Shown here: positions 1 to 64,000 of the stretch, one piece after another
How the letters are laid out: each line of letters starts with the position of its first letter
How positions within the stretch are numbered: position 1 is the stretch's first letter
Source of the DNA: Candidatus Omnitrophota bacterium
GTDB lineage: Bacteria; Omnitrophota; Gorgyraeia; Gygaellales; Profunditerraquicolaceae
Direction: 5' to 3'
Length of the DNA stretch: 64,000 nt
Assembly (NCBI GenBank): GCA_003598025.1
Contig: QZKH01000003.1
Location: 311,218-375,217 of the forward strand
Notes under the pieces: generated by a model
Seen by the model: the letters and a program-made list of their open reading frames with translations, nothing else
What the model was told of the DNA's origin: nothing
Database searches by the model: none
Made by a program: the position numbers and the translations under genes

Positions 1-404
1 GAAACAATATTTATTATCTTGCCTGAATTTTGTTTCTTCATTTGAAGGAATACTTTCTGCAATAAGATGAACGGCGCCTTCAGATCCAAGGCAATAATAT
101 CATCAAATTCTTCTTCAGTTATGTTTTCAAACTTGCTTTGTAAAAAATATGCGGCATTATTTACAAAAACATCTATCCTGCCAAACTTATCTACTGTCCC
201 TTCAATAAAAGCAGTCATATCACTCCTTTTACTTAAGTCGACTCTCATGCAAAATGCTGAATTAAATTCCTCAAGTTTATCAAGCCTGTTCTTCGCGCTC
301 AACGATAACAGGGCACCCTGGGCCTGAAACGCATTTGCGATAGCATAGCCTATGCCCCTGCTTGCACCAGTGATAAGTACGACTTTGCCTTCAAAAGAGC
401 TCAT
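1..404 (-). CDS. SDR-family short-chain dehydrogenase/reductase (5' portion; gene continues beyond window start)
   Basis: Minus-strand translation from the ATG at 404-402 gives MSSFEGKVVLITGASRGIGYAIANAF...VFVNNAAY. These are the classical SDR TGxxxGIG and NNAG motifs. The stop of the upstream gene overlaps as TAATG. Confidence 0.7.
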   Translation of the reverse strand, partial: MSSFEGKVVLITGASRGIGYAIANAFQAQGALLSLSAKNRLDKLEEFNSAFCMRVDLSKRSDMTAFIEGTVDKFGRIDVFVNNAAYFLQSKFENITEEEFDDIIALDLKAPFILLQKVFLQMKKQNSGKIINIV

Positions 405-1492
405 TATCGGATTTTGCCCATTGTTTGTTTAAGCTTTTTCTCAAAATTTTTGATCTTTTTCATATCTGTTAACACCGGTTCTACATCCATACCTCTAACC
501 CAGACTAATCCCGGTTTTAACGGATTTATTTTTCTTTTAAGCTTCGGAAGCTTTTCTGAAAATGCCGTCTTTACAAAAATATAAGGCATATTTAATCCTG
601 CCTCGGTAAAAAACTGATGTGTAGTAAAGAAGCGCCCGATATTAATCTCCGTAGGGTTAGCAATTCCATCCTTGTCATATGTGAAATCTACGCCGTAAAT
701 ACCGTTTGGCTTATCGTCAACAGCAAAAATAGACTTTTGGGCCAGCTTATCTATATTCTTATCTCTTACTGTCAAGCCTGTTCCTGTAATCCCGGTTACC
801 CCCGAAACACTCCTGTTGGCAAATTCCCAGTAAAGCCTTTTTCTGCTCTGAGCGACTATGAGCGAGCCGTCCTTCCAGATTGAAAGCCATGTTATACTGT
901 CCGGGCTGAGATACTCCGCAACTGTAAATTGGCCCCAGCCTTTATAATAATCTATCCAATTAACGGCAAAGTTGAAATCCTCTGTCGGCAGCGACCACTT
1001 CCCGAAAGCCCCGGATATAGCCCTGACCCAGACCTTGCCTTTGATTTTAGTAAATGCCTCCTCCAGGTCTTTTCTGTCATTTATCAGGAACGTCTTTGGG
1101 ACTTTCAAGCCTGCTTCCTGCCATTTTTGAGCCGAAAGAAATTTATCCTGGCAGATTTCAATTACATTATGGCGCGGCAAAAAAGTTTTTACTCCTAACT
1201 GGCTGCGGTGCTTAGAAACTTCAAATACTTCTTCGTCATTTTGCGCGTGCATAAAATCAGGGTTTGTTTCTTTTATAATCCTCTTAAGCACGCCTAAATA
1301 AGGTTTTTGTTTTGCCGCCGGCACTAAAAAAACTTTATCGCAATATTTTTCAGCTTTGCACAGGTCAAACTTGTTGCAAGTAAGCCCTATAATATGGAAT
1401 TTTTCCCTAGCCGCCCTTAGAGACCGGATAAAATTAAGCGAAGGAGTTCCTCCTGAGCCTCCGACAATTATTTTTTTATTCTTCATCTCCAA
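404..1492 (-). CDS. ATP-grasp domain protein (candidate amide ligase acting on an amino sugar or nucleotide sugar)
   Basis: 362 aa. It has an N-terminal Rossmann-like KKIIVGGSGG and a C-terminal E-I-N-x-G-R motif (PTEINIGRFF) typical of the ATP-grasp catalytic loop. It sits in the sugar operon. Confidence 0.55.
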   Translation of the reverse strand: MEMKNKKIIVGGSGGTPSLNFIRSLRAAREKFHIIGLTCNKFDLCKAEKYCDKVFLVPAAKQKPYLGVLKRIIKETNPDFMHAQNDEEVFEVSKHRSQLGVKTFLPRHNVIEICQDKFLSAQKWQEAGLKVPKTFLINDRKDLEEAFTKIKGKVWVRAISGAFGKWSLPTEDFNFAVNWIDYYKGWGQFTVAEYLSPDSITWLSIWKDGSLIVAQSRKRLYWEFANRSVSGVTGITGTGLTVRDKNIDKLAQKSIFAVDDKPNGIYGVDFTYDKDGIANPTEINIGRFFTTHQFFTEAGLNMPYIFVKTAFSEKLPKLKRKINPLKPGLVWVRGMDVEPVLTDMKKIKNFEKKLKQTMGKIR

Positions 1493-2472
1493 TAATACTC
1501 CTTGTTTCTTTTATAATACTCGATTGTCCTGGCTATCCCGTCTTCCAGGCTGACTTTAGGGCTCCAACCTATACATTTATTTATTTTAGTGATATCAGCG
1601 TAATAGTCCCCGGGCTCTATCTCCTTGCGTTCTGGGGTAAATTCGGTAAAACCGACCCTTCCGCTCCCTGCTACTTTGACAATTAACCGCGCCAGTTCTA
1701 TAAAATTAGTGGGTTTACCGCTGCCTACGTTAAACACATTTGAATAAGCTTTTTCTTCCGAAGCTATACGTATCATCGCATCAACCAGGTCATCAATAAA
1801 GAGGAAATCCCTTAAAATCTTTCCGTCACCGAAAACCGGTATCTCCTCATTATCAATAGCCTTACGAATAAACCAATTCAAGACTCCATACTCATCATGA
1901 GCCATTTGGTGCCTGGGGCCGTATGTATTAGTTATCCTGAGAGCTATCGAGCGTATTTTATGGATCTGGTCATAAACCGTAACCAGGTTTTCAGCACAGA
2001 GATTTGTAATCGCATATACACCTCTGGGGTTCATAGGATGGCCTTCATCAACCGGTAAACGTACGCTGTTACCATACTGTCCGCGCGTGCCAGAGAATAA
2101 TATCTTAGCATCTTTATTATATTTACGGCAGGCCTCCAGGATTACCAACGTACCTTCAACATTGATGCTTAAGTCCTGCAGCGGGTTTCTTATGCTATCA
2201 ACGTGGCTTACCTGCCCGGCAAGATGAAAAATCAACTCTTTATCCTTTACAATATTATTTACAGAAAGCTCATCACGGATATCGGACTGGATTATTTCAA
2301 CATCATTTTTTATTGATTCGACATTGAATAAATTGCCTCCTTGTCGTTTAAGCATATTATCAAGTATAGTAAGGCGTGCACCTTGTTTTACCAAAGCAAT
2401 AGCAAGATTGCTTCCTATAAAACCGAGCCCTCCGGTAACAAGTATTTTCTTGTTCTTAAAATCTATGCTCAT
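1483..2472 (-). CDS. NAD-dependent epimerase/dehydratase, CDP-paratose/tyvelose 2-epimerase-like extended SDR
   Basis: 329 aa with VTGGLGFIGSNL, HLAGQVSHVDSIRNP, a YxxxK region and GPRHQ. It is a paralog of the 33810..34805 product. Confidence 0.75.
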   Translation of the reverse strand: MSIDFKNKKILVTGGLGFIGSNLAIALVKQGARLTILDNMLKRQGGNLFNVESIKNDVEIIQSDIRDELSVNNIVKDKELIFHLAGQVSHVDSIRNPLQDLSINVEGTLVILEACRKYNKDAKILFSGTRGQYGNSVRLPVDEGHPMNPRGVYAITNLCAENLVTVYDQIHKIRSIALRITNTYGPRHQMAHDEYGVLNWFIRKAIDNEEIPVFGDGKILRDFLFIDDLVDAMIRIASEEKAYSNVFNVGSGKPTNFIELARLIVKVAGSGRVGFTEFTPERKEIEPGDYYADITKINKCIGWSPKVSLEDGIARTIEYYKRNKEYYWR

Positions 2473-2744
2473 TTATTCTTTCCTCTAAAAAAGATAAAAA
2501 GCGCCAGCAATATCAAAAGGCTAAGAAGAGTTACGCTATTAGCTACTATGATTATATAATTTCTAAGGTGCAGCCCGTAAATCAGCCAGAGGGAAACACC
2601 AGCGGTAAATTGCACAAGCGTTACTACGCTTAAATCATTTACAGACTTGCTTCTGGATATTTTCAATATCTGCGGGACAAAAGAAAACATAGTTAAAGTT
2701 GCTGCCACTGAACCAATAACCTTCCACACTAACCCACTCTCCAT
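2469..2744 (-). CDS. SemiSWEET / PQ-loop sugar transporter (3-TM)
   Basis: 91 aa. FSFVPQILKISRSKSVNDLS...GVSLWLIYGL aligns closely with bacterial SemiSWEETs (PQ motif, identical LWLIYGL). There is a 4-nt overlap with the upstream gene. Confidence 0.8.
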   Translation of the reverse strand: MESGLVWKVIGSVAATLTMFSFVPQILKISRSKSVNDLSVVTLVQFTAGVSLWLIYGLHLRNYIIIVANSVTLLSLLILLALFIFFRGKNK

Positions 2745-2748
2745 ATTA

Positions 2749-3741
2749 TTAAATAGCGCCTTTCGCTGTCCTTTTTAAATCTTCGGCAACCATCATTTTT
2801 ACCAGCTCATCGAATTTAACCTTTGGCTTCCACTTAAGGACCCTTCTGGCTTTGGCGTAATCTCCTTTTAGATGCCTTACTTCGGCAGGGCGATAAAATT
2901 TCTTGTCAATAACAACATATTTCTTCCAGTTAAGCCCGGCATATCTAAAAGCAAGATCCACAAATTCCTTTACAGAATGCGTCTGGTTAGTCGCTATAAC
3001 GTAATCATCCGGCTTTCTTTGCTGGAGCATAAGCCACATCGCAGCGACATAGTCACCTGCAAATCCCCAATCCCTTTTTGCATCGAGGTTGCCGAGATAG
3101 AGCTTATCCTGAAGCCCAAATTTAATCCTGGCTACCCCATTGGTTATCTTCCTGGTTACGAACTCAAAACCTCGCCTCGGGGATTCATGGTTAAAAAGCA
3201 TGCCGTTACATGCAAATATCCCATAGGCCTCCCTATAATTCCTGGTAAGCTCAAAACCAGCGACTTTAGAGATCCCATACGCTGACCTTGGATGAAATGG
3301 AGTACGCTCATTTTGAGGAGAATGCGGAGCCAGGCCGAACATTTCGCTTGAAGCGGCAAAATAAAACTTTGCCGATGGAGTTGCTTCCTTAATCGCTGAG
3401 AGCACAAAATGGGTGCCGTTTACATTTGTATTAATCGTAGAAAACTCGTCCTCAAATGAATAGCTTACAAAACTCTGGGCCGCTAAATGGTAACATTCAT
3501 GTGGCCTGACCTCATGCACTACCTTATAAATACTGGGATAACTCTCAAGCGATGCTGAATACAAATGTATTCTGTTGAGTATATGCTTAATCCTCCAAAG
3601 ATGGTGTTCAGGATCCTCTAACGCTACCCTTCGCACTATTCCGTAGACTTCATAATTCTTTTCCAGCAAGAATTCAGATAGATAAGAACCATCCTGGCCA
3701 TCAATCCCTGTAATAAGCGCTCTTTTCATATAATCATGCAC
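2749..3741 (-). CDS. gmd: GDP-mannose 4,6-dehydratase
   Basis: 330 aa. ALITGIDGQDGSYLSEFLLEKNYEVYGIVRR is the hallmark GMD N-terminus. The S/YxxxK triad region and length fit. Confidence 0.9.
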   Translation of the reverse strand: MHDYMKRALITGIDGQDGSYLSEFLLEKNYEVYGIVRRVALEDPEHHLWRIKHILNRIHLYSASLESYPSIYKVVHEVRPHECYHLAAQSFVSYSFEDEFSTINTNVNGTHFVLSAIKEATPSAKFYFAASSEMFGLAPHSPQNERTPFHPRSAYGISKVAGFELTRNYREAYGIFACNGMLFNHESPRRGFEFVTRKITNGVARIKFGLQDKLYLGNLDAKRDWGFAGDYVAAMWLMLQQRKPDDYVIATNQTHSVKEFVDLAFRYAGLNWKKYVVIDKKFYRPAEVRHLKGDYAKARRVLKWKPKVKFDELVKMMVAEDLKRTAKGAI

Positions 3742-3746
3742 AACGG

Positions 3747-4772
3747 CTAAGCCTGATACACCCTTTTCCAGTAACTCCTCAAATTAACAACTCTTTTCTT
3801 AAGCCATGGATAATTATCTTTATACCACCTGATAACACTGAACAACCCCTTTTCAAAATCAACATCCGGCCTCCACCCAAGGCTATTCATAATCTTTCTA
3901 CTGTCTAGGCTGTAGCGTAAATCATGTCCGGGCCTGTCTTTAACAAATTTAATCAGGGATTCCGGCTTAGATAGGGCCTTCAGAATTAATTTAGCGACAT
4001 CGATATTCTTTTTTTCTTCTCCTGAGCCAATATTATAGACCTGTCCGATTTTCCCTCTTTCTGCTACCCGTATGATCCCATTTACACAATCATTGACATA
4101 AAGCCATTCGCGTACGTTAGAGCCGTCAGCATATACCGGGACAGCTTCATTTCTCAAAGCCTTATAAATAACGACAGGTATGAATTTCTCAGGGAATTGC
4201 CACGGTCCATAATTATTTGAAGGCCTGACAATAACTGCCGCAAGTCCGTACGTTCTAACATAAGACTGGATCAACAGGTCTGCTGCGGCCTTGCTTGCCG
4301 AATACGGCGAATTAGGCACTAACGGGTCGGTTTCCTTGAAGCTCCCCTTTTCTATTTCCCCGTAAACTTCATCAGTAGAGACGTGGATTAATTTTTCGAC
4401 GCTAAATTTCCTGCAACATTCAAGAAGGACATGCACACCGATCAAATTAGCCCGCATGAATAGAGATGCGTCAATAATGCTTCTATCTACATGGCTCTCA
4501 GCTGCAAAATTAACGACAATTGAAGGTTTTAGCTTCATGAATATATTCTCAATCCTCAATTTGTCGGAAATATCGGCCTTGTAAAAATTATACCTTCCCT
4601 TAACCGGATCAAGCCTGGATAGATCAGCAGCATATGTCAGTTTATCAACGACGTTAATCCGCATATTGCTAAAACATGTTTTTTTACCTTCTTTATCTTG
4701 GCCTTTAATCGTTCTGAGAAATTCACTGCCAATAAAACCTGCTGCTCCCGTTATCAGGATATTCTTACTCAT
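3747..4772 (-). CDS. rfbB: dTDP-glucose 4,6-dehydratase
   Basis: ILITGAAGFIGS, VSTDEVYG, YSASKAA and RPSNNYGP are present. The start is placed at the internal Met (MSKNIL), which gives an ATGA overlap with the rmlD stop. The longer ORF extends to 4805. Confidence 0.88.
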   Translation of the reverse strand: MSKNILITGAAGFIGSEFLRTIKGQDKEGKKTCFSNMRINVVDKLTYAADLSRLDPVKGRYNFYKADISDKLRIENIFMKLKPSIVVNFAAESHVDRSIIDASLFMRANLIGVHVLLECCRKFSVEKLIHVSTDEVYGEIEKGSFKETDPLVPNSPYSASKAAADLLIQSYVRTYGLAAVIVRPSNNYGPWQFPEKFIPVVIYKALRNEAVPVYADGSNVREWLYVNDCVNGIIRVAERGKIGQVYNIGSGEEKKNIDVAKLILKALSKPESLIKFVKDRPGHDLRYSLDSRKIMNSLGWRPDVDFEKGLFSVIRWYKDNYPWLKKRVVNLRSYWKRVYQA

Positions 4773-5593
4773 TTTCTCAAACTCTCCATATATCCTACTA
4801 CACACTCTCTTATAACTTCCTTTATATTTCTCATTTTGAATCCGCTCTTCTCAAGCTTATCTGTAGAAAGCACCAGATTCGTCCTCTTAAGACCTAAACT
4901 CCTGTAATCAATGGTCTCATAACTGAAATCAGGATTGAACAACCTGTATTCTTCCATTAACTCGGCATAATCGAGGGCGCCCTTATTAACAACATTAAAT
5001 ATCCCGCTGGCATCAACGTTTATAAGATATTTTACAGCTTTTATAAAATCAGGGATATAAGTTACAGAATTGGGCAAGTTAATGACCTTCTTATACTTTA
5101 TCAATTTGTCAATGAGGTTCTTTGAAGAAGCACGGTTATCAAGCGGAACCCTGGGCCTTAATATCAGCACCTTAAATTTGCCGGACAATAATTTCAAGGC
5201 TTGTTCCGAATAAATTTTTGAACGGCTGTAAAACAAATCAAAGTAATCCGGCTCCCTTGCCTCCGTAATCGGCCTGTCCTTAAGATAATCGTAATTATAA
5301 ATACAGCCTGAACTTATATGCACTAATTTTACCCCGTTCCTTATTGCTGCTTCGGCCAGGATTATGGGGACAAATACATTGGCGATTAATGTTTTATCCG
5401 GATCGACTTCGCAATAATCCACATTTTTGCCGATATGTGCAATACAATTTACCAATACTTTTGGTTTATATTTCTTTATAAGGCGCTCTGCATCGGCAAG
5501 ATTATGGATTTTAGCTGAAGAAATTTCACACTTCAATTCTTCGGCCAGTCTTCCCCCAATATAGCCATTACCTAATATCAATGTTTTTTTCAT
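4769..5593 (-). CDS. rfbD: dTDP-4-dehydrorhamnose reductase family protein
   Basis: 274 aa with the RmlD substrate-binding fold: LILGNGYIGGRL, HISSGCIY and YSRSK (YxxxK). It lies between rmlA and rmlB. Confidence 0.7.
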   Translation of the reverse strand: MKKTLILGNGYIGGRLAEELKCEISSAKIHNLADAERLIKKYKPKVLVNCIAHIGKNVDYCEVDPDKTLIANVFVPIILAEAAIRNGVKLVHISSGCIYNYDYLKDRPITEAREPDYFDLFYSRSKIYSEQALKLLSGKFKVLILRPRVPLDNRASSKNLIDKLIKYKKVINLPNSVTYIPDFIKAVKYLINVDASGIFNVVNKGALDYAELMEEYRLFNPDFSYETIDYRSLGLKRTNLVLSTDKLEKSGFKMRNIKEVIRECVVGYMESLRK

Positions 5594-6452
5594 CTTTTAT
5601 CAGTTTTTTAAGATATCCTCCATAGCTGGTCTTTATTTTATCAGCCAGAGATTTTAACTGCTCCTTATTAATGTAACCCATCCTATACGAAACCTCTTCT
5701 ATACATCCGATCTTTAAACCCTGCCTCTCTTCGACAGTCTTGATAAACAGGGAAGCATCAATGAGGGAATCATAAGTCCCTGTATCCAGCCATGCATAGC
5801 CTCTGCCGAGGATCTTGAGCCTTAATTTGCCTTTTTTTATATAGGCCTTGTTTATATCACTTATTTCTAGTTCTCCTCTTTTGGAAGGTTTAAGGCGCCT
5901 GGCAATTTTAGGCGCTTCGTTGTCATAAAAATATATTCCGCATACAGCCCAGTTAGTCCGGGGTTTCTTCGGTTTCTCTTCTATGGAAATTACGCGGTGC
6001 TCCTTATCAAACTCTATCACCCCGTATCTTGAGGGGTCATTTACGTAGTAGCCGAAAATATAAGCACCGTCATCAAGTGAGGCTGCTTCTTGAACCAACT
6101 CAACCAGCTTATCCCCGTAAAAGATATTATCACCGAGTATGAGGCAGACGCTGTCATTGCCGATAAAATTTTCAGCAATAATCAGACTCTGGGCTATCCC
6201 TAGCGGTTTTTTCTGTATGGCATAAGTAATATTCAAGCCCAGGTCTTTGCCGTTACCAAGAAAATCCCTGAATCTGGGGGTATCTTTAGGAGTGGATATG
6301 ATCAAAATATCCTTAATACCTGCCAGCATTAACACAGACAACGGATAATAAAACATGGGTTTATCGTATATAGGAAGCATCTGTTTGCATATGCCCTTGG
6401 TTATAGGATAAAGCCTGGTCCCGGAACCGCCTGCTAAAATTATCCCCTTCAT
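5568..6452 (-). CDS. rfbA: glucose-1-phosphate thymidylyltransferase
   Basis: MKGIILAGGSGTRLYPIT...YDKPM...LGDNIFYG is the classical RmlA sequence. 294 aa. Confidence 0.9.
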   Translation of the reverse strand: MKGIILAGGSGTRLYPITKGICKQMLPIYDKPMFYYPLSVLMLAGIKDILIISTPKDTPRFRDFLGNGKDLGLNITYAIQKKPLGIAQSLIIAENFIGNDSVCLILGDNIFYGDKLVELVQEAASLDDGAYIFGYYVNDPSRYGVIEFDKEHRVISIEEKPKKPRTNWAVCGIYFYDNEAPKIARRLKPSKRGELEISDINKAYIKKGKLRLKILGRGYAWLDTGTYDSLIDASLFIKTVEERQGLKIGCIEEVSYRMGYINKEQLKSLADKIKTSYGGYLKKLIKDEKNIDIR

Positions 6453-7741
6453 TTGGTCCTCCTTGAAACTTCGCCTTTAGGCAATAAACTGGTTGCAATC
6501 CCCATTAACAGCCAGAAATAAGCAGAATTATTCACTCCCACGGTGATAATAGTTGTAGAAAGAGCAAATATAAGAATAGCGGCAATAACAGTTGTCAACC
6601 CAGCCAATATATTATCGTCAATCCCGGCTGGCTCAAAAGCAGAAGGCCTTCTTATATTTGCTATTGAAAGTCTAAAAAAAGTTATAAATATAAAAATAAA
6701 AGCCCCCAAACCAAGTGTTCCCATCTCTGCAGCCATCTCAAAATATGTGCTATGAGCATGCAGGCTCAATCCAGAAGAAACCGGATAGTCCGCTGGAAGC
6801 ATATATTTACTGCTAGCAGGGACAATCTTCTCAAACATGCCTATACCGGCACCAAATAACGGATAATCCTTAAATATTGACATTGCTAAATTGTATAGCG
6901 GAAGCCTGAATGACCATTCGCTTGGGAAAGGTATGGTTATTATCCTTTGCCTTATGGGCTGCGAATACAGGCTGAATGAAAATATAAAAACCAGCAAAAG
7001 GACTATACCAACCAATAAATGAACGGATTTTTTATTCTTCCTGATTATATATACAAAAATAAAACTGGCTATTATTGATATCCAGGCAGCACGCGTAGCA
7101 TTCCATGCCAAACACAGCAGTAAAAATATTAATATTAAAAATGAGAATGTTCTGATTTTTTTATTACGCGAATAACAAAAAAAAGTAAAAACAAAAGGCG
7201 CAAAATACGCCAGATAAAGCGGGAAACCGTAAAAAGGAATCCACCAACCCCAATAAACAGACCAGAGCCTCTCATACGGAGACTTAACCAGCACCAGGTA
7301 CCTCAAGTAGTCAAATACGCCGCCGAAAGAAAATACTAAGCCCGAGATAAAAAAAGCTCCGGTTAAGATATACAGGTTTTTTCTTGACCTGCCTGCCAGC
7401 CCCAGGCCGAGCCAGAAATAAACCGCATACAAAAGGTAACGGTTAAAAAATATCTTCTGGCTGTGATACGGATCCATGCTCAACAAAATGGAAAAAATAC
7501 AAGCAACAGAAAATAGCGATATCGGTTTATTTAACGGATTTAACGGAATTAATTTACGATAAAAATATTTTTTGTTCTCTAGTAAAATGATAAAAAACCA
7601 GAAAAAGGGAACAAACCAATAAGTTATTTTTCCGACCTCTTTATATCCGTAAGGCGAAAAAATCAAAAAAACGGAAAAAATCAGCAGCATCAATGTTTCT
7701 AAAACTGCACTGATTCTTTTTGAAAATGCCTCATTCATCAA
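6449..7741 (-). CDS. O-antigen ligase / Wzy_C family polytopic membrane protein
   Basis: 430 aa and highly hydrophobic. A periplasmic-loop HAHSTYFEMAAEMG motif resembles the Wzy_C/WaaL signature. Confidence 0.6.
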   Translation of the reverse strand: MMNEAFSKRISAVLETLMLLIFSVFLIFSPYGYKEVGKITYWFVPFFWFFIILLENKKYFYRKLIPLNPLNKPISLFSVACIFSILLSMDPYHSQKIFFNRYLLYAVYFWLGLGLAGRSRKNLYILTGAFFISGLVFSFGGVFDYLRYLVLVKSPYERLWSVYWGWWIPFYGFPLYLAYFAPFVFTFFCYSRNKKIRTFSFLILIFLLLCLAWNATRAAWISIIASFIFVYIIRKNKKSVHLLVGIVLLLVFIFSFSLYSQPIRQRIITIPFPSEWSFRLPLYNLAMSIFKDYPLFGAGIGMFEKIVPASSKYMLPADYPVSSGLSLHAHSTYFEMAAEMGTLGLGAFIFIFITFFRLSIANIRRPSAFEPAGIDDNILAGLTTVIAAILIFALSTTIITVGVNNSAYFWLLMGIATSLLPKGEVSRRTK

Positions 7742-9530
7742 GGATGCCCTTCACTCTTCTGTATAAAACCTGGCAATCTTCGCAGATTTTAATGATCTCT
7801 GATAAACTCTCAATATCAATCTTTGAAATCGCTATTATAACTTCATGAATATTGTTTGTCTTTATAATTTCTGCCATTTTCCTGCGCGTGCCCAGCACGG
7901 ATACGCCATGAATTCTATTGCCGATCTTACTACTTGAATCATCAATAAATCCTATAGGCACAAAATTGAGAGATTTATTCCTTTTTATTTCCCTGATAAC
8001 CATCTCCCCGATATCGCCGGCGCCAAAAATAAGTATCCTTTTGCCTTTATCCTGTATTCTGCTAAAAAACTCCCCTATAATCCTGAATAAAAAGCGCGAA
8101 CCAGTAATCAAAAGCAGCAAAAGAAGCCAGTCAATAAAGAATACAGCCCTGGAATAGTCACGGAACCTGAAAACAAAGGTAACAAATAAAACGGAGACGA
8201 CGGAAGACAAGCTCACAACTTTAAAAATAGTAAGAAAGTCTGCGATACTGATATATCTCCACACTCCGCGGTATAAACCAAAAATAAAGAAAACGAGTAA
8301 TTTCAGGAGTATGATCCACGGGAGGGATTCCTTGATCAAATAAAGACTGGAAGATAATAGCTCTGTCCCCTCAAAACGCAGATAATAAGCAGAATAATAT
8401 GCTACGCAAATAAGCAAGAAATCAAGACTTACTTCGGATATCCTCCGTTTATGCATCAGGAACGTATTGATGAATGTAAAATCCTGGGCAGATCCCTTTG
8501 TTACGGTATAGGCCTTATTTTGTCTGCCAAAGAATGTAGCATCAAAAAGGTAAACTCCCAGGTATATAAGTATAATAGCTCCGAGAAAAGCAAAAATTGC
8601 AGTGACTAAAGGATTTACTTTTGAATAAAGAAGCGAGATAAGGCCGAAAATAATGCTGACGAAGTAAAGAAGGACTACTGTCTTTTTTGGAGAGAGACCA
8701 AGCGCAACTAAATGATGCGAAGTATGGTCCTTGCCCCCTTCAAAAACTTTCTTACCCTGGATTTTTCTGACTATCATCACAAAAACAGTGTCAAATATCG
8801 GGACGCTTAATATAAGGACTGGCACGGAAAGCGTTATGAGTACTCCAGATATATGGTGCATTGTTCCGGCAACAGAAATCACTGCCAAAGAATACCCAAG
8901 AAACATACTCCCGGAATCGCCCATAAATATCTTTGCGGGATTAAAATTGTAAGGCAAGAAACCCAGGCAGGACCCGAAGATTATCAGCCCAATAATCCCA
9001 AGAGGGTTATTTTGATATATGTGCCCTGAAAAGAATAACATCAAGCCGACAATCGCAGCAATACCTGCTGCCAACCCGTCTATATTATCAAGAAGGTTGA
9101 AAGAATTCGTTACGGCAATAATCCAAAATATAGTCAGGGGTATGGCAAACACATCATTTACGGGTAAACCCAATATTATCCCGAATAAAACAGCGATACA
9201 GGAAGCTACAACCTGCATAAACAATTTTATATAGGGGGTCAGCCTCAAATGATCATCAATAATACCAACAATAAATAAGAAAAATCCACCTAAATATAAT
9301 CCGAAAGTTCTGTTATTGACAAGCCCGAATAATAAAGAAACTATAAGGAAAGACAGGTAAATCCCTACCCCGCCAAGCAGCGCTGTAGGATTCTTGTGCC
9401 AGCGGTCTGAACGAGGCTGTGAAATTATCCCCTTCTTTAACGCTATGGCCCTGATGACAGGCGTCAAGACAAGTGAAAAAATAAAAGGAATACCGCTTAG
9501 AAGCAGATAACGCAGAATATCGCTATTCAT
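7731..9530 (-). CDS. WecA/MraY-family polyprenyl-phosphate N-acetylhexosamine-1-phosphate transferase fused to a WbaP-type N-terminal TM + Rossmann-like domain
   Basis: The N-terminal ~390 aa carry IIDDHL and NSFNLLDNIDGLAAG (PNPT/WecA motifs). The C-terminal ~200 aa have four TM helices followed by RILIFGAGDIGEMVIREIKRNKSLNFVPIGFIDDSSSKIGNRIHGVSVLGT. This is characteristic of the non-catalytic N-terminal half of WbaP/PglC-type sugar transferases. Confidence 0.75.
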   Translation of the reverse strand: MNSDILRYLLLSGIPFIFSLVLTPVIRAIALKKGIISQPRSDRWHKNPTALLGGVGIYLSFLIVSLLFGLVNNRTFGLYLGGFFLFIVGIIDDHLRLTPYIKLFMQVVASCIAVLFGIILGLPVNDVFAIPLTIFWIIAVTNSFNLLDNIDGLAAGIAAIVGLMLFFSGHIYQNNPLGIIGLIIFGSCLGFLPYNFNPAKIFMGDSGSMFLGYSLAVISVAGTMHHISGVLITLSVPVLILSVPIFDTVFVMIVRKIQGKKVFEGGKDHTSHHLVALGLSPKKTVVLLYFVSIIFGLISLLYSKVNPLVTAIFAFLGAIILIYLGVYLFDATFFGRQNKAYTVTKGSAQDFTFINTFLMHKRRISEVSLDFLLICVAYYSAYYLRFEGTELLSSSLYLIKESLPWIILLKLLVFFIFGLYRGVWRYISIADFLTIFKVVSLSSVVSVLFVTFVFRFRDYSRAVFFIDWLLLLLLITGSRFLFRIIGEFFSRIQDKGKRILIFGAGDIGEMVIREIKRNKSLNFVPIGFIDDSSSKIGNRIHGVSVLGTRRKMAEIIKTNNIHEVIIAISKIDIESLSEIIKICEDCQVLYRRVKGILDE

Positions 9531-9729
9531 TAGTTTTCAGGTAGTTATTAAGATATTTTGCCAATGAAACTCCTCGGAATAAAGCACGGGGTTTCTTGGA
9601 ACGAAATACTGAGCGCACACTCCATCCGTACCTTGAAAGGTGCGTTTTTGTGGCCGCAAACGAATAAATTTAGAATATTATTTTAACATAAAAAGGCCAA
9701 AAAAAATACATTTTTTTGGGTGGAAGGAT

Positions 9730-10932
9730 CTATGATTTAAGGCCTAAAATCCTCAAATACAGGGTCTCAACATCGCCTAACAGGCGCTCTTTATTAAATC
9801 GTTCAAAAACATATTTGCGGGCAGATGCAATAATAATCTGGCGTAAATTGTCTTGGCGCAGGATAAACTCTATGGCTGATGCCAGGACCTCGGGGCTTGA
9901 TTCCGGCCTGATTAACAACCCCCTTTCCATGACTCTAAAACCATTGCAAGATAAACTCGCTTGGCCGGATAAAGGTCCTCCCAATAAATCACCCACCCCC
10001 CCAACATCTGTTGCGATAACTGCCCTGCCTGATGCCATCGCTTCAATCAAAGAAACAGGCGTACCCTCATTTATTGATGTCAAAACAACCAGGTCTAACT
10101 CTTTATAAATGATACTGAGATCTTCCTGCCAGCCAAGAAAATCAACAAATCTGGATATATCTAGCTGCTCTGCGAGCCTTAAAAGCTGCTCCTTAGACTG
10201 GCCGTCACCAACAATTTTAAACCTTAACTTGTCATTGGATTTAAGTAATACTGCTGCGGCATTAAGGAAAAGCGGATGGTTCTTTATAGGAACCAGCCTG
10301 CCAATTATCCCTATCCTGGGACTAACGCCAGCCTCTTTAGCCTGTATATCAAGAAATCTATCCAACTCGAACCCTAAAGGTATAATTTCTATTTTGCTTC
10401 TATTGCCTATGCCCAGCTCCAGCAGTTCTGCCTTTAAACTTGGGCTTAGGGTGATTATTTTATCCGAAACAGAAGCAAGGATTTTCTCAATCTGGACAAA
10501 TACTTTTGTTACAAAATTACTGAAATACCCGTTAAAGACATGCCCGTGAAAAGTATGGACCATTAATGCCGGCTTTCTATAAAAACGGGCACAATTATAG
10601 ATTACCCCTGCTAGCCTGCCTAATGTGCCAGCCTTAGCAGTATGAGTATGTATTATATCCGGCCTTTCCTTAAAAACGATCCTGATTATTTTTAAAAGAG
10701 CAAAAATATCCCTGATTACGCTGATCTGGCGGGATAACTCTGGCACAAAATACGAACCTTGCCCCTTATCCTCATAACCGGATATCTGAGCCTCACCGTT
10801 TTCAAGGCCGCCATAAACAAGCAAAGATGTAAATTGTTCTTTATTGAGGTATTTTGTCAATAATAAAACGTGTATTGCCGGCCCGCCTATATTCAACCTG
10901 GCAATGATCCTGAGCACTTTTACTTTTTTCAT
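9730..10932 (-). CDS. GT4-family (GT-B) glycosyltransferase
   Basis: 400 aa. The C-terminal EGTPVSLIEAMASGRAVIATDVGG E-x7-E motif is present, along with an N-terminal GT4 domain. Confidence 0.8.
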   Translation of the reverse strand: MKKVKVLRIIARLNIGGPAIHVLLLTKYLNKEQFTSLLVYGGLENGEAQISGYEDKGQGSYFVPELSRQISVIRDIFALLKIIRIVFKERPDIIHTHTAKAGTLGRLAGVIYNCARFYRKPALMVHTFHGHVFNGYFSNFVTKVFVQIEKILASVSDKIITLSPSLKAELLELGIGNRSKIEIIPLGFELDRFLDIQAKEAGVSPRIGIIGRLVPIKNHPLFLNAAAVLLKSNDKLRFKIVGDGQSKEQLLRLAEQLDISRFVDFLGWQEDLSIIYKELDLVVLTSINEGTPVSLIEAMASGRAVIATDVGGVGDLLGGPLSGQASLSCNGFRVMERGLLIRPESSPEVLASAIEFILRQDNLRQIIIASARKYVFERFNKERLLGDVETLYLRILGLKS

Positions 10933-10957
10933 TTAAAGATAAGAAAGGAAGGTGTCT

Positions 10958-11929
10958 TTAAGAAGCTTCTTTTTCTTTAAGATAGACAACGATATCTTTT
11001 ATTATCTGTTTCAGGTTATATGTGGACTTAAAACCGATTAATTTCTCAATCTTGCTGGTATCGGGAACCCTTCTCTGCATATCTTCAAAGCCTTCTTCAT
11101 AAGCCTTCTCATAAGGTATATATGCAATCTTGGAGTTGCTTGCTGTGATATCTATAATCTGGTTAGCGAGGTTTTCTATGCTTACTTCCTCCTGGCTTCC
11201 TATATTAAAAACATCCCCAACGGCCTTTGGTTCATTCATGAGTTTAATTATAGCTCTGACAGCATCTTTAACATGCAGGAAACACCTGGTCTGTTTACCG
11301 TTTCCAAAAATGGTTATAGCCTCATTTTTTAGCGCCTGGGAAACAAAACGCGGCATAACCATGCCATATACTCCCGTCTGCCTCGGCCCTACAGTATTAA
11401 AAAGCCTGACTATCACAGAAGGCAAGCCTTTTTCTTTCCAATAAATATAAGCCAGCATCTCATCGACTGCCTTGGCGGTTGAATACCCCCACCTGCTTTT
11501 TAAAGGAGAGCCCAATATCCTGTCATCGTTTTCTTTTAGCGGGCCATTCTTATTTTTACCGTAAATCTCGGAAGTAGAAGTTATAAGTATTTTCTTCTGG
11601 TAACGGTAAGCCATATCAAGAACTATTTCGCTTCCCTTTATATTAGTCGTCAAAGATTCAAGCGGCCTTTTGACAATAAGCTCAACTCCTACAGCCGCAG
11701 CCAAATGAAAAATAACGTCACAGCGCTCGGCAAGCTTATCTATAAGCCGCTCATTAAGTATGCTGCCGACAACAAAATCAAAATCCGGGTTATTTTTAAA
11801 AGATGCCAAGTTCTCAACCCTGCCGGTTGAAAGGTCATCAAGCACAGTTACTTTACTACCGCCTTTTAAAAGTTCTTCACAAAGATGCGAACCTATAAAT
11901 CCTGCTCCTCCGGTTATTAAAGCTTTCAT
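10958..11929 (-). CDS. NAD-dependent NDP-sugar epimerase/dehydratase
   Basis: MKALITGGAGFIGSHL and YSTAKAVDE (YxxxK) are present. 323 aa extended SDR. Confidence 0.8.
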   Translation of the reverse strand: MKALITGGAGFIGSHLCEELLKGGSKVTVLDDLSTGRVENLASFKNNPDFDFVVGSILNERLIDKLAERCDVIFHLAAAVGVELIVKRPLESLTTNIKGSEIVLDMAYRYQKKILITSTSEIYGKNKNGPLKENDDRILGSPLKSRWGYSTAKAVDEMLAYIYWKEKGLPSVIVRLFNTVGPRQTGVYGMVMPRFVSQALKNEAITIFGNGKQTRCFLHVKDAVRAIIKLMNEPKAVGDVFNIGSQEEVSIENLANQIIDITASNSKIAYIPYEKAYEEGFEDMQRRVPDTSKIEKLIGFKSTYNLKQIIKDIVVYLKEKEAS

Positions 11930-11986
11930 TTATTCCTTTCTGGCTTAGTTTACGCTTATTTGATATTCCATTTTATAATGAATCTG

Positions 11987-13093
11987 TTAATTTTCAACAA
12001 TTTTTACTAATTCTTTACAAATATATTTTACTTGGGACGTCCCCATCTCGGGGTATATAGGAAGGGAAAATACCTCTCTGGATATTTTCTCAGCTGCGGG
12101 GAAATCCCCTCTTTTATACCCAAGCCCCTTATATACTTTTTGCAAATGTATAGGAATAGGATAATGAATAAGTGTATCTACGCCTGCATCTTTTAGGCCC
12201 TGCATGATCTTGTGCCTATCCTTAGACCTTACAGCATAAATATGGTAAACATGTTCTGCCCCATCTATAACTCTGGGGACCACTAAACCTCTGACCCCAT
12301 CAAGCCTTTCGTTGTAAATTTGTGCATATTCCTGCCTTTTTCTGTTCCATTGCTGGAGCCTGGTAAGTTTTACCCTTAATATGGCTGCCTGAATAGTATC
12401 TAAACGGGAATTGTACCCAAGGCTTACGTTTTCATAACGGTTTTTTCTTCCGTATGCCCTAAGCTTCAGCAGTTTGCTATAAATATCCGGCTTGTCGGTT
12501 ATAATCATACCTGCATCTCCAAAAGCGCCAAGGTTCTTGGTAGGATAAAAACTAAAACAACCTATATCCCCGAATGTCCCGGTCATCCGGGTATTCAATC
12601 TGGCTCCGTGGGATTGCGCGCAGTCTTCTATAACATTCAAACCATACTTATCTGCTATTTTGGTTATATCCGGCATCTTAACAGGCTGGCCATAAAGATG
12701 CACCGGCAATATCGCCTTTGTCCTTTTACTAATGGCCGCTTTTATTTTATCAAGATTAATATTGTAACTATCGATGTCCGCATCAACTAATACCGGTTTT
12801 GCCTGGGTATACGTAACAGCAAGGGCTGAAGCAATATAGGTATTTGCCGGCACAATCACTTCATCCCCCTTGCCAACCCCCAGGCTCAATAATCCTAAGA
12901 ACAAAGCATCAGTACCTGAGTTTACTCCCACCCCAAATTTAGAACCGCAAAATTCTGCAAACTCTTTTTCAAATAACCCTACATTATCACCCAGGATAAA
13001 AGAGTCATTCTCCAATACTCTGGATATAGCCGTATCTATCTCATTTTTTAAATCATGGTACTGCCTTCTAAAATCGGCAAAAGGAACTTTCAT
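11987..13093 (-). CDS. DegT/DnrJ/EryC1/StrS-family PLP-dependent sugar aminotransferase
   Basis: 368 aa. SFYPTKNLGAFGDAG carries the PLP-binding Lys. The family fold and length fit. Confidence 0.9.
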   Translation of the reverse strand: MKVPFADFRRQYHDLKNEIDTAISRVLENDSFILGDNVGLFEKEFAEFCGSKFGVGVNSGTDALFLGLLSLGVGKGDEVIVPANTYIASALAVTYTQAKPVLVDADIDSYNINLDKIKAAISKRTKAILPVHLYGQPVKMPDITKIADKYGLNVIEDCAQSHGARLNTRMTGTFGDIGCFSFYPTKNLGAFGDAGMIITDKPDIYSKLLKLRAYGRKNRYENVSLGYNSRLDTIQAAILRVKLTRLQQWNRKRQEYAQIYNERLDGVRGLVVPRVIDGAEHVYHIYAVRSKDRHKIMQGLKDAGVDTLIHYPIPIHLQKVYKGLGYKRGDFPAAEKISREVFSLPIYPEMGTSQVKYICKELVKIVEN

Positions 13094-13102
13094 CTCTCAA
13101 CC

Positions 13103-13720
13103 TTATCCTTTTCTTATAAAGTGGCCAAGCAACAGGCTTCTTGATTTTACTTTATCCCAATACGGCGAATCTGCAATTAATATCAAAAGAAGGGTTAAAA
13201 AATCGATTTTTAGAATCAAATTAAAAATATTTATCTGCCTTCCTGATAACAATGCTAATAAAAGATAGACGACCATAATTACAGAAAGAAAAATAAAAAG
13301 TTTTATCGGCGGAAAAGATAAGTCCGGCGTGAATATTTTTTTTACCAGCCTTGCCAATAGCGACGCATCAATCAAACTGATTAAATCTGAATTGCGATTC
13401 GTTGACTTGTCATTTAAGAAAATATTATTTATGTTATTTTTGGAAGTCAACCTGTTTAAAACCCCCATGTGCAATAATCCTGCCGGTAAACATAGCGTTT
13501 TGATTATGGCATTAATCACTAAGCTACTTTCGATTGTTTTACTCAAAAAACACCAATATTTTAAAAATATGCTGTTTTCTCTCCATAAAGAAACAGCAAC
13601 GCCCAGTTTAGTCACCATCATCATTATGCATTTCTTTAAACAATTATAAGCTAAACTGTTAATAAAAAACGATAAAATCAGGCTATTTCTTAAACTGTTA
13701 TTAAATAAATTCATATTCAT
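13103..13720 (-). CDS. hypothetical membrane protein
   Basis: 205 aa ORF in the operon frame with a C-terminal TM segment and no recognisable motifs. Coding status is uncertain. Confidence 0.3.
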   Translation of the reverse strand: MNMNLFNNSLRNSLILSFFINSLAYNCLKKCIMMMVTKLGVAVSLWRENSIFLKYWCFLSKTIESSLVINAIIKTLCLPAGLLHMGVLNRLTSKNNINNIFLNDKSTNRNSDLISLIDASLLARLVKKIFTPDLSFPPIKLFIFLSVIMVVYLLLALLSGRQINIFNLILKIDFLTLLLILIADSPYWDKVKSRSLLLGHFIRKG

Positions 13721-14262
13721 TATTTCTGTATTTCCAGGATTTCTCCATTGATATCATACTTATCTGTTTTAAAAAGAAATTGCCCTCCTATCTTAAGCGG
13801 GACATTATTGTAATAAACCCTGTTGCCCTCCCTGGATACCCTTAAAGATATTTTTACTATTATACTTTTCAATTCAGGATGCTCGGATACCACGGAATTA
13901 GTTATTAAATATACAGGCCTGACAGAGATTATCTCCTTAATTTCAACACCAGGATCATCTTCTTTTTTATCGCCGACAGCGATAGCATTAGCCAGCCATT
14001 CCGAATATCCCGGGAACTTTATTATAAGCGAGATCTGTTCAAGATTAGACCTTACTTCCTTATTCTCGGCTTCCTGGGAAACGACTATCACTGAAGTAAC
14101 GGCTTTATCGATATCGCTTCTCTGGGCAGAATGCTCCAATTTTTTTAAATAAGATTTTTTTATGAAAAAGGAAGAAGAAATATAAACTATCAGAATCAGG
14201 ATAAGTAAATCAATAATGTTAATCTTGCCGAATAAATTTCCTTTATCGTCGATAAGCTTCAT
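13720..14262 (-). CDS. hypothetical N-terminally membrane-anchored protein
   Basis: 180 aa with a single N-terminal TM helix (LLILILIVYISSSFF). It overlaps the downstream gene start by 1 nt. Confidence 0.4.
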   Translation of the reverse strand: MKLIDDKGNLFGKINIIDLLILILIVYISSSFFIKKSYLKKLEHSAQRSDIDKAVTSVIVVSQEAENKEVRSNLEQISLIIKFPGYSEWLANAIAVGDKKEDDPGVEIKEIISVRPVYLITNSVVSEHPELKSIIVKISLRVSREGNRVYYNNVPLKIGGQFLFKTDKYDINGEILEIQK

Positions 14263-14289
14263 TTGGCTTGCCTCCTTTTGGCCGAAGTT

Positions 14290-16158
14290 TTAAATCCATC
14301 CTTTGAACCAATAATATACGATTGCCGAATACTCATGTATAAAAGCTTTTATTTGAGCCAAATTTACCTGCTGCAAGGTATTTTCTGCCGGGTTGTTTAT
14401 CCTGCGCATATAAAAAATACTTGAAGGAACCGGACAATAAGTAAAATTAATATTGCCTGCCAGTTTCTTACTTACAAGATAAAGCCTGCGCATATGGTAT
14501 GGCGAGCTGACTACTATAATATTCGACATTTTATTCTCACTCAAGAGCTTTTTAATATTAGTCACGTGTTCATATGTATTTTTGGAAGCGCTCTCAAGGA
14601 TTATCGCTTCCTCAGGCACTCCTAAAGAAATAGCTAATGCTTTCATAACAAGCGGTTCATTAAAGATATAAACAAAACCGGATGAAAAAACTAAATGATC
14701 TGCATAGCCCTGTTTATATAGCTCAATTGCATATTTCACCCTCTCTTCATAACTGTATCCTGCCAGGCCGGTTTCCCCAACCCCGCCTGCTAAAACTACT
14801 ATGGCGTCAGATTTAACCGGGGCTTCAGAGATCTTCAATGGATCAGCCAAGAACCACATCAAAGGTGTGTAAAAAATTAGGATATAAAGTGCTCCGGACA
14901 ATAAAGCTGACTTTATAAAATTCCTTTTTGTGCGATTATATATCTTTAAGAAATTATCTTTCCAGTCATGCCTTTTCTTATCTGCCTCATCTATGGCAAC
15001 GCTGATTAAAGCAGTCATCTGGTTTATTCTCTGCTTCCAGCTGTTTTTCTTAGCCACGGCGATCCTTTTATTGAAATCTGCCTGAGAATTTACCGCAATG
15101 GCAGATTTTATCTTATCACAAAAATCTTCCGGTTTATTTGCGACAAAAATAATATTATCATTTTCTTTATTAAAGTACCTTACTTCGGGGATGTCTGTAG
15201 AAATAACTGCCTTACCCATAGCCATATATTCATTTAATTTAGTGGGATACACGTTCTTAGTATACTCTGTCAATAGATAAGGTATTATACAAGCGTCAAA
15301 ACAGTTTATATATGCGGGCAGGCTCTTGTGGTCCTTTTTCCCGAGAAAATAAATATTTCTGATATTACTCAACTCCTGAAGGTCAGTCTGCGCAGGCCCG
15401 ATAAATACAAAGGAATATTCAGGCATTAAAAGAGCTGCCTGCTTTATTAACTTCAGGTCAAGCCAACGGTGCAGGCCGCCTACATAACCTACTATAGGAT
15501 GTTTAATCTGCCTCAGATCATCCGGCACATTCAAAACCCCGGACCTGGCCTTTTCGAAATATTCGTAATCTACCGCAAAAGGAAAAAGATAAACTTTCTT
15601 ATTAAATTGCAGCGAGTAGTTATAAAGTTCATGTGATGTAACAAAAACAAGATCTGCATTTTTTAACAGGTTAATCTCAGAATCAACGATTTTTTTTGCA
15701 AATTTGGAACTGACCCTGAAATTGTCAATACAGTAATAAACCACGATTTTGTAATTAAAATTATTAACGATCTTCATTGTAAGCGGCGTGGGCAAGAAAA
15801 CCCAGATAATCGGGTCAGAAAAATCCATGGCCTTTACCCACTTATTTAATACTGACATAACTATGCGGCTATTGATGAAATTTGCGATTTTCAGGTATGG
15901 AAACGGCAATACTAAAGGAGAATATATGTATAGGTTATTATCCTGCTTACGTATACCGCCAATTCCGGAAAACCAGTTTTTTATCCTTTTTTTTATCCTT
16001 CCGAAATCCCTCACTCCGGGAGAGCGGGCTCCGGTATTTTCAATAAAAAGGACACGGTTATCATTCTTAGCAAGGTTAGACATTATCTCCTGGTGCCCCT
16101 GCCAGATAAAATCCCAATCAATGGAAGATATGCATATTATATTTCTATTCTTTAACAT
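14290..16158 (-). CDS. GT-B glycosyltransferase fused to a C-terminal DUF218 (YdcF/ElyC-like) domain
   Basis: The N-terminal ~390 aa contain PTKLNEYMAMGKAVISTDIPE, a GT4-like motif. A TM segment follows. The C-terminal ~190 aa contain AIVVLAGGVGE...SSGF...IIVVSSPYHMRR, typical of DUF218. Confidence 0.65.
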   Translation of the reverse strand: MLKNRNIICISSIDWDFIWQGHQEIMSNLAKNDNRVLFIENTGARSPGVRDFGRIKKRIKNWFSGIGGIRKQDNNLYIYSPLVLPFPYLKIANFINSRIVMSVLNKWVKAMDFSDPIIWVFLPTPLTMKIVNNFNYKIVVYYCIDNFRVSSKFAKKIVDSEINLLKNADLVFVTSHELYNYSLQFNKKVYLFPFAVDYEYFEKARSGVLNVPDDLRQIKHPIVGYVGGLHRWLDLKLIKQAALLMPEYSFVFIGPAQTDLQELSNIRNIYFLGKKDHKSLPAYINCFDACIIPYLLTEYTKNVYPTKLNEYMAMGKAVISTDIPEVRYFNKENDNIIFVANKPEDFCDKIKSAIAVNSQADFNKRIAVAKKNSWKQRINQMTALISVAIDEADKKRHDWKDNFLKIYNRTKRNFIKSALLSGALYILIFYTPLMWFLADPLKISEAPVKSDAIVVLAGGVGETGLAGYSYEERVKYAIELYKQGYADHLVFSSGFVYIFNEPLVMKALAISLGVPEEAIILESASKNTYEHVTNIKKLLSENKMSNIIVVSSPYHMRRLYLVSKKLAGNINFTYCPVPSSIFYMRRINNPAENTLQQVNLAQIKAFIHEYSAIVYYWFKGWI

Positions 16159-16995
16159 TTATATTCTTCTTCCCCAGGTTACCCATCCTGCTAACCCTTT
16201 GAGCTTAGTTATATTGATATCAGAAAACCCGCATCCTCTAAGAAGGTCTGTTAGCTGGCTTCTGCTGTACCTGTGTTCGATCGGAGCAGCAAAACGGTCA
16301 TAAATATCTCCGGCAACAGAAAATAGATGCGTCCCAAAATTAAACGGCATATTGCCTGACAGCTTCCTGGTCAGACTGAACCTCCTCATTACCTTTGCAG
16401 GGTAAGAAAAGAATAAAACAACAAAAGGAGATGCGATGTATGATAAAATCAATAAAATCTTGGAAGGGACCTTAAGCGTAAACACCCTTATCAGGCTGAC
16501 AAATTTAACAGCTGAATATTTTATCGGGTTATCCGAATGATCCTCGTATAAATACAAAAAAACATGGGCTTCTTTTTTTATAACCCGCGCGATCTCTCTA
16601 AGCGACTTTTCAGGGTCTATAGTATGGTGCAACACCCCGAAGGAATATGCAAAATCAAAGATCTCATCCTTAAACGGTAAATTGATTGCTGATGCCTTTA
16701 CCAGCTTCACATTTGGCAGACCTTTGCATAGGTCTTTTGTCTCATAAATCCCATCGCTTAATTCCAGGCTGCAAATCATTACGGACTTATTGGCTTTAGC
16801 CATTGATAAGGTATCACAACCGCAGCCTGACCCAACCTCAAGCCCCCTGCAGCCCCTGATAATCTGCTCGGGTATTACCTCCTGCATCCTCTCATAGTGG
16901 GATTTTGCCAATAAACCATCTTTATCAGCCTTTCTCCACAAATATGAGTAAACCGAGCTTGTTTTCTTTTCCTTATCCGACTCCGCCATATTCAC
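16159..16995 (-). CDS. class I SAM-dependent methyltransferase
   Basis: LEVGSGCGCDT is motif I, and FGVLHH is a Methyltransf_11-like post-I region. It is a paralog of the methyltransferase domain at 27939..29018. Confidence 0.8.
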   Translation of the reverse strand: MNMAESDKEKKTSSVYSYLWRKADKDGLLAKSHYERMQEVIPEQIIRGCRGLEVGSGCGCDTLSMAKANKSVMICSLELSDGIYETKDLCKGLPNVKLVKASAINLPFKDEIFDFAYSFGVLHHTIDPEKSLREIARVIKKEAHVFLYLYEDHSDNPIKYSAVKFVSLIRVFTLKVPSKILLILSYIASPFVVLFFSYPAKVMRRFSLTRKLSGNMPFNFGTHLFSVAGDIYDRFAAPIEHRYSRSQLTDLLRGCGFSDINITKLKGLAGWVTWGRRI

Positions 16996-17059
16996 TTGAC
17001 CTTACCGTTGTTTAAATATAAGTATTTTAGTACGGAAATATAATTAATGCACCTGATTT

Positions 17060-18469
17060 CTATCGGTTCCTCTTAAAAATATTGAGAACAGCCGTCTTTG
17101 ACATATTAAGAAACTCCAAAACCAGCATCTTTGCCTCAAACACCGTCTTTAGTTTTGTTATCCTGTCAAATATGTATTCTGGCCTCAAATAGAACCTCCT
17201 GAAGGCAATATCCCTTAATTCTCTCAATCTCTGATAGGGTATACTGCCGGTCTCAATTACGGGGCTAAAAGAACCGTCGAAACTGCCGTCATCTGAGTTG
17301 AGCCAGTCATTCTCCAGACATTCTTTACGCAATTCTGTCCCAACTATGGGAATGGCAAAATTAAACGAAGCATAATCACATCTAAGCTTGATTGCAAAAT
17401 CAATTGTATTTATAATATCTTCTTCGCTTTCACCGGGTATTCCTATAATAAAATATCCTATAGTCTTTATACCATGCTTATGAGCTAACCTGAAAGCCTG
17501 CTCTATGGTCTCAATCTTCATATTTTTTGAATAACGGTCCAATATCATCTGGTTTGCAGATTCTACTCCGATATGTATAGCATGGCAACCTGCGCGCTTC
17601 ATGGAAACCATGCGTTCCTCATCTATTGAATCAGCCCTCATATCACATACCCATCCGAGCTTTATCTTATTTTCTATGATATTCTGGCAAAGCGCCAAAG
17701 CGTGTTTCTTTACGCTTCCAAATGAAACATCCCTGAAAAAAACTTCCCTTATCCCTAATTTCTCTACATACCTTAATTCATCGGTTATGTTATCCACATC
17801 TCTCATAATATACGGTATATTGGAAGAAACACAGAAAGCGCATTTACCTACACACCCATAGCTTGATATCACGCTGGTCAGCGGGATCCTCCTCCCATGG
17901 CTCAGCCTGTATTTGGAAAAGTCAAGCTGTTCATGCCTTGGGACAGGATAACTAAAATAACCTGTAGAATACTTTGTCTTCCCGCAAATTACCACGTCAT
18001 TCTTCCTGACAGCTAAATTGTTTAATTCTGACGTATCATTTTTCAGAAATCCTAATATGTCATCGCTGGTAAAATTTAATAATACTGCGTCCAAAAAAAC
18101 ATTATCCTGCATCTCCTGAACAGGGTTATTCCGCAAAAATCCGCCTTCCCCGATTATAAGCATGTCTCTAAATGAATTCTTTACTTTATAGGCAAATCCC
18201 AAGTCGTTACACTTGCTTGACGACCCGGCCATAAATATTAAAGCATACGGAGCGGCCTTTTTAATAATCTCCATCGTTTGATCGTTAGTAAGCCTTAACG
18301 CATTGGCGTCAATTATACTAATGTCAAATTCTTTAGAAAGTATCCCGCTTAGGACAAGAAGGTCAACCTGAGGCCAGCAATATAGCCCTTTTGAAACTGT
18401 GCTACTATACATATCGCGCATGTTTAAAGTAGGTGCCGGAGGATTCAATAAGACTATTTTTTCTTTCAT
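17060..18469 (-). CDS. B12-binding radical SAM enzyme (class B)
   Basis: 469 aa. There is an N-terminal cobalamin-binding-like domain, then the SYGCVGKCAFC CxxxCxxC cluster and a radical SAM core. Confidence 0.85.
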   Translation of the reverse strand: MKEKIVLLNPPAPTLNMRDMYSSTVSKGLYCWPQVDLLVLSGILSKEFDISIIDANALRLTNDQTMEIIKKAAPYALIFMAGSSSKCNDLGFAYKVKNSFRDMLIIGEGGFLRNNPVQEMQDNVFLDAVLLNFTSDDILGFLKNDTSELNNLAVRKNDVVICGKTKYSTGYFSYPVPRHEQLDFSKYRLSHGRRIPLTSVISSYGCVGKCAFCVSSNIPYIMRDVDNITDELRYVEKLGIREVFFRDVSFGSVKKHALALCQNIIENKIKLGWVCDMRADSIDEERMVSMKRAGCHAIHIGVESANQMILDRYSKNMKIETIEQAFRLAHKHGIKTIGYFIIGIPGESEEDIINTIDFAIKLRCDYASFNFAIPIVGTELRKECLENDWLNSDDGSFDGSFSPVIETGSIPYQRLRELRDIAFRRFYLRPEYIFDRITKLKTVFEAKMLVLEFLNMSKTAVLNIFKRNR

Positions 18470-19446
18470 GTAATCAGGCCTTTTGATTTAATGCAGCTTA
18501 TAAGGTCGGTTATAGTAGTATCGAGGCTTAAGTAATCCATTTTTAGCAAGCTTCTTGATTTAGAGTTATCACAGAAGTTATTTTCTCTGACCATATTAAC
18601 CTTGGCTACTGTAACCGGCGGGTTAATTTTAGTGATCTTAGCTGATTTTTCGGCAAAAAAAGCCAATGCTAATGCTGCAGGATATGGCAATTCCAGCAGC
18701 ATTTTCTTGTTTTTTGAAATATCGGCGACTTTAATTAAGAAATCGCGCAAAGTAATATTTACATTACCCAATATATACCTCTGCCGGGGAAGACCCAGAT
18801 TAATGGCTTTCAGGATTCCCATGGCAACATCCCGCACATCTACAAGGTTAAAGTTACCGTTAATAAAAAGAAAAACCAGCCTGCTTTTTAAATAATCCGC
18901 GGTTACCTTGTTTATCCCCGCCTGTATAGAATGGAATGGCCCGATTACAGAAGTAGGGTTGACTATGGTTATAGGCAACCCACGGCCGCTATAATCAATA
19001 GCCAATTTCTCAGCTAATAATTTAGAGCGGACATACCCATCGCATGAATGAGAAGAAAAATACTGGCTGCTTTCGTCAATGAGCTGGCCTTTGCCTTGCC
19101 CTGACAAAGTCGCTCTCGTGCTTACATAAATAACTTTCTTAAAGCTTAAAGATAAAGCAGAATCCAACAAATTCTTTGTTCCTAAGAAATTTATTGTGTT
19201 ATAGCTATCTTCATTTATGACCCAGGGAGCGCTTACGGCAGCAAGATGCACAAGCGTGTCACAGCCGGACATGCATTTTTCCAAAGAGCGTCTGTCTCTT
19301 ATATCTCCACGGACAACTTCGAACGGACAACCAGACAAAACCGATCCCTCCCTAAGAAGGACCCTTGCGTCCAAATTATTATTCTTAAGCAATACAATAA
19401 AATGCCTGCCGATAAAACCAGTAGCCCCAGTGACAAAAATCTTCAT
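18466..19446 (-). CDS. NAD(P)-dependent epimerase/dehydratase-family oxidoreductase
   Basis: MKIFVTGATGFIGRHF and YVRSK (YxxxK) are present. It has a 4-nt overlap with the upstream radical SAM gene. Confidence 0.7.
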   Translation of the reverse strand: MKIFVTGATGFIGRHFIVLLKNNNLDARVLLREGSVLSGCPFEVVRGDIRDRRSLEKCMSGCDTLVHLAAVSAPWVINEDSYNTINFLGTKNLLDSALSLSFKKVIYVSTRATLSGQGKGQLIDESSQYFSSHSCDGYVRSKLLAEKLAIDYSGRGLPITIVNPTSVIGPFHSIQAGINKVTADYLKSRLVFLFINGNFNLVDVRDVAMGILKAINLGLPRQRYILGNVNITLRDFLIKVADISKNKKMLLELPYPAALALAFFAEKSAKITKINPPVTVAKVNMVRENNFCDNSKSRSLLKMDYLSLDTTITDLISCIKSKGLIT

Positions 19447-19447
19447 G

Positions 19448-20155
19448 TTATCTGTTTTTAATGTTTAAATTGATATACAGGCGGACTAAATCCCTTAAGG
19501 TGCAACATGCCCTTTTAAAGAAACCATACCTGGTAGGCCTGATTTCAGCGACTTCAACAGGCAATTCCACTATCGAAAGTCCGGCTCTTTGCGCCCGGAT
19601 CATAAGCTCGGTATCAAATAACTCTTTCTCTAAAACGCACTTATCGATAAACAAGTTTACCTTCTGGCTACTGATAACCTTGATACCATGGGTATCTGTC
19701 CCCTTATACCTGAATGTAACTTTAATCAGAATGTTTAAAAGCATGGTAATAAATTTACGGGTAAACGGCCTATTATCGCGGGAACCTGACAGGACTTTTG
19801 AACCGACGATAAAGTCATTATTCTTTAAAAGCTGCAACGATTCTTTTAAAAATTTTATATCCCAAAAATCGATATTAAAAATGGCTATATTCATGCCTGA
19901 TGCATTTTTAATCCCGGCCTTTAAGGCCTTGCCGTAATTAGACTCAGGCAGGCTGATCAAGCGAAACTCCCGCGGATATGCTTTTTGAAGCGACCTGCAG
20001 ATATTCAGGGTATTATCAGAGCTGCCGTTTTCGATTATTATCACCTCAAAATCTTCTATATTTCCTGCTTTGGCCTCTTGTATAATGGTTGACACTGAAG
20101 ATTCAATATACTTCTCTTCGTTATATGCAGGGATGACAATGGAAAGTTTATTCAT
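19448..20155 (-). CDS. GT2, DPM1-like polyprenyl-phosphate sugar synthase
   Basis: LSIVIPAYNEE, a DxD region and GTDTHGIK are typical of dolichyl/undecaprenyl-phosphate glycosyl synthases. Confidence 0.8.
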   Translation of the reverse strand: MNKLSIVIPAYNEEKYIESSVSTIIQEAKAGNIEDFEVIIIENGSSDNTLNICRSLQKAYPREFRLISLPESNYGKALKAGIKNASGMNIAIFNIDFWDIKFLKESLQLLKNNDFIVGSKVLSGSRDNRPFTRKFITMLLNILIKVTFRYKGTDTHGIKVISSQKVNLFIDKCVLEKELFDTELMIRAQRAGLSIVELPVEVAEIRPTRYGFFKRACCTLRDLVRLYINLNIKNR

Positions 20156-21501
20156 CTTTCTTGCTCGCCAGTGTTGGTTTGAGAATAATTATAAAAAACT
20201 AGGCCCAATGCAATAAAAAACCAAAAATGCCTCATAGTCAAGATGTCTATATAAAAAGCATTGATAAGAATGCCCGACATTCCGGCCATATAACATACAA
20301 CCAAAGTCTTTATCTGAGCACCGGGATGCTCGGATAATGCCCACATCTTCCTTAAATATAGAATTATTAAAAACATCACTGCCAGCAACCCCAAGGCACC
20401 TGTCTCTGCAGCCCATCCAAGATAGGTAGAATGCGGATCGCTCTTTCCATGCCAGGTTTGCTGGTTTCTGTAAAAATGCGACAGAAGGACATCTTTTCTC
20501 TGCCAATCAACATAATCTATGACTTTTTCGTTAAACATACCTATTCCTACACCGGTAATAGGATGGTCCTTGAACATCCTTGCCGCAGCATCAAATAAAT
20601 GCATATAAAGAGACGCGGGATAATGGACTTTTAGGCTGAATGACATTTCATTCTGGTTGATTGTATAGTTTACCGGCACAACAACCCATAACGTTATAGC
20701 GGCAGACCAGAGAATAACAAACACAAGAAGCACAAACACAGAATACCTAAGGACAGAATAAATAACTTTGCCTCTTAATTTTAACAATATCAGGAATATT
20801 GAGACAATTATACCCAAAAGCGGGCGGGAAGCCGTAAGTAACGAAACAATAAAAAACATTATTATTGCTATAGCAAGAAATACCCTCTTCTTGCCTTTTG
20901 GTTCTTCGATAAATCTTATAAAAGCGAAAATTATGCTAATATGTAAATACGATGCAAGCATACTTCCCATCCTAAACGTTGAATGTATTCTCGGAAAAGG
21001 CAATACTGAAGTCAAACCCGGTTGAGGAGCAAGAAGAAATACGGCTCTTTTAAAAAACAACCAATCCAAAATCGCAAGCATTCCGATTGAAGATACAAAA
21101 AAAGCAGTATAGACCCATATATCCATAATAAAATAGGCACTCTTCTTTCCGCTTATCATGATACTGACAAAATAAACCATTAATAACAAATACAAAATCC
21201 CCGATAACTCCAAGAGACTGGCTGTTTTCAATTCCGCATTAATAGAGGATATTGAAAAGGCTGCTGCAATGAGGATTATGGGCAATGTTAAAAAATTGTT
21301 TTTTAGCCGGTATTTCTTTTTGATCAACCCGATAAACCAGACAATTATCATCAACAAAAAAATTATTTCTGAGAACTGTACCTTTTGGGAAATAAACGGT
21401 AAATCAGGGACTCTCATGACTGGGATAAGCGCGACGTAAAAACAGATTAATTTCTCAATAAGGGTTAAGTCTTTGAATCTCTCTATTATCTTCATAGCCA
21501 C
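20152..21501 (-). CDS. O-antigen ligase / Wzy_C family polytopic membrane protein (second copy)
   Basis: 449 aa with many TM helices. A DPHSTYLGWAAETGALGL motif resembles the Wzy_C loop. Confidence 0.6.
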   Translation of the reverse strand: MAMKIIERFKDLTLIEKLICFYVALIPVMRVPDLPFISQKVQFSEIIFLLMIIVWFIGLIKKKYRLKNNFLTLPIILIAAAFSISSINAELKTASLLELSGILYLLLMVYFVSIMISGKKSAYFIMDIWVYTAFFVSSIGMLAILDWLFFKRAVFLLAPQPGLTSVLPFPRIHSTFRMGSMLASYLHISIIFAFIRFIEEPKGKKRVFLAIAIIMFFIVSLLTASRPLLGIIVSIFLILLKLRGKVIYSVLRYSVFVLLVFVILWSAAITLWVVVPVNYTINQNEMSFSLKVHYPASLYMHLFDAAARMFKDHPITGVGIGMFNEKVIDYVDWQRKDVLLSHFYRNQQTWHGKSDPHSTYLGWAAETGALGLLAVMFLIILYLRKMWALSEHPGAQIKTLVVCYMAGMSGILINAFYIDILTMRHFWFFIALGLVFYNYSQTNTGEQER

Positions 21502-21502
21502 C

Positions 21503-22678
21503 TCAGAATAGGTCTAAATCTGAATCAAAAAAACTGATAAACCAATTATTATTATCGCTTACAAGATGCAGTAAATCGCTTTCAAGGGAAAGATTAAATG
21601 CCATCAGCCGCGTGCTTGACTTTACATTAATGAATCCAAAGCGCTTAAGAAAATGGGCTGCGCCGTTATTAAGCATATTACATCTTATCAAATCTAATTT
21701 TTCAGAATATGAAAAATAGTCGATTGCATACTTAATGAGTGCCCCATATATGTTATTATCATCCGGATCTGCAAACATATCCATAATAATTCCCGTATTA
21801 AATCCCCTGCTTTTTCCTTTACGTAGCACCATATAACCCTTTGGCTTACTTTCCTTAGCTGGAGTAACTTTAAATACGGAATATTCCCAATACGGCTGCT
21901 TAAATATACGCCAATTAAGCATATCGGAGCTCCTTTTGGCGATAACTTTGAAATTTTTGCTTACCCTTAACCAAAAATCATCAAATTCACTATTAAATTC
22001 GTTTACGGGCGAGATTTTGTAATTTTGCTTATAGAACCTGTCTCTTCCTGAATAACTAAAAATTTTATAGAACAGGCTGATAAACAGATCCGGCAATATA
22101 CATAATACTTTAGAAATCCGGTTAGCTCCTATTATTTTCTCTAGCAGAGGGTTAATCCGGTTTAATCTTGCATACAGCGGGATTAATCCCAAATCAATAA
22201 AACCGAGCTTTTGATAAACAGGGTAAACATAATCATTCAGTCCGGCTACGAGAAATAACTTATAATCTTGCTTCAGTTCATTAATTACACCCTGGAGTAA
22301 AAAAGGGCCTATTCCCAGCTTCCTGTATTGAGGCAAAACTACCAGGCCTCGGCCCCAGGCACACAATAAATCTTTTTCTCCTGTCTTAAGGTAAAACGGC
22401 ATAATACCAATGTGGCCAACTATCTGGCCGGTATCAGCCTTTCGGCAGATCCAGACAGGATAACCTTTTCTATTAGCAGGATTATTAAGATTAGCCCAGT
22501 GCAGACGTTTTATTACCTGGCCGTGGTTACGATAATATTGTGCATTAAACTGATCAGAGTAAGCAGACTCTAAGAATGCTGCCAGCTCTTCATCAGGGAC
22601 ATTTGCAGCATTCTCAAGCTTAAAGTTTCTGCTTACTCTTTGAATCACTTTATCCAATTTCAAATCTGGTCCGCTCAT
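21503..22678 (-). CDS. GNAT-fold acyl/acetyltransferase (large, EPS-locus type)
   Basis: 391 aa. GLVVLPQYRKLGIGPFLL resembles the GNAT motif A (Q/RxxGxG/A). Confidence 0.55.
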   Translation of the reverse strand: MSGPDLKLDKVIQRVSRNFKLENAANVPDEELAAFLESAYSDQFNAQYYRNHGQVIKRLHWANLNNPANRKGYPVWICRKADTGQIVGHIGIMPFYLKTGEKDLLCAWGRGLVVLPQYRKLGIGPFLLQGVINELKQDYKLFLVAGLNDYVYPVYQKLGFIDLGLIPLYARLNRINPLLEKIIGANRISKVLCILPDLFISLFYKIFSYSGRDRFYKQNYKISPVNEFNSEFDDFWLRVSKNFKVIAKRSSDMLNWRIFKQPYWEYSVFKVTPAKESKPKGYMVLRKGKSRGFNTGIIMDMFADPDDNNIYGALIKYAIDYFSYSEKLDLIRCNMLNNGAAHFLKRFGFINVKSSTRLMAFNLSLESDLLHLVSDNNNWFISFFDSDLDLF

Positions 22679-23667
22679 TTGCCAATTTTAAATATCGCGC
22701 ATAGATTATCATAAAATACATCTGCGAGCTTTTCTACACCGCTTTCAGAATAATGCACTAAATCAATGAAATACTCAGGGTTCTCGTTCAAAGCCGAAAA
22801 ACTGTCTACATAAATACATCCTGTTTTACTGGCTACATCTTTAATGACTGCATTATATTCAATAAAATCATTTTTGTTTATATATGAAAAATTATTTTTA
22901 CCGAAACACGCAGCCTGTGATGCCAGTATAGGTATTATGCCGTTTTGCCTGGCGACAGCAACGATATTCATTAAATTATTCCTGAAAATATCTTTGCCGT
23001 AAACGATGTCAACATCTTCGGCTTTACTTTGCATCTGCTTGTCAAATAAAGAGTAACTAATGCTGGCCAGAATATAAGAAATAAGCTTGGACTTAAATAA
23101 CACCCTATAAAAACCTATTTTACACTCAGGAGCCAAAAATAAATTATTCATATATTTATTGGCATAATCAGAAGTTATTTTTTTGCCGAAATAATTAGCT
23201 GAAAGGTCGTTGATATTATGATAAACGATAATATACGCTGGATGGTAATAAATCAGCCTCAATTCAAAGTTGACTAAGCTGTGTGCGCTGGAAAAAGCAT
23301 CTGCTGCGGCATTTAAAACTTCAAATTTTATACCCTTAGTATTACTATTTAACTTATTTTCCAGTAATTGTGGATAATCAATCTTTGTCGAAACGTTAGC
23401 AGTTGTTGAGCCCCCAAGGCAGATTATCCTTATTACACCGGGAGCAGGCGTTCTTGCTGCGGGTTTGCCTCTGCGGAAATACCCTATTCCGTCCTTCTCA
23501 AGCGGAAGAGGTGGATCATAGACAGTAAACCAAGGGCTGACGAACCTGCGCTCTCTAAAGAACCCCTTACCTTGGGAAAAAAGCAAAAAACGCACTGAAA
23601 CCTCGCAAATCACAAAAAAACTGATTACTATAATAATGATAAAAATGTTCTTTTTATATTTCATCAA
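22675..23667 (-). CDS. membrane-anchored SGNH/GDSL-family hydrolase (candidate glycan O-acyl esterase/transferase)
   Basis: There is an N-terminal TM segment. ICLGGSTTAN is block I with the Ser nucleophile, and DLVHYSESG is the DxxH catalytic block. Confidence 0.6.
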   Translation of the reverse strand: MMKYKKNIFIIIIVISFFVICEVSVRFLLFSQGKGFFRERRFVSPWFTVYDPPLPLEKDGIGYFRRGKPAARTPAPGVIRIICLGGSTTANVSTKIDYPQLLENKLNSNTKGIKFEVLNAAADAFSSAHSLVNFELRLIYYHPAYIIVYHNINDLSANYFGKKITSDYANKYMNNLFLAPECKIGFYRVLFKSKLISYILASISYSLFDKQMQSKAEDVDIVYGKDIFRNNLMNIVAVARQNGIIPILASQAACFGKNNFSYINKNDFIEYNAVIKDVASKTGCIYVDSFSALNENPEYFIDLVHYSESGVEKLADVFYDNLCAIFKIGK

Positions 23668-24946
23668 CCCCTCCTAAAGAAAGTTCGTAGCCTTCTGCCC
23701 TGAATATGTCCTTGTTACGGTAACTGGCAATAAAACATACCAATGTTGCCGCTGACTCGGATATAAGCGTAGAGAAAATCGCGCCTTTGATTCCAAACAG
23801 CGGGATAAAATGGAAATTAAGCAGAATATTCGCCAATACAGCTATAAAATAAACTATGAGAACAAAATCCTGTCTACCGACGGCAAAAAGCGCTTTTTCA
23901 ACGATTGGCTTGAGCATATAAGGCAGCAGGACTAACGATAAGATAAACATATATTGCGAGGCGTCTTTAAAATCTGGGCCGTAGATGATATTCAAAATAT
24001 TGCTACCAAAGAAATAAAAAGTTAAAATCAGGCCTAAAGCTAAAGCTGATAGTATATAGACGGTTTTTAAAAGAATATTCTTTATGCCTTCTTTGGCTCC
24101 GGTGAGCCTTGAGAAAAGAGGCAAATAGACTGCCGCCAGGGTAACAGATATAAGCATGAATTGCTCAATAATCTTGCCATTGGCATTAAACAGCCCGGAA
24201 GAAACATCACCTTTAAGATAAGAGAGCATGATTATATCTATCCTAAAGGCAAGGAAACTGAATATGTATATCAAAGCAAAAGGAAACGCCGACCTTATCA
24301 GATATAAACACAGGCCTCTATCAAAAGAAAATTTAAGCCTTTTGTTAGTAACAAAGCATATAAAAGAGTTTATGGAAAAATTTAGCAAACTGACTAAGAG
24401 TAAAGCAAAAGATATAATAATTATACCTGTTGAAAAATCACCCAGCTTGATAAAAAGTATCAGCGAAATTAACTTCATCGCTGATTCAAGGACCATGAGT
24501 GCTGCCTCGATCTCCATTTTATCCCTTATGCGGAATATGGACCTGTAGAAATAAACGAAAGAATCCAGAACAACAGATACGCCAAGCACCATTATTACTG
24601 CTATTTTCTGGCGGGCAAAAGGCAGGCTTAATGCCAGAATGAATATCGCCAGTATATTCAGCAAACCGATACCTGTTTTTAATACAAGTATGTTTCCGAC
24701 ATACTTATTTATATCTTCCCTTTTTTTTGATATATCTCTTACAAAAAGGTCAACAAAACCAAAATCAGCCAGAAAAAGAAACCCCCAGACAAATGACAGT
24801 GCAAAAGATATCTGACCGAAACCCTCAACGCCCAGATACCTGGCAATGATTATCATGCTGATAAAAGTCATTGCTTTATAAGCAAATTGCGCCAGGATCA
24901 GGCTTGAAAAATTCTTAAAAATCGAATTAATGATATTTCTTTTCAT
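23654..24946 (-). CDS. Wzx-type oligosaccharide flippase (MOP superfamily polysaccharide biosynthesis protein)
   Basis: About 12 TM helices. The start is set at the internal Met, which abuts the asnB-like stop. The longer ORF extends to 25039. Confidence 0.65.
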   Translation of the reverse strand: MKRNIINSIFKNFSSLILAQFAYKAMTFISMIIIARYLGVEGFGQISFALSFVWGFLFLADFGFVDLFVRDISKKREDINKYVGNILVLKTGIGLLNILAIFILALSLPFARQKIAVIMVLGVSVVLDSFVYFYRSIFRIRDKMEIEAALMVLESAMKLISLILFIKLGDFSTGIIIISFALLLVSLLNFSINSFICFVTNKRLKFSFDRGLCLYLIRSAFPFALIYIFSFLAFRIDIIMLSYLKGDVSSGLFNANGKIIEQFMLISVTLAAVYLPLFSRLTGAKEGIKNILLKTVYILSALALGLILTFYFFGSNILNIIYGPDFKDASQYMFILSLVLLPYMLKPIVEKALFAVGRQDFVLIVYFIAVLANILLNFHFIPLFGIKGAIFSTLISESAATLVCFIASYRNKDIFRAEGYELSLGGVDEI

Positions 24947-24947
24947 A

Positions 24948-26837
24948 TCAATCAATGAATTTGCGGTGCCACAGCTCCAGGACCAGGAGTGACCATAGTT
25001 GAAACGAATAATCTTTCCGTAATCCGATATGGTCTTCAACCAGCTTCTTTACGATACCCGCGTTAAAGTATCCCCTTCTCAGTGTTTTTGGTTCAAGAAG
25101 CGTATCGCGTATATATTCTTTTAACTCATTCCTGAACCATCTTCCAATCGGCACGCCGAACCCCATCTTCCTCCTATATACATTTCTATCAGGAACGATC
25201 CCCTTAATTGCTTTTTTTAGTATATATTTCCTTATCCCGTTCTTTATTTTGTATGATGACGGAAGCCTGGCAGCAAACTCCATAAATTTATGATCAAGAA
25301 AAGGAGACCTCGCTTCTAAAGAATTAGCCATACTGGCAATATCCACCTTTACCAAAAGGTCCTCAGGCAGATAAGTATGCACATCGGCATTAAGCAGCGA
25401 ATCAAGTAAGCCGTCTGAAGCTTCATTAAAAAAGGATGATATATAAGAGCCGGCCTTATCTTCTTTTAACGCACTTTTAAATTCTGCAGAGTATAAAGCA
25501 TTCTTAAGCTCCCCGTAAAATATGCTTATCCACCGGATATAACGTTTTTCTTTCTCAATAAATGCCGCATCAAAAAATCTCTTAATGTTCCTCAGCCTGT
25601 TTTTTGGCTCAATAGAATCAGGTATAAATCCTGAAGAAAATTTGATTGCCCGCTTTAAGAGAGGCGGAAGGTTATACATGGATTCAGCAATCAGCATCGC
25701 ATGATAACGCTCATAGCCTGCGAATGACTCATCTCCTCCATCACCGTTTAAAGCAACAGTAACATGACTGCGCGTTTCTTTGGAAACATAATAAGTCGGC
25801 AAAGCGGAAGAATCTGCATACGGCTGCCCATACCTTGAGATTAAAAGCGGCAAAACGCCTAAAGCGTCAGGTTTTACCATAAACTCATGGTGTTCAGTCC
25901 CATATATGCGCGATATTTCCCTGGCAAAGGTCAGCTCGCTGTAATCGCTATCCTCAAAACCTATTGAAAAGGTCTTAACTTGCTGCCTTGAGACCTTGCT
26001 CATAATGGCGACAATCGTGCTAGAATCAATGCCTCCGCTCAAAAATGCACCCAATGGGACATCGCTATGCAGCCTAATTTTAACAGCTTCTTCAAGTAAA
26101 TTTAATACTTTCTCAACTGCTTCCTGCTGGCTGATTTTTAGCTTTGGCAAATAATCAAGGTCCCAATATCTGTCAACCCTGAGTTCATTATTATGCAAAG
26201 ACAGGGTATGCGCCGGCTTTAGCTGAAAGACATTTTTGTAAATCGTGTACGGCGAAGGTATATAACCAAAAGAAAGATAATAATCCAGACTATCTTTATT
26301 TATTTCCTTAGAAATAAACCCGCTTTCAAGTAAAGACTCCAATTCTGACGAAAATAAGAATCTGCTATCTTTGTGGCTGTAGAATAATGGTTTTTTCCCG
26401 AGCCTGTCGCGTGCAAGGAACAGTATTTTATTATTACTATCCCACAAAGCAAAAGCAAACATTCCACGTAGGCTCTTTACGCAATCCCTGCCTTTTTCTT
26501 CATATAAATGAATGACTACTTCAGTGTCGGTATTAGACCTGAATACGTGCCCCCTGGATTCTAATTCTGTGCGTAACTCAAGATAATTATAAATCTCTCC
26601 GTTTAAAATCAAGGAAATGCTGTTATCTTCATTTACCATCGGCTGATGCCCTGCGCTGGAAAGGTCAATAATGCTTAACCTGCGGTGCCCCAGGGTAATA
26701 TTAGGGCTTCCGGTTTGGGAAAATATCCCCTCGTCATCCGGGCCTCTATGTATCAACTTAGAACACATGCCTTTTATAATACGTCGGCTATCTGTATTCT
26801 GGGAATTATAGTCTAATAAACCGCATATCCCGCACAT
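24948..26837 (-). CDS. asparagine synthetase B-like glutamine amidotransferase (WbpS/AsnB family)
   Basis: The start is set at MCGICG, giving the N-terminal Cys nucleophile of class II GATases. SGGIDSS is the PP-loop of the synthetase domain. Confidence 0.85.
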   Translation of the reverse strand: MCGICGLLDYNSQNTDSRRIIKGMCSKLIHRGPDDEGIFSQTGSPNITLGHRRLSIIDLSSAGHQPMVNEDNSISLILNGEIYNYLELRTELESRGHVFRSNTDTEVVIHLYEEKGRDCVKSLRGMFAFALWDSNNKILFLARDRLGKKPLFYSHKDSRFLFSSELESLLESGFISKEINKDSLDYYLSFGYIPSPYTIYKNVFQLKPAHTLSLHNNELRVDRYWDLDYLPKLKISQQEAVEKVLNLLEEAVKIRLHSDVPLGAFLSGGIDSSTIVAIMSKVSRQQVKTFSIGFEDSDYSELTFAREISRIYGTEHHEFMVKPDALGVLPLLISRYGQPYADSSALPTYYVSKETRSHVTVALNGDGGDESFAGYERYHAMLIAESMYNLPPLLKRAIKFSSGFIPDSIEPKNRLRNIKRFFDAAFIEKEKRYIRWISIFYGELKNALYSAEFKSALKEDKAGSYISSFFNEASDGLLDSLLNADVHTYLPEDLLVKVDIASMANSLEARSPFLDHKFMEFAARLPSSYKIKNGIRKYILKKAIKGIVPDRNVYRRKMGFGVPIGRWFRNELKEYIRDTLLEPKTLRRGYFNAGIVKKLVEDHIGLRKDYSFQLWSLLVLELWHRKFID

Positions 26838-26839
26838 AA

Positions 26840-27955
26840 TCAGGCCTTTTCTACCTCCGCCGGAGAACAAACTTTTTCTACCAAATCACAAAATAACGGG
26901 GCATTAACATTAAGCGAGTACCTTAATATTACTTTTTCTCTGGCTTTTATACCGATCTTTCGGCGTAAATCGTGATCCTCAATCAGGCTTGATAATTTTT
27001 CAAACCATTCATTAAGGTTTTTTGCCAAAAGACCGTCAACCCCGTCATCAATAATCTCCTTATTTGCTCCCACAGAAGAACATACACAAGCGACACCTGT
27101 ACTCATATACAGTAATGCCTTAAACCCACATTTGCCCCGGCACCATAAATCATCGTTTAAAGGCATAATGCCTATATCAAAATCACGCAGATCATCTGCT
27201 TCGCGTTCAATCTGCCAATCCCTGTATTCAAACATAGCATTACTATTCTTTTGGCCGCTTGCGCCTATAATCCTGAACACAAGTTTATCCTTAAACTTAA
27301 GAAACAGCTGCTTAAAAACCGGCTCTAAAGGATATAAATACTGCTCAGTAGTCGGGCTGCCCATCCATCCTACGATAACTTTTTCCCTCTGACGGGTATG
27401 CGGCGCCGGACAAAAATACTCGGTATCTACAGGAGTCGGGATCACAGTAACATTCGGATTAAAACGTTGAGCATATTCTTTTAAAAACATGTTACCGGCT
27501 ATTACTTCTTTACTAAGCGAAATGATCTTTGAGGCATTGTTATTGTTGCGGAAAAGCTTTACCAGCTTGTTATTTGGGCTTGAGTTTGGCAAGAAAACAG
27601 CATCATCAAAATCGAATATTAGCGGTTTCCCCAGCAGATGCACCAGTTTTTCAAAGATAACCGGGCCTAAAGGCAGTGACTCACGGTATACGTAGACCGC
27701 ATCATATCTGAAAATTGACATGATATCTGCCAGCCTTCTTAACAGGCCTAGCATAAAAAAGAAAATCTTTCTTATGCTGCCCTTATCCTTATAAACTATC
27801 TTAAAAAAATAGCTCGACATGAAGGGGCTTATGAAGCCGTCAATTTGCCGCTCTTTAAGATATGGTAAATACTGCCATATCCTGAACCTGCAGCCCGCTC
27901 CTTCATAAGGCACCGGACTTATAAATATGATTTTCTTCCTATGGCTTTTGGCCAT
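26840..27955 (-). CDS. GT-B (GT4-like) glycosyltransferase
   Basis: The C-terminal domain has FEYRDWQIEREADDL...GIMPL and LLAKN. The start is placed at internal MAKSHRKKIIFIS. The longer ORF extends to 28126. Confidence 0.6.
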   Translation of the reverse strand: MAKSHRKKIIFISPVPYEGAGCRFRIWQYLPYLKERQIDGFISPFMSSYFFKIVYKDKGSIRKIFFFMLGLLRRLADIMSIFRYDAVYVYRESLPLGPVIFEKLVHLLGKPLIFDFDDAVFLPNSSPNNKLVKLFRNNNNASKIISLSKEVIAGNMFLKEYAQRFNPNVTVIPTPVDTEYFCPAPHTRQREKVIVGWMGSPTTEQYLYPLEPVFKQLFLKFKDKLVFRIIGASGQKNSNAMFEYRDWQIEREADDLRDFDIGIMPLNDDLWCRGKCGFKALLYMSTGVACVCSSVGANKEIIDDGVDGLLAKNLNEWFEKLSSLIEDHDLRRKIGIKAREKVILRYSLNVNAPLFCDLVEKVCSPAEVEKA

Positions 27956-29018
27956 AAGCCCTCCACCCGTAATTCCCGGTCGGTGAAATTTTAATGTTTT
28001 CCAGCCCTGCCCTTTCGAACCATTCTTTAAGTACCCTGCCATTGTAATAAAAGCGGATTGGCGGCGATAACCTGTCGAACCAATCGGCATAAGCCACCTG
28101 AAACGGGTAATTAGAATAAAGAACAATCCTCTTTAATATTATCTTATCTATCAGGCTGCCTAATACTGGCATTCTTTTAAGGAAACGGTATGGCTGGATA
28201 AACAAGCCATAATCAATAATCGCAATTAAAAAACAAAATAACTTCAATAAGCTTAAGGGAAGTTTTGTCGTAACCATTCTTACGCACTCAAGCATGAAAT
28301 TAGTAAATTTACGGCTGTCACTGTAGACCCAGATAAAAATAGATCCGCCTGGCTTGACATATTCCGTAAGCAGCCTGAATGCCAGCTCCGGTTTCGGAAG
28401 ATGGTGCAAAACACCGATTGAATATACAAAATCAAAAGTATTCTTTTCAAAAGGAAGGTTGTAGATATCTGCCTGCACCAGATAAACATTATCAAGTCCT
28501 TTTACATTCCTATAAGTTGATTCTATCGCCCGGCTATAATCCAGGCCGACCATCCTTGCCCCGAATTTACTGGCATTAAATATATGCCTGCCGAACCCGC
28601 ATCCTGCGTCTAAGCCGAATTTTCCTTTAAAAAATCCTTTTCCCACCGGATAAATATAATTAAGGAAATTCTCTTCAAAATCACAGGCCATTTGGGAAAA
28701 TGTACTCCACTGATATCCAAAGCTCTGCTGTGTCTTTTCTTTTAAAGAAGCTTCTTTATCGCTGAAAGCCGGGCCGCAAGGTTCTCCGGTTTTATTTATG
28801 CCTATGGGGTTAAGCTTGTATTTACGGCAAAAATCCGGGAACAAAGAAAAAGAATCCTTAAATATCCTGGGGATAGATCCGATAATCGGATAAACCTGTC
28901 CGCATTCGCAAGAAAGCATGCCCTCAGAAATATCTTTATCAGAGCCGGAAAACAGCTTCGGCTTTAACTTTTTGTTACACACCGGGCATATTAAAAAATT
29001 CAGAAGTTCTTTTTCCAT
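27939..29018 (-). CDS. zinc-ribbon (Trm112-like) + class I SAM methyltransferase
   Basis: The N-terminus has CPVCNKKL...CECG. The methyltransferase part has LDAGCGFGRH (motif I) and IGVLHHLP. Confidence 0.75.
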   Translation of the reverse strand: MEKELLNFLICPVCNKKLKPKLFSGSDKDISEGMLSCECGQVYPIIGSIPRIFKDSFSLFPDFCRKYKLNPIGINKTGEPCGPAFSDKEASLKEKTQQSFGYQWSTFSQMACDFEENFLNYIYPVGKGFFKGKFGLDAGCGFGRHIFNASKFGARMVGLDYSRAIESTYRNVKGLDNVYLVQADIYNLPFEKNTFDFVYSIGVLHHLPKPELAFRLLTEYVKPGGSIFIWVYSDSRKFTNFMLECVRMVTTKLPLSLLKLFCFLIAIIDYGLFIQPYRFLKRMPVLGSLIDKIILKRIVLYSNYPFQVAYADWFDRLSPPIRFYYNGRVLKEWFERAGLENIKISPTGNYGWRAYGQKP

Positions 29019-29023
29019 TATAC

Positions 29024-30259
29024 TCAGTTATTTAGTATTGTATTATAAATATGGCTGTAACTTTCTATCCCGTTAACCAGAGATAAATTCGTTACAGCAA
29101 CATTACGGCATCTGTTCTTTAAGCCAGCATCATTGATTAAATACTGCAACTCTTCCGCTGCCCTTCTGTACTCTGCAGAAGAGAATTCTTTTAGCACACT
29201 ACCGATTTTATTTTCTTCTATTAAGCCGGCTGTATCTCCTATGCCGGAATTAATCACCACAGGCAATCCGCAGGCAAGGTATTCTCCGAATTTTGTCGGG
29301 CAAGATGCCAGCTTTGAAAATACCGGTTTAATAAACATAATTGCAGCATCTGCCCATGATAAATATGCCGGCATCTCATAATGCTTCTTGGAAAGGACAG
29401 TAAAATCAGTGTCTTTAATAAATCCGTCATGCATAGAGTTTATAACTAAATCGCGCTCAAAAGGGGTAATTATCAAAAAATGGGCCTTAGGGTCAACAGA
29501 CTTTAGTACTTTAAAGAACTCGATCATCTCTCTGAGCATATACCATGTTCCGATCGAGCCGCAATATACCATCACGGATTTACCTTCGGGAGGAAAATCC
29601 TCAGGCCTTCGATTACGGGTTTGCCTGTTAAAATTGTCTAAGTCAACGCAACAGGGAATTACCTTTATTTTTGGGGCATGTTTTTTGTTAACGAATATCC
29701 CTGACTTCAATATATCTGCCATTTTATTAGTTAAGACGACTGTATAGTCAGAGCCAAAAAGGAATTTTGCATCAAGATAGTTTACCGCCTTAAACATTAT
29801 TTTTGTAATCAAACTTTCTTTGGGCCACATCCCTCCGTCCACATAATCATAGGCTAATACGCCTCTTCTGTCATAGATGAATTTACACCCGCACAGGCGC
29901 GCGCACAGCCAGCCTATCAGAGATGAAACCTCTGCCCTGGCGTGAACTACCCTGATCCTGTTCTTCTTTACAATAAACACTGCATAAATCAAACCGAAGA
30001 TGCAATCAAGCAGAGTCGAAATCATCTGCGGCTTTTTATGATAAACTAGCCTCTTCCAAAATATCCCTGCGTTCCTTAACCGCTCTTCCATTAGCCGCAA
30101 ATGATCCTTATCTCTTAATAAAGCTTTCTTTTCAAAAGAAAGCAGGAAAAAACGCAATTTATCCTTAGACAAGCCTTTTAGATAAGGGATGACCTGCGAT
30201 TGAGCGATAGGCTCAAGCATGCCATCATAGCTGATATAGAGTATATTATTATCCGGCAT
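29024..30259 (-). CDS. GT4-family glycosyltransferase
   Basis: 411 aa with a GT-B architecture. KFGEYLACGLPVVINSGIGD is the C-terminal motif. Confidence 0.7.
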   Translation of the reverse strand: MPDNNILYISYDGMLEPIAQSQVIPYLKGLSKDKLRFFLLSFEKKALLRDKDHLRLMEERLRNAGIFWKRLVYHKKPQMISTLLDCIFGLIYAVFIVKKNRIRVVHARAEVSSLIGWLCARLCGCKFIYDRRGVLAYDYVDGGMWPKESLITKIMFKAVNYLDAKFLFGSDYTVVLTNKMADILKSGIFVNKKHAPKIKVIPCCVDLDNFNRQTRNRRPEDFPPEGKSVMVYCGSIGTWYMLREMIEFFKVLKSVDPKAHFLIITPFERDLVINSMHDGFIKDTDFTVLSKKHYEMPAYLSWADAAIMFIKPVFSKLASCPTKFGEYLACGLPVVINSGIGDTAGLIEENKIGSVLKEFSSAEYRRAAEELQYLINDAGLKNRCRNVAVTNLSLVNGIESYSHIYNTILNN

Positions 30260-31706
30260 AGATATGCTTCCTTATTTTCATTCTCAATATACCGATATTG
30301 CTTCTTAATTTAGGGTAAGAAAGCAGCCAGTTCTCGATTTTGCTGACAAACCGGTTCACATATATCGCAGCAATAATTCTGTTTATCCCCAGATAAGCCG
30401 GCAATCTTTTCTCGAGGAGTTTTCTCCTGACCAGCCTTTCTGCCCTTCTTGCCTCTTTTAAAGCACTTTTTCTTTCAAAGGCGCTAAATTCAGGGGTAGA
30501 AAAAACCGGTAAGTTGCTTAGCTGCGCCGGAGGGTCCATATTCAGGTATTTTTCCGGCGGCATAATAAAATAATCGTTCTTTCTTACCCACTCGAATAAT
30601 TCTGTGCCTGGTATAGGAACTAGATTATTAAATTTAACGTCTCCGACAGGGTATTTTAATGAGAATCTTATCGAATCCCTTACGTCATCAATGGTCTCTC
30701 CGGGAGACCCGATCAGAAAAAATAAACTCACATAAAATCCAAGGTCACAAGCCATTTTTACCGCGTTTTCAATTGTTTCAAAACTTTGCCCCTTCTTTAT
30801 ATTTTGAAGGATGCGGTCATTTCCTGCTTCAACTCCAAAAGCCAACCGTTTAAATCCGGCTTTTTTCATTTTGGCTAATATCTCAAAATCGACCCTGTCT
30901 GCCCTGACGCCATTACCGCACATAAGCATTACCCCATCAAGATCTTCGGATTCGATGGCAGTGCATAATTCTGACATTCTCTGTTTATTGAATGTCGGAT
31001 TATCCTCCTGGAGCCCAAACTCCCTTATCCCTCTCTTATGCCAGTATTTAAGCTCTTCTATGACATTTCCTGCAGAACGAAACCTGATTTTTTTACCGAG
31101 GATATGGCAAGAACAGTAAACACAAGAATATGGACAGCCTCTTGAAGTCACGATGCTTATCCCGTAGCTGTATTTCTTCAATTCGAACTTATCATATTTC
31201 GGGAATGGCAATCTGTCTAAGTCTTCGATAAAATCGCGCTGGCCGTTGTAAAGAAGATCGGCCCCGTTTCTATAAATCAGCCCTTTTATTTTGTCTAAAG
31301 GAGCACCTCTTACTAAATCCAGCAGTGTGAGTTCGCCTTCAAACGTAACGCCGTAATCGATCGAAGCACAATCATTTAAAGCGCGCTCTTTAAAATTCGT
31401 TATATGCGCCCCTCCGCATACTATCTTAATATTGCTAAAATCATTTTTCAACCTGCTAATCAAGCTGTAAATGTTGTTATAACGATATGTCATTAATCCA
31501 ATACCGATCAAATCGGGGGAAAAAGAAATGATCTTTTCCTTTAAATCTTTATAATCATAACCCAGTGCCATATCAAATACATCATGCTCAATCCCATGCG
31601 ACTCCAATACCTGAGAAATATATCCCAGGCCTGCCGGGAGCACAGGAATTGCGTATACTTTAGAAGAATAAAATGGATTGACTAACAGTACTTTTTTAAA
31701 CCTCAT
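30249..31706 (-). CDS. B12-binding radical SAM enzyme (class B)
   Basis: 485 aa. There is an N-terminal B12-binding-like domain, then SRGCPYSCVYCS CxxxCxxC. Confidence 0.85.
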   Translation of the reverse strand: MRFKKVLLVNPFYSSKVYAIPVLPAGLGYISQVLESHGIEHDVFDMALGYDYKDLKEKIISFSPDLIGIGLMTYRYNNIYSLISRLKNDFSNIKIVCGGAHITNFKERALNDCASIDYGVTFEGELTLLDLVRGAPLDKIKGLIYRNGADLLYNGQRDFIEDLDRLPFPKYDKFELKKYSYGISIVTSRGCPYSCVYCSCHILGKKIRFRSAGNVIEELKYWHKRGIREFGLQEDNPTFNKQRMSELCTAIESEDLDGVMLMCGNGVRADRVDFEILAKMKKAGFKRLAFGVEAGNDRILQNIKKGQSFETIENAVKMACDLGFYVSLFFLIGSPGETIDDVRDSIRFSLKYPVGDVKFNNLVPIPGTELFEWVRKNDYFIMPPEKYLNMDPPAQLSNLPVFSTPEFSAFERKSALKEARRAERLVRRKLLEKRLPAYLGINRIIAAIYVNRFVSKIENWLLSYPKLRSNIGILRMKIRKHIYAG

Positions 31707-31721
31707 CCGGGTTACCTCAAG

Positions 31722-32828
31722 TTATTTACCGTTTAAAAATGCATATCTTAGAATATGCGGGTATGCCCTGGGATTATATACCAAACTGGCTAATATCGCG
31801 CACTCAAAACTGCAGAAACAACGCTTCTCTTTGATATATTTGATTATATTCTTTGCCTTTTCAGAAGCTAAAAGCTTATTTATGTTGTAATCAAAATCTC
31901 TTATATTGCCCATATTGGCATCAATAGTCCCCTTTATTGAAGGTAGTATCTCACACGGCACAACCGAACCATCCTCATAAACCTCAATCATCTTTTTTCC
32001 GGCAAGACAAGGATATATATATTTTTTTTCATTGATTATACGTGACACAATACGGTTGGTGTATTTATATAATCCGTAAAAAATACCCGAAAATTGATAT
32101 TTTCTTTTCTTGAGATTATTATATGCAATATCTTCAACTGTTTTAAGGGCCCTTGTGTATATCTGGGGGCTGACATCCAGAGCCATCGTATCCCTGGTAT
32201 TTCCCCTGGCAAGCAGTAATTCATGCTCATCAACTTTTAAGTTATCCTTTACATAAATAAACACCTCTTCAATATTTTCGGCGTTTGACTTTGAAAGAAC
32301 AGTGGTTATTTTTATATATAGATTATCGCGCCCTTCTTTAAGCCTGCTGATCCTGTTATAAGACTCCATGACTTTATCAAAGCAACCCGGTAAATTCCTG
32401 ATTTTATCGTGTGCATCTCCGACAGCATCAATAGAAAGACAAACATTTACGAGGCAGGCCGGACAATTGATAAGTATTTTTCTTACTGCGCTCTCCAGCC
32501 TGTCAGGGAAAGTCCCGTTTGTCGGTAATGTTATAAACCTGGTACCGCTATTCTTATAAAAGGCCTGGACTATCTCAGCAACATCATCTCTTAAGAACGG
32601 CTCTCCCCCTGCTATAGTTAACTGAATAAGTTTATTGAAACTGCTTGAAATTTTTTCAATTTCTTTAAGAGACAACTCATTAGCTTTAACCGCCGAATCC
32701 TGCTTCTGCCAATTAAAACACATGCTGCATTTTGCATTACAACGAGAGGTAATAAATAATATAAGATAAGCAGGGTATTTGGAAAACAGTGAAAAGGCAA
32801 GAAAGAAAATCCTCTGGAACTTCTTCAC
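31722..32828 (-). CDS. radical SAM protein with Cys-rich C-terminal (SPASM/twitch-like) extension
   Basis: ITSRCNAKCSMCF is a CxxxCxxC cluster, and IAGGEPFL is the SAM-binding GGE motif. The C-terminus has CFCSFEC. Confidence 0.75.
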   Translation of the reverse strand: MKKFQRIFFLAFSLFSKYPAYLILFITSRCNAKCSMCFNWQKQDSAVKANELSLKEIEKISSSFNKLIQLTIAGGEPFLRDDVAEIVQAFYKNSGTRFITLPTNGTFPDRLESAVRKILINCPACLVNVCLSIDAVGDAHDKIRNLPGCFDKVMESYNRISRLKEGRDNLYIKITTVLSKSNAENIEEVFIYVKDNLKVDEHELLLARGNTRDTMALDVSPQIYTRALKTVEDIAYNNLKKRKYQFSGIFYGLYKYTNRIVSRIINEKKYIYPCLAGKKMIEVYEDGSVVPCEILPSIKGTIDANMGNIRDFDYNINKLLASEKAKNIIKYIKEKRCFCSFECAILASLVYNPRAYPHILRYAFLNGK

Positions 32829-33808
32829 TTTTTCCTCCTGATAAAAGAATTAATAAACCCTCTCATTGCGCCTGCAACGATTACATTACATAATAAGAAT
32901 TGAGTAAAAACAGCTCTAAGCAAGAAATAAACTCCTTTCTCTTTAAAAACCAAACCAAAGAATTTCCAGGTAAGTATGACAAAAAATATAAAACTAAAAG
33001 CTGCTGAATAAACAGCATTGCCAAGGAAAAACGATGCAAATAAACTGATAACTGAAAAAAAAGCCAATAGGCACGAAACCCCAAGGCCTTTAGTTGTAGC
33101 GACGTTGTCAAATTTATGCCTCTTCATAAAAAGCCCCACCCAGGAACTTGTACGGAAAAAGAAATTATTGGCAAGCTTAGACAGTGTTACCGGAAAATGA
33201 TGCCTGACCTGAATTGATTCATCGATGTAAATCTTGCCGCCGTTTTGAAGTAATCTGTAACCAAATTCATAGTCTTCGACATCAGCGCCTTTAATATTTT
33301 CATCAAAAAAACCGATTCTTTCAAATAAAACCTTATCAATGATGGCGCAGCGAGGCTCAAAAGAAGTAACCTCACTAAAGCCAAAACCTTGCCAGTGAGA
33401 ATAATCAAGTAATGCTTTAAATTCAGGAATAAAACCAGCTTCAGCCGGTTCTTTCCCATAAATACCGATGAGGGCACACCCTGCCGGAATCTCTCTGTAC
33501 CTGGAGACGAGCTTTGAAAGCGTATCTTTTTCCAGTATAACATCGGAATCAAAGAATATCAGAGTACCTGCCCTGCTTATTCTCGCGCCTTTATTTCTGG
33601 ATGCAGCACTGCCGATATTCGTTTCGTTTCTTATCAGATTTACTGCGTAACGCTTCAACAGGCTCGATAAATCATCCGTGCTGCAATCATCAACTACAAT
33701 AACTTCAAAATCATGATTATCTGCCTGCTTAAAAATTGAATCAAGCAACGCAATAAGCGTATTTAGCGAATTATATACCGGTATAATTATCGAAAAAGCT
33801 GGTTCCAT
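32825..33808 (-). CDS. GT2 glycosyltransferase with C-terminal TM helices
   Basis: FSIIIPVYNS and VVDDCSTDD are present, and the C-terminal third is hydrophobic. Confidence 0.8.
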   Translation of the reverse strand: MEPAFSIIIPVYNSLNTLIALLDSIFKQADNHDFEVIVVDDCSTDDLSSLLKRYAVNLIRNETNIGSAASRNKGARISRAGTLIFFDSDVILEKDTLSKLVSRYREIPAGCALIGIYGKEPAEAGFIPEFKALLDYSHWQGFGFSEVTSFEPRCAIIDKVLFERIGFFDENIKGADVEDYEFGYRLLQNGGKIYIDESIQVRHHFPVTLSKLANNFFFRTSSWVGLFMKRHKFDNVATTKGLGVSCLLAFFSVISLFASFFLGNAVYSAAFSFIFFVILTWKFFGLVFKEKGVYFLLRAVFTQFLLCNVIVAGAMRGFINSFIRRKK

Positions 33809-33809
33809 T

Positions 33810-34805
33810 CTACCAATAGTGTCTTTTATATTTTTTATAAAATGCTAGCGTCCTGCGGATACCATCCTCAAGGCTGACCTGCGGAAACCAACCGAGCATG
33901 TCTTTTATCTTTCCGTAATCAGCTACATAATTACCTACTTCAATCTTTTTTATATCACTCGGATAAGGTACGATCCTGTATGAACCTTTTTTGTTTATTT
34001 TTATTATCAGCCTGGTTATTTCTTCCAGGCTGATAGGAGTGCCTCCCAGGTTAAACACCTGTCCATTGGCTTCATTACGGGCCATGGCGATAATAAAAGC
34101 ATCAACCACATCATCAACATAGCTTACATCCCTGACCTGAGCGCCATCCCCGTATAATTTCACTTCATTGCCGTCAATAACCTGGCGGATAAGCCAGTTA
34201 ATTATTCCCTGACGGTGATGGTGCATCTGGTGCCTGGGCCCAAAGGTGTTGGTAAGCCTTAAAGAGCACGCTTTTATACCATAGACCTCGTTATATAAAA
34301 GGTGGTAACTCTCCCCTGCAATATTGTTTATGCCGTTAACATCAGCAGGCTTCAGCGGGTGCTTTTCATCTACGGGTAGATACTCAGGCCTGCCATATTG
34401 GCTGCGGGTGCCTGCGAATATGATTTTTATCCCCGGATTATAATTTCTGCAAGCCTCTAATATGGCAAGTTGAGCGGCACAGTTAACTTCAAGGTCTGTA
34501 AACGGATCCGTCATGCTGTCTATATGGCTTAATGTCCCGGCAAGATTAAAAAGCAGGTCTTTATCTTTAATAAGGAAGTTCATTGAGTATTTGTCACGGA
34601 CATCGGAAAAGTTTATTTTAACTTTGTTCTTTACCTGGTGAATATTAAACATATTACCGCCGTATTGCGGTATCAGGGAATCGACGATAGTCACGCTGGA
34701 TTTAAGCTTAACCAATCTTTGCGCAAGAGTACTGCCTATAAACCCCAGGCCCCCGGTAATAAGCACGGATTTTCCTTTATAATATTTTTCAAGGTTCTTC
34801 ATCAT
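33810..34805 (-). CDS. NAD-dependent epimerase (paralog of 1483..2472; CDP-paratose 2-epimerase-like)
   Basis: ITGGLGFIGSTL, NLAGTLSHIDS and GPRHQ are present. It is about 45-50% identical by eye to the 1483..2472 product. Confidence 0.75.
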   Translation of the reverse strand: MMKNLEKYYKGKSVLITGGLGFIGSTLAQRLVKLKSSVTIVDSLIPQYGGNMFNIHQVKNKVKINFSDVRDKYSMNFLIKDKDLLFNLAGTLSHIDSMTDPFTDLEVNCAAQLAILEACRNYNPGIKIIFAGTRSQYGRPEYLPVDEKHPLKPADVNGINNIAGESYHLLYNEVYGIKACSLRLTNTFGPRHQMHHHRQGIINWLIRQVIDGNEVKLYGDGAQVRDVSYVDDVVDAFIIAMARNEANGQVFNLGGTPISLEEITRLIIKINKKGSYRIVPYPSDIKKIEVGNYVADYGKIKDMLGWFPQVSLEDGIRRTLAFYKKYKRHYW

Positions 34806-35524
34806 GCCTGCCTTTCTTTAAAATTTAACGTCCACCATAATTTCAGGATATCCCTTCCCACTTGATAAATCCTTACGATATTGAAAAACTGCGACTTACC
34901 ATACACGCGGTGATAATGGCTGACACCGGTTTCAGCAAAAGAAAACCCGGCATTTTGTATTTTCTTTATCATCTCAACGCAAATAACACCGCTGTTATAC
35001 CTAAGCTTGATCTTATCAAATATACTTCTCCTCATCAGCCTGAAATCGCAATCTACATCCCTGATCTTAAAGCCAAACATAAGCTTCATCGTGTATTGGT
35101 AAATCCCTCCTATCACTTTCCTGCTAAGGCTATCACTCCGGCTGAGTTTATAGCCGTTGACAATATCTACTCCGGGGCCAAGGCAGGAAATAAGATTATT
35201 AAGCTCAGTAACGTCATATTGAAAATCGCCATCCGTATAAAAAATGAATTCTTTTTTTGATGAATAAATCCCTGACCTTAAGGCGCCACCATAGCCCTCA
35301 TTTCTTTCATGATAAATAAGCCTAAGAGCAGTATATTTTTTACACAGCTCTTCCAAAACAACCCGGCTGTTATCAGTGCTGCAATCATCCACTACTATTA
35401 TTTCATAGTCATCGCTTACCTGCCGTGCCACCTTATCCATAATCACAACCATGCTGGCAATAGAGCCGGCATCATTAAAACACGGGAAAAAACAAGAAAG
35501 ACTGATTTTTTTGTCCATGGTCAT
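34802..35524 (-). CDS. GT2, DPM1-like polyprenyl-phosphate sugar synthase
   Basis: VVDDCSTDNS, YTDGD and DVDCDFRLM are present. The likely true start is the second Met at 35518, with AAAGGA 6 nt upstream. Confidence 0.8.
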   Translation of the reverse strand: MTMDKKISLSCFFPCFNDAGSIASMVVIMDKVARQVSDDYEIIVVDDCSTDNSRVVLEELCKKYTALRLIYHERNEGYGGALRSGIYSSKKEFIFYTDGDFQYDVTELNNLISCLGPGVDIVNGYKLSRSDSLSRKVIGGIYQYTMKLMFGFKIRDVDCDFRLMRRSIFDKIKLRYNSGVICVEMIKKIQNAGFSFAETGVSHYHRVYGKSQFFNIVRIYQVGRDILKLWWTLNFKERQA

Positions 35525-35632
35525 TCCTTTTTATGCGTTGGCGGCCACAAAATCGCACCTTCGAAGATGCTGATGGAGCTCGGCCTTTCAGTATTTAGCT
35601 CCAAGAAACCTCTGGCTAAAGCCCGAGAAGCT

Positions 35633-36673
35633 TCATTTAATTTTTCCGAAGGCATAACCGTCCTTCCAGAATAAAATCAGGCCGGCAAGTATAACCGGCA
35701 TAGTATCAACGAACTGATAAACCAGTGAAAAGCTGAGTGCATCGGCCTTATTTATCCCAAAGGCGCCCAAGCCAACTATAAAACCCATCTGCATGGTCCC
35801 TAAGCTACCTAATGACGGTATCATTACAAAGAGGCCGATTACAACGAGAAGAAGACAAGCTGCCATTAGCCCTAATTCTATGGAGAAAACTTTAAACATG
35901 TAATAAATGGTCAAAGCTGCCATAAGCCAGATTATCAGGGATAATACGGCAATCATTGACACCTTCTTCCACCCCCGGAATATGACCAATCCCTCGGAAA
36001 GCTTAGTAAGCCGGACAGAACAAAAATCAGCAAAACTTAACGAAAACACTCCTGCAAACCGGCAAATCAATTTGATAAAATAACCTGAATTCCTGACCCA
36101 TATCAACAGAAATAATAAAATTAAAAAGCATAGTATCCCGAAAATCAATGCCAGCTGCTTTACATGGATGTTGTACAGCGCTTTTTCTAAACCAGTTGTA
36201 CTAAACAGCCCTACCCAGATAAAAATAACAACGCTAAATAAAACTAAAGTTAAAGCATCCCAGAGGCGTTCAAGAAGGACAGTCCCCAGGCAATAACTCT
36301 TGCTTACCGAGGATTTATGCCCCAATATATAAGCCTTATACACTTCCCCGGTCCTTGCCGGTAAGATATTATTAGCCATTAAACCGACAACTGTCGCAGA
36401 AAACAAAAGTTTATTATCCAGCTTTCTATCAAAAAATAAGCCCCAGCGTACTGATCGTATGTAACAATAAAGCCATAAACTTAATAATGCCGGTGCGACA
36501 TAAATATACTTCCCTTGCAAGATATAGGAAAATATCCCGGAGATAGTCGTTCCTTTAAAAGCGATGTATAACGCAGACAAAGTAACGAAAAACGATAATA
36601 GCAATGGTAAAATCTTAGTTTTTTTCATTTTTAAAAGAATTCTTATAAGCTGTCCAAACAACAGAGATACCAT
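35633..36673 (-). CDS. flippase-like polytopic membrane protein (LPG-synthase-TM/UPF0104-like)
   Basis: About 8 TM helices. A polyprenyl-phosphate-sugar GT2 immediately downstream and a GT-C protein upstream is the classic three-gene arrangement. Confidence 0.5.
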   Translation of the reverse strand: MVSLLFGQLIRILLKMKKTKILPLLLSFFVTLSALYIAFKGTTISGIFSYILQGKYIYVAPALLSLWLYCYIRSVRWGLFFDRKLDNKLLFSATVVGLMANNILPARTGEVYKAYILGHKSSVSKSYCLGTVLLERLWDALTLVLFSVVIFIWVGLFSTTGLEKALYNIHVKQLALIFGILCFLILLFLLIWVRNSGYFIKLICRFAGVFSLSFADFCSVRLTKLSEGLVIFRGWKKVSMIAVLSLIIWLMAALTIYYMFKVFSIELGLMAACLLLVVIGLFVMIPSLGSLGTMQMGFIVGLGAFGINKADALSFSLVYQFVDTMPVILAGLILFWKDGYAFGKIK

Positions 36674-38435
36674 AAGCCAGATAAATCAGTAAAAACTGCT
36701 CAATAGGCGCCCGATGCCTATATGACGCCTCGGTAATAAAATGTATTCCTGTCCTATAAGCGATAAAAATCAATATAAGTAAATGCGTCCCAAATAACCC
36801 ATATCTCCTGAAAGCCGCAAATATGCCTATTAATGTAAGGATATACGCATAAAACCACAAGCTGTAATAATAGTTGCTCAATCTATATAGAAATATCGGG
36901 TCAATCCCGCCATACCCCTGGTTTAAATACATAGCTTTAAATTTCATCCAATAATTATTGCCAAGGACCCTTAAAACAAATGACGGCTTCTCGTATAATA
37001 ACTTAAGAAATGACCCGGGGGCAGATAAATCAATTCCGGCTTTGACTAAGTCCGGGTTTTCTCCGCGGAGATAACTCTCTACTATTGGGTAATTTGTCCC
37101 TTCGGCGGATGAAACAGGATAATAGGTCCCCAGATTAACTTTGTTTCTCAATGCAAAAGGAGATAGTGAAATCAATACGAATACAACTATCAACAAACAG
37201 TCAACCACTGTTTTTTTAAAACCGGCTTTCCTGGATAAAAATAACATTAGCCCTAGAATAACCATAAATGGATAAAAAAAGTTTATCTCTCTGGTAGCAA
37301 TAGCCAGCCCCCAGATAAGCCCGGTTAATGCAAGATGCAGATTTTTTGCTTTAAAATTGCCCTGATAATAGATATATACTGCAAAAAGCATAACACCCAA
37401 AGTTGAGTAGAATAAATCCAATGCCTGGTGGCCTATAGCCGAGGAAGAAAAAATTGCCGAAAAATTTAAAGCTGACATAGCTGCAGTAATCCTTGCAGTT
37501 TTAAGGTTAAATAAAATTTTAGAAATAAAATACACAAAAATACAGGCCAGCGAAGTAAATATGCCCTGGATAAAACATACCGCAAAATAACTCCTGCCAA
37601 ATATCGCATATACCCCAGACACAAATAACCAGTAACCGGCGACTAAGGCCTCGGTTATGTTGTTTCCCTGCATATAAGCATACGCAAGAGAATCATAAAG
37701 CCTGCCATCAGAACCAGTATCGATATATTCTGGAACCGACATTATCCTGTATAAGTAAAATATCCGTAACGCAAGGGCAAAAATAAAGATTAATAACAAA
37801 AATACCTTCTCATTAAGCAACCAGCCTTTAATACTGCTTGCCCTTACAAAAATTGTATTTTGGGCCGGGTACTTTTTGAGAGACCTAAAAATTCCTAAAC
37901 CAAAAACTAAAAGGATGAAACATGGCAGAAATATAAATCCGTTTAAAAAGAGTGCCGAAGCTATATACACCAGAAGCATTAAAAACAAAGAGGTATAAAC
38001 ATTGGATGAATAACTCTGCCCGCTGTTTTGATTTCTGTTCAGTTCAAATACCTTTGATGAGTATAGTGCTAATAAACTAAAAGCTGACAAAATAAACAAG
38101 TCACAATAAAAAACATAAGCCTGGCTTCCTAATAACCGGGCGGCTCCTTTTGAAAGTTGAAATTTTAACATTAATAAATCAATCAACAAATGCTGCAAAA
38201 AACCAAAAACCAGCATTTTCTTTATTATATTTACAAGTCTTATTTTAAGAAGATACGATATAAAAGCTGAATATAGGAAAACTACTAACCAAAAAAATAC
38301 AGGAACAGGAAAACCTTTATGCACTGCAATAGGAAAATCAAGGCTGAATAAAGATGATATCTTTGGGCTCAAGGAAATAAGCTCAAGCAAAACAAATACG
38401 GCTGCCGCTAAAAAAATGATTGCCTGTTTTTTCAT
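36615..38435 (-). CDS. large polytopic membrane protein, GT-C-like (ArnT/PMT-type) glycosyltransferase candidate
   Basis: 606 aa with more than 12 TM helices and loop acidic motifs. It neighbours a GT2 polyprenyl-P-sugar synthase and a flippase-like protein. Confidence 0.45.
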   Translation of the reverse strand: MKKQAIIFLAAAVFVLLELISLSPKISSLFSLDFPIAVHKGFPVPVFFWLVVFLYSAFISYLLKIRLVNIIKKMLVFGFLQHLLIDLLMLKFQLSKGAARLLGSQAYVFYCDLFILSAFSLLALYSSKVFELNRNQNSGQSYSSNVYTSLFLMLLVYIASALFLNGFIFLPCFILLVFGLGIFRSLKKYPAQNTIFVRASSIKGWLLNEKVFLLLIFIFALALRIFYLYRIMSVPEYIDTGSDGRLYDSLAYAYMQGNNITEALVAGYWLFVSGVYAIFGRSYFAVCFIQGIFTSLACIFVYFISKILFNLKTARITAAMSALNFSAIFSSSAIGHQALDLFYSTLGVMLFAVYIYYQGNFKAKNLHLALTGLIWGLAIATREINFFYPFMVILGLMLFLSRKAGFKKTVVDCLLIVVFVLISLSPFALRNKVNLGTYYPVSSAEGTNYPIVESYLRGENPDLVKAGIDLSAPGSFLKLLYEKPSFVLRVLGNNYWMKFKAMYLNQGYGGIDPIFLYRLSNYYYSLWFYAYILTLIGIFAAFRRYGLFGTHLLILIFIAYRTGIHFITEASYRHRAPIEQFLLIYLAYGISVVWTAYKNSFKNEKN

Positions 38436-39871
38436 TAAGGTTGCTCCTTCAGTATCTTTTTACCGGATATTTTTGTGATACCGATTGCTGCCCAGATAGC
38501 TACTACAGGAGTAATCATATCCCTGAAGCGTAATACCGTCCCGATATTTGCCTGGGTCAAAGACAAAGCAGAAACCAATAAAAACGAATAAATCAAAAGA
38601 ATCAGATACCTCTTCCAGGCATAACGAAGAGAAATAAATAAACCTAAAGGCGAAAGTAAAACCATAATATACCAAAGCAACATCTGAGGATAAGCCAAAA
38701 ACATGGTTTTTTTGACAGGTCTGAATATATTAGGCTCAAAGATGAAATGAAACAAACCTCTCATATAAGCCATTATATATTGCCCATAGCTTAGCTTGTT
38801 AGCAGGATACACATAACACTCTTCATCAGGCTGCTTTCCAAATACAAAATATGGATTTAAGATATAGTACTTGTCTTCAAGTATCCTGTAGTTATTCCCG
38901 GGCGTCTTTGCTGAAGCCTGATGCAAAGATAACACCCTGAATATTTTTTGACGGAATATCTTATCGATCTTGGCCGGGCTAAGCCTGAATAGCACTATAG
39001 ATGAAAAAATAATGATTAATACAATGAATATCTTCACTTTAAGACGCGGGTGTCCGGAAACAGCTAAAGCTGTTATAAATAAACTAAGCAACACTATTGG
39101 CATAATAAATTTTCTCAGGGTTGAGAGTATAAATAATGCAATAAATATCGCAAAAAATAATATTATCTTCTGCCGGACATAAGGATAAGAAGTCAATTTT
39201 ATAAAAAGCCAGAATATGCATAAAATCACCAGGATTAAAGATGCGTCTTTAAGATTGGTTATGGACCACAACAGCAATGACGGAAAAAATGCCATTAACA
39301 AAGCGGATATTCTGCTTACATTTAAAGAAAAAACCTGCCGGCAGACATAATAACAAACAACCGGTATCAGTGAACCAAAAAGGCAATTCATTATGGCACT
39401 TGATACAGGGCTGAAACCAAACAAGTAATTAAACCCGGCTATAATAAAATTGTAGCCCTGCCATCCATAAACAGGGTTATAAGCCGAGCCAAGAACTTTC
39501 TGGGTAAGAAAAAAACCTCTCCAGTCTAAAGACATCCAATACCCTCTCAATGTATAGTAGGCGCTGTCACCGATGAACTTAACAGACCAGCCAGGATATC
39601 CGGGATAAAATAAAACTTCGTTTCTTGAAACCATAAACGCGCTGACTGAAAAAAGCAGAAGCAGCCTTAACAAAAATGCAGCCATAAAAAGATTCATTAT
39701 AAACCTGGATTCGGCATCAGCTTTTATATTTTTTTTAAGAACTACCAGTAAAACAACTAACGAAACAGTAAAACCTCCGGGACTTAAGAAAAATAATAAC
39801 CCTAAGAGTGCTGATATGATCACAACCTTTATATCGATCATCGCCGCTATCATCTCTCTATCGCTTTCCAT
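38435..39871 (-). CDS. polytopic membrane protein, GT-C-like candidate
   Basis: 478 aa with about 11 TM helices. Its start codon overlaps the stop of the upstream gene by 1 nt. Confidence 0.4.
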   Translation of the reverse strand: MESDREMIAAMIDIKVVIISALLGLLFFLSPGGFTVSLVVLLVVLKKNIKADAESRFIMNLFMAAFLLRLLLLFSVSAFMVSRNEVLFYPGYPGWSVKFIGDSAYYTLRGYWMSLDWRGFFLTQKVLGSAYNPVYGWQGYNFIIAGFNYLFGFSPVSSAIMNCLFGSLIPVVCYYVCRQVFSLNVSRISALLMAFFPSLLLWSITNLKDASLILVILCIFWLFIKLTSYPYVRQKIILFFAIFIALFILSTLRKFIMPIVLLSLFITALAVSGHPRLKVKIFIVLIIIFSSIVLFRLSPAKIDKIFRQKIFRVLSLHQASAKTPGNNYRILEDKYYILNPYFVFGKQPDEECYVYPANKLSYGQYIMAYMRGLFHFIFEPNIFRPVKKTMFLAYPQMLLWYIMVLLSPLGLFISLRYAWKRYLILLIYSFLLVSALSLTQANIGTVLRFRDMITPVVAIWAAIGITKISGKKILKEQP

Positions 39872-40575
39872 TGAAAATAGGCAATACCAATCCAGGTTAA
39901 ATTATGCGAAACAGCAAAAGCTATCAATACAAGATACAACGGGCTAAGGCCCCACTGATTATAAAATACCGGCAAAGTTACGGAAGCCAAAAATAATATG
40001 TTAATATCCCTGGTTGACACCCAAAGGAAAATCTTTGCCAGTTTTATAAAAATATTTGAGCTCGTCTCCTTTTTAAAATGAGCTGCCGAGGAGCTATCCA
40101 TAAGGTTAAAAATCCAGTTTCCGGATTTGACTGGAGTATGGATTAACGCTTTTTTCATATGAAAACCAAATGCCAGGAAGAAAAGGATAATAAATATTCT
40201 TGCGTCTAAGGTTTTGAGGTATATACCTAAACATACAAAAAAACCTAAAAGAGTACCGCTTGTCCCCTGGAAGTTATTCTCCAGGTATTCAAGCCACTGC
40301 CCCTCAATAGTTACTTTATTCTTGAGCCTGGCTAAATCACCATCCACATAGTCAAATATATCCGATAGTTGAAGCAAAATTCCGGCTGTAAAAATAGCAT
40401 ATAAGCTGCATTTAAGATAAAGATACATTGCTGCTATCACTAAAAATGACCTAAAAAAAGTAATTGCATTAGGCGTAACAGGGGTCTTTAAAAGGGCCTT
40501 GGCAAGCGGAAGAGAAAAACCCCTGTTTATCCGGTCAACAATATCCCCGTATTTTGTCAATCTTTCTTCATTCAT
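39850..40575 (-). CDS. CDP-alcohol phosphotransferase-family membrane protein (variant motif)
   Basis: The motif is D-Y-V-D-G-D-L-A-R-x8-G-x3-E-x3-N, compared with the consensus DG-x2-AR-x8-G-x3-D-x3-D. There are 5-6 TM helices. The start is set at the internal Met, giving an ATGA overlap with the upstream radical SAM gene. Confidence 0.6.
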   Translation of the reverse strand: MNEERLTKYGDIVDRINRGFSLPLAKALLKTPVTPNAITFFRSFLVIAAMYLYLKCSLYAIFTAGILLQLSDIFDYVDGDLARLKNKVTIEGQWLEYLENNFQGTSGTLLGFFVCLGIYLKTLDARIFIILFFLAFGFHMKKALIHTPVKSGNWIFNLMDSSSAAHFKKETSSNIFIKLAKIFLWVSTRDINILFLASVTLPVFYNQWGLSPLYLVLIAFAVSHNLTWIGIAYFQWKAIER

Positions 40576-41996
40576 CTTTTTCTGAATACCTCCGTTATCA
40601 TATATATTCCAGCCAACAAGAAACCGCGTATTTGCCTGGGGTTCTTCAGGAGATGGCAAAATAACATCCAAAAATAGCCAAAACGAAAATAAAATCTCTT
40701 ATGTGCCGACTGGTATAACTCATAAATATCATCTCCGCTGAGATAGTCATTATGGAACTTTGTCCTCTGATGTAGCCCCATATCTGCCCAGTCTCTGACA
40801 TTGTCCAGCCAGCCCTTTTCTTTTGCCTGCCTGTAAAGATCAGTCCCGGGAAAAGGTGTAGTTATGCAATATTGGGCTATGTGCGGGTTCAATTTTATGG
40901 AAAATTCAATGGTTTGACGCACTGTTTCTTTATCATCCTTTGGCAGGCCTATCATAAAGCTGCAAAGAACAAGAAACCCCTCTCTTTTGGCCGAAGCTAC
41001 TATTTCTTCTGCTACGGGTAATTTGATATTTTTTTGTACGTCGTCAAGTACGCCCTGGTTGCCGCTTTCAACTCCGAAGTTAAGACCGTAGCATCCGGCG
41101 CGCCGCATTTTTCTGAAAAGCTGCCTGGGATAAATGAAATCAAGCCTTGCGTAGCACCACCAGTTAATTTTTAATTTTCTTTTTAAAAGCTCATCGCAGA
41201 ATTCTTCTGCCCTGGTTTTATTCGCTAAAAATGTATCATCAAGTATCGCAATCTGCCTGGTCCCGTATTTGTTATAAAGCATCTCGATCTCTGAAATAAT
41301 ATTTCCTATGCTGCGGAAACGAACCTTCGGCCCCCAGAAATGCAAAGATGAACAATACCTGCATCTGCTGGGGCATCCGCGCGAAGAAATCAGCGTCATG
41401 CTTTTTTTCCCGGAAAATCCTATATTCCAAAGAGCACCCGGCCGGTATAGTTCAAGCCTAAACAATTCCCTTGCCGGAAACATAACTGTATCAAGGTCTT
41501 CTATCCTTTCACGGGAGTGGTTTACGATTATTTTTCCTTTATCCCTGAAGGCAATGCCCCTGATATTAAAAAGGTTACCGAACGAATTCCTGATCAGCTC
41601 TTTTACCGTCTCTTCCCCTTCACCCATTACAATGATATCTACTTCGGGCAAGCCGGTTAAAGTCTCTTCAGGAAAGAAAGTCACATGCGGCCCGCCGATA
41701 ATAATCTTCTTATTTGACTGTCTCTTTACTTCCCTGGCCAATTTAGCAATTATAGGGATCATCAAAGTAGTCGAGGACAAACCGATGATATCGGAATCTG
41801 AAAGCAAGATTTTGCTGATTGTCTGTTCAATGCTGAGCTGTTCGGCATTGGCATCAAGTATCTCAACTTCGGCGCCTTCCTGTATTGCAGACGCGGCAAT
41901 ATAAGCTAATCCCAGGGGGATCTGGACCTGTACGGCATGCTTAAACCCGGAATAAACATCCTCTAAATAAGGGGGATTCACTAATAATAGCTTCAT
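40572..41996 (-). CDS. B12-binding radical SAM enzyme (class B)
   Basis: 474 aa. There is an N-terminal B12-binding-like domain, then SRGCPSRCRYCS CxxxCxxC. Confidence 0.85.
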   Translation of the reverse strand: MKLLLVNPPYLEDVYSGFKHAVQVQIPLGLAYIAASAIQEGAEVEILDANAEQLSIEQTISKILLSDSDIIGLSSTTLMIPIIAKLAREVKRQSNKKIIIGGPHVTFFPEETLTGLPEVDIIVMGEGEETVKELIRNSFGNLFNIRGIAFRDKGKIIVNHSRERIEDLDTVMFPARELFRLELYRPGALWNIGFSGKKSMTLISSRGCPSRCRYCSSLHFWGPKVRFRSIGNIISEIEMLYNKYGTRQIAILDDTFLANKTRAEEFCDELLKRKLKINWWCYARLDFIYPRQLFRKMRRAGCYGLNFGVESGNQGVLDDVQKNIKLPVAEEIVASAKREGFLVLCSFMIGLPKDDKETVRQTIEFSIKLNPHIAQYCITTPFPGTDLYRQAKEKGWLDNVRDWADMGLHQRTKFHNDYLSGDDIYELYQSAHKRFYFRFGYFWMLFCHLLKNPRQIRGFLLAGIYMITEVFRKR

Positions 41997-42009
41997 TATT
42001 TTCCTTTCT

Positions 42010-43305
42010 CTACCACAGCTTCAGCCAGATACAAACCTGCCTAAAGATTAATTTTGCCTGGCTGCTATAATGAAAAAGCGCAAAATTAAAGAGAAAATAA
42101 ATGCTTATCCATATTGCTGCCTTCTTTTTGTTGAGAACCTTTGAAAAAACATTGTTTAGGCCGAATGCGGATACAATTATTAAAGACGGCTCAAAACCGA
42201 TTCTGAACCTCGGCAATGCAAAATAAACCAAGTGTATGATTTGAAAATAAAGGACAGGCATTAACAGCGTCAGATAGCTGTAACTGAGTTTCCTGAATAT
42301 CAGCATTATCCCATAAAAGAAAAATGGAGCAAGAAATGCAAACCCGAAATTATAAACAGCTATTCCATTGCCTAGTATTTCCCAATCCAAGGGAGACCAC
42401 AAGTATAGAACCTTAAGAATCTCGAGTTTTAATGTCTTATAAGGATTATTCCTTACGAAATCCACGGTTTTACGGAAGAAGAAACTCCGCCTCTCTTTGA
42501 ATGAGCTTATAGACCTGGCCTCTATCATTACCGGATCATTGTCAGGCCTGATACCAAATATTTTCCCCTGGTAAGGGCAGAATGAATTATAAAGCCCTCT
42601 ATCCGGGGCTTCTGTAACCGGTATTACCTGGCCTCCGGAAACATAATAGTTTCTCATACTCCACGGTATTATTACGCAAGCAAAAAGAATAAAAAAAACT
42701 ATCTGCCTGAAAAAATTTTTCGCTAGCCCCAGGTGTTTCCTTGCTGAGAGAAAAAACAACAAAGACAATGACGGAGCAAAAAGTATAACAACGGAACGGG
42801 TCAATACGCTCATCCCCAGAAATAAACTGCTTAAAGAAAGAAAGATCATTCTGTGGTTCTTAACATATTTAATTGCAAAATACAGCGTTAGTGTAAATAA
42901 GAATACAAAAATATTTTCTGAAAGCAGCAGGCTTGGCAGCCGGATAAATACCGGGTATAAGCATACGATTATAGCCGAAATTAATGATATTCGCTTATTA
43001 AAATACTCTAATGAGGTCTTATACACAACTAAACAAAGTAGAGCACCAAGCAAAGACTGAATTAAGATTATTGCCGGAATATTCTGTCCAAATAATGAAT
43101 ATATAGCCGCCAGAAATGCAGGATAAACCGGGTGGTCTTTTAACGGAAATTGGGCAAGCATTTCCGGCGTTAATATTCCCCATCGCACGATGTCTAATGC
43201 CAGATCATTATAAACCAAGGCATCCCCGCTAAGGTTAACCGGCAGCCACAAATATGGTATTAAACGTATAAAAAAAGCCGCAATAATTATTAAAATGATT
43301 GTCAT
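42010..43305 (-). CDS. GT-C ArnT/PMT_2-like polytopic glycosyltransferase candidate
   Basis: 431 aa. The first loop is acidic (SGDALVYNDLALD), and there are about 11 TM helices. Confidence 0.5.
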   Translation of the reverse strand: MTIILIIIAAFFIRLIPYLWLPVNLSGDALVYNDLALDIVRWGILTPEMLAQFPLKDHPVYPAFLAAIYSLFGQNIPAIILIQSLLGALLCLVVYKTSLEYFNKRISLISAIIVCLYPVFIRLPSLLLSENIFVFLFTLTLYFAIKYVKNHRMIFLSLSSLFLGMSVLTRSVVILFAPSLSLLFFLSARKHLGLAKNFFRQIVFFILFACVIIPWSMRNYYVSGGQVIPVTEAPDRGLYNSFCPYQGKIFGIRPDNDPVMIEARSISSFKERRSFFFRKTVDFVRNNPYKTLKLEILKVLYLWSPLDWEILGNGIAVYNFGFAFLAPFFFYGIMLIFRKLSYSYLTLLMPVLYFQIIHLVYFALPRFRIGFEPSLIIVSAFGLNNVFSKVLNKKKAAIWISIYFLFNFALFHYSSQAKLIFRQVCIWLKLW

Positions 43306-44375
43306 TTCGCCAGATTATATCTTACCCGGGGGCCTAACAAACGCTGGACAAAAACAGGCTGCAGGCCCCAGATTTTTTTAATAAATTGTAAATTCCCGGA
43401 ATCAGGTGTCAGTGGTTCAGGCAAAGCTTGTTTTTGCCTATTATCTTTAAATAAATAATAATAATTATATTGCCTTAACTTTACTGCCCATTTCAACTTA
43501 TAGTTTAACTGGCCCTCATACCTTGCCGGGCCAAAATCAAAATATTGTATACTGTTATTTACTGCCCATTTGATAAATTCCCAATGGACGAGATCTACCG
43601 CCCTTTTGTGGTGCGCTTTCTCATCCGAAGCTATATATTGAATATAAACTCTATCACCGCAGGCAAACCCCAAAAGTGCCGCAATTACCTTTTTACCGTC
43701 CCTGACAAAGAATATCTTCATTTTGTCATTAAAATATTTCAGGCAGGTATAAAAATATTTAATACTTAGCGGCGGGGAAAGAAGCCTGTGATGAGACTTT
43801 AAATACAACGGATAAAAAAACTTCTTAACCGAGCCGTAGCTGGCTTCCTGAAAACATTCTAATTTCTCCCGCAGAGCCTTATTCACAGCCTTCTTTACCT
43901 GATAATCAAATGCCTCCCATAGCCCGGATTCGCCTGCGCTTAAATCAAGCTCAGCATAATTATAAAAATTAAGCTTTAAGAAATTATCCTGCATATAACC
44001 CTCTTCAATACCCAGGCCGCCATTTACCTGGAGGTAATCTAACTTATTATCAGCCATTAAAACTCTTACATATTCTATCAGCTTTGGGAATTCTATACTC
44101 TGCGGACGGTTAGAAATAATACCTCCATATTCAGCGAACGGGACTGATTCCAGCTTCCTATAAAATAGTGTCTTTACTACATAAAGGGGCAGGACGCCGA
44201 AGGCTTCGTTATTTTCGCTTAAAATAAGGTAATAAGGCTTATATCCAAAGACCTCCCTTATTACCTCCTGATACTCGGCCATCTGGTAAAACCTGGCCTG
44301 CCGGCTTGATAATACAAGATTATTCCATTCAGTCTTATTTATGGTACCCTGGCTTTTGATATCCATATTCGTCAT
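43302..44375 (-). CDS. FemAB-like / GNAT-fold acyl- or aminoacyl-transferase
   Basis: 357 aa and soluble. Its length and spacing fit the FemAB/Acetyltransf_6 type. It pairs with a CE4 deacetylase, as in EPS loci. Confidence 0.45.
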   Translation of the reverse strand: MTNMDIKSQGTINKTEWNNLVLSSRQARFYQMAEYQEVIREVFGYKPYYLILSENNEAFGVLPLYVVKTLFYRKLESVPFAEYGGIISNRPQSIEFPKLIEYVRVLMADNKLDYLQVNGGLGIEEGYMQDNFLKLNFYNYAELDLSAGESGLWEAFDYQVKKAVNKALREKLECFQEASYGSVKKFFYPLYLKSHHRLLSPPLSIKYFYTCLKYFNDKMKIFFVRDGKKVIAALLGFACGDRVYIQYIASDEKAHHKRAVDLVHWEFIKWAVNNSIQYFDFGPARYEGQLNYKLKWAVKLRQYNYYYLFKDNRQKQALPEPLTPDSGNLQFIKKIWGLQPVFVQRLLGPRVRYNLAK

Positions 44376-45183
44376 TTAATACATTTTTTACAGAATCAAA
44401 CTCAAAATCTCCAAGCAATTTAATCAGTTTTTGTGCAACAGAATCTTTATTAAAATTAAGTATAAAATCTTCTGCTAAAGGCAGGTCCATGTCAGACTTA
44501 GTATTTAATACCTCATGAGGATGAAAATAAGCCATGGCAGAAGATTTCTTTTTGTTTAACCTTTTAAATACATACCTGGTAACAAAATAAGGCAAAGCCC
44601 TAAGGTAAAAACCTCCTCCGACAATAATGTTTTTCCCGAATAATTTTATAGTAGTCGGCGGGATCTCCCATAACCCGGAATCATGCTTATATATCCTCCT
44701 CTGAGCCCCTTCTATTCCGTATAAGAAGTTTACAGCCGGTGAAATACTGGAATCGTATGAAAACCCGCATTCTTTTATTAAATCAATAGCCCAAAGTGAT
44801 TTCTTTGTAATCGACCAGTACGGAGCGCGAAAACCAATAATCTGAGTACCGGTAATCCTTTCTAAAGCATTTTTTGATCTCATTAAATCATCCTTAAACT
44901 GTTCTGGCTTTAATGTAAAAATTGGCCTATGCTGATAACCATGGCTTGCAATTTCATGGCCGCTATTTACAATATTTTTTACTGCCTGCGGCAGGCGCTC
45001 AGCAATAACACCTAGAACAAAAAAAGTTGCCTTATGATTATATCTTTTCAAAAGACCGAGAAACATATCAATTGAACGCGATACTTCTTCAAGGCCCGCA
45101 GTTTCGTCAACCAGTTTATCCCTGCCATATCTGGAATGCAGGAAACTTTCAACATCTATAGTCAAAATATTCTTAATCATCAA
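44335..45183 (-). CDS. polysaccharide deacetylase (CE4, NodB homology domain)
   Basis: TIDVES is motif 1 (Asp), HGYQH is the His-His metal motif, and RAPYW is present. Confidence 0.75.
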   Translation of the reverse strand: MMIKNILTIDVESFLHSRYGRDKLVDETAGLEEVSRSIDMFLGLLKRYNHKATFFVLGVIAERLPQAVKNIVNSGHEIASHGYQHRPIFTLKPEQFKDDLMRSKNALERITGTQIIGFRAPYWSITKKSLWAIDLIKECGFSYDSSISPAVNFLYGIEGAQRRIYKHDSGLWEIPPTTIKLFGKNIIVGGGFYLRALPYFVTRYVFKRLNKKKSSAMAYFHPHEVLNTKSDMDLPLAEDFILNFNKDSVAQKLIKLLGDFEFDSVKNVLNDEYGYQKPGYHK

Positions 45184-45878
45184 AAACTAAGCCTGAATTT
45201 AATTATTGCCAAAAGCACCTTAAAACCTATACGCCAGTGCAGCTTCTTTCCTTCCCGGTGAGTCCTGGGAACATAATCTATCGGGATCTCATAAATATTT
45301 TGTCCGTTTTTAATAAGCCTTGTCGTGATTTCTGCTTCAATCTCGAAACCATTGGATTTTAAATGTAATTTCTTTGCGACCTCTTTTGTGAAGACTTTAT
45401 GGCACGTAGCTATATCCGAAAGCCGGACCAGGAACAGAATGTTCACTGCCCAGGTTATAAGCTGGTTTCCGATGTAACTGCCAAACCGGGTCATTCCCCT
45501 GCCCCTTAGAAATCTGGAGCCAAATACGACTTTTTTATGGCCTGCAATTATCGGATTTAATAAGTACGGGTATTCTGCCGGCAGGACTTCCAGATCTGCA
45601 TCCTGGATCAGGAAAATATCACCGCTTGCCTCTTTAAACCCCAGCCGTATTGCTGCGCCTTTACCCTTCCTTTTCTCTTCGTGTATTACTTTTATATCTT
45701 TTCTTCCGAGATTCTGCAAAATCTCTTTTGTCCCGTCAGTCGAACAGCCGTCAACTACGATTATCTCTTTTTCAAGCCCGATATCTACATCATCTATCCG
45801 TTTTATGATCTCACGGATAGTGCGCTTTTCATTATAAACTGGTATTATAATCGATACGCTCTTCATTCCCTGATCCAC
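45180..45878 (-). CDS. GT2, DPM1-like polyprenyl-phosphate sugar synthase
   Basis: VSIIIPVYNE, VVDGCSTDGT and QDADL are present. 232 aa. Confidence 0.8.
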   Translation of the reverse strand: MDQGMKSVSIIIPVYNEKRTIREIIKRIDDVDIGLEKEIIVVDGCSTDGTKEILQNLGRKDIKVIHEEKRKGKGAAIRLGFKEASGDIFLIQDADLEVLPAEYPYLLNPIIAGHKKVVFGSRFLRGRGMTRFGSYIGNQLITWAVNILFLVRLSDIATCHKVFTKEVAKKLHLKSNGFEIEAEITTRLIKNGQNIYEIPIDYVPRTHREGKKLHWRIGFKVLLAIIKFRLSF

Positions 45879-46570
45879 TTCTTTAGGTTATCGTTGATCT
45901 CTTCAATATGCTGAAGCTGCTCTATTGCCATCCAATCCTCTTTTATAAAATACGGCAATACGCGTTTTCCTTCTTTAATAACAATATCTATCAGCATCGG
46001 CATCGTAAAAAACTTATTCTTGGGTATATAATTCAAACAGGAAGACTTGATTATATATATACCTGAACTTATAGAATGGTGTTCAACCGGTTTCTCTATA
46101 ATGCCCTTTATGCGGCCGTTTTTGATATCCATTACTCCAAAAGCAAGCCTTTGGGATATCTTTTTTGTCCCGACGCTCAAATCTGATTTCCTGCGGTTAT
46201 GAAAATCAATCATTTTTTCAAAGTCAAGCCTGGTCAGGATATCTCCATTCATCAATAAAAATGATTCTTTATCCGTAAACGCAAATTTATCGGCAATCAA
46301 TTTTAGAGAACCGGCGGTGCCTAACGGCTCTTCTTCATGTATGTAATCAATCTTGATACCGAATTTTCTGCCGTGTTGAAAGTATGTCCGTATAAGCTCA
46401 GCTTTATAGCCGACTGACAATATAAAATGCTTAAAACCGTGTTTCTTCAGACGGTTGATTATTACCTCCAGGATTGGTTTTTCACCAACAGGTATAAGCG
46501 GCTTCGGGATAGCAAAAGTAAGCGGCCGTAACCTGGTACCCTGTCCTCCGGCTAATATTATCGCTTTCAT
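45863..46570 (-). CDS. sugar-1-phosphate nucleotidyltransferase (HddC/GMP-like short NTP-transferase)
   Basis: MKAIILAGGQGTRLRPLT...PKPLIPV...LGTAGSL...MNGDIL resembles heptose/mannose-1-P guanylyltransferases. Confidence 0.8.
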   Translation of the reverse strand: MKAIILAGGQGTRLRPLTFAIPKPLIPVGEKPILEVIINRLKKHGFKHFILSVGYKAELIRTYFQHGRKFGIKIDYIHEEEPLGTAGSLKLIADKFAFTDKESFLLMNGDILTRLDFEKMIDFHNRRKSDLSVGTKKISQRLAFGVMDIKNGRIKGIIEKPVEHHSISSGIYIIKSSCLNYIPKNKFFTMPMLIDIVIKEGKRVLPYFIKEDWMAIEQLQHIEEINDNLKKWIRE

Positions 46571-46589
46571 TTCAACCTCCGATCAATAG

Positions 46590-47582
46590 TTATATAGCAT
46601 AACCTTTACGGTTATACTGATGCTGGTGCGAAGCAACATATTCAATTGTAAGCCTTAACCCTTCCTCGAGGCTGATTTGAGGCCGCCAGCCAAGAAGCTT
46701 CCTTGCTTTTTTATTATCTGCGCATAAGCACATAACCTCGCTTTTCTTTGGCCTTATGCGCATTTTTTCATGCCTGATATCTACATCTTTTCCTATTAAA
46801 CCGGCTATGATTTTTGCAAGCTGGCCGATAGAAACGCTTCTAGATGTGCCAATATTGATAATCTCTCCTGTGCTTTTTGGCGACTCAGCCACCCTGATAA
46901 ACCCGCTGACAGTATCAGCTACATATGTAAAATCTCTTTTCGGCGCGATATTCCCCAGGCAAATGACCCTATTCTTTAAAGCCTGTGCTATTATTGTAGG
47001 GATTACCGCCCTTAATGACTGCCTTGGGCCAAAACAATTAAATGGCCGTATAATAGATACGGGCAGGCCGTAGGAACAGTAAAAACTTAGAGCCAGGGCA
47101 TCGGCTGCAATTTTACTCGCAGAATACGGCGATTGGGCCTGCAGGGGATGCTTTTCATCGATCGGCACATAAAGCGCAGTGCCATAAACCTCACTTGTAG
47201 AAGTCTGCACAATCTTACAGATTTTATTCTCTCTTGCTGCAATCAGTATATTAAGGGTACCCAACGTATTAGTATCGACTACTTCCTGGGGGTGCTCGTA
47301 TGAATAAGGGATGCCCACCAGGGCTGCCAGGTTAAATATTACTTCATTATGATCTACAGCCTTCCTGACGGTTTCCATTTCCTTGATATCTCCATAGAAA
47401 ATTTCAAGCCGCTTGCTTTTATTTACCAATAGATGATTAATGTGGCCTGCGTCGCCATGCGGGTTATATTCGACAAAAGCCCGGACAAACGCGCCTAAAG
47501 AAAGCAGCCTCTCTGTCAGATGGCTTCCTATAAAACCGCCTGCTCCGGTAACTAAAACCTTTTTATCTTTCCATTTAAACAT
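46590..47582 (-). CDS. NAD-dependent NDP-sugar epimerase/dehydratase
   Basis: VLVTGAGGFIGSHL, YSASKIAAD (YxxxK) and STSEVYG are present. Confidence 0.8.
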   Translation of the reverse strand: MFKWKDKKVLVTGAGGFIGSHLTERLLSLGAFVRAFVEYNPHGDAGHINHLLVNKSKRLEIFYGDIKEMETVRKAVDHNEVIFNLAALVGIPYSYEHPQEVVDTNTLGTLNILIAARENKICKIVQTSTSEVYGTALYVPIDEKHPLQAQSPYSASKIAADALALSFYCSYGLPVSIIRPFNCFGPRQSLRAVIPTIIAQALKNRVICLGNIAPKRDFTYVADTVSGFIRVAESPKSTGEIINIGTSRSVSIGQLAKIIAGLIGKDVDIRHEKMRIRPKKSEVMCLCADNKKARKLLGWRPQISLEEGLRLTIEYVASHQHQYNRKGYAI

Positions 47583-49632
47583 TTTGCTTGCTCCTTTTCG
47601 ATTTCAGTTTTGCTCCCAAAAGCTCTTTATATAATTCTGATAATTTCTGAGCATACCTATCTGCTGTAAAATTTTCTATCACTCGTTTTCTGGCAGCATC
47701 TGCATACAAGGATGCGCGTCCCGGATCAAGAAGCAGCTCTTTAATTGCATCTGCCAATGCTTTGGAATCAGCGGGATTAACTAATATGCCGCTCTCTCTA
47801 TCCTGTATAACTTCCGGCACGCCGCCTACACGGGTCGCAACACAGGCAACACCCATATACATCGCCTCGATCAAGACAATACCAAATGCCTCATTCAACG
47901 CAGGAGAGACAAAAACAGAGAATAAAGGCAATAAATCAGCAATGTCCCTTCTTTTGCCGGTAAATAATACCCTATCGGTAATCCTTCTTTCTGAAACTGA
48001 CTCTTCTAACTCATTTCTTAGCGGCCCATCACCTACCAGGACTAACTTTAGCCTCGGCTCCCAGTTTAACAAGTTAAAGACAGCATCAATTAAATAAATA
48101 TGGCCCTTTCTCCTGGCTAGTGACGCAACATAGCCCACAATAATATCTTCCCGGCTCAAGCCCAATTCCTCCAACAATTGATATTTACTCTTAACGGGAG
48201 AAAATTCTGTTGTATCGATTACATTATGGATTACAAGAAACTTTTCAAAAGGAATCCGGTCCTGGCTGCTTATTGATAAAGCTGTCCTGCCAGAACAGGC
48301 TATAATCCTGTCTGTTGAACGTGCCAGCCACCTGTTAACAGGTTTTAACAACCATTCCAATCGCCTGTTATACCTTTCATATTCGCTTTGTTCTTCGGCG
48401 ATTATAACCGGTACCCTGCAAAACCAAGCTGCCAGCCTTGTATGCAAATTAGTATTTGTCAGGCAAGAATGTACGATTGAGAAACTTCCGCGTTTTAAAT
48501 AACGCAGCAAAGCAAACGTAGTAAATAAGTTTAAAGACCTGTCGCTTTTATTAAGACAATCTACCTTAAACCCGAGCTTAATAAACTCCTCTGCGAGGTC
48601 GCCCTTTTCTTTAATGCAACAAATTGAAATTTCCAATCCTGAGCTGTCAAACATTTTCAAAATATTCAGCCTGTTTTTTTCCGCCCCGCCTATCCCTAGT
48701 GTGGGATGCACAAAAAGTACTCTTGGCTTAATTTTCCTGCAAACGACAACAGCCCTGTCTCCGCACTTGAGCCATCTTAAAAGAGTACACCCTGAGATGA
48801 ATGAAGAGATATTCTTTATTCCTATAGATAGCCTATTCTTAAAAGACAACTTTTTATAGACAAAATCTGGCTTGGCTCTATTTTCATATACTTCCTCATA
48901 AATAACCTCAAAACCGGTTGTTTTAAGAATAGCCCTTAAGGTTTCCGGTCTGAATTCCCATAAGTGCGTAGGAGGGCTATCAGAAAGCCTTTCTTTCTTA
49001 AATAACATATTGAATCTCAGAAAAATATTAAAAAGCGAACGGTTATAAGTCAATGGCTGTTCCAGGACCAGGATACCGCTATCCCTAAGCAAATTACCGG
49101 CAAGCTCTAAGCTTTCGGCCGGAGAGGGAACATGCTCCAATACATCTGCCATATTGATTACGTCAAACCGATTACCAGGATATATACCTTTACAAAACTC
49201 GCCATTCTTTATCTCTGCCTTGAGCCTGCTGCTTGCATGTTCAGACATCTTTTTATTTGGTTCCAACCCATAGACATTAAATCCTGCTCTTTGCGCCTGT
49301 AAGCAGAAAGCACCGGCTGCGCACCCGACATCAAGCAGGTCTCCGGAACTCACAAATTTTTTCATTGCAGAGATTGCCTTTAAATGGTGGGGGCTGGCTA
49401 AATCATCATCCTGCAAGCAGCCCAATTTATCTGCCCCAGGAATATAGTATTCATTAAAATAGGAATCGCCGGTATATATGCCTTCCAGGACATCTTTCGA
49501 TGGCATAGGATCGAGATAAATAAAACCGCAATCAACGCAACGGACCAAAAAATACTCTTTTCCCTTGAAAAGATACCCTCCATAGATTGTTTTTTTGTAT
49601 CTTACGGACCCGCAGATTATACAATTCATCAA
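47575..49632 (-). CDS. fusion: N-terminal Zn-ribbon + SAM methyltransferase, C-terminal GT4 glycosyltransferase
   Basis: The N-terminus has CIICGS...CVDCG and LLDVGCAAGAF (motif I). The C-terminus has EAFGIVLIEAMYMGVACVATRVGG, the GT4 E-x7-E motif. Confidence 0.75.
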   Translation of the reverse strand: MMNCIICGSVRYKKTIYGGYLFKGKEYFLVRCVDCGFIYLDPMPSKDVLEGIYTGDSYFNEYYIPGADKLGCLQDDDLASPHHLKAISAMKKFVSSGDLLDVGCAAGAFCLQAQRAGFNVYGLEPNKKMSEHASSRLKAEIKNGEFCKGIYPGNRFDVINMADVLEHVPSPAESLELAGNLLRDSGILVLEQPLTYNRSLFNIFLRFNMLFKKERLSDSPPTHLWEFRPETLRAILKTTGFEVIYEEVYENRAKPDFVYKKLSFKNRLSIGIKNISSFISGCTLLRWLKCGDRAVVVCRKIKPRVLFVHPTLGIGGAEKNRLNILKMFDSSGLEISICCIKEKGDLAEEFIKLGFKVDCLNKSDRSLNLFTTFALLRYLKRGSFSIVHSCLTNTNLHTRLAAWFCRVPVIIAEEQSEYERYNRRLEWLLKPVNRWLARSTDRIIACSGRTALSISSQDRIPFEKFLVIHNVIDTTEFSPVKSKYQLLEELGLSREDIIVGYVASLARRKGHIYLIDAVFNLLNWEPRLKLVLVGDGPLRNELEESVSERRITDRVLFTGKRRDIADLLPLFSVFVSPALNEAFGIVLIEAMYMGVACVATRVGGVPEVIQDRESGILVNPADSKALADAIKELLLDPGRASLYADAARKRVIENFTADRYAQKLSELYKELLGAKLKSKRSKQNV

Positions 49633-51110
49633 TTAAAACTCCCGTAGAATCTTAAAACCTGCCTCTTTGCCCAGGGAGGCATATCAATTTTTTCGATATA
49701 GACGATATCAGCCTTAGAGAATATTTTCAGCCTCTTTACTAACAAATACACAAGGCTAAAGACCAGGAACGAAGAAATTAGGTTTATTAACAATCCCCTA
49801 TTAAATAAGCACAAAATAGATACGATTATTGCCGGCATACTGCAGAATAAAGCCCGAAAATTTACTATTCCAAACTGCTTGTTTATAATGAACATAACCG
49901 CTGCGCATGCTAAAAAGCTGCTTGCGGCTGTGGCAACTGCCGCCCCAGTTATCCCGAATGCCGAAATAAATACGAAATTAAGCAAAATACAAATAACCGC
50001 GGTGATTAAATTTATGCTTCCTGTGAGGCGGATAAAATTAAAGACCGTTGAAACAGGATTATAAAAATATTTAATGCCCATAAACAAACTGCCTAAGGCC
50101 AGTATAATGAATATATTAATTGATTCGGCGTATTTGCTTCCGTATAACATAGGCATGAAAACACTGGCAAATACTATCCCGAGGGTTACTAAGAATGAAA
50201 AAAATAAAGCACATTGAGGCACAAATTTATTGAGATAAAATTTTACGTGTTCATTCCTATCCTGTATCTTATATGAAGTTATAATCGGCATTATCAGGGT
50301 ATACAAGAGTTGCGGGAGCATTACTAAATTTGATGTTAATGTCCAGGCTGCAGAATAAATCCCTACTGCGTAAGTAGAAATAAGTACTTTCAGCATATAT
50401 TTATCCACCCAATCCAGCGAAAAATTCCCCACAACAAAAAATATTACCGGCCAGGAAAAACTTAAGATATCACGGATCATCTTTGTATCGATGCCAAAAT
50501 GGCATATCCCTTTAATCCTCGGCCAAAATATAAGGATCGCGATAATATAAGATAAAGAAAGACAGCTGACCGCAAGGTTAAATCCGAAACTCTTAAAGGA
50601 AATTGCCAAAAACAGCAAAATGATAAAAACAAGGCTTCTTACCAGAGGCATTAATCCGAAAACTTTGAACTGAAGGCTACCCTGAAAACAAAAGTAAAAA
50701 AGATTAAATATTGCAAAAAATACGATGTAAATAAAAATTAAAATTGTTACGAAATGGCTATCTATGCTTAAAAAACTGCTGATCTTACTTCTTAATAAAA
50801 ATAACACTAAACCGACTATTATGGTATTTACAAAGACTATCGTTAATTCAGAATAAAAAGTCTTCCCGATAGACTTAGTTTTAAGAAATTCTTCGCTTGC
50901 AAACTTTGCCGCAGCCGGATTCAAAACCCAAGTAGAAGCAAACATGCTTAATATCTGCGCAGAGAACAGAAAAAGATTATACCTACCGTAATCATACGGC
51001 CCCAGAATCCTGGCTAATATGCTTACGGAAATTATCCCGCCAGCAAAAAGAAACAGCTGAGCCATAGATAAAAAACCATAATTATAAAACAAACGCCTTG
51101 CCTGGGGCAT
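49629..51110 (-). CDS. Wzx-type oligosaccharide flippase (second MOP-family protein)
   Basis: 493 aa with 12-14 TM helices. It has a Wzx-like N-terminus. Confidence 0.6.
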   Translation of the reverse strand: MPQARRLFYNYGFLSMAQLFLFAGGIISVSILARILGPYDYGRYNLFLFSAQILSMFASTWVLNPAAAKFASEEFLKTKSIGKTFYSELTIVFVNTIIVGLVLFLLRSKISSFLSIDSHFVTILIFIYIVFFAIFNLFYFCFQGSLQFKVFGLMPLVRSLVFIILLFLAISFKSFGFNLAVSCLSLSYIIAILIFWPRIKGICHFGIDTKMIRDILSFSWPVIFFVVGNFSLDWVDKYMLKVLISTYAVGIYSAAWTLTSNLVMLPQLLYTLIMPIITSYKIQDRNEHVKFYLNKFVPQCALFFSFLVTLGIVFASVFMPMLYGSKYAESINIFIILALGSLFMGIKYFYNPVSTVFNFIRLTGSINLITAVICILLNFVFISAFGITGAAVATAASSFLACAAVMFIINKQFGIVNFRALFCSMPAIIVSILCLFNRGLLINLISSFLVFSLVYLLVKRLKIFSKADIVYIEKIDMPPWAKRQVLRFYGSFN

Positions 51111-51115
51111 ATTTA

Positions 51116-52249
51116 TCAGTTGATTTTTATCCTTCCGGATACAATTGACATTTTGTTCAAAAGCTCTTCTTCTACCTTCATCGATTTACCGCTTAAATTC
51201 CTGTTTTCCTGCGGGTCACTACCCAAATCATATAGTTCTCTTTTTGCCGTTGCTTCGTTATATATGAGTTTCCAGTCTTTTGTCCTATAAGCACAAATAT
51301 TTGGCTTATTCGGAGAAGGGTGCGGACCGCTTAATGGCGCAGTCTCTATATAAGCCTCTCTGTCAATGACCCTATTCTCCTCTATGCCGTCATAAAAAGA
51401 TTCTCCCTGCATTTTTTTAAAACCCTCTTTCTGTTCAATCCCGAGCATGGCCATTAAGGAAGGCATTATATCAATAGTCCTGACCAGCGCATTGACCTGC
51501 CTGGCCTTCGGAAGTAAGGAATTGTATATAAAATATGCGAATGTCATTACTGTATAATCATATACAAATACGCCATAGCATTTTTCACCCGGCTTCTCGC
51601 CCAAAGAACAGCCATGGTCAGTCAATACCACTATTAAAGTATCTCTGAGGGCATTATCATTAGAAATCAAATCAATTATTTCACGCAGATACCTTCCAGC
51701 CTGCGCGACAAAACCATCATAACGCTCCAGGTTCCTATCTGTTTGGTGAAAATATTCTTTATCATCATCAGTAAATTTATTTACGACCTGACTGATAATC
51801 CCTGTATGGATATTGCTGTATTGGAAGAACAGAAAAAATGGGGCTCTTGTGCCTGCCTCTTTTATCATATCCTTATGCCTTAACGCAAGGTTATCTTTAT
51901 ATTCATCATGCACTGTTATTTCCGAGAAACCCTGAGCAGGAAGTATAATTTTCGACAAGACATCTGCCTTTGTATAATACCCTTGGCCCAAAAGATACTG
52001 CTGCAGCGTCATGCAATTATCAGCATCAAAATCAAGATTGCCGTAATAGGAATCTACACCGTTGCGGCAGCCATACATCCCGGTTAAAATCGCATGTACA
52101 GAGGCAACTGTGTATGGTGCATATGTAACCATGTTTGGAAAAAAAACACCTTCCTGTTTTAAATCCTGAAAAATCTGGAAAGAATCCAGCCTGTCTGCTC
52201 TAAGCTGGTCAATCATCAGAAAGATTATATTGGGCTTATTTTTCATCAA
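51116..52249 (-). CDS. sulfatase-family (alkaline phosphatase superfamily) enzyme with Thr in place of the formylglycine Cys
   Basis: PNIIFLMIDQLRAD is present. YAPYTVASVHAILTG aligns with sulfatase CxPSRAALLTG, but with T at the nucleophile position and no P/R. This is the LtaS/EptA/OpgB type. It is soluble with no N-terminal TM. Confidence 0.6.
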   Translation of the reverse strand: MMKNKPNIIFLMIDQLRADRLDSFQIFQDLKQEGVFFPNMVTYAPYTVASVHAILTGMYGCRNGVDSYYGNLDFDADNCMTLQQYLLGQGYYTKADVLSKIILPAQGFSEITVHDEYKDNLALRHKDMIKEAGTRAPFFLFFQYSNIHTGIISQVVNKFTDDDKEYFHQTDRNLERYDGFVAQAGRYLREIIDLISNDNALRDTLIVVLTDHGCSLGEKPGEKCYGVFVYDYTVMTFAYFIYNSLLPKARQVNALVRTIDIMPSLMAMLGIEQKEGFKKMQGESFYDGIEENRVIDREAYIETAPLSGPHPSPNKPNICAYRTKDWKLIYNEATAKRELYDLGSDPQENRNLSGKSMKVEEELLNKMSIVSGRIKIN

Positions 52250-53424
52250 TGTATGTTCCTCAGGATATTCATTATGCCACCCGGCGAAATACGCCTGGGA
52301 TTATTCGCTAATCTTTCTAAATTAGCGTTCCTGGAAATAACCATCAACTGCCTTTTTGTCTTTACGCCGAGTTTTGAAAGGCTTGTTTCAAGATTTATCT
52401 CTCTCATCAAATAGTATATTTTATCTCTGCAGCTATGGGCATCACGGCAACCCATTAAAGAATATAACTCTTGCAGGCTTTTCTTCACAAAGCTGCTTCC
52501 TCTTGTATCAGCCGAATCCGGATCTGTTATCCTGGAATTAAAAATAAGCGCCTCTCCGATAGTTAAGGCAACAGCATGGCCATGTGGTATGCCAAAATAT
52601 GAAGTTAAGGGATAAGATAAGGCATGTGAAACGGTTGTTTTAGTGATATTGATGGCTTTCCCCGCCAAATGCGCCGCCAGAGACATAGCCTTGCGGCTTG
52701 AACGGGATGGTGATTTAACAGCCCTAACAATATTATTTAACACCAGGTTAATCGCGCGTTTGGCTAATTTTTTAGAAGCCCTGTTTGAAGCAACGCTCCA
52801 ATAGGACTCTACTGCCTGGCAGAAAGCATCCATTCCCGTACAGGCAGTCAGATATTCATCCATAGATGTGCTCAGCTGCGGGTCAATAATAGCTGCTTCA
52901 GGCAATAAATATTTGTTAGAAACAGAATACTTTACTTTGTTACGGTAGAATACCGCAAAGTGCGTTGCCTCGCTGCCGGAACCGGAAGTCGTAGGTATGG
53001 CTATCAGGGGTTTCGGTTTACTGTATGTGTTTTCCTTTGATTTAACATAGTAGTCTATGCTTCTACTTTGGGGAGAGAAGAAATTGACTAATTTTGCCAG
53101 ATCAATAACGCTGCCTCCACCAACAGCAATAGATAGGTCCGGCAAGAATTTTCTATGCGCCCTGATACCTTTCTTAATATCAGATAATTTGGGGTTATCG
53201 CTAAAATCAGAGAATCTGCTGACTCGGTAATGTTTAAGAGTTTTGGTTAAGACGAATTTTGCACCGCTTTTTCCGAACGAACTTTTTCCTGAAAATAAAA
53301 GTATTTTCTTAGGGTGATACTTATCCAAAAGTTTATCCAGTTTTTTCAAACTGCCAAAACCAAAAAATTCTTTATATTTCTTCATTTTATTTAATGGATT
53401 CCATAAACTTTTTCTTAATTTCAT
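52246..53424 (-). CDS. iron-containing (group III) alcohol dehydrogenase; candidate phosphonoacetaldehyde reductase (FomC/PhpC-like)
   Basis: VGGGSVIDLAK, AIPTTSGSGSE and HGHAVA are Fe-ADH motifs. It lies directly downstream of ppd. Confidence 0.75.
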   Translation of the reverse strand: MKLRKSLWNPLNKMKKYKEFFGFGSLKKLDKLLDKYHPKKILLFSGKSSFGKSGAKFVLTKTLKHYRVSRFSDFSDNPKLSDIKKGIRAHRKFLPDLSIAVGGGSVIDLAKLVNFFSPQSRSIDYYVKSKENTYSKPKPLIAIPTTSGSGSEATHFAVFYRNKVKYSVSNKYLLPEAAIIDPQLSTSMDEYLTACTGMDAFCQAVESYWSVASNRASKKLAKRAINLVLNNIVRAVKSPSRSSRKAMSLAAHLAGKAINITKTTVSHALSYPLTSYFGIPHGHAVALTIGEALIFNSRITDPDSADTRGSSFVKKSLQELYSLMGCRDAHSCRDKIYYLMREINLETSLSKLGVKTKRQLMVISRNANLERLANNPRRISPGGIMNILRNIH

Positions 53425-54514
53425 ATAACGAGGTTGTTGGCCGCCCTAATCCGGGCCTTGAGCCCTTTTTTACGATAACTTCTATTAAACACGGCCCATG
53501 CTGTTTTGTATCATTCAAAGATTTTATCAGCTGGCTGACAGAATAAACCCTGCATGCTTTCCTATATCTGCAGGCAAGGGCAATAGAAACAATATCAATA
53601 TTGAGCGCGGCTGTAGCTTGCCCTCCTACAGAGTCGTGACAGCCATTATTTAAAACGATATGCACAAAATTAGCAGGGGAAGTTGAGCCGATTATTGCCA
53701 TGCCGCCCATGTGCATAATAAGAGCCCCGTCTCCATCAAGGCAGTAGATCGATTTCCTGCTCTCTAACGCAACTCCTAATGCAACCTGAGAAGCATGCCC
53801 CATGGAACCAACTGTCATAAAATCCAGGTTATGCGAAAGCTCAAGTGACTGGCGAACCTCAAACAACTCCCTGGAGATATAGCCTGTTGAAGAAACAACA
53901 ATACTCCGGTCACTGATATTGCTGATTATGGTTTTTATTGCTTCTTCGCGGCTCATAAATGAAAGGTCGCTCTTTGGTGTTTTTGACGCTCTCTTTATAT
54001 AGGGCTCAAAGGTTCCCTTTTTCACTATAATTGCTACAGGACAGCTGCGCTTAATCATAATCCCGTAGAGTTCTTTGACAATTTTATCAGCTCCGGCAAG
54101 ATCCCCCGGCAGGATCCTGTAAGGAACACCCAGCGCCTTCAACATCCCTAAAGTGACTTTACCCTGTTTTAGATGCTGAGGCTCATCTTTAACCTGCGGC
54201 TCCCCGCGCCAGCCGATCAACAACAGCATCGGTATTCCATAAACTTCAGGATCAGCCAGAGATAAAAGTGGGTTAACGCTGTTACCCAACCCTGAATTCT
54301 GCATATATACGAGCCCCGGCCTGGCGGTAGCTAAGAAATTCCCTGCAGCTAAAGCTATCGCATTGCCCTCATTAGCTGCGATAATATGTTTTTTCCTGCC
54401 GACCGTATCCTCAATAAATGCACAAAAATCCTTTAAAAGAGAATCCGGAACTCCGGAAAAAAAGCTTATTTTTTTTCGCGTAACCAGTTTAAAGAAATCC
54501 CTTGGTTTCAGCAT
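53387..54514 (-). CDS. ppd: phosphonopyruvate decarboxylase (ThDP-dependent)
   Basis: 375 aa. [11 protein letters not shown]-x-NNG is the ThDP GDG-x24-NN motif. Its length and position next to the PEP mutase fit Ppd/Fom2/AepY. Confidence 0.8.
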
Positions 54515-55821
54515 GTATTATCCTTCTCCCAATTTATTAAGCTGATTATTTCTTTTATCGGCATACACAAATTCTCACAATCATACGCCCTTTCGTTCTT
54601 GAGGATCTCTATGGCGACCTTTTCCATAGCAGGATAAGCGGCGCGCAGCAACTGGTTTGCATAAATAACCATATTCACGCCGTTTTTTATGAGCTCATTT
54701 TCATGGACTTGGCTGCAAGTAGAGGGTGCGACAACTAAAGGCACCTTTTTGTCAAATTCGGCATATTCCTTGCAAAAATTAAATATTTCCTCCGGGGTAT
54801 TTTGCCTGGTGTGGATCATGACCCCATCTGCACCGGCACCGATATAAGCCTTTGCCCTGCTGACAGCGTCATCCATACCCTTATTTAAGATAAGGCTTTC
54901 TACCCTGGCTATAATCATAAAATCATCAGTAACCTGGGATTTCTTGCCCATACTGATCTTATGACAAAAATTTTCTATACTATCCTGTGTCTGATTTGCT
55001 TCCGCGCCAAAAAGAGAATTTTTCTTAAGCCCTATCTTATCTTCGATTATTACCGCTGAAACCCCCAGCCTCTCAAGTGTCTTGACTTCAAAAATAAAAT
55101 GATCAGTTATACCGCCGGTATCCCCATCAAATATTATTGGCTTGGTGGTAACTTCTAATATCTCATTTAAGGATATCGACCGCGAGGTCAAATCAACACA
55201 CTCTATATCTGGCTTGCCCTTTGCAGTAGAATCAGTAAGGCTGCTGAGCCAGATGGCATCAAACTCTTTGTTTACCTGCCCATTAGAAAACCGCGCATTC
55301 TCTACTATCAATCCGGTAATACCATTATGGGCTTCAAGCACCCTGACAAAGCCTTTTGCCTGGAACATCCTTCGAAGCTGCCTGATCCTTACCTGAGGAG
55401 TAGTGCCTATTGAACGCAACTTTTCATGCAGCAGGGTTGAGGATATGCCTGCAGTATATGGGATTTCAACCAGCCTGCCGCCCCATTTTTTTAACGTTTC
55501 AATCACCCTATCCCTGACCTTTGCCTGTACACCCTCCCTCCAGTCATCACCGTGCACGACATAATCGGGGCGCAACTCTTCAAGGTTCCGGACATAATCC
55601 AGCGTATCCTGAGGCACCACCATGGAGACACCTTTTATATTCTCTATGATTATTTTTCTCTGCTCAAAAGACAGAAAAGGGATCCTCTTGTAGCTTGCTA
55701 TAGCGCTATCAGTAAGAAGCCCAACTGTCACCTCCCCGAGTTTTTTTGCTTCATTAATGATATTCAGGTGCCCGGGATGGACTAAGTCAGCGCTCATTGC
55801 CACATATACTTTTTTCGACAT
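54508..55821 (-). CDS. bifunctional cytidylyltransferase / phosphoenolpyruvate mutase (Fom1-like)
   Basis: The N-terminal ~130 aa have [16 protein letters not shown], the HxGH cytidylyltransferase motif. The C-terminal ~290 aa have [53 protein letters not shown] and [12 protein letters not shown]. These match the PEP mutase active-site blocks block by block. Confidence 0.9.
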
Positions 55822-55839
55822 ATTTTTGTCTCCTTGTAT

Positions 55840-57591
55840 CTATTTTATGTAGCCAAGTTTTTTCAGTTCTTGGCTCACTGCTTCTATATCCTTCTTATTA
55901 TTTTTACTTATATATTCCTGCCTTTTAACGCGGCAATGAGAATAATCCTTGAATCTTGGCTCTTGCAGACTTAAAAAACTATCATTAAAAATCTCTTTAT
56001 TTACTTTTCCATCCAGGTCTTCTGGTATCGGCAGTGACCTTGAATATAATACATTGGCAAATATATCTACTATATCTAAACCAATGACCCTTGAATTTTT
56101 ATTTGCCTTTGGGCCGCAAAATATAAACAATGCTTCGATACTATGGTCTAAAACCGGCTCTTTGAATTTTCTTACATGTTTTCCCGATATGATTTTCGTC
56201 CTGTCACTAAACCCGCTGAATCCTATATATTCATTTTTTAGCTTCGCGATTATATCGGGCATCTCATTTAGAAACCGGCCTGAAAACACCTCTTCTCTTA
56301 AATAAACCCTTTCAACAATTTTTTCACCTGTATCCGGATCGGTGATTTCACTCAGTAATTTTATTAACTCCTGCCTGAATAACTCATATTCCCTGCCTTG
56401 GTTAATAATACCAAACGGCCGCTGGCCTCTGGTATTAATCGTTACGGGCAAATAATTGCTTGTCGGAGGAAGCAGACTGTAAGCCTTGGTCTTAAGCCAG
56501 TCAAAAGGACAAGGATTAGTTAAATTGTCATCGATAATATCTTTAGAAAACCTGAAAAAAGGCACTGAAGGAAGGTTAAAAGAAACTTTAATCTTATATA
56601 ATAAATTCATGATTTTATGCCATAAGCTAGCCTTCTTATCATGCTCTTTATCAGCAAAGTTTCTTACTTGCTCATTAATACTCACTAAGCCTAACAACTT
56701 ATTTTCATAAAGCCACCTATGCAGTAAAAATTCCTTATTATAGTTAGCAGCTCCGTGGTCAGAAACGATAAAAAGGTCGGTTTTGGCCAGATCTACCGCT
56801 GCCATGATTTCGCTTAATATTGAATCAAGCTTAATATAAAGGCTGTCAATATACTCTCCGTTAAGGCCTAGCATGTGGTGGGCTTTATCGGGGCTCATGA
56901 AACCAAGCGTAAACATGTCCCAATCGTAATTCTCCATTATGCATAATGCCGTATCCTTGGTTTTATTCATCTTATACACATACGGTTCTGGCCTTGAAAG
57001 ATCATAATCAAAAAATTTAGTTACTGCCAGTTCCGTAAAATACCCAACCTTTCTTAAGGGCTCACAAAGGAAAGCAGGATAACAGAAGTTTTCATCCTTT
57101 GGGCTTAAATAATCCGAAATCATTATGCCGTTTATCCTCTCAGGAGGAAATGAAAGCGGTATATTCATGACAACTGAATTCAAACCGAAATCACTAAAAA
57201 TATCCCAGTACCTGGGCTCATCAATCATAGAAGCATTAACTACTACGGGGCTTAAAATATTCTTATCGTATCTATAATAACCGGTAACGCCGTGTTTAGC
57301 AGGATTTTTTCCGGTAATAAAGCTTGGCCATGCCGGCAGGCTGTCAGGAGGAATAGTGGAATTCATTTTTCCGCTTGCCCCGCTATTGATCAACATCTTA
57401 AAAGTAGGCAAAAGCCCCTTTGAAACCATATCTTCCACTTTATCAAGGCTTATGCCGTCAATAGCTATCACGAGAGTCCTACATTGAGAAACAGACGACC
57501 TGCCTGTAGGTATAAGCTTAAGCGCGTCTTTAAGCAGAGCCATCGGCTCAAATTGCCTTTCAAATTTCTGCGCATCAAAGCTTTTGCTCAT
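55840..57591 (-). CDS. alkaline-phosphatase-superfamily type I phosphodiesterase/nucleotide pyrophosphatase-like protein
   Basis: VIAIDGISLD is the DG metal motif. PPDSLPAWPSFITGKNPAKHGV aligns with NPP [22 protein letters not shown], placing Ser at the nucleophile position. 583 aa. Confidence 0.6.
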   Translation of the reverse strand: MSKSFDAQKFERQFEPMALLKDALKLIPTGRSSVSQCRTLVIAIDGISLDKVEDMVSKGLLPTFKMLINSGASGKMNSTIPPDSLPAWPSFITGKNPAKHGVTGYYRYDKNILSPVVVNASMIDEPRYWDIFSDFGLNSVVMNIPLSFPPERINGIMISDYLSPKDENFCYPAFLCEPLRKVGYFTELAVTKFFDYDLSRPEPYVYKMNKTKDTALCIMENYDWDMFTLGFMSPDKAHHMLGLNGEYIDSLYIKLDSILSEIMAAVDLAKTDLFIVSDHGAANYNKEFLLHRWLYENKLLGLVSINEQVRNFADKEHDKKASLWHKIMNLLYKIKVSFNLPSVPFFRFSKDIIDDNLTNPCPFDWLKTKAYSLLPPTSNYLPVTINTRGQRPFGIINQGREYELFRQELIKLLSEITDPDTGEKIVERVYLREEVFSGRFLNEMPDIIAKLKNEYIGFSGFSDRTKIISGKHVRKFKEPVLDHSIEALFIFCGPKANKNSRVIGLDIVDIFANVLYSRSLPIPEDLDGKVNKEIFNDSFLSLQEPRFKDYSHCRVKRQEYISKNNKKDIEAVSQELKKLGYIK

Positions 57592-57596
57592 ACTCT

Positions 57597-57953
57597 TTAA
57601 TCCTTGCCTTTGCCGTGTCCGGCATTACCATTAAAGGCCTCAATTTCTCTCTTTAATTTCTCGTACTGTTCCATCTTCCAGACAAAAAATTCCTGCGTAA
57701 GCCTGACCTTAGTCTTTATGCCATCAGGAGTCAACATGTACATATATCCAATTTTATTTTTTGAGTTTTTAAAATTCTTAATCTCAATAAAGCCTTTTTC
57801 AACAAAGGCATTGATAAGAAAATTGACTTTGCCTAGGCTGATCTTCAGCTTTTGTGAAAGGTAGCGCTGGGTGATCTGGGGATTAGCTTCGATTTCCGTT
57901 AGGACCCCTAAGGAATGCTCTAATTTGACTATATTATTACCATTATTATCCAT
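57597..57953 (-). CDS. MarR-type winged-helix transcriptional regulator (EPS-locus associated type)
   Basis: 118 aa. ITQRYLSQKLKISLGKVNFLINAFVEKGFI is the HTH. It is the first gene after the only clear promoter-like gap in the 3' half of the window. Confidence 0.6.
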   Translation of the reverse strand: MDNNGNNIVKLEHSLGVLTEIEANPQITQRYLSQKLKISLGKVNFLINAFVEKGFIEIKNFKNSKNKIGYMYMLTPDGIKTKVRLTQEFFVWKMEQYEKLKREIEAFNGNAGHGKGKD

Positions 57954-57977
57954 ATATGTTCAGACCTTGAACATATA
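57953..57977. promoter_or_regulatory. perfect 10-bp inverted repeat TATATGTTCA-gacct-TGAACATATA overlapping the MarR start codon; candidate operator
   Basis: Read directly from the sequence. The arms are at 57953-57962 and 57968-57977. The ATG of the regulator (57953-57951) lies at the edge of the left arm. Confidence 0.5.
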
Positions 57978-58021
57978 ATATATCAGATAAAATAAAAAAC
58001 TCAAATAATATTTTGTAAAAG

Positions 58022-58050
58022 ATTATACTGTAGGCGGTTACATTTGACTA
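58022..58050 (-). promoter_or_regulatory. putative sigma70-like promoter for the MarR-phosphonate operon
   Basis: On the minus strand: TAGTCA (-35-like, 4/6), an 18-nt spacer, then TATAAT (perfect -10). This lies in the 94-bp gap upstream of the regulator. Confidence 0.3.
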
Positions 58051-59124
58051 AAAATTAATACTGGCGCCTGAAGTGACGACAAAATCTCTGGAATTTAACT
58101 GCTGCAGCTTAATAAATACTCTACTATCTTTGCCGAAAACCCCCCTTACGCCTAAATTTAACTTCATGCCCAAGGATTTGCCCTCTTTGGAAAGCAGCTC
58201 AATGACTATCTCATTGTTATCTCCTAGTCTAAAATTTGACCCGAATTGGATTAACTTAACCTGGCTATCACCGTATTTAACCTCAAACGATAACCCGGTT
58301 TTTCTAAAAAGCTTCCAAATCCCATAAATAGATATGATTTTATATTGATTATCCTTCTTAGATAACCCTGCACCTAAGCGATATTTAATACAACCATCTT
58401 TGGGATAAAGATTCGGGCTTTCTAACTGTACTTTGAATTCAAGACCGCTATCCCTTGAATCAGCAAGTATATATTTTAACCTGTTGGTTGCATCAATGCT
58501 CCAGAATCCGTCAAATGCAATTTCATGATATGACTTTTTCTTGGTCTTAAGCTCCCTTCGATTGTAACTATATGAAATATTCTGGTTATCATTCAACTGC
58601 CAGGAATTCTTTAAAACAATACTACTGTCCCTTTTTGTAGCCACTTCAAAAGTGAGCCGGTTCTTTTTGTCCGCACACCAGAGGCCGGTGATGGCCATTA
58701 AATAAAAATGGCCCAAATAAAACTTATGTACCGATGTTTTATCCGGGCCGAGATTATTAAAATAAACGCCCTTTTCCTCTACAGTCTTGATTTCAAATCT
58801 CAGACTGTTATCATTGACGGCGAGTATATCGCCTTTTAAAACAAGCCTCTGAAGCCTGCCGTTTTCTTTCGAGCCCGTAACGGTAAATACCAGGTTATGG
58901 TCTTTATCCAGGCTCCATCTGCCTTCAAATTCGATTTTCGAAGGGAGATTCTCCTTTATCCTCCAGCGGTTTGGTTCATTAAGCTCATATATAAGATTAT
59001 TATTCTTATCGGCCTTGAATCTGCCGTTTACCGTTATGGCCCTTTTGGATCCGGGCTTTTTGATTATCAAACGGTTATTATTATCTACGGAATAAATCGG
59101 CATTAATTGCTCCGGCAGCTGCAT
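58048..59124 (-). CDS. hypothetical tandem-repeat protein
   Basis: 358 aa with at least four ~40-aa repeats of the form G-x-W-x-x-D-x-x-N-R-L-x-F (GRWSLDKDHNLVF, GLWCADKKNRLTF, GFWSIDATNRLKY, GIWKLFRKTGLSF). There is no signal peptide. It ends in ...ASINF. Confidence 0.4.
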   Translation of the reverse strand: MQLPEQLMPIYSVDNNNRLIIKKPGSKRAITVNGRFKADKNNNLIYELNEPNRWRIKENLPSKIEFEGRWSLDKDHNLVFTVTGSKENGRLQRLVLKGDILAVNDNSLRFEIKTVEEKGVYFNNLGPDKTSVHKFYLGHFYLMAITGLWCADKKNRLTFEVATKRDSSIVLKNSWQLNDNQNISYSYNRRELKTKKKSYHEIAFDGFWSIDATNRLKYILADSRDSGLEFKVQLESPNLYPKDGCIKYRLGAGLSKKDNQYKIISIYGIWKLFRKTGLSFEVKYGDSQVKLIQFGSNFRLGDNNEIVIELLSKEGKSLGMKLNLGVRGVFGKDSRVFIKLQQLNSRDFVVTSGASINF

Positions 59125-60611
59125 TTGCCCCTTTTAAAATCAGCTATATGCCCTATTACCTTCTTTGCGGCCATAAAATAGTATTTTAAATCATCCAGAT
59201 CCCTGATTGAGATTAGTTTCCTGAATATAAATTCCGGAGAAAGTGAAATCTTATACATGTATTCAACCATTTCTTTAAGTTTGTCGTCGCTGATCAAAGT
59301 TTTCATCACAGGCTTAGTCATATCATAGTCATCCCAATCCGAATACTTCAGCCAACCGTTAGATCTGCATTCATCAAAGAGCATGGAGCCCGGATAAGGG
59401 ATCACAATAGTTGCCTGCATAGTATAAGCATAACCTTTTAGCAACAGCCATCTGCCTAATTTTAAAGTCTTAACGGCATCATCGTACGTCTCCCACGGAT
59501 AGCCGAACATTATAGTGATGTGTGGATACAGGCCTGCACGCCTTGCATCTTTACAAGAAGTTATTATTTCCTCAACCTTCAAATTTTTATTAATCCGGTC
59601 AAGTGTGCTTTGGTTTGCTGATTCTATTCCAAATAGAAGCAGGCGGAAACCCGCGCTCTTCATGCTTTTATATTCCTCAAAATTTAAGGCGCCAAAACGC
59701 ATATTGCAATCAAAATAAACATCTTTATTATAACCTCTCTGCCTGGCCCCATTACAAAAGTCGCTAAGCCAACTTCCCGTAGGAAGGCTTCCTGAATCAT
59801 CCATTATTTCTTTCACGCCGTATTTATCTATCAGTATCCCGACCTCATCTAAGACGCTGTTAACGCTGCGGCTCCTAAACCTGGGATAAAGGGTAGGCCA
59901 ACTACAAAATGTGCATTTGCCCCACCAGCAATCTCTGGCTGACATTATGTACGTCCCGGGTTTTAGCTTATAATTTCCGTTCTTAAACGCATAATTTCTC
60001 CATTTAGTTAAATCCCGGTCGATAAACGGGATGTTGTCTAATTCGTGGTCAAGCTTAAACTTGCCGGTATTGCTTATACGGTTATCATCTCTATACCAAA
60101 TCCCCGCCTCAAGCTTTGTTATCGTGCCGGAGTTTAACGAAAAAGTGCTGCTCTTTGCGATTAAATTACACAAGTTAAGCAAAAGGAAATCATAATCTCC
60201 TCCCGTCAGAATAAAATCTACCTTACAATTCAGCATAGACTCTTCAGGAAGCGCTGTTACATGGTCGCCGAATAATACAGTTTTTACCTTTTTGCCGTCT
60301 ATGCTTAACGAGCTCAGTTCGTCAATCATCTTCCAGTGCTGCTTTACTACCGGGGTCTTGGTTTCAAAAGCTATCAGGTCCGGTTTCTCTTTTTTTATAA
60401 TCTCGATAAATTCTTGCCGTGAAATATTCTCAGCAATAGAATCCAGCCACAAAACATCATAGCCGTTTCTCTTTAGTAAAGTCGCGGCCTGGGCAGGGAC
60501 CACAGGATAAATATAAGTAGGCTCAGTGAAATACTGGAATTGCCTGTTTTGACCCAGGGTAGGATATCCTTTCGCTGATATTAATGGCGGATAAGCTATT
60601 ATTACTTTCAA
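59103..60611 (-). CDS. B12-binding radical SAM enzyme (class B), non-canonical Cys spacing
   Basis: 502 aa. There is an N-terminal B12-binding-like domain. The cluster is SARDCWWGKCTFCS (C-x4-C-x2-C). FGIESANQ is a radical SAM core block. Confidence 0.75.
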   Translation of the reverse strand: MKVIIAYPPLISAKGYPTLGQNRQFQYFTEPTYIYPVVPAQAATLLKRNGYDVLWLDSIAENISRQEFIEIIKKEKPDLIAFETKTPVVKQHWKMIDELSSLSIDGKKVKTVLFGDHVTALPEESMLNCKVDFILTGGDYDFLLLNLCNLIAKSSTFSLNSGTITKLEAGIWYRDDNRISNTGKFKLDHELDNIPFIDRDLTKWRNYAFKNGNYKLKPGTYIMSARDCWWGKCTFCSWPTLYPRFRSRSVNSVLDEVGILIDKYGVKEIMDDSGSLPTGSWLSDFCNGARQRGYNKDVYFDCNMRFGALNFEEYKSMKSAGFRLLLFGIESANQSTLDRINKNLKVEEIITSCKDARRAGLYPHITIMFGYPWETYDDAVKTLKLGRWLLLKGYAYTMQATIVIPYPGSMLFDECRSNGWLKYSDWDDYDMTKPVMKTLISDDKLKEMVEYMYKISLSPEFIFRKLISIRDLDDLKYYFMAAKKVIGHIADFKRGKCSCRSN

Positions 60612-61573
60612 TTTTCTTCCTTAAGCTTTTTGGCTAACAGACCCTTTAAAAAAAAGGCTCCGTAGGTTAAATGGGTAGCAATAACCCCGAAAAAAACACA
60701 AGGGGACATCAGGACCTGTTTTTTAATGCTGAATGCAAGCACGATAAGGGCATAAAGAGCTGCGCCCGATAAAAATAAAAACCTGAAATGAATGCTAAAG
60801 ATTGAAATAATAGCACCGATTGCTAACCCAAGAGTAAGAATTGATGGCAGGAAATATGCAGGTTTTAATGAATTCTCCGGGAACCTTTTTACAAAATAAC
60901 CCCGGTGAAGCGCATAACTGGCTATCTGCCTTAAATGAGGTATGAATAACGGTCTGCGATGATGCCAAACAAGGACTTCCGGGTCATAAACGATCTTTCT
61001 GCCGCTTTTAATTATGTCCAGACAAAGCTTCGTATCTTCTCCCGGCCAAAAGGCGGTATTAAACCCTCCTAACTCCAATAATACTTGCTTGCGTACAAAT
61101 AAATTACACGAAGGGAAATCATCTACTTCCTGCTTTTTTCCAGGCACATATCTGTATTTGTAACTGCCGCTGACAACTATTGAAGAATACACTAAACCGC
61201 TGGCCCTCTGCATAAAACTATCCTTATCGGGCGTAACAGCCGGTCCGCCGACCGCAGCAACATCAGGATTGTCAAAATTCCTTACAGCGTTCTTCAGCCA
61301 ATCTCTGCACGGATATGTGTCATCGTCCAGGAACGCGATAATCTGGCCTTTGGCATGCTTTAAACCCATATCCCTTTTAAGTCCGGGGTTAACCGGACCA
61401 GTGGGTATTATGCTTACCGGGACAGCTATATCCAAAGGTATGCCACCCTGAAAGCTCTGATCGGGGAGGATCAAAATCTCAAAGTCAGCGTAATCCAGGC
61501 ACTTGCAACTATCTACGCATTCTTTTAAATTCTTTTGCCATGTTTTTACGGCGATAATAATCGATACGGTCAT
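60608..61573 (-). CDS. GT2 glycosyltransferase with C-terminal TM helices
   Basis: VSIIIAVKT and FLDDDTYP are present, and the C-terminal 90 aa are hydrophobic. Confidence 0.75.
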   Translation of the reverse strand: MTVSIIIAVKTWQKNLKECVDSCKCLDYADFEILILPDQSFQGGIPLDIAVPVSIIPTGPVNPGLKRDMGLKHAKGQIIAFLDDDTYPCRDWLKNAVRNFDNPDVAAVGGPAVTPDKDSFMQRASGLVYSSIVVSGSYKYRYVPGKKQEVDDFPSCNLFVRKQVLLELGGFNTAFWPGEDTKLCLDIIKSGRKIVYDPEVLVWHHRRPLFIPHLRQIASYALHRGYFVKRFPENSLKPAYFLPSILTLGLAIGAIISIFSIHFRFLFLSGAALYALIVLAFSIKKQVLMSPCVFFGVIATHLTYGAFFLKGLLAKKLKEEN

Positions 61574-62318
61574 AGTATTTTATAATATGCATCCTGTAAA
61601 ATATTGCCAGGGTATCCCAAAAAGTAGTTATCATTGCCTTTAAACCGATCCTGCCGAAAGGGCGCTTAGAATCCAGGACAATGGGAGCCTCCGCTATTTT
61701 GTATCCCAAATGGTTTGCGTTTGCTAATACTTCAAGGTCAAATGCAAATTTTTTTACCAGTATCCTGGGGAATACCGCCTTTAAAACTTGTGTTTTAAAA
61801 AGCTTAAGCCCGGTCTGGGTATCATGACAGGGCAAATTGAACAAAAGCTTTATTATCAGATAGTAAATATAACTTATTATCCTGCGGTAAAATGGGTAAT
61901 TTACCAGGGAATTTGGGTGCAATTTTGAACCAATAACGATATCTGCATTATCAAGTTTCATTATATCAAATAGTGTCTGGACCTGAAGCGGATGGAGGTC
62001 CATATCAGCATCGATAAATACTACATAGTCGCCGTTAACATAATGAAAAGCTTTCTTCAATGCCCTGCCTTTGCCCACGTTAAAAGGGTTTTTCCTGACA
62101 ATGACCCTGCCGTTATGCTTTTCTTCTATCGATTTTAAAATATCATATGTATTATCGGTTGAGCCGTCATCAAGGATTACAAGTTCCCACTTGCAGCCGA
62201 AATTATCAAATGTTTTAATAGTTTCGTTAATGCTGGCAAAAATATTCTCTGCTTCGTTATAAGTCGGCATCACTATAGATACCAGACCGTCAATGTTTCT
62301 CATTTTTACGGAAAGCAA
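61509..62318 (-). CDS. GT2, DPM1-like polyprenyl-phosphate sugar synthase
   Basis: VSIVMPTYNE, ILDDGSTDNT and FIDADMDL are present. It overlaps the downstream gene by 65 nt. The start may instead be the internal Met at 62303. Confidence 0.8.
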   Translation of the reverse strand: MLSVKMRNIDGLVSIVMPTYNEAENIFASINETIKTFDNFGCKWELVILDDGSTDNTYDILKSIEEKHNGRVIVRKNPFNVGKGRALKKAFHYVNGDYVVFIDADMDLHPLQVQTLFDIMKLDNADIVIGSKLHPNSLVNYPFYRRIISYIYYLIIKLLFNLPCHDTQTGLKLFKTQVLKAVFPRILVKKFAFDLEVLANANHLGYKIAEAPIVLDSKRPFGRIGLKAMITTFWDTLAIFYRMHIIKYYDRIDYYRRKNMAKEFKRMRR

Positions 62319-63546
62319 TTAAAAACATTATTGTTAAAAGAATTACCGAATTTATACATACGATCCATTGTACCTGAAAAATGCTCTCATGGAACAAAAT
62401 TATTAAAATATTCTGAGATAAAACTGCAATAATAAGATATTTAATGAAACGCAGGTCCTTGACCGATAAAAAGTACGAGATCATTAAATACACCATGCTA
62501 TAAGCTGTCATCGAAAGGCTGAATATTCTTCCCAGAGCAATAGTCTGGCTGTAGGTTTTTCCCGTAAGCATCCTTAGGGTAAACTCAGGCATGATGTTAT
62601 AGAATATTAGCCCGCAAAGGCATAACAAAAATACATATCGCAGGCTCTTGTTAAGAGTTGATTTAGTATCGAGGTTCATCGCCTTAAGGCCGCTTGTTTT
62701 AGGGAACATTACCAGGCTTATTGCCGCAGGCATAAATAGGAATATCTTGCCTACCATCTGCGCCAAAGAATATAATCCGGAATCGGCAGGATTAAAATAA
62801 TGCTTAACTAGCACCATGTCGGAACTTATTAAATTCATGTAACAAAATTGGCTTGCTGCCACCGGTAGCAAAAAGATCAATAGGCCCTTATAATCCATGC
62901 TTGCAAAATGTCTGCCTTGGGATAAACGGATATAACTGCGCAGCGGAATATAATAAATGATTATTATAAATAAGCTTGATATAAAAAATGCACCCAGCGC
63001 TCCATTTATGCCAAAACCTAATGAAATAAGCATAAATCCCAGAAAAAGCTTGATAAGACTGCCTGAGATTGAACCGGCAGTAAGCCAATTAAAAAACTCC
63101 ATACCCTGCACCCCGCCGTATACCACAGGAGCAAACCAGGCCAGAGAAATAATGGCTGCCAGAATATATCCCGGGGCTAAAGAATCTATTTTAAGAATAT
63201 TGATTATAAATGGGCAGGCTAAAATAAAAATTATTAGCGTTACAAATGCTAATAAGTATGTTTTTCTTATCAGACCTGAGAATAAATCAATGATCTTATC
63301 CTTGGCATTTTGCGCTTTAAATTCAGAAGAAAATTTAGCTATCGCAAGCTGGAGGGTGCCTATGGGTGAAGATATTATCAGGAAAATCGACAGTAACGAA
63401 TTAAAAGCGGCAAATTCAGCGGCGCTTAGTTTATGTGCGATAAGCAGCTGATAAAGCAGATTAAAGAAATTGACTAAAGAAGTCCCGGCAAATACAATTA
63501 GTATATTTTTGCTGAAAGTATCTGCCCTTTTTATCCTATTTATCAT
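62290..63546 (-). CDS. Wzx-type flippase / MOP-family polysaccharide biosynthesis protein (third)
   Basis: 418 aa with about 12 TM helices. The N-terminus is Wzx-like. Confidence 0.6.
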   Translation of the reverse strand: MINRIKRADTFSKNILIVFAGTSLVNFFNLLYQLLIAHKLSAAEFAAFNSLLSIFLIISSPIGTLQLAIAKFSSEFKAQNAKDKIIDLFSGLIRKTYLLAFVTLIIFILACPFIINILKIDSLAPGYILAAIISLAWFAPVVYGGVQGMEFFNWLTAGSISGSLIKLFLGFMLISLGFGINGALGAFFISSLFIIIIYYIPLRSYIRLSQGRHFASMDYKGLLIFLLPVAASQFCYMNLISSDMVLVKHYFNPADSGLYSLAQMVGKIFLFMPAAISLVMFPKTSGLKAMNLDTKSTLNKSLRYVFLLCLCGLIFYNIMPEFTLRMLTGKTYSQTIALGRIFSLSMTAYSMVYLMISYFLSVKDLRFIKYLIIAVLSQNILIILFHESIFQVQWIVCINSVILLTIMFLIAFRKNEKH

Positions 63547-63558
63547 TACAGGGTTTTA

Positions 63559-64000
63559 TTATAAGATTATCCGCAAAAACCTTCTGCTTCCAATCTTTAA
63601 TATTCCTTCGCCCGAAATAACAAAATTATCGCTTTCTACCTTTTTGCCGTTAAAAAATATTGCACCTTGCTTAATTAGCCTGCGCGCTTCGTTTCCGCTT
63701 GCAACCAGGCCGCATTCTACCAATACTGCTAAAACATTCTTGGTTTGTGATATTTTGTATTCAGGCATATCAGCGGGCGTTTCCTTATTGCTGAAAACTT
63801 TATTAAATTCAATACATGCGGACTTCGCAGCCTTTTCGCCATGGAATTGCGATACGATTAACTGCGCTAAGTTCTCTTTTGCCTCTTTAGGATGCATATT
63901 TTTAGCTTGAGCTATATCAAAGTCAGTAAGAAGCTCGTAGTACTTGGACATCATCTCATCTGATAGTGACATTATCTTACCAAACATCTCAGAAGGACCC
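63559..64000 (-). CDS. tyrS: tyrosine--tRNA ligase, C-terminal part (gene continues beyond window end)
   Basis: The C-terminal S4-like RNA-binding domain is present (RRLIKQGAIFFNGKKV). The ORF runs off the right edge, and the Met at 63987 is internal. Confidence 0.8.
   Translation of the reverse strand, partial: GPSEMFGKIMSLSDEMMSKYYELLTDFDIAQAKNMHPKEAKENLAQLIVSQFHGEKAAKSACIEFNKVFSNKETPADMPEYKISQTKNVLAVLVECGLVASGNEARRLIKQGAIFFNGKKVESDNFVISGEGILKIGSRRFLRIIL

Follow-up and report, generated by a model that had tools for sequence, protein, structure and literature searches.

Gene content and layout of the SemiSWEET operon

The window (the whole stretch of DNA analysed, 64,000 nucleotides in length) belongs to an Omnitrophota genome and takes in a surface-glycan island of 64 kb that lies downstream of tyrS. 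Within this island we found a run of minus-strand genes, followed as far as position 404, in the order rmlA, RmlD-like, rmlB, gmd, SemiSWEET, SDR and ATP-grasp (Table 1). The SemiSWEET gene lies about 61 kb from tyrS, between gmd and a gene for an SDR-type epimerase/dehydratase, just as stated in the initial annotation. That annotation also described the operon as rml/gmd. The rmlA and rmlB assignments are solid, but no rmlC-type Pfam family was present among the window ORFs scanned, and the RmlD-like gene is divergent, scoring far below the TIGR01214 cut-off. The location of this RmlD-like gene between rmlA and rmlB is kept across the clade (39 loci). Matching of gmd to TIGR01472 gives 402.8 bits, slightly under the cut-off of 415, and all the NCBIfam matches of the SDR protein are below cut-off. 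The ATP-grasp-like gene overlaps the 3' end of the SDR gene.

Table 1. Genes and other features of the window relevant to the SemiSWEET locus
Feature	Position	Strand	Details
ATP-grasp-like protein, 362 aa	404..1492	(-)	Carbamoyl-phosphate-synthase-like and RimK-family matches, all below cut-off
SDR-family NAD-dependent epimerase/dehydratase, 329 aa	1483..2472	(-)	Pfam Epimerase and GDP_Man_Dehyd; directly downstream of SemiSWEET
ATGA overlap (SemiSWEET TGA / downstream SDR ATG)	2469..2472	(-)	4 nt; layout typical of translational coupling
SemiSWEET gene	2469..2744	(-)	Start codon ATG at 2744 (91 aa) or GTG at 2729 (86 aa)
GDP-mannose 4,6-dehydratase (gmd), 330 aa	2749..3741	(-)	GDP_Man_Dehyd, 398 bits; directly upstream of SemiSWEET
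dTDP-glucose 4,6-dehydratase (rmlB)	3747..4805	(-)	TIGR01181, 412 bits (cut-off 365.1)
Divergent RmlD-like SDR, 274 aa	4769..5593	(-)	RmlD_sub_bind, 52 bits; TIGR01214, 55.4 bits (cut-off 224.05)
Glucose-1-phosphate thymidylyltransferase (rmlA)	5568..6452	(-)	TIGR01207, 464.6 bits (cut-off 360.65)
LPG_synthase_TM protein, candidate flippase	35633-36673		Beside GT2 of the GT-C module
Phosphonate genes (PEP-mutase module)	52246-55821		About 50 kb from SemiSWEET
ORF of 118 aa, soluble-looking	57597-57953		In an intergenic gap

The SemiSWEET gene is embedded in the operon as an integral and probably co-transcribed part. A gap of 4 nt separates it from the gmd stop codon, and its own stop codon shares four nucleotides with the start of the SDR gene, an overlap that had been recorded in the initial annotation. 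The SemiSWEET and SDR genes are likely to be translationally coupled. A scan of positions 1-10000 for promoters and terminators returned counts no different from shuffled expectation (27 versus 27.2 and 12 versus 9.3, respectively) and is therefore uninformative on transcription units. The GC content of the gene (0.38) is in line with that of its neighbors (0.37-0.43), and recent foreign insertion was rejected on this basis. Neither a sugar kinase nor a salvage pyrophosphorylase gene adjoins the SemiSWEET gene; thus, the route from a free sugar to the sugar-1-phosphate is not encoded locally.

Family assignment, structure and comparison with known proteins

The ORF encodes a protein of 91 residues (MESGLVWKVIGSVAATLTMFSFVPQILKISRSKSVNDLSVVTLVQFTAGVSLWLIYGLHLRNYIIIVANSVTLLSLLILLALFIFFRGKNK). 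Its start codon is ambiguous, as the NCBI annotation gives an 86-residue product beginning with GTG at V6, where most of the homologs also start. The protein matches both the PQ-loop (42.3 bits, cut-off 22) and MtN3_slv (40.2 bits, cut-off 23.7) families above their curated cut-offs. Since these two are its only Pfam matches at E<=0.01, membership in the GtrA family was rejected. The match to NCBIfam SemiSWEET_2 is a marginal pass (80.9 bits versus the cut-off of 80). In a sequence search against PDB the best matches were all SemiSWEETs, with LbSemiSWEET of Leptospira biflexa (4qnc) at the top (E=7e-12). The hydropathy profile has three peaks, and the AlphaFold monomer model (pLDDT 85.8) has helices at residues 3-32, 40-60 and 63-90. 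The distribution of basic residues fits the positive-inside rule for an N-out, C-in topology, as judged from sequence. These results establish family membership and the three-helix topology, so that the earlier identification of the ORF as a 91-residue SemiSWEET with three transmembrane (TM) helices stands. It is a genuine canonical SemiSWEET, an ordinary member of the family, and public records already carry this annotation.

The functional residues of SemiSWEETs are conserved in the protein. TM1 (approximately residues 3-32) bears the hinge residues P24 and Q25, TM2 (approximately 40-60) carries W53 and Y56, and TM3 (approximately 63-90) carries N69. The FVPQILK motif spans residues 22-28. 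The LWLIYGL motif had been assigned to helix 3, but it corresponds to residues 52-58 and thus lies in TM2. Among 76 homologs P24 and Q25 are invariant, W53 and N69 are invariant or nearly so, and conservation exceeding 90% is seen for G11, A14, A15, L17, T18, M19, F20, F22, P24, Q25, W53, Y56, G57 and N69. The structural comparison is consistent with the sequence-based assignment, as the top 19 Foldseek matches in PDB are all SemiSWEETs or SWEETs (probability 0.75-1.0, query-normalised TM-scores 0.47-0.58). Foldseek E-values are weak (best 0.017, RMSD about 6 Å) owing to the small size of the protein and the use of a monomer model; therefore, we relied on the ranking and the probabilities instead.

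LbSemiSWEET, a glucose transporter represented by several structures (4qnc, 5uhq and 5uhs), is about 40% identical to the window protein in an ungapped alignment over 73 residues, belongs to the same length class and likewise has three TM helices. Residues P24, Q25, W53, Y56 and N69 of the window protein correspond to P19, Q20, W48, Y51 and N64 of LbSemiSWEET (an offset of 5), whose numbering was verified using the Q20A and D57A mutant entries (5uhq, 5uhs). The difference concerns the extracellular gate. Y56 is kept, whereas the positions of the Arg/Asp pair (R55 and D57 in LbSemiSWEET) are occupied by L60 and N62. In the 47 homologs linked to NDP-sugar genes, Arg is found at the first of these positions in 26 and Asp at the second in 38. 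Because the Arg/Asp pair is replaced, gating of the window SemiSWEET may differ from that of LbSemiSWEET. In EcSemiSWEET the R57A mutant is still active, its activity being above that of the wild type (PMC4309421). The two proteins also differ in that the window gene resides in an NDP-sugar/glycan operon.

The fold is shared with EcSemiSWEET (4x5n, 4x5m), BjSemiSWEET1 and the SemiSWEET of 9kax, and EcSemiSWEET reaches the top Foldseek TM-scores (0.55-0.58). Going by residue spacing, T18, F22 and F46 of the window protein match T15, F19 and F43 of EcSemiSWEET, the roles of which have been described (PMC4309421). W53 and N69 correspond to W50 and N66, and Y56 also matches the pocket/gate residues of EcSemiSWEET (PMC4309421). 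Transport of sucrose by EcSemiSWEET is very slow and its physiological substrate is unknown (PMC4309421). Over the Foldseek alignments EcSemiSWEET, BjSemiSWEET1 and the SemiSWEET of 9kax show lower identity to the window protein (26-33%), although in the 9kax chain the LWLIYGL stretch of TM2 is identical. All three have been assayed with sucrose and, unlike the window gene, have no reported link to nucleotide-sugar genes.

Small or PQ-loop-containing membrane proteins that take part in glycan assembly offer a further comparison. MPDU1, a eukaryotic 7-TM protein with two PQ-loops, belongs to the same PQ-loop superfamily (PF04193), and both it and the window protein are genetically tied to glycan assembly. 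In contrast to MPDU1, the window protein has three TM helices, its best matches are sugar uniporters and it is accompanied by NDP-sugar enzymes, which are soluble. GtrA and ArnE/ArnF, families with four TM helices that act on polyprenyl-P-sugars, are also small multi-pass membrane proteins found inside surface-glycan clusters, yet they have no sequence relationship to the window SemiSWEET.

Linkage to nucleotide-sugar genes in related genomes

We used an alignment of the 10 closest sequences to seed a search for related loci, which resulted in 74 species-level genome loci, mostly from Omnitrophota. The SemiSWEETs of these loci are 45-64% identical to that of the window. The initial annotation proposed looking for co-occurrence with rml genes in relatives, and this is what we observed: 45 of the 74 loci have rmlA, rmlB, gmd or an SDR gene as a same-strand NDP-sugar neighbor no more than 300 nt from SemiSWEET. 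The linkage spans at least six gene orders; those seen are TyrS–SemiSWEET–RmlA, rSAM–SemiSWEET–RmlA, rSAM–SemiSWEET–GMD, rSAM–SemiSWEET–SDR, RmlB–SemiSWEET, SDR–SemiSWEET–GMD, GMD–SemiSWEET–SDR and SemiSWEET–GMD. Moreover, where an NDP-sugar gene lies downstream of SemiSWEET (36 junctions), the two overlap in 17 cases, 14 of them with the same -4 spacing as in the window. Linkage to NDP-sugar genes is thus the rule in this SemiSWEET clade, whose gene has kept its place beside rmlA, rmlB or gmd despite many rearrangements. However, the 45 linked loci represent far fewer than 45 independent events, because much of the linkage comes from a single inherited gene order (PGM, S1, TyrS, SemiSWEET, rmlA). 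The remaining 29 loci, including all those of Methanothrix, have no adjacent NDP-sugar gene, and five or six of these 29 end within 600 nt downstream of SemiSWEET. SemiSWEETs of other lineages (41-50% identity) were found without NDP-sugar neighbors.

In search of specificity-determining positions, we compared the linked (47) and unlinked (29) homologs. They differ only at two positions (S21/G and L46/F), neither of which is the pocket Trp or Asn. Neofunctionalisation is therefore unsupported, and the genomic context tracks no visible change of specificity.

The view that a biosynthetic context is unusual for a SemiSWEET, as taken initially, is overstated not only because the linkage is the rule in the clade. 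A survey of genomic contexts (Jia et al. 2018, Front Genet, PMC5972207) has reported SemiSWEETs adjoining nucleotide-sugar genes as well as genes for polysaccharides and glycogen. For one Omnitrophica WOR_2 SemiSWEET (A0A0S8IN18) the authors of that survey suggested involvement in nucleotide-sugar metabolism. The association in Omnitrophota has thus been in print once before, and beyond that study we found no SemiSWEET in a glycan or nucleotide-sugar operon in the literature searched. A0A0S8IN18 was a single passing example, whereas here the gene is placed between gmd and SDR, downstream of rmlA/rmlB, and the linkage extends to several gene orders.

Proposed role and alternative explanations

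We consider it somewhat probable that the canonical SemiSWEET encoded in the NDP-sugar operon equilibrates a hexose or 6-deoxyhexose for the synthesis of dTDP-/GDP-6-deoxyhexoses. Such an equilibrating role appears the most likely because the clade stays beside rmlA, rmlB or gmd through so many rearrangements. In this proposal we infer dimerisation, uniport, the substrate and the direction of flux. By analogy with crystallised homologs, two of these three-helix bundles of about 90 residues each would pair as a homodimer within the cytoplasmic membrane and carry a small neutral sugar down-gradient by 'binder-clip' rocking, with the PQ motif of TM1 acting as the hinge and the sugar lodged between the W53 and N69 side chains of both protomers. 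Glucose or mannose, both hexoses, or else a 6-deoxyhexose could be the sugar equilibrated across the membrane, and its precursor uptake, salvage or overflow would thereby be coupled to dTDP-/GDP-6-deoxyhexose synthesis for an envelope glycan. Among the characterised relatives, the Lb protein carries glucose, while the Bj and Ec proteins carry sucrose (PMC4309421, PMC5972207). The physiological role of bacterial SemiSWEETs is unknown according to the context survey (Jia et al. 2018, PMC5972207). From the linkage observed in the clade comes a hypothesis open to testing, in which the transporter would serve the supply, salvage or overflow of sugar for the making of envelope 6-deoxyhexoses, and a defined set of candidate substrates.

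How much the context says about function may be questioned, and we regard it as a modest clue. A rather unlikely alternative is that it is uninformative, the protein being a housekeeping sugar facilitator that inherited synteny has left at the edge of a hypervariable glycan island downstream of tyrS. Near SemiSWEET, tyrS (43 loci) and the S1 gene (36 loci) turn up roughly as often as rmlA (42 loci), and the SemiSWEET contexts reported by Jia et al. 2018 (PMC5972207) are very diverse. In addition, homologs that adjoin DUF2284 or GDT1 genes (those of Methanothrix and of some Omnitrophota) share identical pocket residues. Under rearrangement, however, SemiSWEET moves with the NDP-sugar genes rather than with tyrS; in the window it is still between gmd and SDR in spite of the distance from tyrS. 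A Y1 transposase and a BrnT/BrnA toxin-antitoxin pair separate tyrS from SemiSWEET in about 12 loci, but such elements never occur in the SemiSWEET-rmlA interval. The frequent overlap with downstream NDP-sugar genes also speaks against a fortuitous context. That the ORF might be a functionless chance or degenerate frame, or a recent foreign insertion, can hardly be entertained. Its short length, the narrow NCBIfam score and the ambiguous start codon would fit a chance frame, but this is effectively refuted by conservation, namely by homologs in 74 loci with invariant functional residues; the tight gaps to both neighbors and the confident structure model point the same way.

Alternatively, the Omnitrophota clade might represent a dedicated and hitherto unnoticed component of 6-deoxyhexose glycan synthesis rather than a nutritional importer: either an MPDU1-like translocator of polyprenyl-P-(6-deoxy)hexose or a channel for salvage or export of L-rhamnose/6-deoxyhexose. 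We consider this improbable. If it were true, a physiological role would, under either variant, become known for a prokaryotic SemiSWEET for the first time; in the case of the salvage/export channel, expression would be coupled to rmlA, rmlB and gmd. The translocator taken by itself is more improbable still. The dimer would flip or scramble a polyprenyl-P monosaccharide (e.g. polyprenyl-P-6-deoxyhexose) for a periplasmic GT-C enzyme, replacing GtrA or ArnE/F. The PQ-loop superfamily does include MPDU1, which is needed for the use of dolichol-P-mannose/-glucose by a mechanism that is unknown (PMC9169118, PMC3281891), although MPDU1 itself is not a proven flippase (PMC9169118). The inward-open EcSemiSWEET crystal contains monoolein with its glycerol head in the sugar pocket (PMC4309421), which means that a lipid-anchored polyol can reach the site. 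As for potential partners, an ArnC-like GT2 is encoded in the window together with three GT-C enzymes of the PMT_2 family, a GtrA-family match is absent among the window ORFs scanned with Pfam, and a GT2 gene directly follows SemiSWEET in four loci, though in only these four. The few intergenic gaps, inspected for small ORFs and a GtrA-like membrane gene, contain a single ORF, which is soluble-looking (Table 1). On the other hand, the genes conserved beside SemiSWEET (rmlA, rmlB, gmd) code for soluble NDP-sugar enzymes of the cytoplasm and not for GT2 or GT-C. The GT2/GT-C module of the window is about 32 kb away and has a candidate flippase of its own (LPG_synthase_TM), and three Polysacc_synt (Wzx-like) proteins are encoded in the window as well. 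The hinge and pocket residues typical of soluble-sugar SemiSWEETs are all kept, and in these nothing sets the window protein apart from homologs without the NDP-sugar link. Moreover, it has one PQ-loop stretch in three helices, as opposed to the two PQ-loop repeats of the 7-TM MPDU1.

The initial annotation had put forward two possible roles for the transporter. One of them, movement of a phosphonate-sugar, finds no support and was rejected: the phosphonate genes of the window are distant from SemiSWEET (Table 1) and are absent from the flanks of related, typical SemiSWEET-rmlA loci, and the pocket residues are the same in linked and unlinked homologs. The other suggestion, that a precursor sugar is imported, would fit all of the observations.

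Identity of the SemiSWEET protein and its functional residues

The protein initially annotated as a SemiSWEET-type sugar transporter scores above the cut-offs of the Pfam families PQ-loop (42.3 bits, cut-off 22) and MtN3_slv (40.2 bits, cut-off 23.7) and of NCBIfam SemiSWEET_2 (80.9 bits, cut-off 80). Its top PDB sequence matches are likewise SemiSWEETs: 4qnc (7e-12), followed by 9kax, 4rng and 4x5m. The hydropathy profile contains three hydrophobic segments, and the AlphaFold model derived from 19 sequences (pLDDT 85.8) has three helices (residues 3-32, 40-60 and 63-90). The best 19 Foldseek matches in the PDB were all SemiSWEETs or SWEETs (probability 0.75-1.0, query-normalised TM-scores 0.47-0.58), with weak E-values (0.017 at best) for a query that is a short monomer. 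The initial annotation is thus confirmed by family matches and three-helix topology as well as by the gene junctions described below. Of its two motifs, FVPQILK occupies residues 22-28, while LWLIYGL (residues 52-58) lies in TM2 and not, as stated there, in helix 3. Basic residues in the TM1-TM2 loop (K28, R31, K33) and at the C-terminus (R87, K89, K91) fit an N-out, C-in topology.

Functional positions were mapped through an ungapped HMMER alignment to the crystallised LbSemiSWEET. The resulting numbering (Lb + 5) is confirmed by the mutant entries 5uhq (Q20A) and 5uhs (D57A). The alignment identifies the hinge (P24, Q25), the pocket Trp and Asn (W53, N69) and the gate Tyr (Y56); T18, F22 and F46 correspond by spacing to EcSemiSWEET T15, F19 and F43, whose roles have been described (PMC4309421). 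All of these are invariant or >90% conserved in 76 homologues. The sole deviation from known SemiSWEET residues concerns the extracellular gate, where L60 and N62 replace Arg and Asp. The same HL[KR]N variant is present in P0002-P0004 and hence seems characteristic of a subclade. In EcSemiSWEET the equivalent mutant, R57A, retains activity, above that of wild type (PMC4309421). The pocket is alike in homologues with and without nearby NDP-sugar genes, and therefore gives no sign of new specificity.

Gene junctions and the nucleotide-sugar operon

On the minus strand the genes follow the order rmlA, RmlD-like SDR, rmlB, gmd, SemiSWEET, SDR, ATP-grasp (Table). The gmd stop codon precedes the 91-codon SemiSWEET ORF by 4 nt, and the TGA of the latter overlaps the ATG of the SDR epimerase/dehydratase gene as ATGA. 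Both the 4-nt overlap and the placement between gmd and an epimerase-type gene had been reported correctly. The start codon choice is ambiguous: the NCBI annotation of GCA_020060685.1 (contig JAGUZT010000008.1, the start of which, reversed, equals the window) uses a GTG (V6, position 2729) giving 86 residues, and most homologues begin at this point. GC content of the gene (0.38) is within that of its neighbours (0.37-0.43). Predicted promoter and terminator sites were no commoner than in shuffled sequence, so that the scan is uninformative on transcription units.

The rml/gmd operon proposed initially holds for rmlA, rmlB and gmd; however, the window ORFs scanned gave no match to a Pfam family of the rmlC type, and the RmlD-like SDR is divergent. 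The latter keeps its place between rmlA and rmlB in 39 loci, and in about 30 it is the second gene after SemiSWEET. Its product may act as a non-canonical reductase or combine epimerase and reductase activities; the pathway may accordingly yield a dTDP-sugar other than L-rhamnose made by the classical route. In loci L002 (about 11966-12725), L003, L059 and L062 the RmlD-like gene is separated from rmlB by an inserted gene encoding a zeta-toxin/AAA_33-like kinase of 185 aa; in L044 the kinase gene directly follows the RmlD-like gene and the contig stops short of rmlB. A 71-aa ORF comes after the kinase in all of these except L062.

Features on the minus strand of the window
Feature	Position	Remarks
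rmlA		TIGR01207, 464.6 bits (cut-off 360.65)
RmlD-like SDR	4769-5593	274 aa; rmlD model 55.4 bits (cut-off 224)
rmlB		TIGR01181, 412 bits (cut-off 365.1)
gmd	2749..3741	GDP-mannose 4,6-dehydratase
SemiSWEET	2469..2744	91 aa
SDR	1483..2472	epimerase/dehydratase, 329 aa
ATP-grasp		last in order
Radical-SAM	17060-18469	
Radical-SAM	30249-31706	
Radical-SAM	31722-32828	
GT2	34802-35524	ArnC-like
LPG_synthase_TM	35633-36673	candidate flippase
PMT_2 GT-C	36615-38435	glycosyltransferase
PMT_2 GT-C	38435-39871	glycosyltransferase
CDP-alcohol phosphatidyltransferase	39850-40671	
B12-radical-SAM	40572-41996	in GT2/GT-C module
PMT_2 GT-C	42010-43305	glycosyltransferase
Sulfatase-like	51116-52249	flanks phosphonate module
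Fe-ADH	52246-53424	Fe-alcohol dehydrogenase
TPP-dependent decarboxylase	53387-54514	
PEP mutase-cytidylyltransferase	54508-55821	domain fusion
Type I phosphodiesterase-like	55840-57591	flanks phosphonate module
f7 family	58048-59124	
B12-radical-SAM	59103-60611	tyrS-proximal block
GT2	60608-61573	tyrS-proximal block
GT2	61509-62318	tyrS-proximal block
Wzx-like	62290-63546	beside tyrS
tyrS, 3' part	63559-63987	island limit

Linkage to NDP-sugar genes across genomes

The four close homologues looked up in public assemblies (56-63% identity) all adjoin either rmlA, RmlD-like and rmlB genes or gmd and SDR genes. When 185,579 species-representative genomes were scanned, 74 SemiSWEET loci were recovered, mostly from Omnitrophota, with about 10 from Methanothrix/Methanotrichaceae MAGs and one each from Methanoregula and Thermodesulfobacteriota. 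Of the 74 loci, 45 have a same-strand rmlA, rmlB, RmlD-like, gmd or SDR gene within 300 nt of SemiSWEET. Five or six of the remaining 29 end within 600 nt downstream of the gene. Junctions with the downstream NDP-sugar gene overlap in 17 of 36 cases, 14 of them with a spacing of -4. Control SemiSWEETs from other lineages (41-50% identity) have unrelated neighbours.

The commonest order is PGM, S1, TyrS, SemiSWEET, rmlA, RmlD-like, rmlB, SDR. Part of the linkage signal is owed to inherited gene order, for tyrS and the S1 gene occur in the neighbourhood with roughly the frequency of rmlA. Nevertheless, it is more than inherited synteny, because mobile insertions split only the tyrS side and rearranged loci keep their NDP-sugar partners. 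In about 12 loci tyrS and SemiSWEET are separated by a Y1 (IS200-like) transposase and a BrnT/BrnA toxin-antitoxin pair, neither of which ever separates SemiSWEET from rmlA in the loci surveyed. One or both of these elements recur in the tyrS-SemiSWEET interval (L002, L027, L038, L043, L045, L048, L052-L054, L056, L059, L064, L071, L075), which has the look of a hot spot for insertions where the glycan island begins. Rearranged orders include RmlB|SW, SDR|SW|GMD, GMD|SW|SDR, SW|GMD, and rSAM|SW followed by RmlA, GMD or SDR (SW, SemiSWEET). In the window SemiSWEET is ~61 kb from tyrS, and yet it lies between gmd and the SDR gene.

Archaeal and some Omnitrophota homologues have DUF2284 or GDT1 genes as neighbours instead. 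The archaeal SemiSWEETs, on Methanothrix, Methanotrichaceae and Methanoregula MAG contigs of GC 0.48-0.56 (L021, L028, L029, L040, L046, L047, L063, L067, L072, L073), are 45-57% identical to the Omnitrophota protein, and their gene GC is matched to the contig, suggesting transfer between two domains or mis-binning. DUF2284 is directly upstream in L028, L040, L046 and L047, and adjoining or one gene off in L006 ('Candidatus Undivivens industriae'), L007 and L020 (both titled Omnitrophota).

SemiSWEET gene contexts have been surveyed by Jia et al. 2018 (PMC5972207), and we found nothing further on SemiSWEET in such a context in later literature. The window gene belongs to a known family in a genomic context noted once before, in their Omnitrophica example; what the present analysis contributes is the clade-wide extent of the linkage and its persistence through rearrangement.

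Proposed role and the surrounding glycan island

The evidence is best accounted for by an ordinary SemiSWEET uniporter, with its expression tied to dTDP-/GDP-6-deoxyhexose synthesis. Such a protein would let glucose or mannose, or possibly a 6-deoxyhexose, equilibrate between the two sides of the membrane, which could serve precursor supply, salvage or overflow. The analysis establishes family, topology, conservation of residues, embedding in the operon and linkage; dimerisation, substrate and direction of transport are inferred. The earlier interpretation is supported in part; of its functional ideas, import of a precursor sugar would be compatible with the data, and movement of a phosphonate-sugar has no support. 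We disfavour a translocator of lipid-linked sugar. MPDU1 is a PQ-loop protein, monoolein occupies the EcSemiSWEET pocket (PMC4309421) and the window encodes GT-C enzymes, all in favour of such a function, but the conserved SemiSWEET partners are soluble enzymes and the GT2/GT-C module is 32 kb off with its own candidate flippase.

Every ORF scanned in the 64-kb window is on the minus strand, and together they form a glycan island with a WecA-like GT4, two Wzy_C and three Polysacc_synt (Wzx-like) proteins, many GT1, GT2 and GT4 genes, an AsnB-like protein and several B12-binding radical-SAM enzymes. The module at 34802-43305 looks built for the use of polyprenyl-phosphate sugars, and that at 51116-57591 suggests a phosphonate-decorated glycan. 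Radical-SAM density is unusually high for one glycan cluster (five enzymes, three with a B12-binding domain), suggesting that the sugars are extensively C-methylated or otherwise modified by radical chemistry.

Judged from Pfam domains and protein lengths, without direct sequence comparison, the tyrS-proximal block resembles that directly upstream of SemiSWEET in six other Omnitrophota genomes (L010, L013, L018, L041, L068, L069). In the window, ~55 kb of extra glycan genes lie between this block and the rml, gmd and SemiSWEET genes, and the DNA downstream of tyrS has the appearance of a hypervariable glycan island. A conserved family lacking a Pfam match (f7, ~250-360 aa) is shared by such glycan loci, being present in the window and in 17 loci (e.g. 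L002, 13784-14542); its members carry the motifs 'W.L...N.L.F' and 'FKVQLESP' in repeated form.

Follow-up and report, generated by a model that had tools for sequence, protein, structure and literature searches.

A polytopic phosphoglycosyl transferase of Omnitrophota fused to a four-helix–Rossmann module akin to that of UDP-GlcNAc 4,6-dehydratases

A module made of four transmembrane (TM) helices and a small domain (4TMH-DUF, PF13727) is already known to be common to two functionally unrelated classes of enzymes, the large phosphoglycosyl transferases (PGTs) and the PglF-like dehydratases, and its role has been called 'puzzling' for that very reason (Dodge et al. 2024, PMC10942596). In the large PGTs (WbaP, WcaJ, CpsE, EpsZ), the module is N-terminal to a monotopic Bac_transf catalytic domain; the corresponding domain of WbaP, now placed in the cytoplasm, has been tied to uridine-nucleotide binding and to dimerisation: it binds UMP, UDP and UTP, the first of which also inhibits the enzyme (IC50 4.1 uM; PMC10942596). 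In the dehydratases of the PglF/WbpM/CapD type, the module (CoA_binding_3) is N-terminal to a Polysacc_synt_2 domain; the N-terminal region of WbpM is separable from catalysis (PMC8987622), and CapD is reportedly inhibited by UDP-MurNAc-pentapeptide and lipid II (PMC6441080). The large PGTs carry out the same overall reaction, with release of UMP, as the polytopic transferases of the WecA/WbpL/MraY type (PNPTs), and the gene pair wbpL/wbpM is conserved in Pseudomonas (PMC6804347). The protein described here makes the polytopic PNPTs a third host class for the 4TMH-DUF module. No description of a PNPT–PF13727 architecture was found in the open-access literature searched, and the fusion itself, as distinct from the module and its two other hosts, apparently is undescribed.

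The fusion gene lies in the window, i.e. the whole stretch of 64,000 nucleotides of Candidatus Omnitrophota DNA that was analysed, where it is the only recognisable initiating phosphoglycosyl transferase of a 64-kb Wzx/Wzy-type polysaccharide cluster. It occupies positions 7731..9530 of the minus strand as one uninterrupted ORF (ATG start, 599 aa plus stop), in which a PNPT is followed by a 4TM–Rossmann module. Read on the plus strand, the same interval gives a frame full of stops; the gene is therefore on the minus strand, as are its parts and the neighbouring genes described below. An identical protein, labelled hypothetical, is recorded in NCBI for a Candidatus Omnitrophota MAG. The motifs quoted in an earlier, sequence-only reading of the locus were all found (IIDDHL, NSFNLLDNIDGL, GAGDIGEMVIREI, VPIGFIDD and IHGVSVLG, at residues 90, 142, 503, 524 and 540, respectively), and the Pfam scan that it had proposed returned both Glycos_transf_4 and CoA_binding_3, each above its cutoff.

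The catalytic half resembles WbpL of P. aeruginosa and WecA of E. coli, with which it shares the MraY/GPT fold, the DD and NxxNxxDxxDG motifs, an 11-TM topology with the C-terminus inside and a position as initiating enzyme of a surface-glycan cluster. This domain comprises aa 1–343 (8502..9530; 11 TM helices in the AF2 model) and thus ends well before residue ~390, the limit first assigned to it. Glycos_transf_4 (PF00953) matches aa 76–222 (1.1e-35, 123.4 bits for a cutoff of 27), and Foldseek aligns the domain with MraY and DPAGT1 (GPT) chains with TM-scores by target of 0.60–0.81. The topology model places the DD motif (D92-D93, 9252..9257) at the cytoplasmic end of TM3, with D92 invariant in both family alignments and D93 present in at least 90% of members, and likewise puts on the cytoplasmic side the PNPT signature, N142-x2-N145-x2-D148-N-I-D151-G152 (9075..9107), whose residues N142, N145, D148, D151 and G152 are invariant among 78 family members. 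With its catalytic motifs intact, the PNPT half is predicted by homology to transfer a sugar 1-phosphate from a UDP-sugar to undecaprenyl phosphate, UMP being released. Note that the score obtained with the WecA model (TIGR02380, UDP-GlcNAc:Und-P GlcNAc-1-P transferase; NCBIfam), 101.6 bits, is far below the equivalog cutoff of 326.05, so that the protein should not be named WecA; in annotation, such fusions should be called neither WecA nor 'hypothetical'.

Unlike WbpL and WecA, the protein has about 240 extra C-terminal residues. These had been described as four TM helices plus a Rossmann-like part spanning ~200 aa: the composition is correct and the length, once the linker is included, is not. 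The cytoplasmic linker (aa 344–363, 8442..8501), which ends in a conserved HKRR, varies most among family members (29% mean identity to the window protein), with K361 and R363 invariant in family alignment A1. The four-TM-helix bundle that follows (aa 364–492, 8055..8441), defined by the AF2 helices (348–385, 389–416, 429–454 and 461–492) and by alignment with the TM region of EPS_sugtrans, shows the strongest conservation (69%); the Rossmann domain and the PNPT core show 58% and 59% mean identity to the window protein, respectively. The cytoplasmic Rossmann-like domain, which is the PF13727 core or 'DUF' (aa 493–599, 7734..8054), was recognised from CoA_binding_3 and PglD_N matches and from the structure 3nkl; the CoA_binding_3 (PF13727) match itself extends over aa 417–588 (6e-16, 59.4 bits for a cutoff of 25). 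Conservation points to a putative nucleotide-binding loop, G503-A-G-D-I-G-E509 (8004..8024), and to a paired acidic site, D530-D531 (7938..7943): among the 78 family members, G503, A504 and D530 are invariant, and G505, G508 and D531 are found in at least 90%. The same GxGxxG/DD pattern is present in 3nkl and in WbaP. As judged from these alignments, the module is conserved as well as the catalytic domain or better, and is kept under strong selection.

The AF2 model of the 599-aa protein, built from an alignment of 78 sequences (pLDDT 92.1, pTM 0.89), supersedes a shallower run on 53 close homologues (pLDDT 67.5, unreliable for aa 240–490). It contains 15 TM helices, and the count of K+R residues (15 inside, 3 outside) fits the positive-inside rule. 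The modelled topology is consistent: the 11-TM PNPT ends in the cytoplasm, and after the four further helices the Rossmann domain is again cytoplasmic, thus facing the side where the active-site loops of the PNPT lie. The last beta-strand is modelled at residues 589–592 of a chain that ends at 599, which leaves seven residues and hence no room for a beta-hairpin of the kind that dimerises WbaP (PMC10942596); this hairpin appears to be absent from the fusion protein, whose dimerisation, if any, would need a different mode.

An ORF of this kind might be two genes joined by an assembly or gene-calling error, as the sequence-only reading had allowed, or its C-terminal part might be a functionless, decaying remnant, and module-only ORFs and split calls do occur in public assemblies (P0144, P0224). 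We nevertheless regard both as highly improbable. The search for the same architecture in other genomes, another of the checks initially proposed, showed it to be common to all 120 matches listed, hence to at least 120 proteins (57–65% identity, the window's own protein aside), in continuous form and in many independent assemblies; single-ORF fusions were also found in five other lineages (Desulfobacterota, Salinivenus, Terriglobales and Fibrobacterales among them), and the architecture occurs in at least five phyla. Further points against both are a module conservation equal to or above that of the catalytic domain and the confident model of the whole chain (pTM 0.89). The two-domain architecture is a genuine fusion; nor is it rare, although it had at first been called 'unusual'.

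The module had been identified as the non-catalytic N-terminal half of a WbaP/PglC-type enzyme, and the fusion as a domain swap between the two unrelated superfamilies of initiating enzymes. The homology to WbaP is borne out: positions 2–218 of the 445 of EPS_sugtrans (TIGR03025; NCBIfam), a region that corresponds to the non-catalytic N-terminal half of the large monotopic PGTs, align to aa 369–590 (5e-25, 88 bits), and Foldseek matches the module to WbaP (8T53) over 247 columns. It is not a generic NAD-binding domain. The PglC part of the label is wrong, since PglC is a small PGT devoid of the module (PMC10942596), and the module is no hallmark of WbaP either: it also occurs on PglF-like dehydratases (PMC10942596), whose version is nearer here. 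Neither catalytic partner accompanies it in the 599-aa protein: Pfam gave no match to Bac_transf (PF02397) at E<=1, and the Polysacc_synt_2 SDR domain with its TDK...Mx3K residues is absent.

The module was used as a phmmer query against 1.84 billion cluster representatives, and the best 150 of 12,066 matches were classified by phmmer with seed domains and by spot checks. They comprise 82 PNPT-containing proteins, 25 dehydratases made of the module and an SDR domain, and 43 module-only entries, mostly fragments; no Bac_transf protein was recognised among these 150, and the non-fusion relatives identified in this set were all dehydratases of the PglF/WbpM/CapD type, whose modules show 33–41% identity (E 1e-39 to 1e-48). 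With a profile of the fusion family, the WbpM-type fragment 3nkl obtained 60 bits for 100 aligned residues and WbaP 34 bits for 189; the score per residue is about three times as high for 3nkl, which is also the best solved match to the Rossmann domain (rmsd 1.7 A over 101 columns with Foldseek). These comparisons show that, outside the fusions, the module is closest in sequence to those of the membrane-bound UDP-GlcNAc 4,6-dehydratases of the PglF/WbpM/CapD type, the WbaP-type modules being more distant; as the large-PGT profiles also match strongly (88 bits), the difference is one of degree inside a single homologous family. The fusion differs from the dehydratases in having no SDR domain and in carrying the module C-terminal, instead of N-terminal, to another enzyme. 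It shares with the large PGTs a homologous accessory module on the cytoplasmic face, and differs from them by an unrelated catalytic domain and a reversed domain order.

The genomic context of relatives suggests how the module came to lie behind a PNPT. In Ampullimonas aquatilis (L019) and in a Desulfobulbaceae MAG (L037), the two parts are split: the PNPT gene is directly followed, after 3 nt, by a 649-aa gene of the PglF/WbpM/CapD type (CoA_binding_3 plus Polysacc_synt_2). Four other proteins (P0128, P0135, P0143 and P0251; 936–991 aa) are triple fusions, which have the same PNPT and module in the same order, and differ from the window's fusion by a Polysacc_synt_2 domain that is still present. 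In P0251, located on a 940-kb contig, the TDK and Mx3K motifs of the dehydratase are intact, whereas they are degenerate in P0128, P0135 and P0143, the three triple fusions on which the evidence for a decayed dehydratase rests; an SDR domain with its catalytic residues is present in P0179, P0251, L019 and L037. The split PNPT/dehydratase pairs and the triple fusions indicate that the donor of the module was most likely the pathway-partner dehydratase and not the rival PGT superfamily. We propose that adjacent wbpL-like (PNPT) and wbpM-like (dehydratase) genes would first have fused, and that the SDR dehydratase domain would then have decayed and been lost, the module being retained. In a tree of the modules, those of P0128, P0135 and P0143 nest among the double fusions; this tree was obtained by neighbour-joining without support values, with short internal branches and with one WbaP fragment as outgroup, and it is therefore unproven that fusion came first and loss second, the alternative being that the module was captured before an SDR domain was gained. 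Two module-only entries were left out of the evidence: P0144 is on a 943-nt low-coverage contig, and P0224, whose downstream neighbour is an SDR+receiver gene, could result from a split gene or from a frameshift.

The domain swap initially envisaged would require that the N-terminal half of a WbaP-type enzyme was grafted behind a PNPT, bringing with it a role in chain length and Wzx/Wzy coupling. The EPS_sugtrans, WcaJ and WbaP models do align to aa 369–590 through their positions 2–221 (NCBIfam), 8T53 is matched as described above, and WbaP chains are matched by the fusion-family profile at about 1e-7. We nonetheless judge such a swap decidedly unlikely: the 150 best module relatives include 25 dehydratases and no recognised Bac_transf protein, the per-residue score favours 3nkl, the branch that leads to WbaP in the tree of modules is very long, and a direct donor is supplied by the split pairs and the PNPT–module–SDR fusions. 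Moreover, the chain-length role stemmed from an older topology of WbaP, whose domain is cytoplasmic and nucleotide-binding and not a periplasmic chain-length determinant (PMC10942596).

We think it likely that the protein derives from a wbpL/wbpM-like fusion that lost its dehydratase and kept the module as a uridine-nucleotide-sensing and/or assembly unit on the PNPT. The module, which would now act directly on the PNPT and no longer on a dehydratase, would serve to bind uridine nucleotides or UDP-sugars, to assemble oligomers, or both, as proposed for WbaP, and would thereby make the first membrane-committed step responsive to UMP, UDP-sugar or lipid-carrier status. Conserved motifs, together with a single nDSF study of WbaP, lead us to infer ligand binding by the Rossmann domain. 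That the module was kept under strong selection after the loss of the dehydratase argues for a pathway-level job at initiation, beyond the anchoring of a dehydratase. A broader reading, which we consider rather unlikely, is that the 4TMH–PF13727 unit would be an autonomous, portable control module for undecaprenyl-phosphate-dependent pathways, whose true target would always have been the initiating transferase; this would be why the Omnitrophota-type fusion retained it once the dehydratase had been discarded. If so, it would have settled on three unrelated hosts (monotopic PGTs, SDR dehydratases and polytopic PNPTs), and the module of the dehydratase would dock on and regulate the PNPT in split WbpL/WbpM systems, which would then form a metabolon sensing UMP, UDP-sugar or lipid carrier. 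The fusion offers a clean experimental handle: a single polypeptide can be assayed with or without its module and compared with naturally occurring intermediates (split, triple-fusion and pseudo-dehydratase forms).

The genes around the fusion bear on another function for the module. Downstream, a Wzy_C-family membrane protein of the ligase/polymerase type (6449..7741, Wzy_C 3.9e-20) is encoded by a gene whose start overlaps the 3' end of the fusion gene by 11 nt, and an overlapping neighbour is also found in loci L081, L082 and L083. Upstream are a GT4 glycosyltransferase (9730..10932) and a soluble extended-SDR enzyme (4,6-dehydratase or decarboxylase-like, 10958..11929), both conserved in L081 and L082. 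The two-domain architecture appears to mark a conserved SDR–GT4–PGT–Wzy_C core in Omnitrophota. The module might be chiefly a scaffold, docking pathway partners onto the initiating enzyme in a membrane metabolon; candidates are the two enzymes that make the UDP-sugar, a soluble SDR and an aminotransferase, or else the Wzy_C protein, which is translationally coupled to the fusion. The conservation of this core, with its overlapping genes, in the window and in L081–L083, a similar gene set around the triple fusion P0251, the stronger conservation of the 4TM bundle than of the Rossmann domain, and the fusion of further enzymes behind the module (SDR, and a deacetylase in P0216) are in line with such a role. 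The GxGxxG/DD site, invariant or nearly so, speaks instead for the binding of a small ligand, and we find a chiefly scaffolding function unlikely; scaffold and sensor roles are, however, not mutually exclusive.

Finally, the fusion ORF is preceded by a 199-bp intergenic region (9531..9729, minus strand), which is probably a promoter or leader. Rfam gave no significant match in this interval, and neither a sigma-70 site nor a terminator could be recognised convincingly on the minus strand. The remark that this is the only such gap in the 5' half of the window stands, as a 91-aa PQ-loop ORF occupies the other apparent gap (2473..2748).

The intact gene that the sequence-only reading had placed at 7731..9530 was recovered there as a single uninterrupted ORF (599 codons, ATG start), with the correction that it is encoded on the minus strand, the plus strand across this interval containing stops throughout. 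All the motifs that had been quoted are present (IIDDHL at residue 90, NSFNLLDNIDGL at 142, GAGDIGEMVIREI at 503, VPIGFIDD at 524 and IHGVSVLG at 540), and the proposed domain scan with Pfam identified both Glycos_transf_4 (residues 76-222, E = 1.1e-35) and CoA_binding_3 (PF13727; residues 417-588, E = 6e-16, with a PglD_N match nested inside). Among NCBIfam models, WecA matched residues 16-321 with 101.6 bits, short of the 326-bit cutoff: the protein belongs to the polytopic transferase (PNPT) superfamily, yet is not a WecA equivalog. Positions 2-218 of the EPS_sugtrans model (445 positions) aligned to residues 369-590 (E = 5e-25), and the WcaJ and WbaP models matched in the same manner. The two-part composition of the protein is therefore real, far beyond chance.

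The fusion did not result from an assembly artefact joining two genes, as shown by at least 120 proteins of the same architecture across independent assemblies and by its presence in other lineages. Indeed, when the architecture was sought in other genomes, all 120 homologues listed were about 600 residues long with identical Pfam architecture, and came from many independent assemblies; leaving aside the window's own protein (an identical protein, annotated as hypothetical, is on deposit from a Candidatus Omnitrophota MAG), these listed matches are 57-65% identical to it. Single ORFs of 613-647 residues carrying both parts were also found in Desulfatitalea, Salinivenus, Terriglobales, Desulfovibrionaceae and Fibrobacterales among the species-representative genomes scanned.

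The AlphaFold2 model, computed from a 78-sequence alignment (mean pLDDT 92.1, pTM 0.89), comprises an 11-helix PNPT part (residues 2-343), a short linker, four appended TM helices (348-385, 389-416, 429-454 and 461-492) and a beta-alpha Rossmann domain (strands at 497-502, 523-529, 543-547, 563-566 and 589-592). Foldseek superposed the N-terminal half on both MraY and human GPT (TM-score by target 0.60-0.81). With the N-terminus predicted outside, DD92-93, N142-G152, the D205 loop and the H269/H272 loop would all face the cytoplasm, where the model also places the Rossmann domain; the loops contain 15 K+R inside and 3 outside. As modelled, an 11-TM PNPT with a cytoplasmic end is exactly what is required to accept a module with a cytoplasmic N-terminus. 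Across the 78 family members, the PNPT catalytic residues vary little or not at all, the active site of the window protein being intact; the same holds for the Rossmann-loop residues G503, A504, G505 and G508 and for D530-D531, which make up a conserved GxGxxG/DD site in this domain. The 4TM bundle is strongly conserved: mean identity to the window protein is 69% in the bundle, 59% in the PNPT core, 58% in the Rossmann domain and 29% in the linker. Selection on the appended module is thus no weaker than on the enzyme part. In WbaP, the dimer interface is mostly formed by the DUF (PF13727), via a beta-hairpin swap (PMC10942596). Because the modelled chain stops 7 residues past the last strand, such a hairpin appears to be absent.

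The 4TMH-DUF module of large monotopic phosphoglycosyl transferases also occurs in PglF-like dehydratases (Dodge et al. 2024, PMC10942596). Residues 360-599 alone, searched against 1.84 billion cluster representatives, gave 12,066 matches at E<=1e-3, of which 465 reached E<=1e-30. The best 150 of these 12,066 were classified by local phmmer with PNPT and SDR seed domains, plus Pfam spot checks: 77 are PNPT-module proteins, 25 are module-Polysacc_synt_2 dehydratases, 4 combine all three domains, 44 contain the module only (mostly fragments), and no Bac_transf transferase was recognised, this domain being excluded by Pfam in the spot-checked proteins only. A profile made from fusion-family modules only scored 60 bits over 100 residues (E = 1.9e-15) with 3nkl, a WbpM-type fragment from Vibrio fischeri, and about 34 bits over about 190 residues (E about 1e-7) with WbaP chains; Foldseek matched the model to 3nkl (rmsd 1.7 A) and to WbaP 8T53 (247 columns). 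Together, these comparisons point to a module homologous to both classes and nearer the dehydratase version. The sequence-only assignment of the appended part to the N-terminal half of a WbaP-type transferase thus holds as regards homology, and gives way as regards closest kinship. The window protein itself falls outside the large monotopic transferases, since it has no Bac_transf domain, and outside the dehydratases, since it has no SDR domain. The open-access literature searched yielded no account of a polytopic PNPT carrying PF13727; precomputed database annotations already show the PF00953-type and PF13727 domains together. The polytopic PNPTs are thus a third host, after large monotopic transferases and dehydratases, of a module whose role Dodge et al. 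(PMC10942596) call 'puzzling', which is of moderate interest for specialists and makes the fusion a natural experiment on the module's function.

Split, triple and double states of these domains were observed. In the complete genome of Ampullimonas aquatilis and, alike, in a Desulfobulbaceae MAG, a PNPT gene of about 350 codons is followed after 3 nt by a 649-residue CoA_binding_3-Polysacc_synt_2 gene, which mirrors the wbpL/wbpM pair conserved in Pseudomonas (PMC6804347). Four proteins of 936-991 residues (P0128, P0135, P0143 and P0251) are PNPT-module-SDR fusions; P0251 is encoded on a contig of 940 kb, where its neighbours are GT2, Wzy_C, GT4 and SDR genes. The double fusion is the form in the window. 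In a rough module tree built by neighbour joining, without support values and with a single, long-branched WbaP fragment as outgroup, free dehydratases form a basal grade and PNPT fusions a derived cluster including P0128, P0135 and P0143. The P0251 module is placed among the free dehydratases, suggesting that this protein arose in a fusion of its own. P0251 keeps the PglF-type S/T-D-K and M-x3-K motifs (defined in PMC8987622). The SDR domains of P0128 (TSK, Ax3R), P0135 (SIK, Lx3R) and P0143 (IEK, Fx3K) lack these catalytic residues, and the three proteins appear to be pseudo-dehydratase intermediates. States, tree and motifs fit a scenario in which neighbouring PNPT and dehydratase genes fused and the dehydratase domain then decayed and was lost; because the tree is without support values, we only infer this order of events.

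All 64 kb of the window form a single polysaccharide cluster on the minus strand, with two Wzx, two Wzy_C, two PMT_2-type GT-C proteins, many GT2 and GT4 enzymes, rmlA/B/D-like and gmd genes, a DegT aminotransferase, several SDRs, radical-SAM enzymes and a phosphonate set. Every family-matching ORF of at least 150 residues in 1..64000 lies on that strand, and most neighbouring ORFs overlap or nearly abut; G+C is 39%. No second Glycos_transf_4 gene and no Bac_transf gene was found within the window, and the fusion is therefore its only recognisable initiating enzyme. The 199-bp gap noticed upstream of the fusion gene exists, and searches for Rfam families, minus-strand sigma-70 promoters and terminators found no significant family match and no convincing site in it; the one further interval of the 5' half that looks like a gap (276 bp, between two SDR genes) encodes a 91-residue PQ-loop/MtN3 (SemiSWEET-like) protein (2469..2744, minus). 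A core with a soluble SDR gene, a GT4 gene, at some loci a radical-SAM gene, then the fusion and finally Wzy_C, whose start overlaps the 3' end of the fusion gene, is kept in the window (6449..11929, minus) and at three other Omnitrophota loci (L081, 5720-11022; L082, 4195-11043; L083). Outside the window, this core adjoins PGK, TIM and SecG; at L081 and L082 these three come after the core, with a Spermine_synth-domain protein of about 750 residues in between, surroundings that suggest a housekeeping short-glycan pathway.

PNPTs transfer a sugar-1-phosphate onto undecaprenyl phosphate and release UMP. By analogy, the module may bind a uridine nucleotide or UDP-sugar and/or mediate assembly, and would thereby tune glycan initiation. 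This follows a similar proposal for WbaP and PglF-like enzymes (PMC10942596); the isolated WbaP DUF is stabilised by UMP, UDP and UTP, and UMP inhibits WbaP with an IC50 of 4.1 uM (PMC10942596). Two further findings agree with such a role: full-length CapD is reported to be inhibited by UDP-MurNAc-pentapeptide and lipid II (PMC6441080), and WbpM can do without its N-terminal region in catalysis (PMC8987622). That the module serves chiefly as a scaffold towards Wzy_C or soluble sugar-nucleotide enzymes seems to us rather unlikely.

Several other arrangements were observed. PglF-like dehydratases that end in a response-regulator receiver domain (P0190, 760 residues; locus L086, 5161-6285) recall EpsW, a single-domain response regulator that activates the large transferase EpsZ (PMC12802240). 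P0216 (888 residues, one of the 77 PNPT-module matches) carries Polysacc_deac_1 and DUF3473 behind the module; this pair is a free-standing gene in the window (44335..45183, minus), and a Polysacc_deac_1 gene lies close to the fusion at L081 (2038-2820). A GT1-DUF218 fusion, followed by a DUF4330 gene, occurs in two Omnitrophota genomes, each time not far from the PNPT-module gene (window 14290..16158, minus, 622 residues; L081 2836-4710, 624 residues). Five minus-strand radical-SAM genes are scattered in the cluster (17060..18469, 30249..31706, 31722..32828, 40572..41996 and 59103..60611), at least two with B12-binding domains; at L082 and L083, a radical-SAM gene is directly upstream of the fusion. 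A 685-residue protein (47575..49632, minus) joins a SAM methyltransferase domain to a GT4 glycosyltransferase. Finally, the phosphonate-biosynthesis set (52246..55821, minus, with 55840..57591, 51116..52249, 39850..40671 and 35633..36673) includes a PEP mutase fused to a cytidylyltransferase-like domain, a TPP-dependent decarboxylase-like enzyme and an Fe-alcohol dehydrogenase; together with the adjoining phosphodiesterase-family, sulfatase-family, CDP-alcohol phosphatidyltransferase and LPG_synthase_TM proteins, it suggests a phosphonate-decorated surface glycan or lipid.

Follow-up and report, generated by a model that had tools for sequence, protein, structure and literature searches.

The DNA analysed here, a 64-kb window from a Candidatus Omnitrophota MAG, is a glycan locus carried on a single strand, and all the genes discussed lie on the minus strand. 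It contains five radical SAM ORFs, R1 (17060..18469, 469 aa), R2 (30249..31706, 485 aa), R5 (31722..32828, 368 aa), R3 (40572..41996, 474 aa) and R4 (59103..60611, 502 aa), which are tightly spaced or overlap with their neighbours and all of which matched the Radical_SAM domain PF04055 (55-98 bits). The ORFs, Cys motifs and domain layouts described for them in an earlier note were borne out by ORF coordinates, motif positions and Pfam. The residue positions agree with three CxxxCxxC clusters, in R1 (C206-VGK-C210-AF-C213), R2 (C191-PYS-C195-VY-C198) and R3 (C208-PSR-C212-RY-C215), and one Cx4Cx2C cluster in R4 (C228-WWGK-C233-TF-C236), a spacing that is invariant in its family (46/46 members). 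The N-terminal B12-binding-like domain ascribed to R1-R4 is correct as a fold: Pfam detected it in R2 and R3, and in R1 and R4 the AlphaFold2 models show a Rossmann-like domain. These four proteins are paralogues with pairwise identities of 24-33% (33% for R2 vs R3), and thus old paralogues, not recent duplicates. HpnJ was the best NCBIfam match of each (139-236 bits, with a cut-off of 577.6); every methylase-family cut-off was missed, the top matches, HpnJ and BchE, being non-methylases. Cobalamin binding is not readable from sequence, and the chemistry given for R1-R4 below is predicted from sequence, context and models.

R1 has a diverged Rossmann-like N-terminal domain. PF04055 is its sole Pfam match; PF02310 was not detected in it by Pfam, and was found at E<=0.01 in just 31 of 83 members of its family. 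The AlphaFold2 model (pLDDT 95.3) consists of an N-terminal Rossmann-like domain of five strands, the radical SAM barrel and, at the C-terminus, a helical domain, and its top Foldseek match is AprD4 (E 1e-28, TM 0.78/0.81); likewise, the R1 family profile scored 174 bits to AprD4 vs 94 to QCMT. Upstream, with a 4-nt overlap, lies an HpnA-like extended SDR (18466..19446; TIGR03466, 236 bits over the full length, under the cut-off of 368), preceded by a small GT2 (19448..20155). The order GT2-SDR-rSAM recurs in two other loci (L166 and L167), and both an SDR-rSAM fusion (P0243) and a GT2-rSAM fusion (P0358) occur among R1 relatives, suggesting that R1 would be functionally paired with the adjacent SDR and small GT2. 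The SDR partnership was seen for the closer relatives (44-47% identity) and was absent for three remoter ones. A class-I SAM methyltransferase is encoded directly downstream of R1 (16159..16995), and enzymes of this type flank remoter R1-like genes (L168 and L170).

R2 carries a canonical B12-binding domain (PF02310, 58.9 bits; PF04055, 98.4 bits). R5, located 15 nt upstream of R2, matched PF04055, Fer4_12 and, at the borderline, SPASM (21.3 bits vs a cut-off of 21.5), consistent with a partial SPASM/twitch C-terminal domain. As the earlier note had described, R5 combines an N-terminal CxxxCxxC cluster (C30-NAK-C34-SM-C37) with a Cys-rich C-terminus (Cys 274, 292, 337, 339 and 343); its PDB relatives are remote only (SkfB, Tes, BlsE). 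R2 is directly followed by a GT4 glycosyltransferase (29024..30259) and then by a class-I SAM methyltransferase (27939..29018). Both types are found fused to R2-family proteins, as are GT2 and a DegT aminotransferase. These fusions show that R2 has a role in sugar tailoring, which it would exert together with R5, the GT4 and the methyltransferase during glycan assembly; its chemistry is a prediction from sequence.

R3 also bears a canonical B12-binding domain (PF02310, 85.5 bits; PF04055, 68.3 bits), and its homologues (43-68% identity) are distributed among Omnitrophota, DPANN, Heimdallarchaeota and Patescibacteria. Upstream of it are a TM-rich GT-C (PMT_2) membrane glycosyltransferase (42010..43305), a FemAB-like (Acetyltransf_6) acyl or aminoacyl transferase (43302..44375; TIGR03019, 151 bits), a polysaccharide deacetylase with DUF3473 (44335..45183; TIGR03006, 242 bits) and a small GT2 of the AglJ-like polyprenyl-phosphate sugar synthase type (45180..45878; TIGR04182, 140 bits). 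The association of R3-like genes with GT2, deacetylase and FemAB-like genes extends over Omnitrophota, Patescibacteria and Heimdallarchaeota and so crosses domains of life: the deacetylase and FemAB-like genes accompany them in the P0140 contig, L171 and L172, the GT2 in the matching cassettes of L171 and L172, and a PMT_2 gene is also close in L172. In L082 and L083, which carry the nearest R3 orthologues among those inspected, neither deacetylase nor FemAB genes lie within 10 kb. Directly downstream, a CDP-alcohol phosphatidyltransferase-family membrane protein (39850..40671; PF01066, 38 bits), with a weak match to archaetidylinositol-phosphate synthase and probably an over-extended start, was not conserved beside R3 relatives in the inspected contexts. 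R3 would act in one cassette together with the GT2, the N-deacetylase, the FemAB-like transferase and the GT-C, a set shared with Patescibacteria and Heimdallarchaeota. Its substrate is probably a lipid-linked amino sugar or the N-acyl group thereof and it probably uses cobalamin, C-methylation being the leading guess for its chemistry.

R4 scored slightly under the PF02310 gathering threshold (30.0 vs 32.1 bits), although 43 of 46 family members matched this domain at E<=0.01, and its AlphaFold2 model (pLDDT 90.5) has the same three-part layout as that of R1. With homologues at 60-70% identity in >560 species, R4 is, as judged by their distribution, a core Omnitrophota gene. Its neighbourhood was examined in 80 sampled Omnitrophota loci, each with an orthologue (80/80). 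The module runs in the order Wzx flippase, GT2, GT2, rSAM: a Wzx-type flippase (Polysacc_synt, 62290..63546) present in 62/80 loci, a small polyprenyl-phosphate sugar synthase-like GT2 (AglJ/ArnC/PpgS-like; 61509..62318) with a counterpart of ~62% identity in 71/80, and a GT2 with C-terminal TM helices (60608..61573; MftF-like, 125 bits; TM segments within 238-290) with a counterpart of ~55% identity in 75/80. A 358-aa protein of unknown family (58048..59124; no match in Pfam or NCBIfam) is a facultative member, with counterparts in 18/80 loci that directly follow the R4 orthologue in 17 of these 18. In other genomes the module often directly adjoins dTDP-rhamnose genes, and RmlA or an orthologue of the 2749..3741 gene lies <=3.5 kb downstream of R4 in 22 of 46 loci; in this window a variable stretch of glycan genes, ~52 kb long and with a phosphonate cassette in it, lies between the module and the dTDP-rhamnose genes.

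The phosphonate genes reported earlier at 52-56 kb are real according to Pfam and NCBIfam. They comprise a cytidylyltransferase-PEP mutase (PepM) fusion of Fom1 architecture (54508..55821; PF01467 + PF13714; TIGR02320, 392 bits, above the cut-off of 319.55) with a [10 protein letters not shown] motif at residue 260, a phosphonopyruvate decarboxylase (Ppd; 53387..54514; TIGR03297, 468 bits, above 312.5) and an Fe-dependent alcohol dehydrogenase (Fe-ADH; 52246..53424; PF00465 + PF25137). Ppd adjoins PepM in 65 of 80 related loci, and the Fe-ADH follows Ppd in 54. Based on the PhpC/FomC precedent (PMC8942020), the Fe-ADH would be the phosphonoacetaldehyde reductase yielding 2-hydroxyethylphosphonate (HEP). 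Upstream, a 118-aa HTH_24 regulator (57597..57953; an ORF whose gene call in L001 carries PF13412) is probably the first gene of a separate transcription unit to which the phosphonate genes belong, and promoter-like sites at 58050-57975 give weak evidence in the same direction. Next to it, a soluble alkaline-phosphatase-superfamily protein (Phosphodiest, 55840..57591; PF01663, 126 bits; no TM) is a candidate phosphonate- or nucleotide-handling enzyme, with a gene of this kind found beside 0/80 related PepM cassettes. After the cassette come a soluble sulfatase-family protein (51116..52249; PF00884) and a second Wzx-type flippase (49629..51110), which is tied to the cassette: in the closest related one (L085), a sulfatase-family orthologue (64% identical) occupies the same position and is followed by a flippase orthologue (55% identical). 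Polysaccharides bearing HEP are known (PMC8942020), and the family assignments and precedent suggest that the PepM fusion, Ppd and Fe-ADH alone would make CMP-HEP to decorate the glycan. The cassette is self-contained.

The earlier note had proposed that R1-R4 are all class B C-methyltransferases dependent on cobalamin, and that they include at least one Fom3 equivalent, acting on the CMP-HEP of the neighbouring cassette. The Fom1 architecture together with Ppd and a FomC-like ADH, the position of R4 ~3 kb upstream on the same strand, and the two of 80 related cassettes with a B12-type radical SAM gene immediately upstream, which attest that such pairings exist in nature, speak for this model, but it is judged very improbable. 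Fusion to PF01467 is found in 23.6% of all Ppm proteins (PMC6697681) and therefore does not mark a fosfomycin pathway. R4, the radical SAM gene closest to pepM, is present in all 80 sampled Omnitrophota loci, whereas PepM, Ppd, ADH, Phosphodiest and sulfatase were each found near it in only 0-1, and the regulator gene and promoter-like sites stand between its module and the cassette. Conversely, 78 of the 80 related cassettes lack a B12-type radical SAM gene. Of the two that are pepM-linked, that of L099 (158-1723), serving as positive control, matched the SD_1168 P-methyltransferase family NF038361 at 345 bits, and that of L140 fits no family clearly (PhpK was best, at 108 bits); R1-R4 (40-144 bits to NF038361) resemble neither. 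Moreover, no pepM was found near R1 or R3 relatives in nine inspected contexts, and, of the downstream genes of fosfomycin-type pathways, Pfam/NCBIfam revealed neither HppE nor FomD nor any other within the window. Judged by context and by comparison with other radical SAM families, none of R1-R4 appears to be a Fom3 equivalent; a methylation of CMP-HEP in trans by R2 or R3, which share the long operon with the cassette, is conceivable.

The step from class B membership to C-methylation does not hold in general, since some enzymes of the superfamily do not methylate and some lack B12 binding (PMC12931638), and R1 is most like AprD4. The suggestion that the other enzymes C-methylate sugars stands as plausible but unproven for R2 and R3. 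That R2, R3 and R4 are genuine cobalamin-dependent radical C-methyltransferases of the GenK/GenD1 kind, acting on glycan sugars or N-acyl substituents to give a C-methylated glycan, is a serious possibility that nevertheless falls short of probable. Among the activities known for the class, methylation is the most frequent (PMC12931638; PMC11659888), PF02310 occurs in R2, R3 and nearly all of the R4 family, and the profile of the R3 family can be aligned with the B12 domains of OxsB, TokK, QCMT and CysS, the last three all methylases. The sugar-enzyme fusions of R2 relatives point the same way, although those to class-I methyltransferases are silent on the activity of the radical SAM domain itself, such methyltransferases are already plentiful in the locus, and the missed methylase cut-offs argue against it. 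Weak evidence comes from a Leu in R3 aligned to TokK Trp76, a hydrophobic lower-axial residue, in a mapping that is ambiguous given that OxsB Asn186 and TsrM Arg69 align to Thr76; differences in the GGxH/GEGE motifs are not diagnostic, as QCMT, TsrM and OxsB are also without the His.

The HpnJ matches raise the alternative that at least one enzyme, R3 above all, performs a radical ring contraction as HpnJ or calditol synthase do, with a deacetylated, lipid-linked amino sugar as substrate and a carbocyclic (cyclitol-like) unit as product. The GT2, deacetylase and radical SAM enzyme of the R3 cassette mirror HpnI, HpnK and HpnJ (PMC12324291), the SDR adjoining R1 is HpnA-like, and calditol synthase, a radical SAM enzyme, offers a precedent in making a five-membered ring from the hexose head group of a lipid (bioRxiv 10.1101/2023.10.20.563219). 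This reading is unlikely: the scores lie far under the HpnJ cut-off, the window contains no hopanoid genes and nothing in the hopanoid pathway corresponds to the FemAB-like enzyme. In addition, the deacetylase of the R3 cassette is of the Polysacc_deac_1/DUF3473 type, whereas HpnK is a different deacetylase type (YdjC). It is scarcely credible, finally, that the five genes encode, for example, lipid, cofactor or RiPP enzymes and sit inside the glycan locus as unrelated passengers; low-score NCBIfam matches do include lipid, tetrapyrrole and RiPP families, those of R5 being best to heme and RiPP maturases, but adjacency to glycosyltransferases is conserved over many genomes, R1 and R2 relatives are covalently fused to GT2, GT4, SDR and DegT domains, and the ORFs overlap or are tightly spaced on a single strand. 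A glycan-tailoring role is supported by the conserved neighbourhoods and by the fusions to glycosyltransferases, SDR, class-I methyltransferases and DegT aminotransferase, in line with the earlier view that B12-domain-type radical SAM genes are embedded here in glycan biosynthesis. Altogether, the best explanation, somewhat more probable than not, is that R1-R4 each belong to their own, independently conserved sugar-tailoring module of a giant cell-envelope glycan super-locus, beside a self-sufficient phosphonate cassette, and that they neither form one coordinated methylation system nor include a Fom3 equivalent.

R1-R4 are uncharacterised families within a known superfamily. Their clustering had been called highly unusual; however, further B12-type radical SAM genes occur in 13 of 42 long Omnitrophota loci, and in CPR and Asgard glycan loci the number of radical SAM genes ranges from 3 to 9 or more. 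Glycan loci with several radical SAM genes thus turn up repeatedly among Omnitrophota, CPR and archaeal lineages, and for these groups such a cluster is nothing out of the ordinary. The nearest solved structure to R1 is that of the dehydratase AprD4, which is not a B12-binding protein, the relationship being remote (20% identity; 118 bits vs the 500-bit NCBIfam cut-off) and the distinction of R1 a matter of degree, as R3 and R4 likewise have AprD4 as top structural or profile match. R1 would most likely abstract an H atom from a nucleotide-linked or polyprenyl-phosphate-linked sugar to drive a B12-independent rearrangement. In the AprD4/AprD3 precedent, dehydration is followed by keto-reduction (PMC5461906), and R1 with its adjacent SDR could achieve a net deoxygenation in the same manner.

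The earlier note had described five radical SAM genes within one surface-glycan locus, and this description was confirmed, since the open reading frames (ORFs), the cysteine motifs and the matches to Pfam family PF04055 (Radical_SAM) all agree with it. Four of the genes encode proteins of the B12-domain type, namely R1 (17060..18469, 469 aa, cluster CVGKCAFC), R2 (30249..31706, 485 aa, CPYSCVYC), R3 (40572..41996, 474 aa, CPSRCRYC) and R4 (59103..60611, 502 aa, CWWGKCTFC, with Cx4Cx2C spacing), which share 24-33% identity with one another. The fifth, R5 (31722..32828, 368 aa), has the cluster CNAKCSMC and five C-terminal Cys. [quoted passage not shown] When all ORFs were scanned with Pfam and NCBIfam, the window emerged as a single very long glycan super-locus with three Wzx-type flippases, two Wzy-like proteins, three GT-C enzymes (PMT_2), many GT2 and GT4 glycosyltransferases, sugar-nucleotide enzymes (among them those of the rml genes, 3.7-6.5 kb), one asparagine synthase, several class-I methyltransferases and a phosphonate cassette. 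An Rfam scan of the window detected no RNA family and therefore no cobalamin riboswitch. A 362-aa ORF at 404-1492 (minus strand) gave faint ATP-grasp/PylC-like matches only, yet has counterparts of 59-73% identity in five Omnitrophota loci, placed after the rml-side genes. R1-R4 are real genes of glycan tailoring situated in separate modules, and the chemistries of these modules probably differ.

The phosphonate cassette (52246..55821, minus strand) is composed of a cytidylyltransferase-PEP mutase (PepM) fusion (54508..55821; PF01467 and PF13714; TIGR02320, 392 vs 319.55 bits), a phosphonopyruvate decarboxylase (Ppd; 53387..54514, 468 bits) and an Fe-ADH (52246..53424) as the third gene. The fusion contains the Ppm motif EDKxxxxxNS and displays all the features of a Fom1-type fusion. 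Given that fusion, Ppd and Fe-ADH are present and in this order, the likely product should be CMP-2-hydroxyethylphosphonate (CMP-HEP), by analogy with the precedent of PhpC/FomC and the Fom1 CyTase domain (PMC8942020; PMC6697681; PMC9088020). The earlier note proposed that at least one of R1-R4 would be a Fom3 equivalent acting on this compound. Among 80 cassettes retrieved in a metagenome scan (fusion protein 62-76% identical), Ppd follows the PepM fusion in 65 and ADH occurs in 54; a B12-domain radical SAM-like gene was detected in only two, the metagenomic loci L099 and L140, and neither gene is orthologous to R1-R4. Conversely, PepM, Ppd, Fe-ADH and the Phosphodiest and sulfatase-like genes that flank the cassette were found in 0-1 of 80 R4 loci, and pepM was absent from the nine contexts of R1 and R3 relatives inspected. 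The fosfomycin pathway includes FomD and HppE (PMC9088020); no cupin/HppE or DUF402 protein was detected by Pfam in the 54 coding-strand ORFs of at least 150 aa in the window. Since PF01467-Ppm fusions represent 23.6% of Ppm proteins (PMC6697681), the fusion itself is not a marker of fosfomycin. The context counts and the absence of FomD and HppE therefore leave the proposal of a Fom3 equivalent among R1-R4 unsupported, and for R4 it was rejected on comparative gene context.

The radical SAM proteins of L099 and L140 served as positive controls for a pepM-linked enzyme. That of L099 (158-1723) scored 345 bits against the SD_1168 P-methyltransferase family, for which R3, R2, R1 and R4 reached 144, 131, 67 and 40 bits, respectively, and that of L140 belongs to no clear family (best match PhpK, 108 bits). 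These two proteins are better candidates for a radical SAM enzyme that modifies phosphonates than any gene of the window. In L099 (158-2428) the SD_1168-type gene is located directly upstream of the PepM fusion and an extra stand-alone cytidylyltransferase is present, and in L140 (6132-8469) the gene likewise lies directly upstream of the fusion, followed by a LicD/Mf1-like phosphotransferase. No LicD-type CMP-phosphonate transferase was detected in the window. One further metagenomic cassette (L139, 7946-8833) contains, between PepM and Ppd, a radical SAM/SPASM-like ORF that is 22% identical to R5. The CDP-alcohol phosphatidyltransferase encoded at 39850..40671 (minus strand) was discarded as a CMP-HEP transferase or a partner of R3, as it is not conserved with R3 relatives; an enzyme of this type adjoins PepM in one of the 80 loci (L109). 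From its listed TTG start this ORF overlaps R3 by 100 nt, and since its Pfam match covers nothing before residue 66, the real start is probably further downstream.

The cassette is flanked by genes for two proteins of the soluble alkaline-phosphatase superfamily, a Phosphodiest protein (55840-57591) and a sulfatase-like protein (51116-52249), both on the minus strand, of which only the latter is conserved in L085, the locus with the closest cassette. Behind its cassette, L085 encodes orthologues of the sulfatase-like protein (64%) and of the Wzx flippase that comes next in the window (55%), an arrangement that fits glycan decoration. Altogether, the neighbours of the cassette point to the decoration of a glycan and not to an antibiotic. 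As a module, the cytidylyltransferase-PepM/Ppd/ADH cassette is self-sufficient and turns up in many gene contexts, and the annotation shortcut by which a B12-domain radical SAM gene near pepM is named Fom3 should be corrected.

An identical copy of R4 is encoded on contig JAGUZT010000008.1 (GCA_020060685.1), and this protein is attributed to a Candidatus Omnitrophota MAG. R4 has more than 6000 database relatives, the best 120 being 63-70% identical, and at least 568 loci were detected when one genome per species was scanned, nearly all of them labelled Omnitrophota. The 80 best loci were compared with every window protein by tblastn over 10-kb flanks. Two GT2 genes, 60608..61573 and 61509..62318, are kept in 75 (~55% identity) and 71 (~62% identity) of these loci, respectively, and a flippase (62290..63546) in 62. 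A 358-aa protein without Pfam or NCBIfam match (58048..59124; like the preceding genes, on the minus strand) is kept in 18, directly after the R4 orthologue in 17 of them; its sequence is internally repetitive, with recurring 'NNRL...F/W' segments. The Cx4Cx2C spacing is retained by all of the 46 R4 relatives compared. The R4 module is separated from the phosphonate genes by promoter-like sites and by the gene of a small HTH regulator (57597..57953). On the basis of its distribution and conserved neighbourhood, R4 is a core Omnitrophota gene and not a phosphonate enzyme. Orthologues of RmlA or of 2749..3741 occur within 3.5 kb downstream of R4 in 22 of the 46 loci with enough sequence; in the window they are 52-55 kb away from it. 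Genes of the rml side are thus distant here and often adjoining elsewhere, and therefore the region of ~6.4-58 kb behaves like a variable block between two conserved anchors. The ~52 kb of glycan genes at 6400-58000, which separate the R4 module from the rml/GDP-sugar genes, look hypervariable.

PF02310 (B12-binding) is recognized clearly in R2 (58.9 bits) and R3 (85.5 bits). R4 scored 30.0 bits vs a cut-off of 32.1, with matches in 43 of 46 of its relatives, and R1 gave no match, although weak matches (E<=0.01) appeared in 31 of 83 members of its family that were rescanned. In AlphaFold2 models the N-terminal fold of R1 and R4 is predicted to be Rossmann-like, and loss of the B12-binding fold, which the earlier note would have taken to refute its reading, was seen in none of the four proteins. 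AprD4, which shares the Rossmann-type fold without binding B12 (PMC12931638), demonstrates that this fold alone does not suffice for B12 dependence. The N-terminal motifs GGxH and GEGE (0/83 and 3/83 in the R1 family; the R3 family has them) were dropped as a test of cobalamin binding, since they are not diagnostic: the His is likewise missing from QCMT, TsrM and OxsB, which do bind cobalamin. The lower-axial residues TokK W76, TsrM R69 and OxsB N186 map on R3 to T76, T77 or L78, and this mapping is ambiguous because the alignments indicate different positions. The profile of the R3 family aligns across the cobalamin domains of OxsB, TokK, QCMT and CysS. R2 and R3 are likely cobalamin-dependent.

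Kinship with the C-methyltransferases Fom3, GenK and GenD1, the class to which the earlier note assigned R1-R4, was judged through NCBIfam models as proxies, Fom3 being absent from the PDB matches, and none of the four proteins reaches the cut-off of a methylase model: they scored 57-110 bits for PhpK (cut-off 600), 64-86 bits for the KedN5-type methylase (700), 40-144 bits for SD_1168 (575) and 47-108 bits for the MCR Gln methylase (360). Their best NCBIfam matches are HpnJ and BchE. Orthology with HpnJ was rejected, as the scores (139-236 bits, the highest for R3) are far from the 577.6 bits of TIGR03471 and a hopanoid context is missing, neither SHC nor HpnH/G/I having been detected in the window by the Pfam and NCBIfam scans. 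C-methylation by R2 and R3 is the leading, unproven guess.

The relatives closest to R1 reach no more than 52% identity, and a precomputed PF02310 match is missing from most of them. The profile of the R1 family scored 174 bits against AprD4 (6FD2), 94 against QCMT, 80 against TsrM, 45 against OxsB and 42 against TokK, and its N-terminal domain barely aligns with cobalamin binders. The AlphaFold2 model of R1 (pLDDT 95.3) retains a five-strand Rossmann-like domain at the N-terminus, and Foldseek over the full length retrieved AprD4 (E 1e-28, TM 0.78/0.81) as the nearest solved structure, with MgmA at 4e-22 and 0.61/0.67. The same kind of search with R4 does not discriminate, AprD4, TsrM, MgmA and CysS scoring alike. 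AprD4 is a radical SAM 1,2-diol dehydratase that binds no cobalamin and has an NADPH reductase partner, AprD3 (PMC12931638; PMC5461906); in 2017 it was called the sole dehydratase known in its superfamily (PMC5461906). The gene for an extended SDR (18466..19446, minus strand; full-length match to the HpnA model, 236 vs 368 bits) overlaps R1 by 4 nt, and a small GT2 precedes the pair. The order GT2-SDR-radical SAM was also observed in L166 and in L167, a Falkowbacteria locus, and fusions occur among R1 relatives, SDR-radical SAM in P0243 and GT2-radical SAM in P0358. Three remoter relatives (38-42% identity) have no SDR and sit with genes for GT2, PMT_2, deacetylase, class-I methyltransferase and AsnB. 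Based on profile and model, R1 is likely B12-independent and AprD4-like; given that the similarity is remote (20% identity; 118 vs 500 bits), an AprD4/AprD3-like action is what we infer and not a family assignment.

The R1 family carries at residues 16-36 a beta-hairpin insert after the first N-terminal strand, with R18, D19, K27 and D36 invariant in the family alignment, and in the R4 family residues 21-26 of an analogous insertion form an invariant Q-N-R-Q-x-Q motif. Both inserts are polar and conserved, and may face a pocket, either that of the substrate or the one in which cobalamin would sit. In a search of 5.8 billion proteins R3 and R4 retrieved their own sequences and R1 had no 100% match (best 52%); the gene may be called differently or be missing in the deposited annotation.

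R3 is homologous to R1 end to end at the family level (hhalign). Its relatives are 55-68% identical in Omnitrophota and 43-49% identical in DPANN archaea, Heimdallarchaeota and Patescibacteria. Upstream of R3 the window has genes for a GT2 (45180..45878), a DUF3473-type deacetylase (44335..45183), a FemAB-like transferase (43302..44375) and a PMT_2 GT-C (42010..43305), all on the minus strand. Deacetylase and FemAB-like genes also adjoin R3-like genes in L171, a contig from Patescibacteria, in L172, which belongs to a complete Heimdallarchaeota genome, and in the contig of P0140; the cassettes of L171 and L172 include a GT2 as well, PMT_2 is present in L172, and LPG_synthase_TM is encoded nearby in both. 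L082 and L083, which contain the closest R3 orthologues examined, have no deacetylase or FemAB partners within 10 kb, and there the R3 orthologue lies amid two to four further B12-domain radical SAM genes and small GT2s.

R2 retrieved 7331 cluster representatives at E<=1e-30 in a full-library search, the best being 64% identical. Relatives with 40-46% identity are fused to GT4 (P0369, P0376) or GT2 (P0385, P0432), and others to class-I methyltransferases (P0366, P0407, P0432) or to a DegT/DnrJ/EryC1 sugar aminotransferase (P0420). The genes directly behind R2 in the window encode a GT4 and, next, a class-I methyltransferase, which repeats the association of the fusions at the level of adjacent genes. 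R2 firmly belongs to sugar tailoring and possibly acts on nucleotide sugars. R5, encoded 15 nt upstream of R2, has a partial SPASM/twitch domain, with PF13186 borderline at 21.3 vs 21.5 bits; its five C-terminal Cys (C274...G-x4-C292 and C337-x-C339-x3-C343) fall short of the full seven-Cys CX2CX5CX3C SPASM pattern. Its characterized relatives are only remote, and no close homologue was found in any compared locus.

The clustering of these genes, regarded as highly unusual in the earlier note, proved to be a recurrent trait. One or two more B12-domain radical SAM genes were detected within 10 kb in 13 of 42 long R4 loci; L082 has three, L083 at least four, and L172 three plus one radical SAM/SPASM gene. 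At least nine radical SAM genes occur within 17 kb in L167; with five in 64 kb the window is thus typical, not exceptional, for these lineages. L167 (Logan SRR2090174 contig, 1-17371) carries a protein that NCBI names from a Candidatus Falkowbacteria MAG; it is denser than the window and includes several radical SAM proteins of ~300 aa in tandem along with PMT_2, AsnB, GT2 and the GT2-SDR-R1-like trio. Some proteins contain four or five tandem B12-domain radical SAM modules. P0401 (2096 aa), P0418 (2331 aa), P0463, P0486 and others display three to five stretches that match R2, and a Pfam scan of P0401 yielded four Radical_SAM and four B12-binding stretches.

A search of the literature found nothing specific on radical SAM enzymes in Omnitrophota glycan loci, and to our knowledge all characterized sugar-tailoring radical SAM enzymes with a B12 domain stem from antibiotic or lipid pathways. 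It may be speculated, with considerable doubt, that Omnitrophota, Patescibacteria, DPANN and Asgard, as uncultured anaerobic lineages, share a radical SAM toolkit that edits sugars, probably in carrier-linked form, while the cell-envelope glycan is being made. One element would be a B12-independent AprD4-like enzyme with an HpnA-like SDR, by which deoxy sugars of a primary envelope polymer would be formed through radical chemistry; another would be the GT2/deacetylase/FemAB/B12-domain radical SAM/GT-C cassette, exchanged between bacteria and archaea, and another the phylum-wide Omnitrophota enzyme with the non-canonical Cx4Cx2C cluster motif. Should envelope glycans indeed be the substrates of these modules, the diversification of surface sugars in large uncultured phyla would routinely involve radical chemistry, which could consist of deoxygenation, C-alkylation or ring rearrangement. 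The GT2-SDR-radical SAM trio, the GT2-deacetylase-FemAB-radical SAM cassette and the Omnitrophota core module are targets for biochemistry.

Several known systems resemble parts of this locus. The window cassette has CyTase-PepM, Ppd and Fe-ADH in the order that recalls Fom1/Fom2/FomC/Fom3 of Streptomyces fosfomycin biosynthesis; it differs in that no radical SAM gene is conserved with cassettes of this type (2/80), in the lack of FomD and HppE in the window, and in its downstream genes, which encode a sulfatase-family protein and a Wzx flippase here and in L085 alike. In aminoglycoside pathways, GenK, GenD1 and Fms7 serve as class B radical SAM sugar C-methyltransferases. R1-R4 share with them a radical SAM core behind an N-terminal domain of the B12 type, most clearly so in R2 and R3, and a sugar biosynthetic setting, R2 relatives being fused to sugar enzymes. 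However, R1-R4 are far below the cut-off of the KedN5-type model and reside in primary cell-envelope glycan loci of uncultured anaerobes, not in antibiotic clusters. R1 resembles AprD4/AprD3, which deoxygenate paromamine at C3', in several respects: the full-length architecture is the same, profile and structure searches both give AprD4 as the best match, the N-terminal Rossmann-like domain is poorly recognized as B12-binding and a putative oxidoreductase partner adjoins R1 and its closer relatives or is fused to them. In contrast, R1 is only ~20% identical and far below the NF033070 (AprD4 equivalog) cut-off, its partner is an HpnA-like extended SDR, and it is found with a small GT2 in a cell-envelope glycan locus and not in an aminoglycoside pathway.

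The enzyme types around R3 (GT2, N-deacetylase, radical SAM) follow the order of HpnI/HpnK/HpnJ, which tailor the hopanoid side chain, HpnJ being a B12-domain radical SAM enzyme that performs a ring contraction; HpnJ is also the top NCBIfam match for R1-R4, and the SDR beside R1 is HpnA-like. The R3 cassette differs in its extra FemAB-like transferase and in its deacetylase, which we take to be of a different family from HpnK, and GT-C enzymes point to a polyprenyl-phosphate carrier and not to a hopanoid. In this respect the cassette recalls ArnC/ArnD/ArnT, a lipid-carrier sugar modification with GT2, deformylase (deacetylase family), flippase and GT-C, in which we know of no radical SAM step. 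Near R3 and near the remoter R1 relatives there are likewise small GT2s of the type of polyprenyl-phosphate sugar synthases, together with a member of the deacetylase family, an LPG_synthase_TM/flippase-like protein and PMT_2 GT-C enzymes, and by this analogy the substrate of the R3-type cassette would be carrier-linked.
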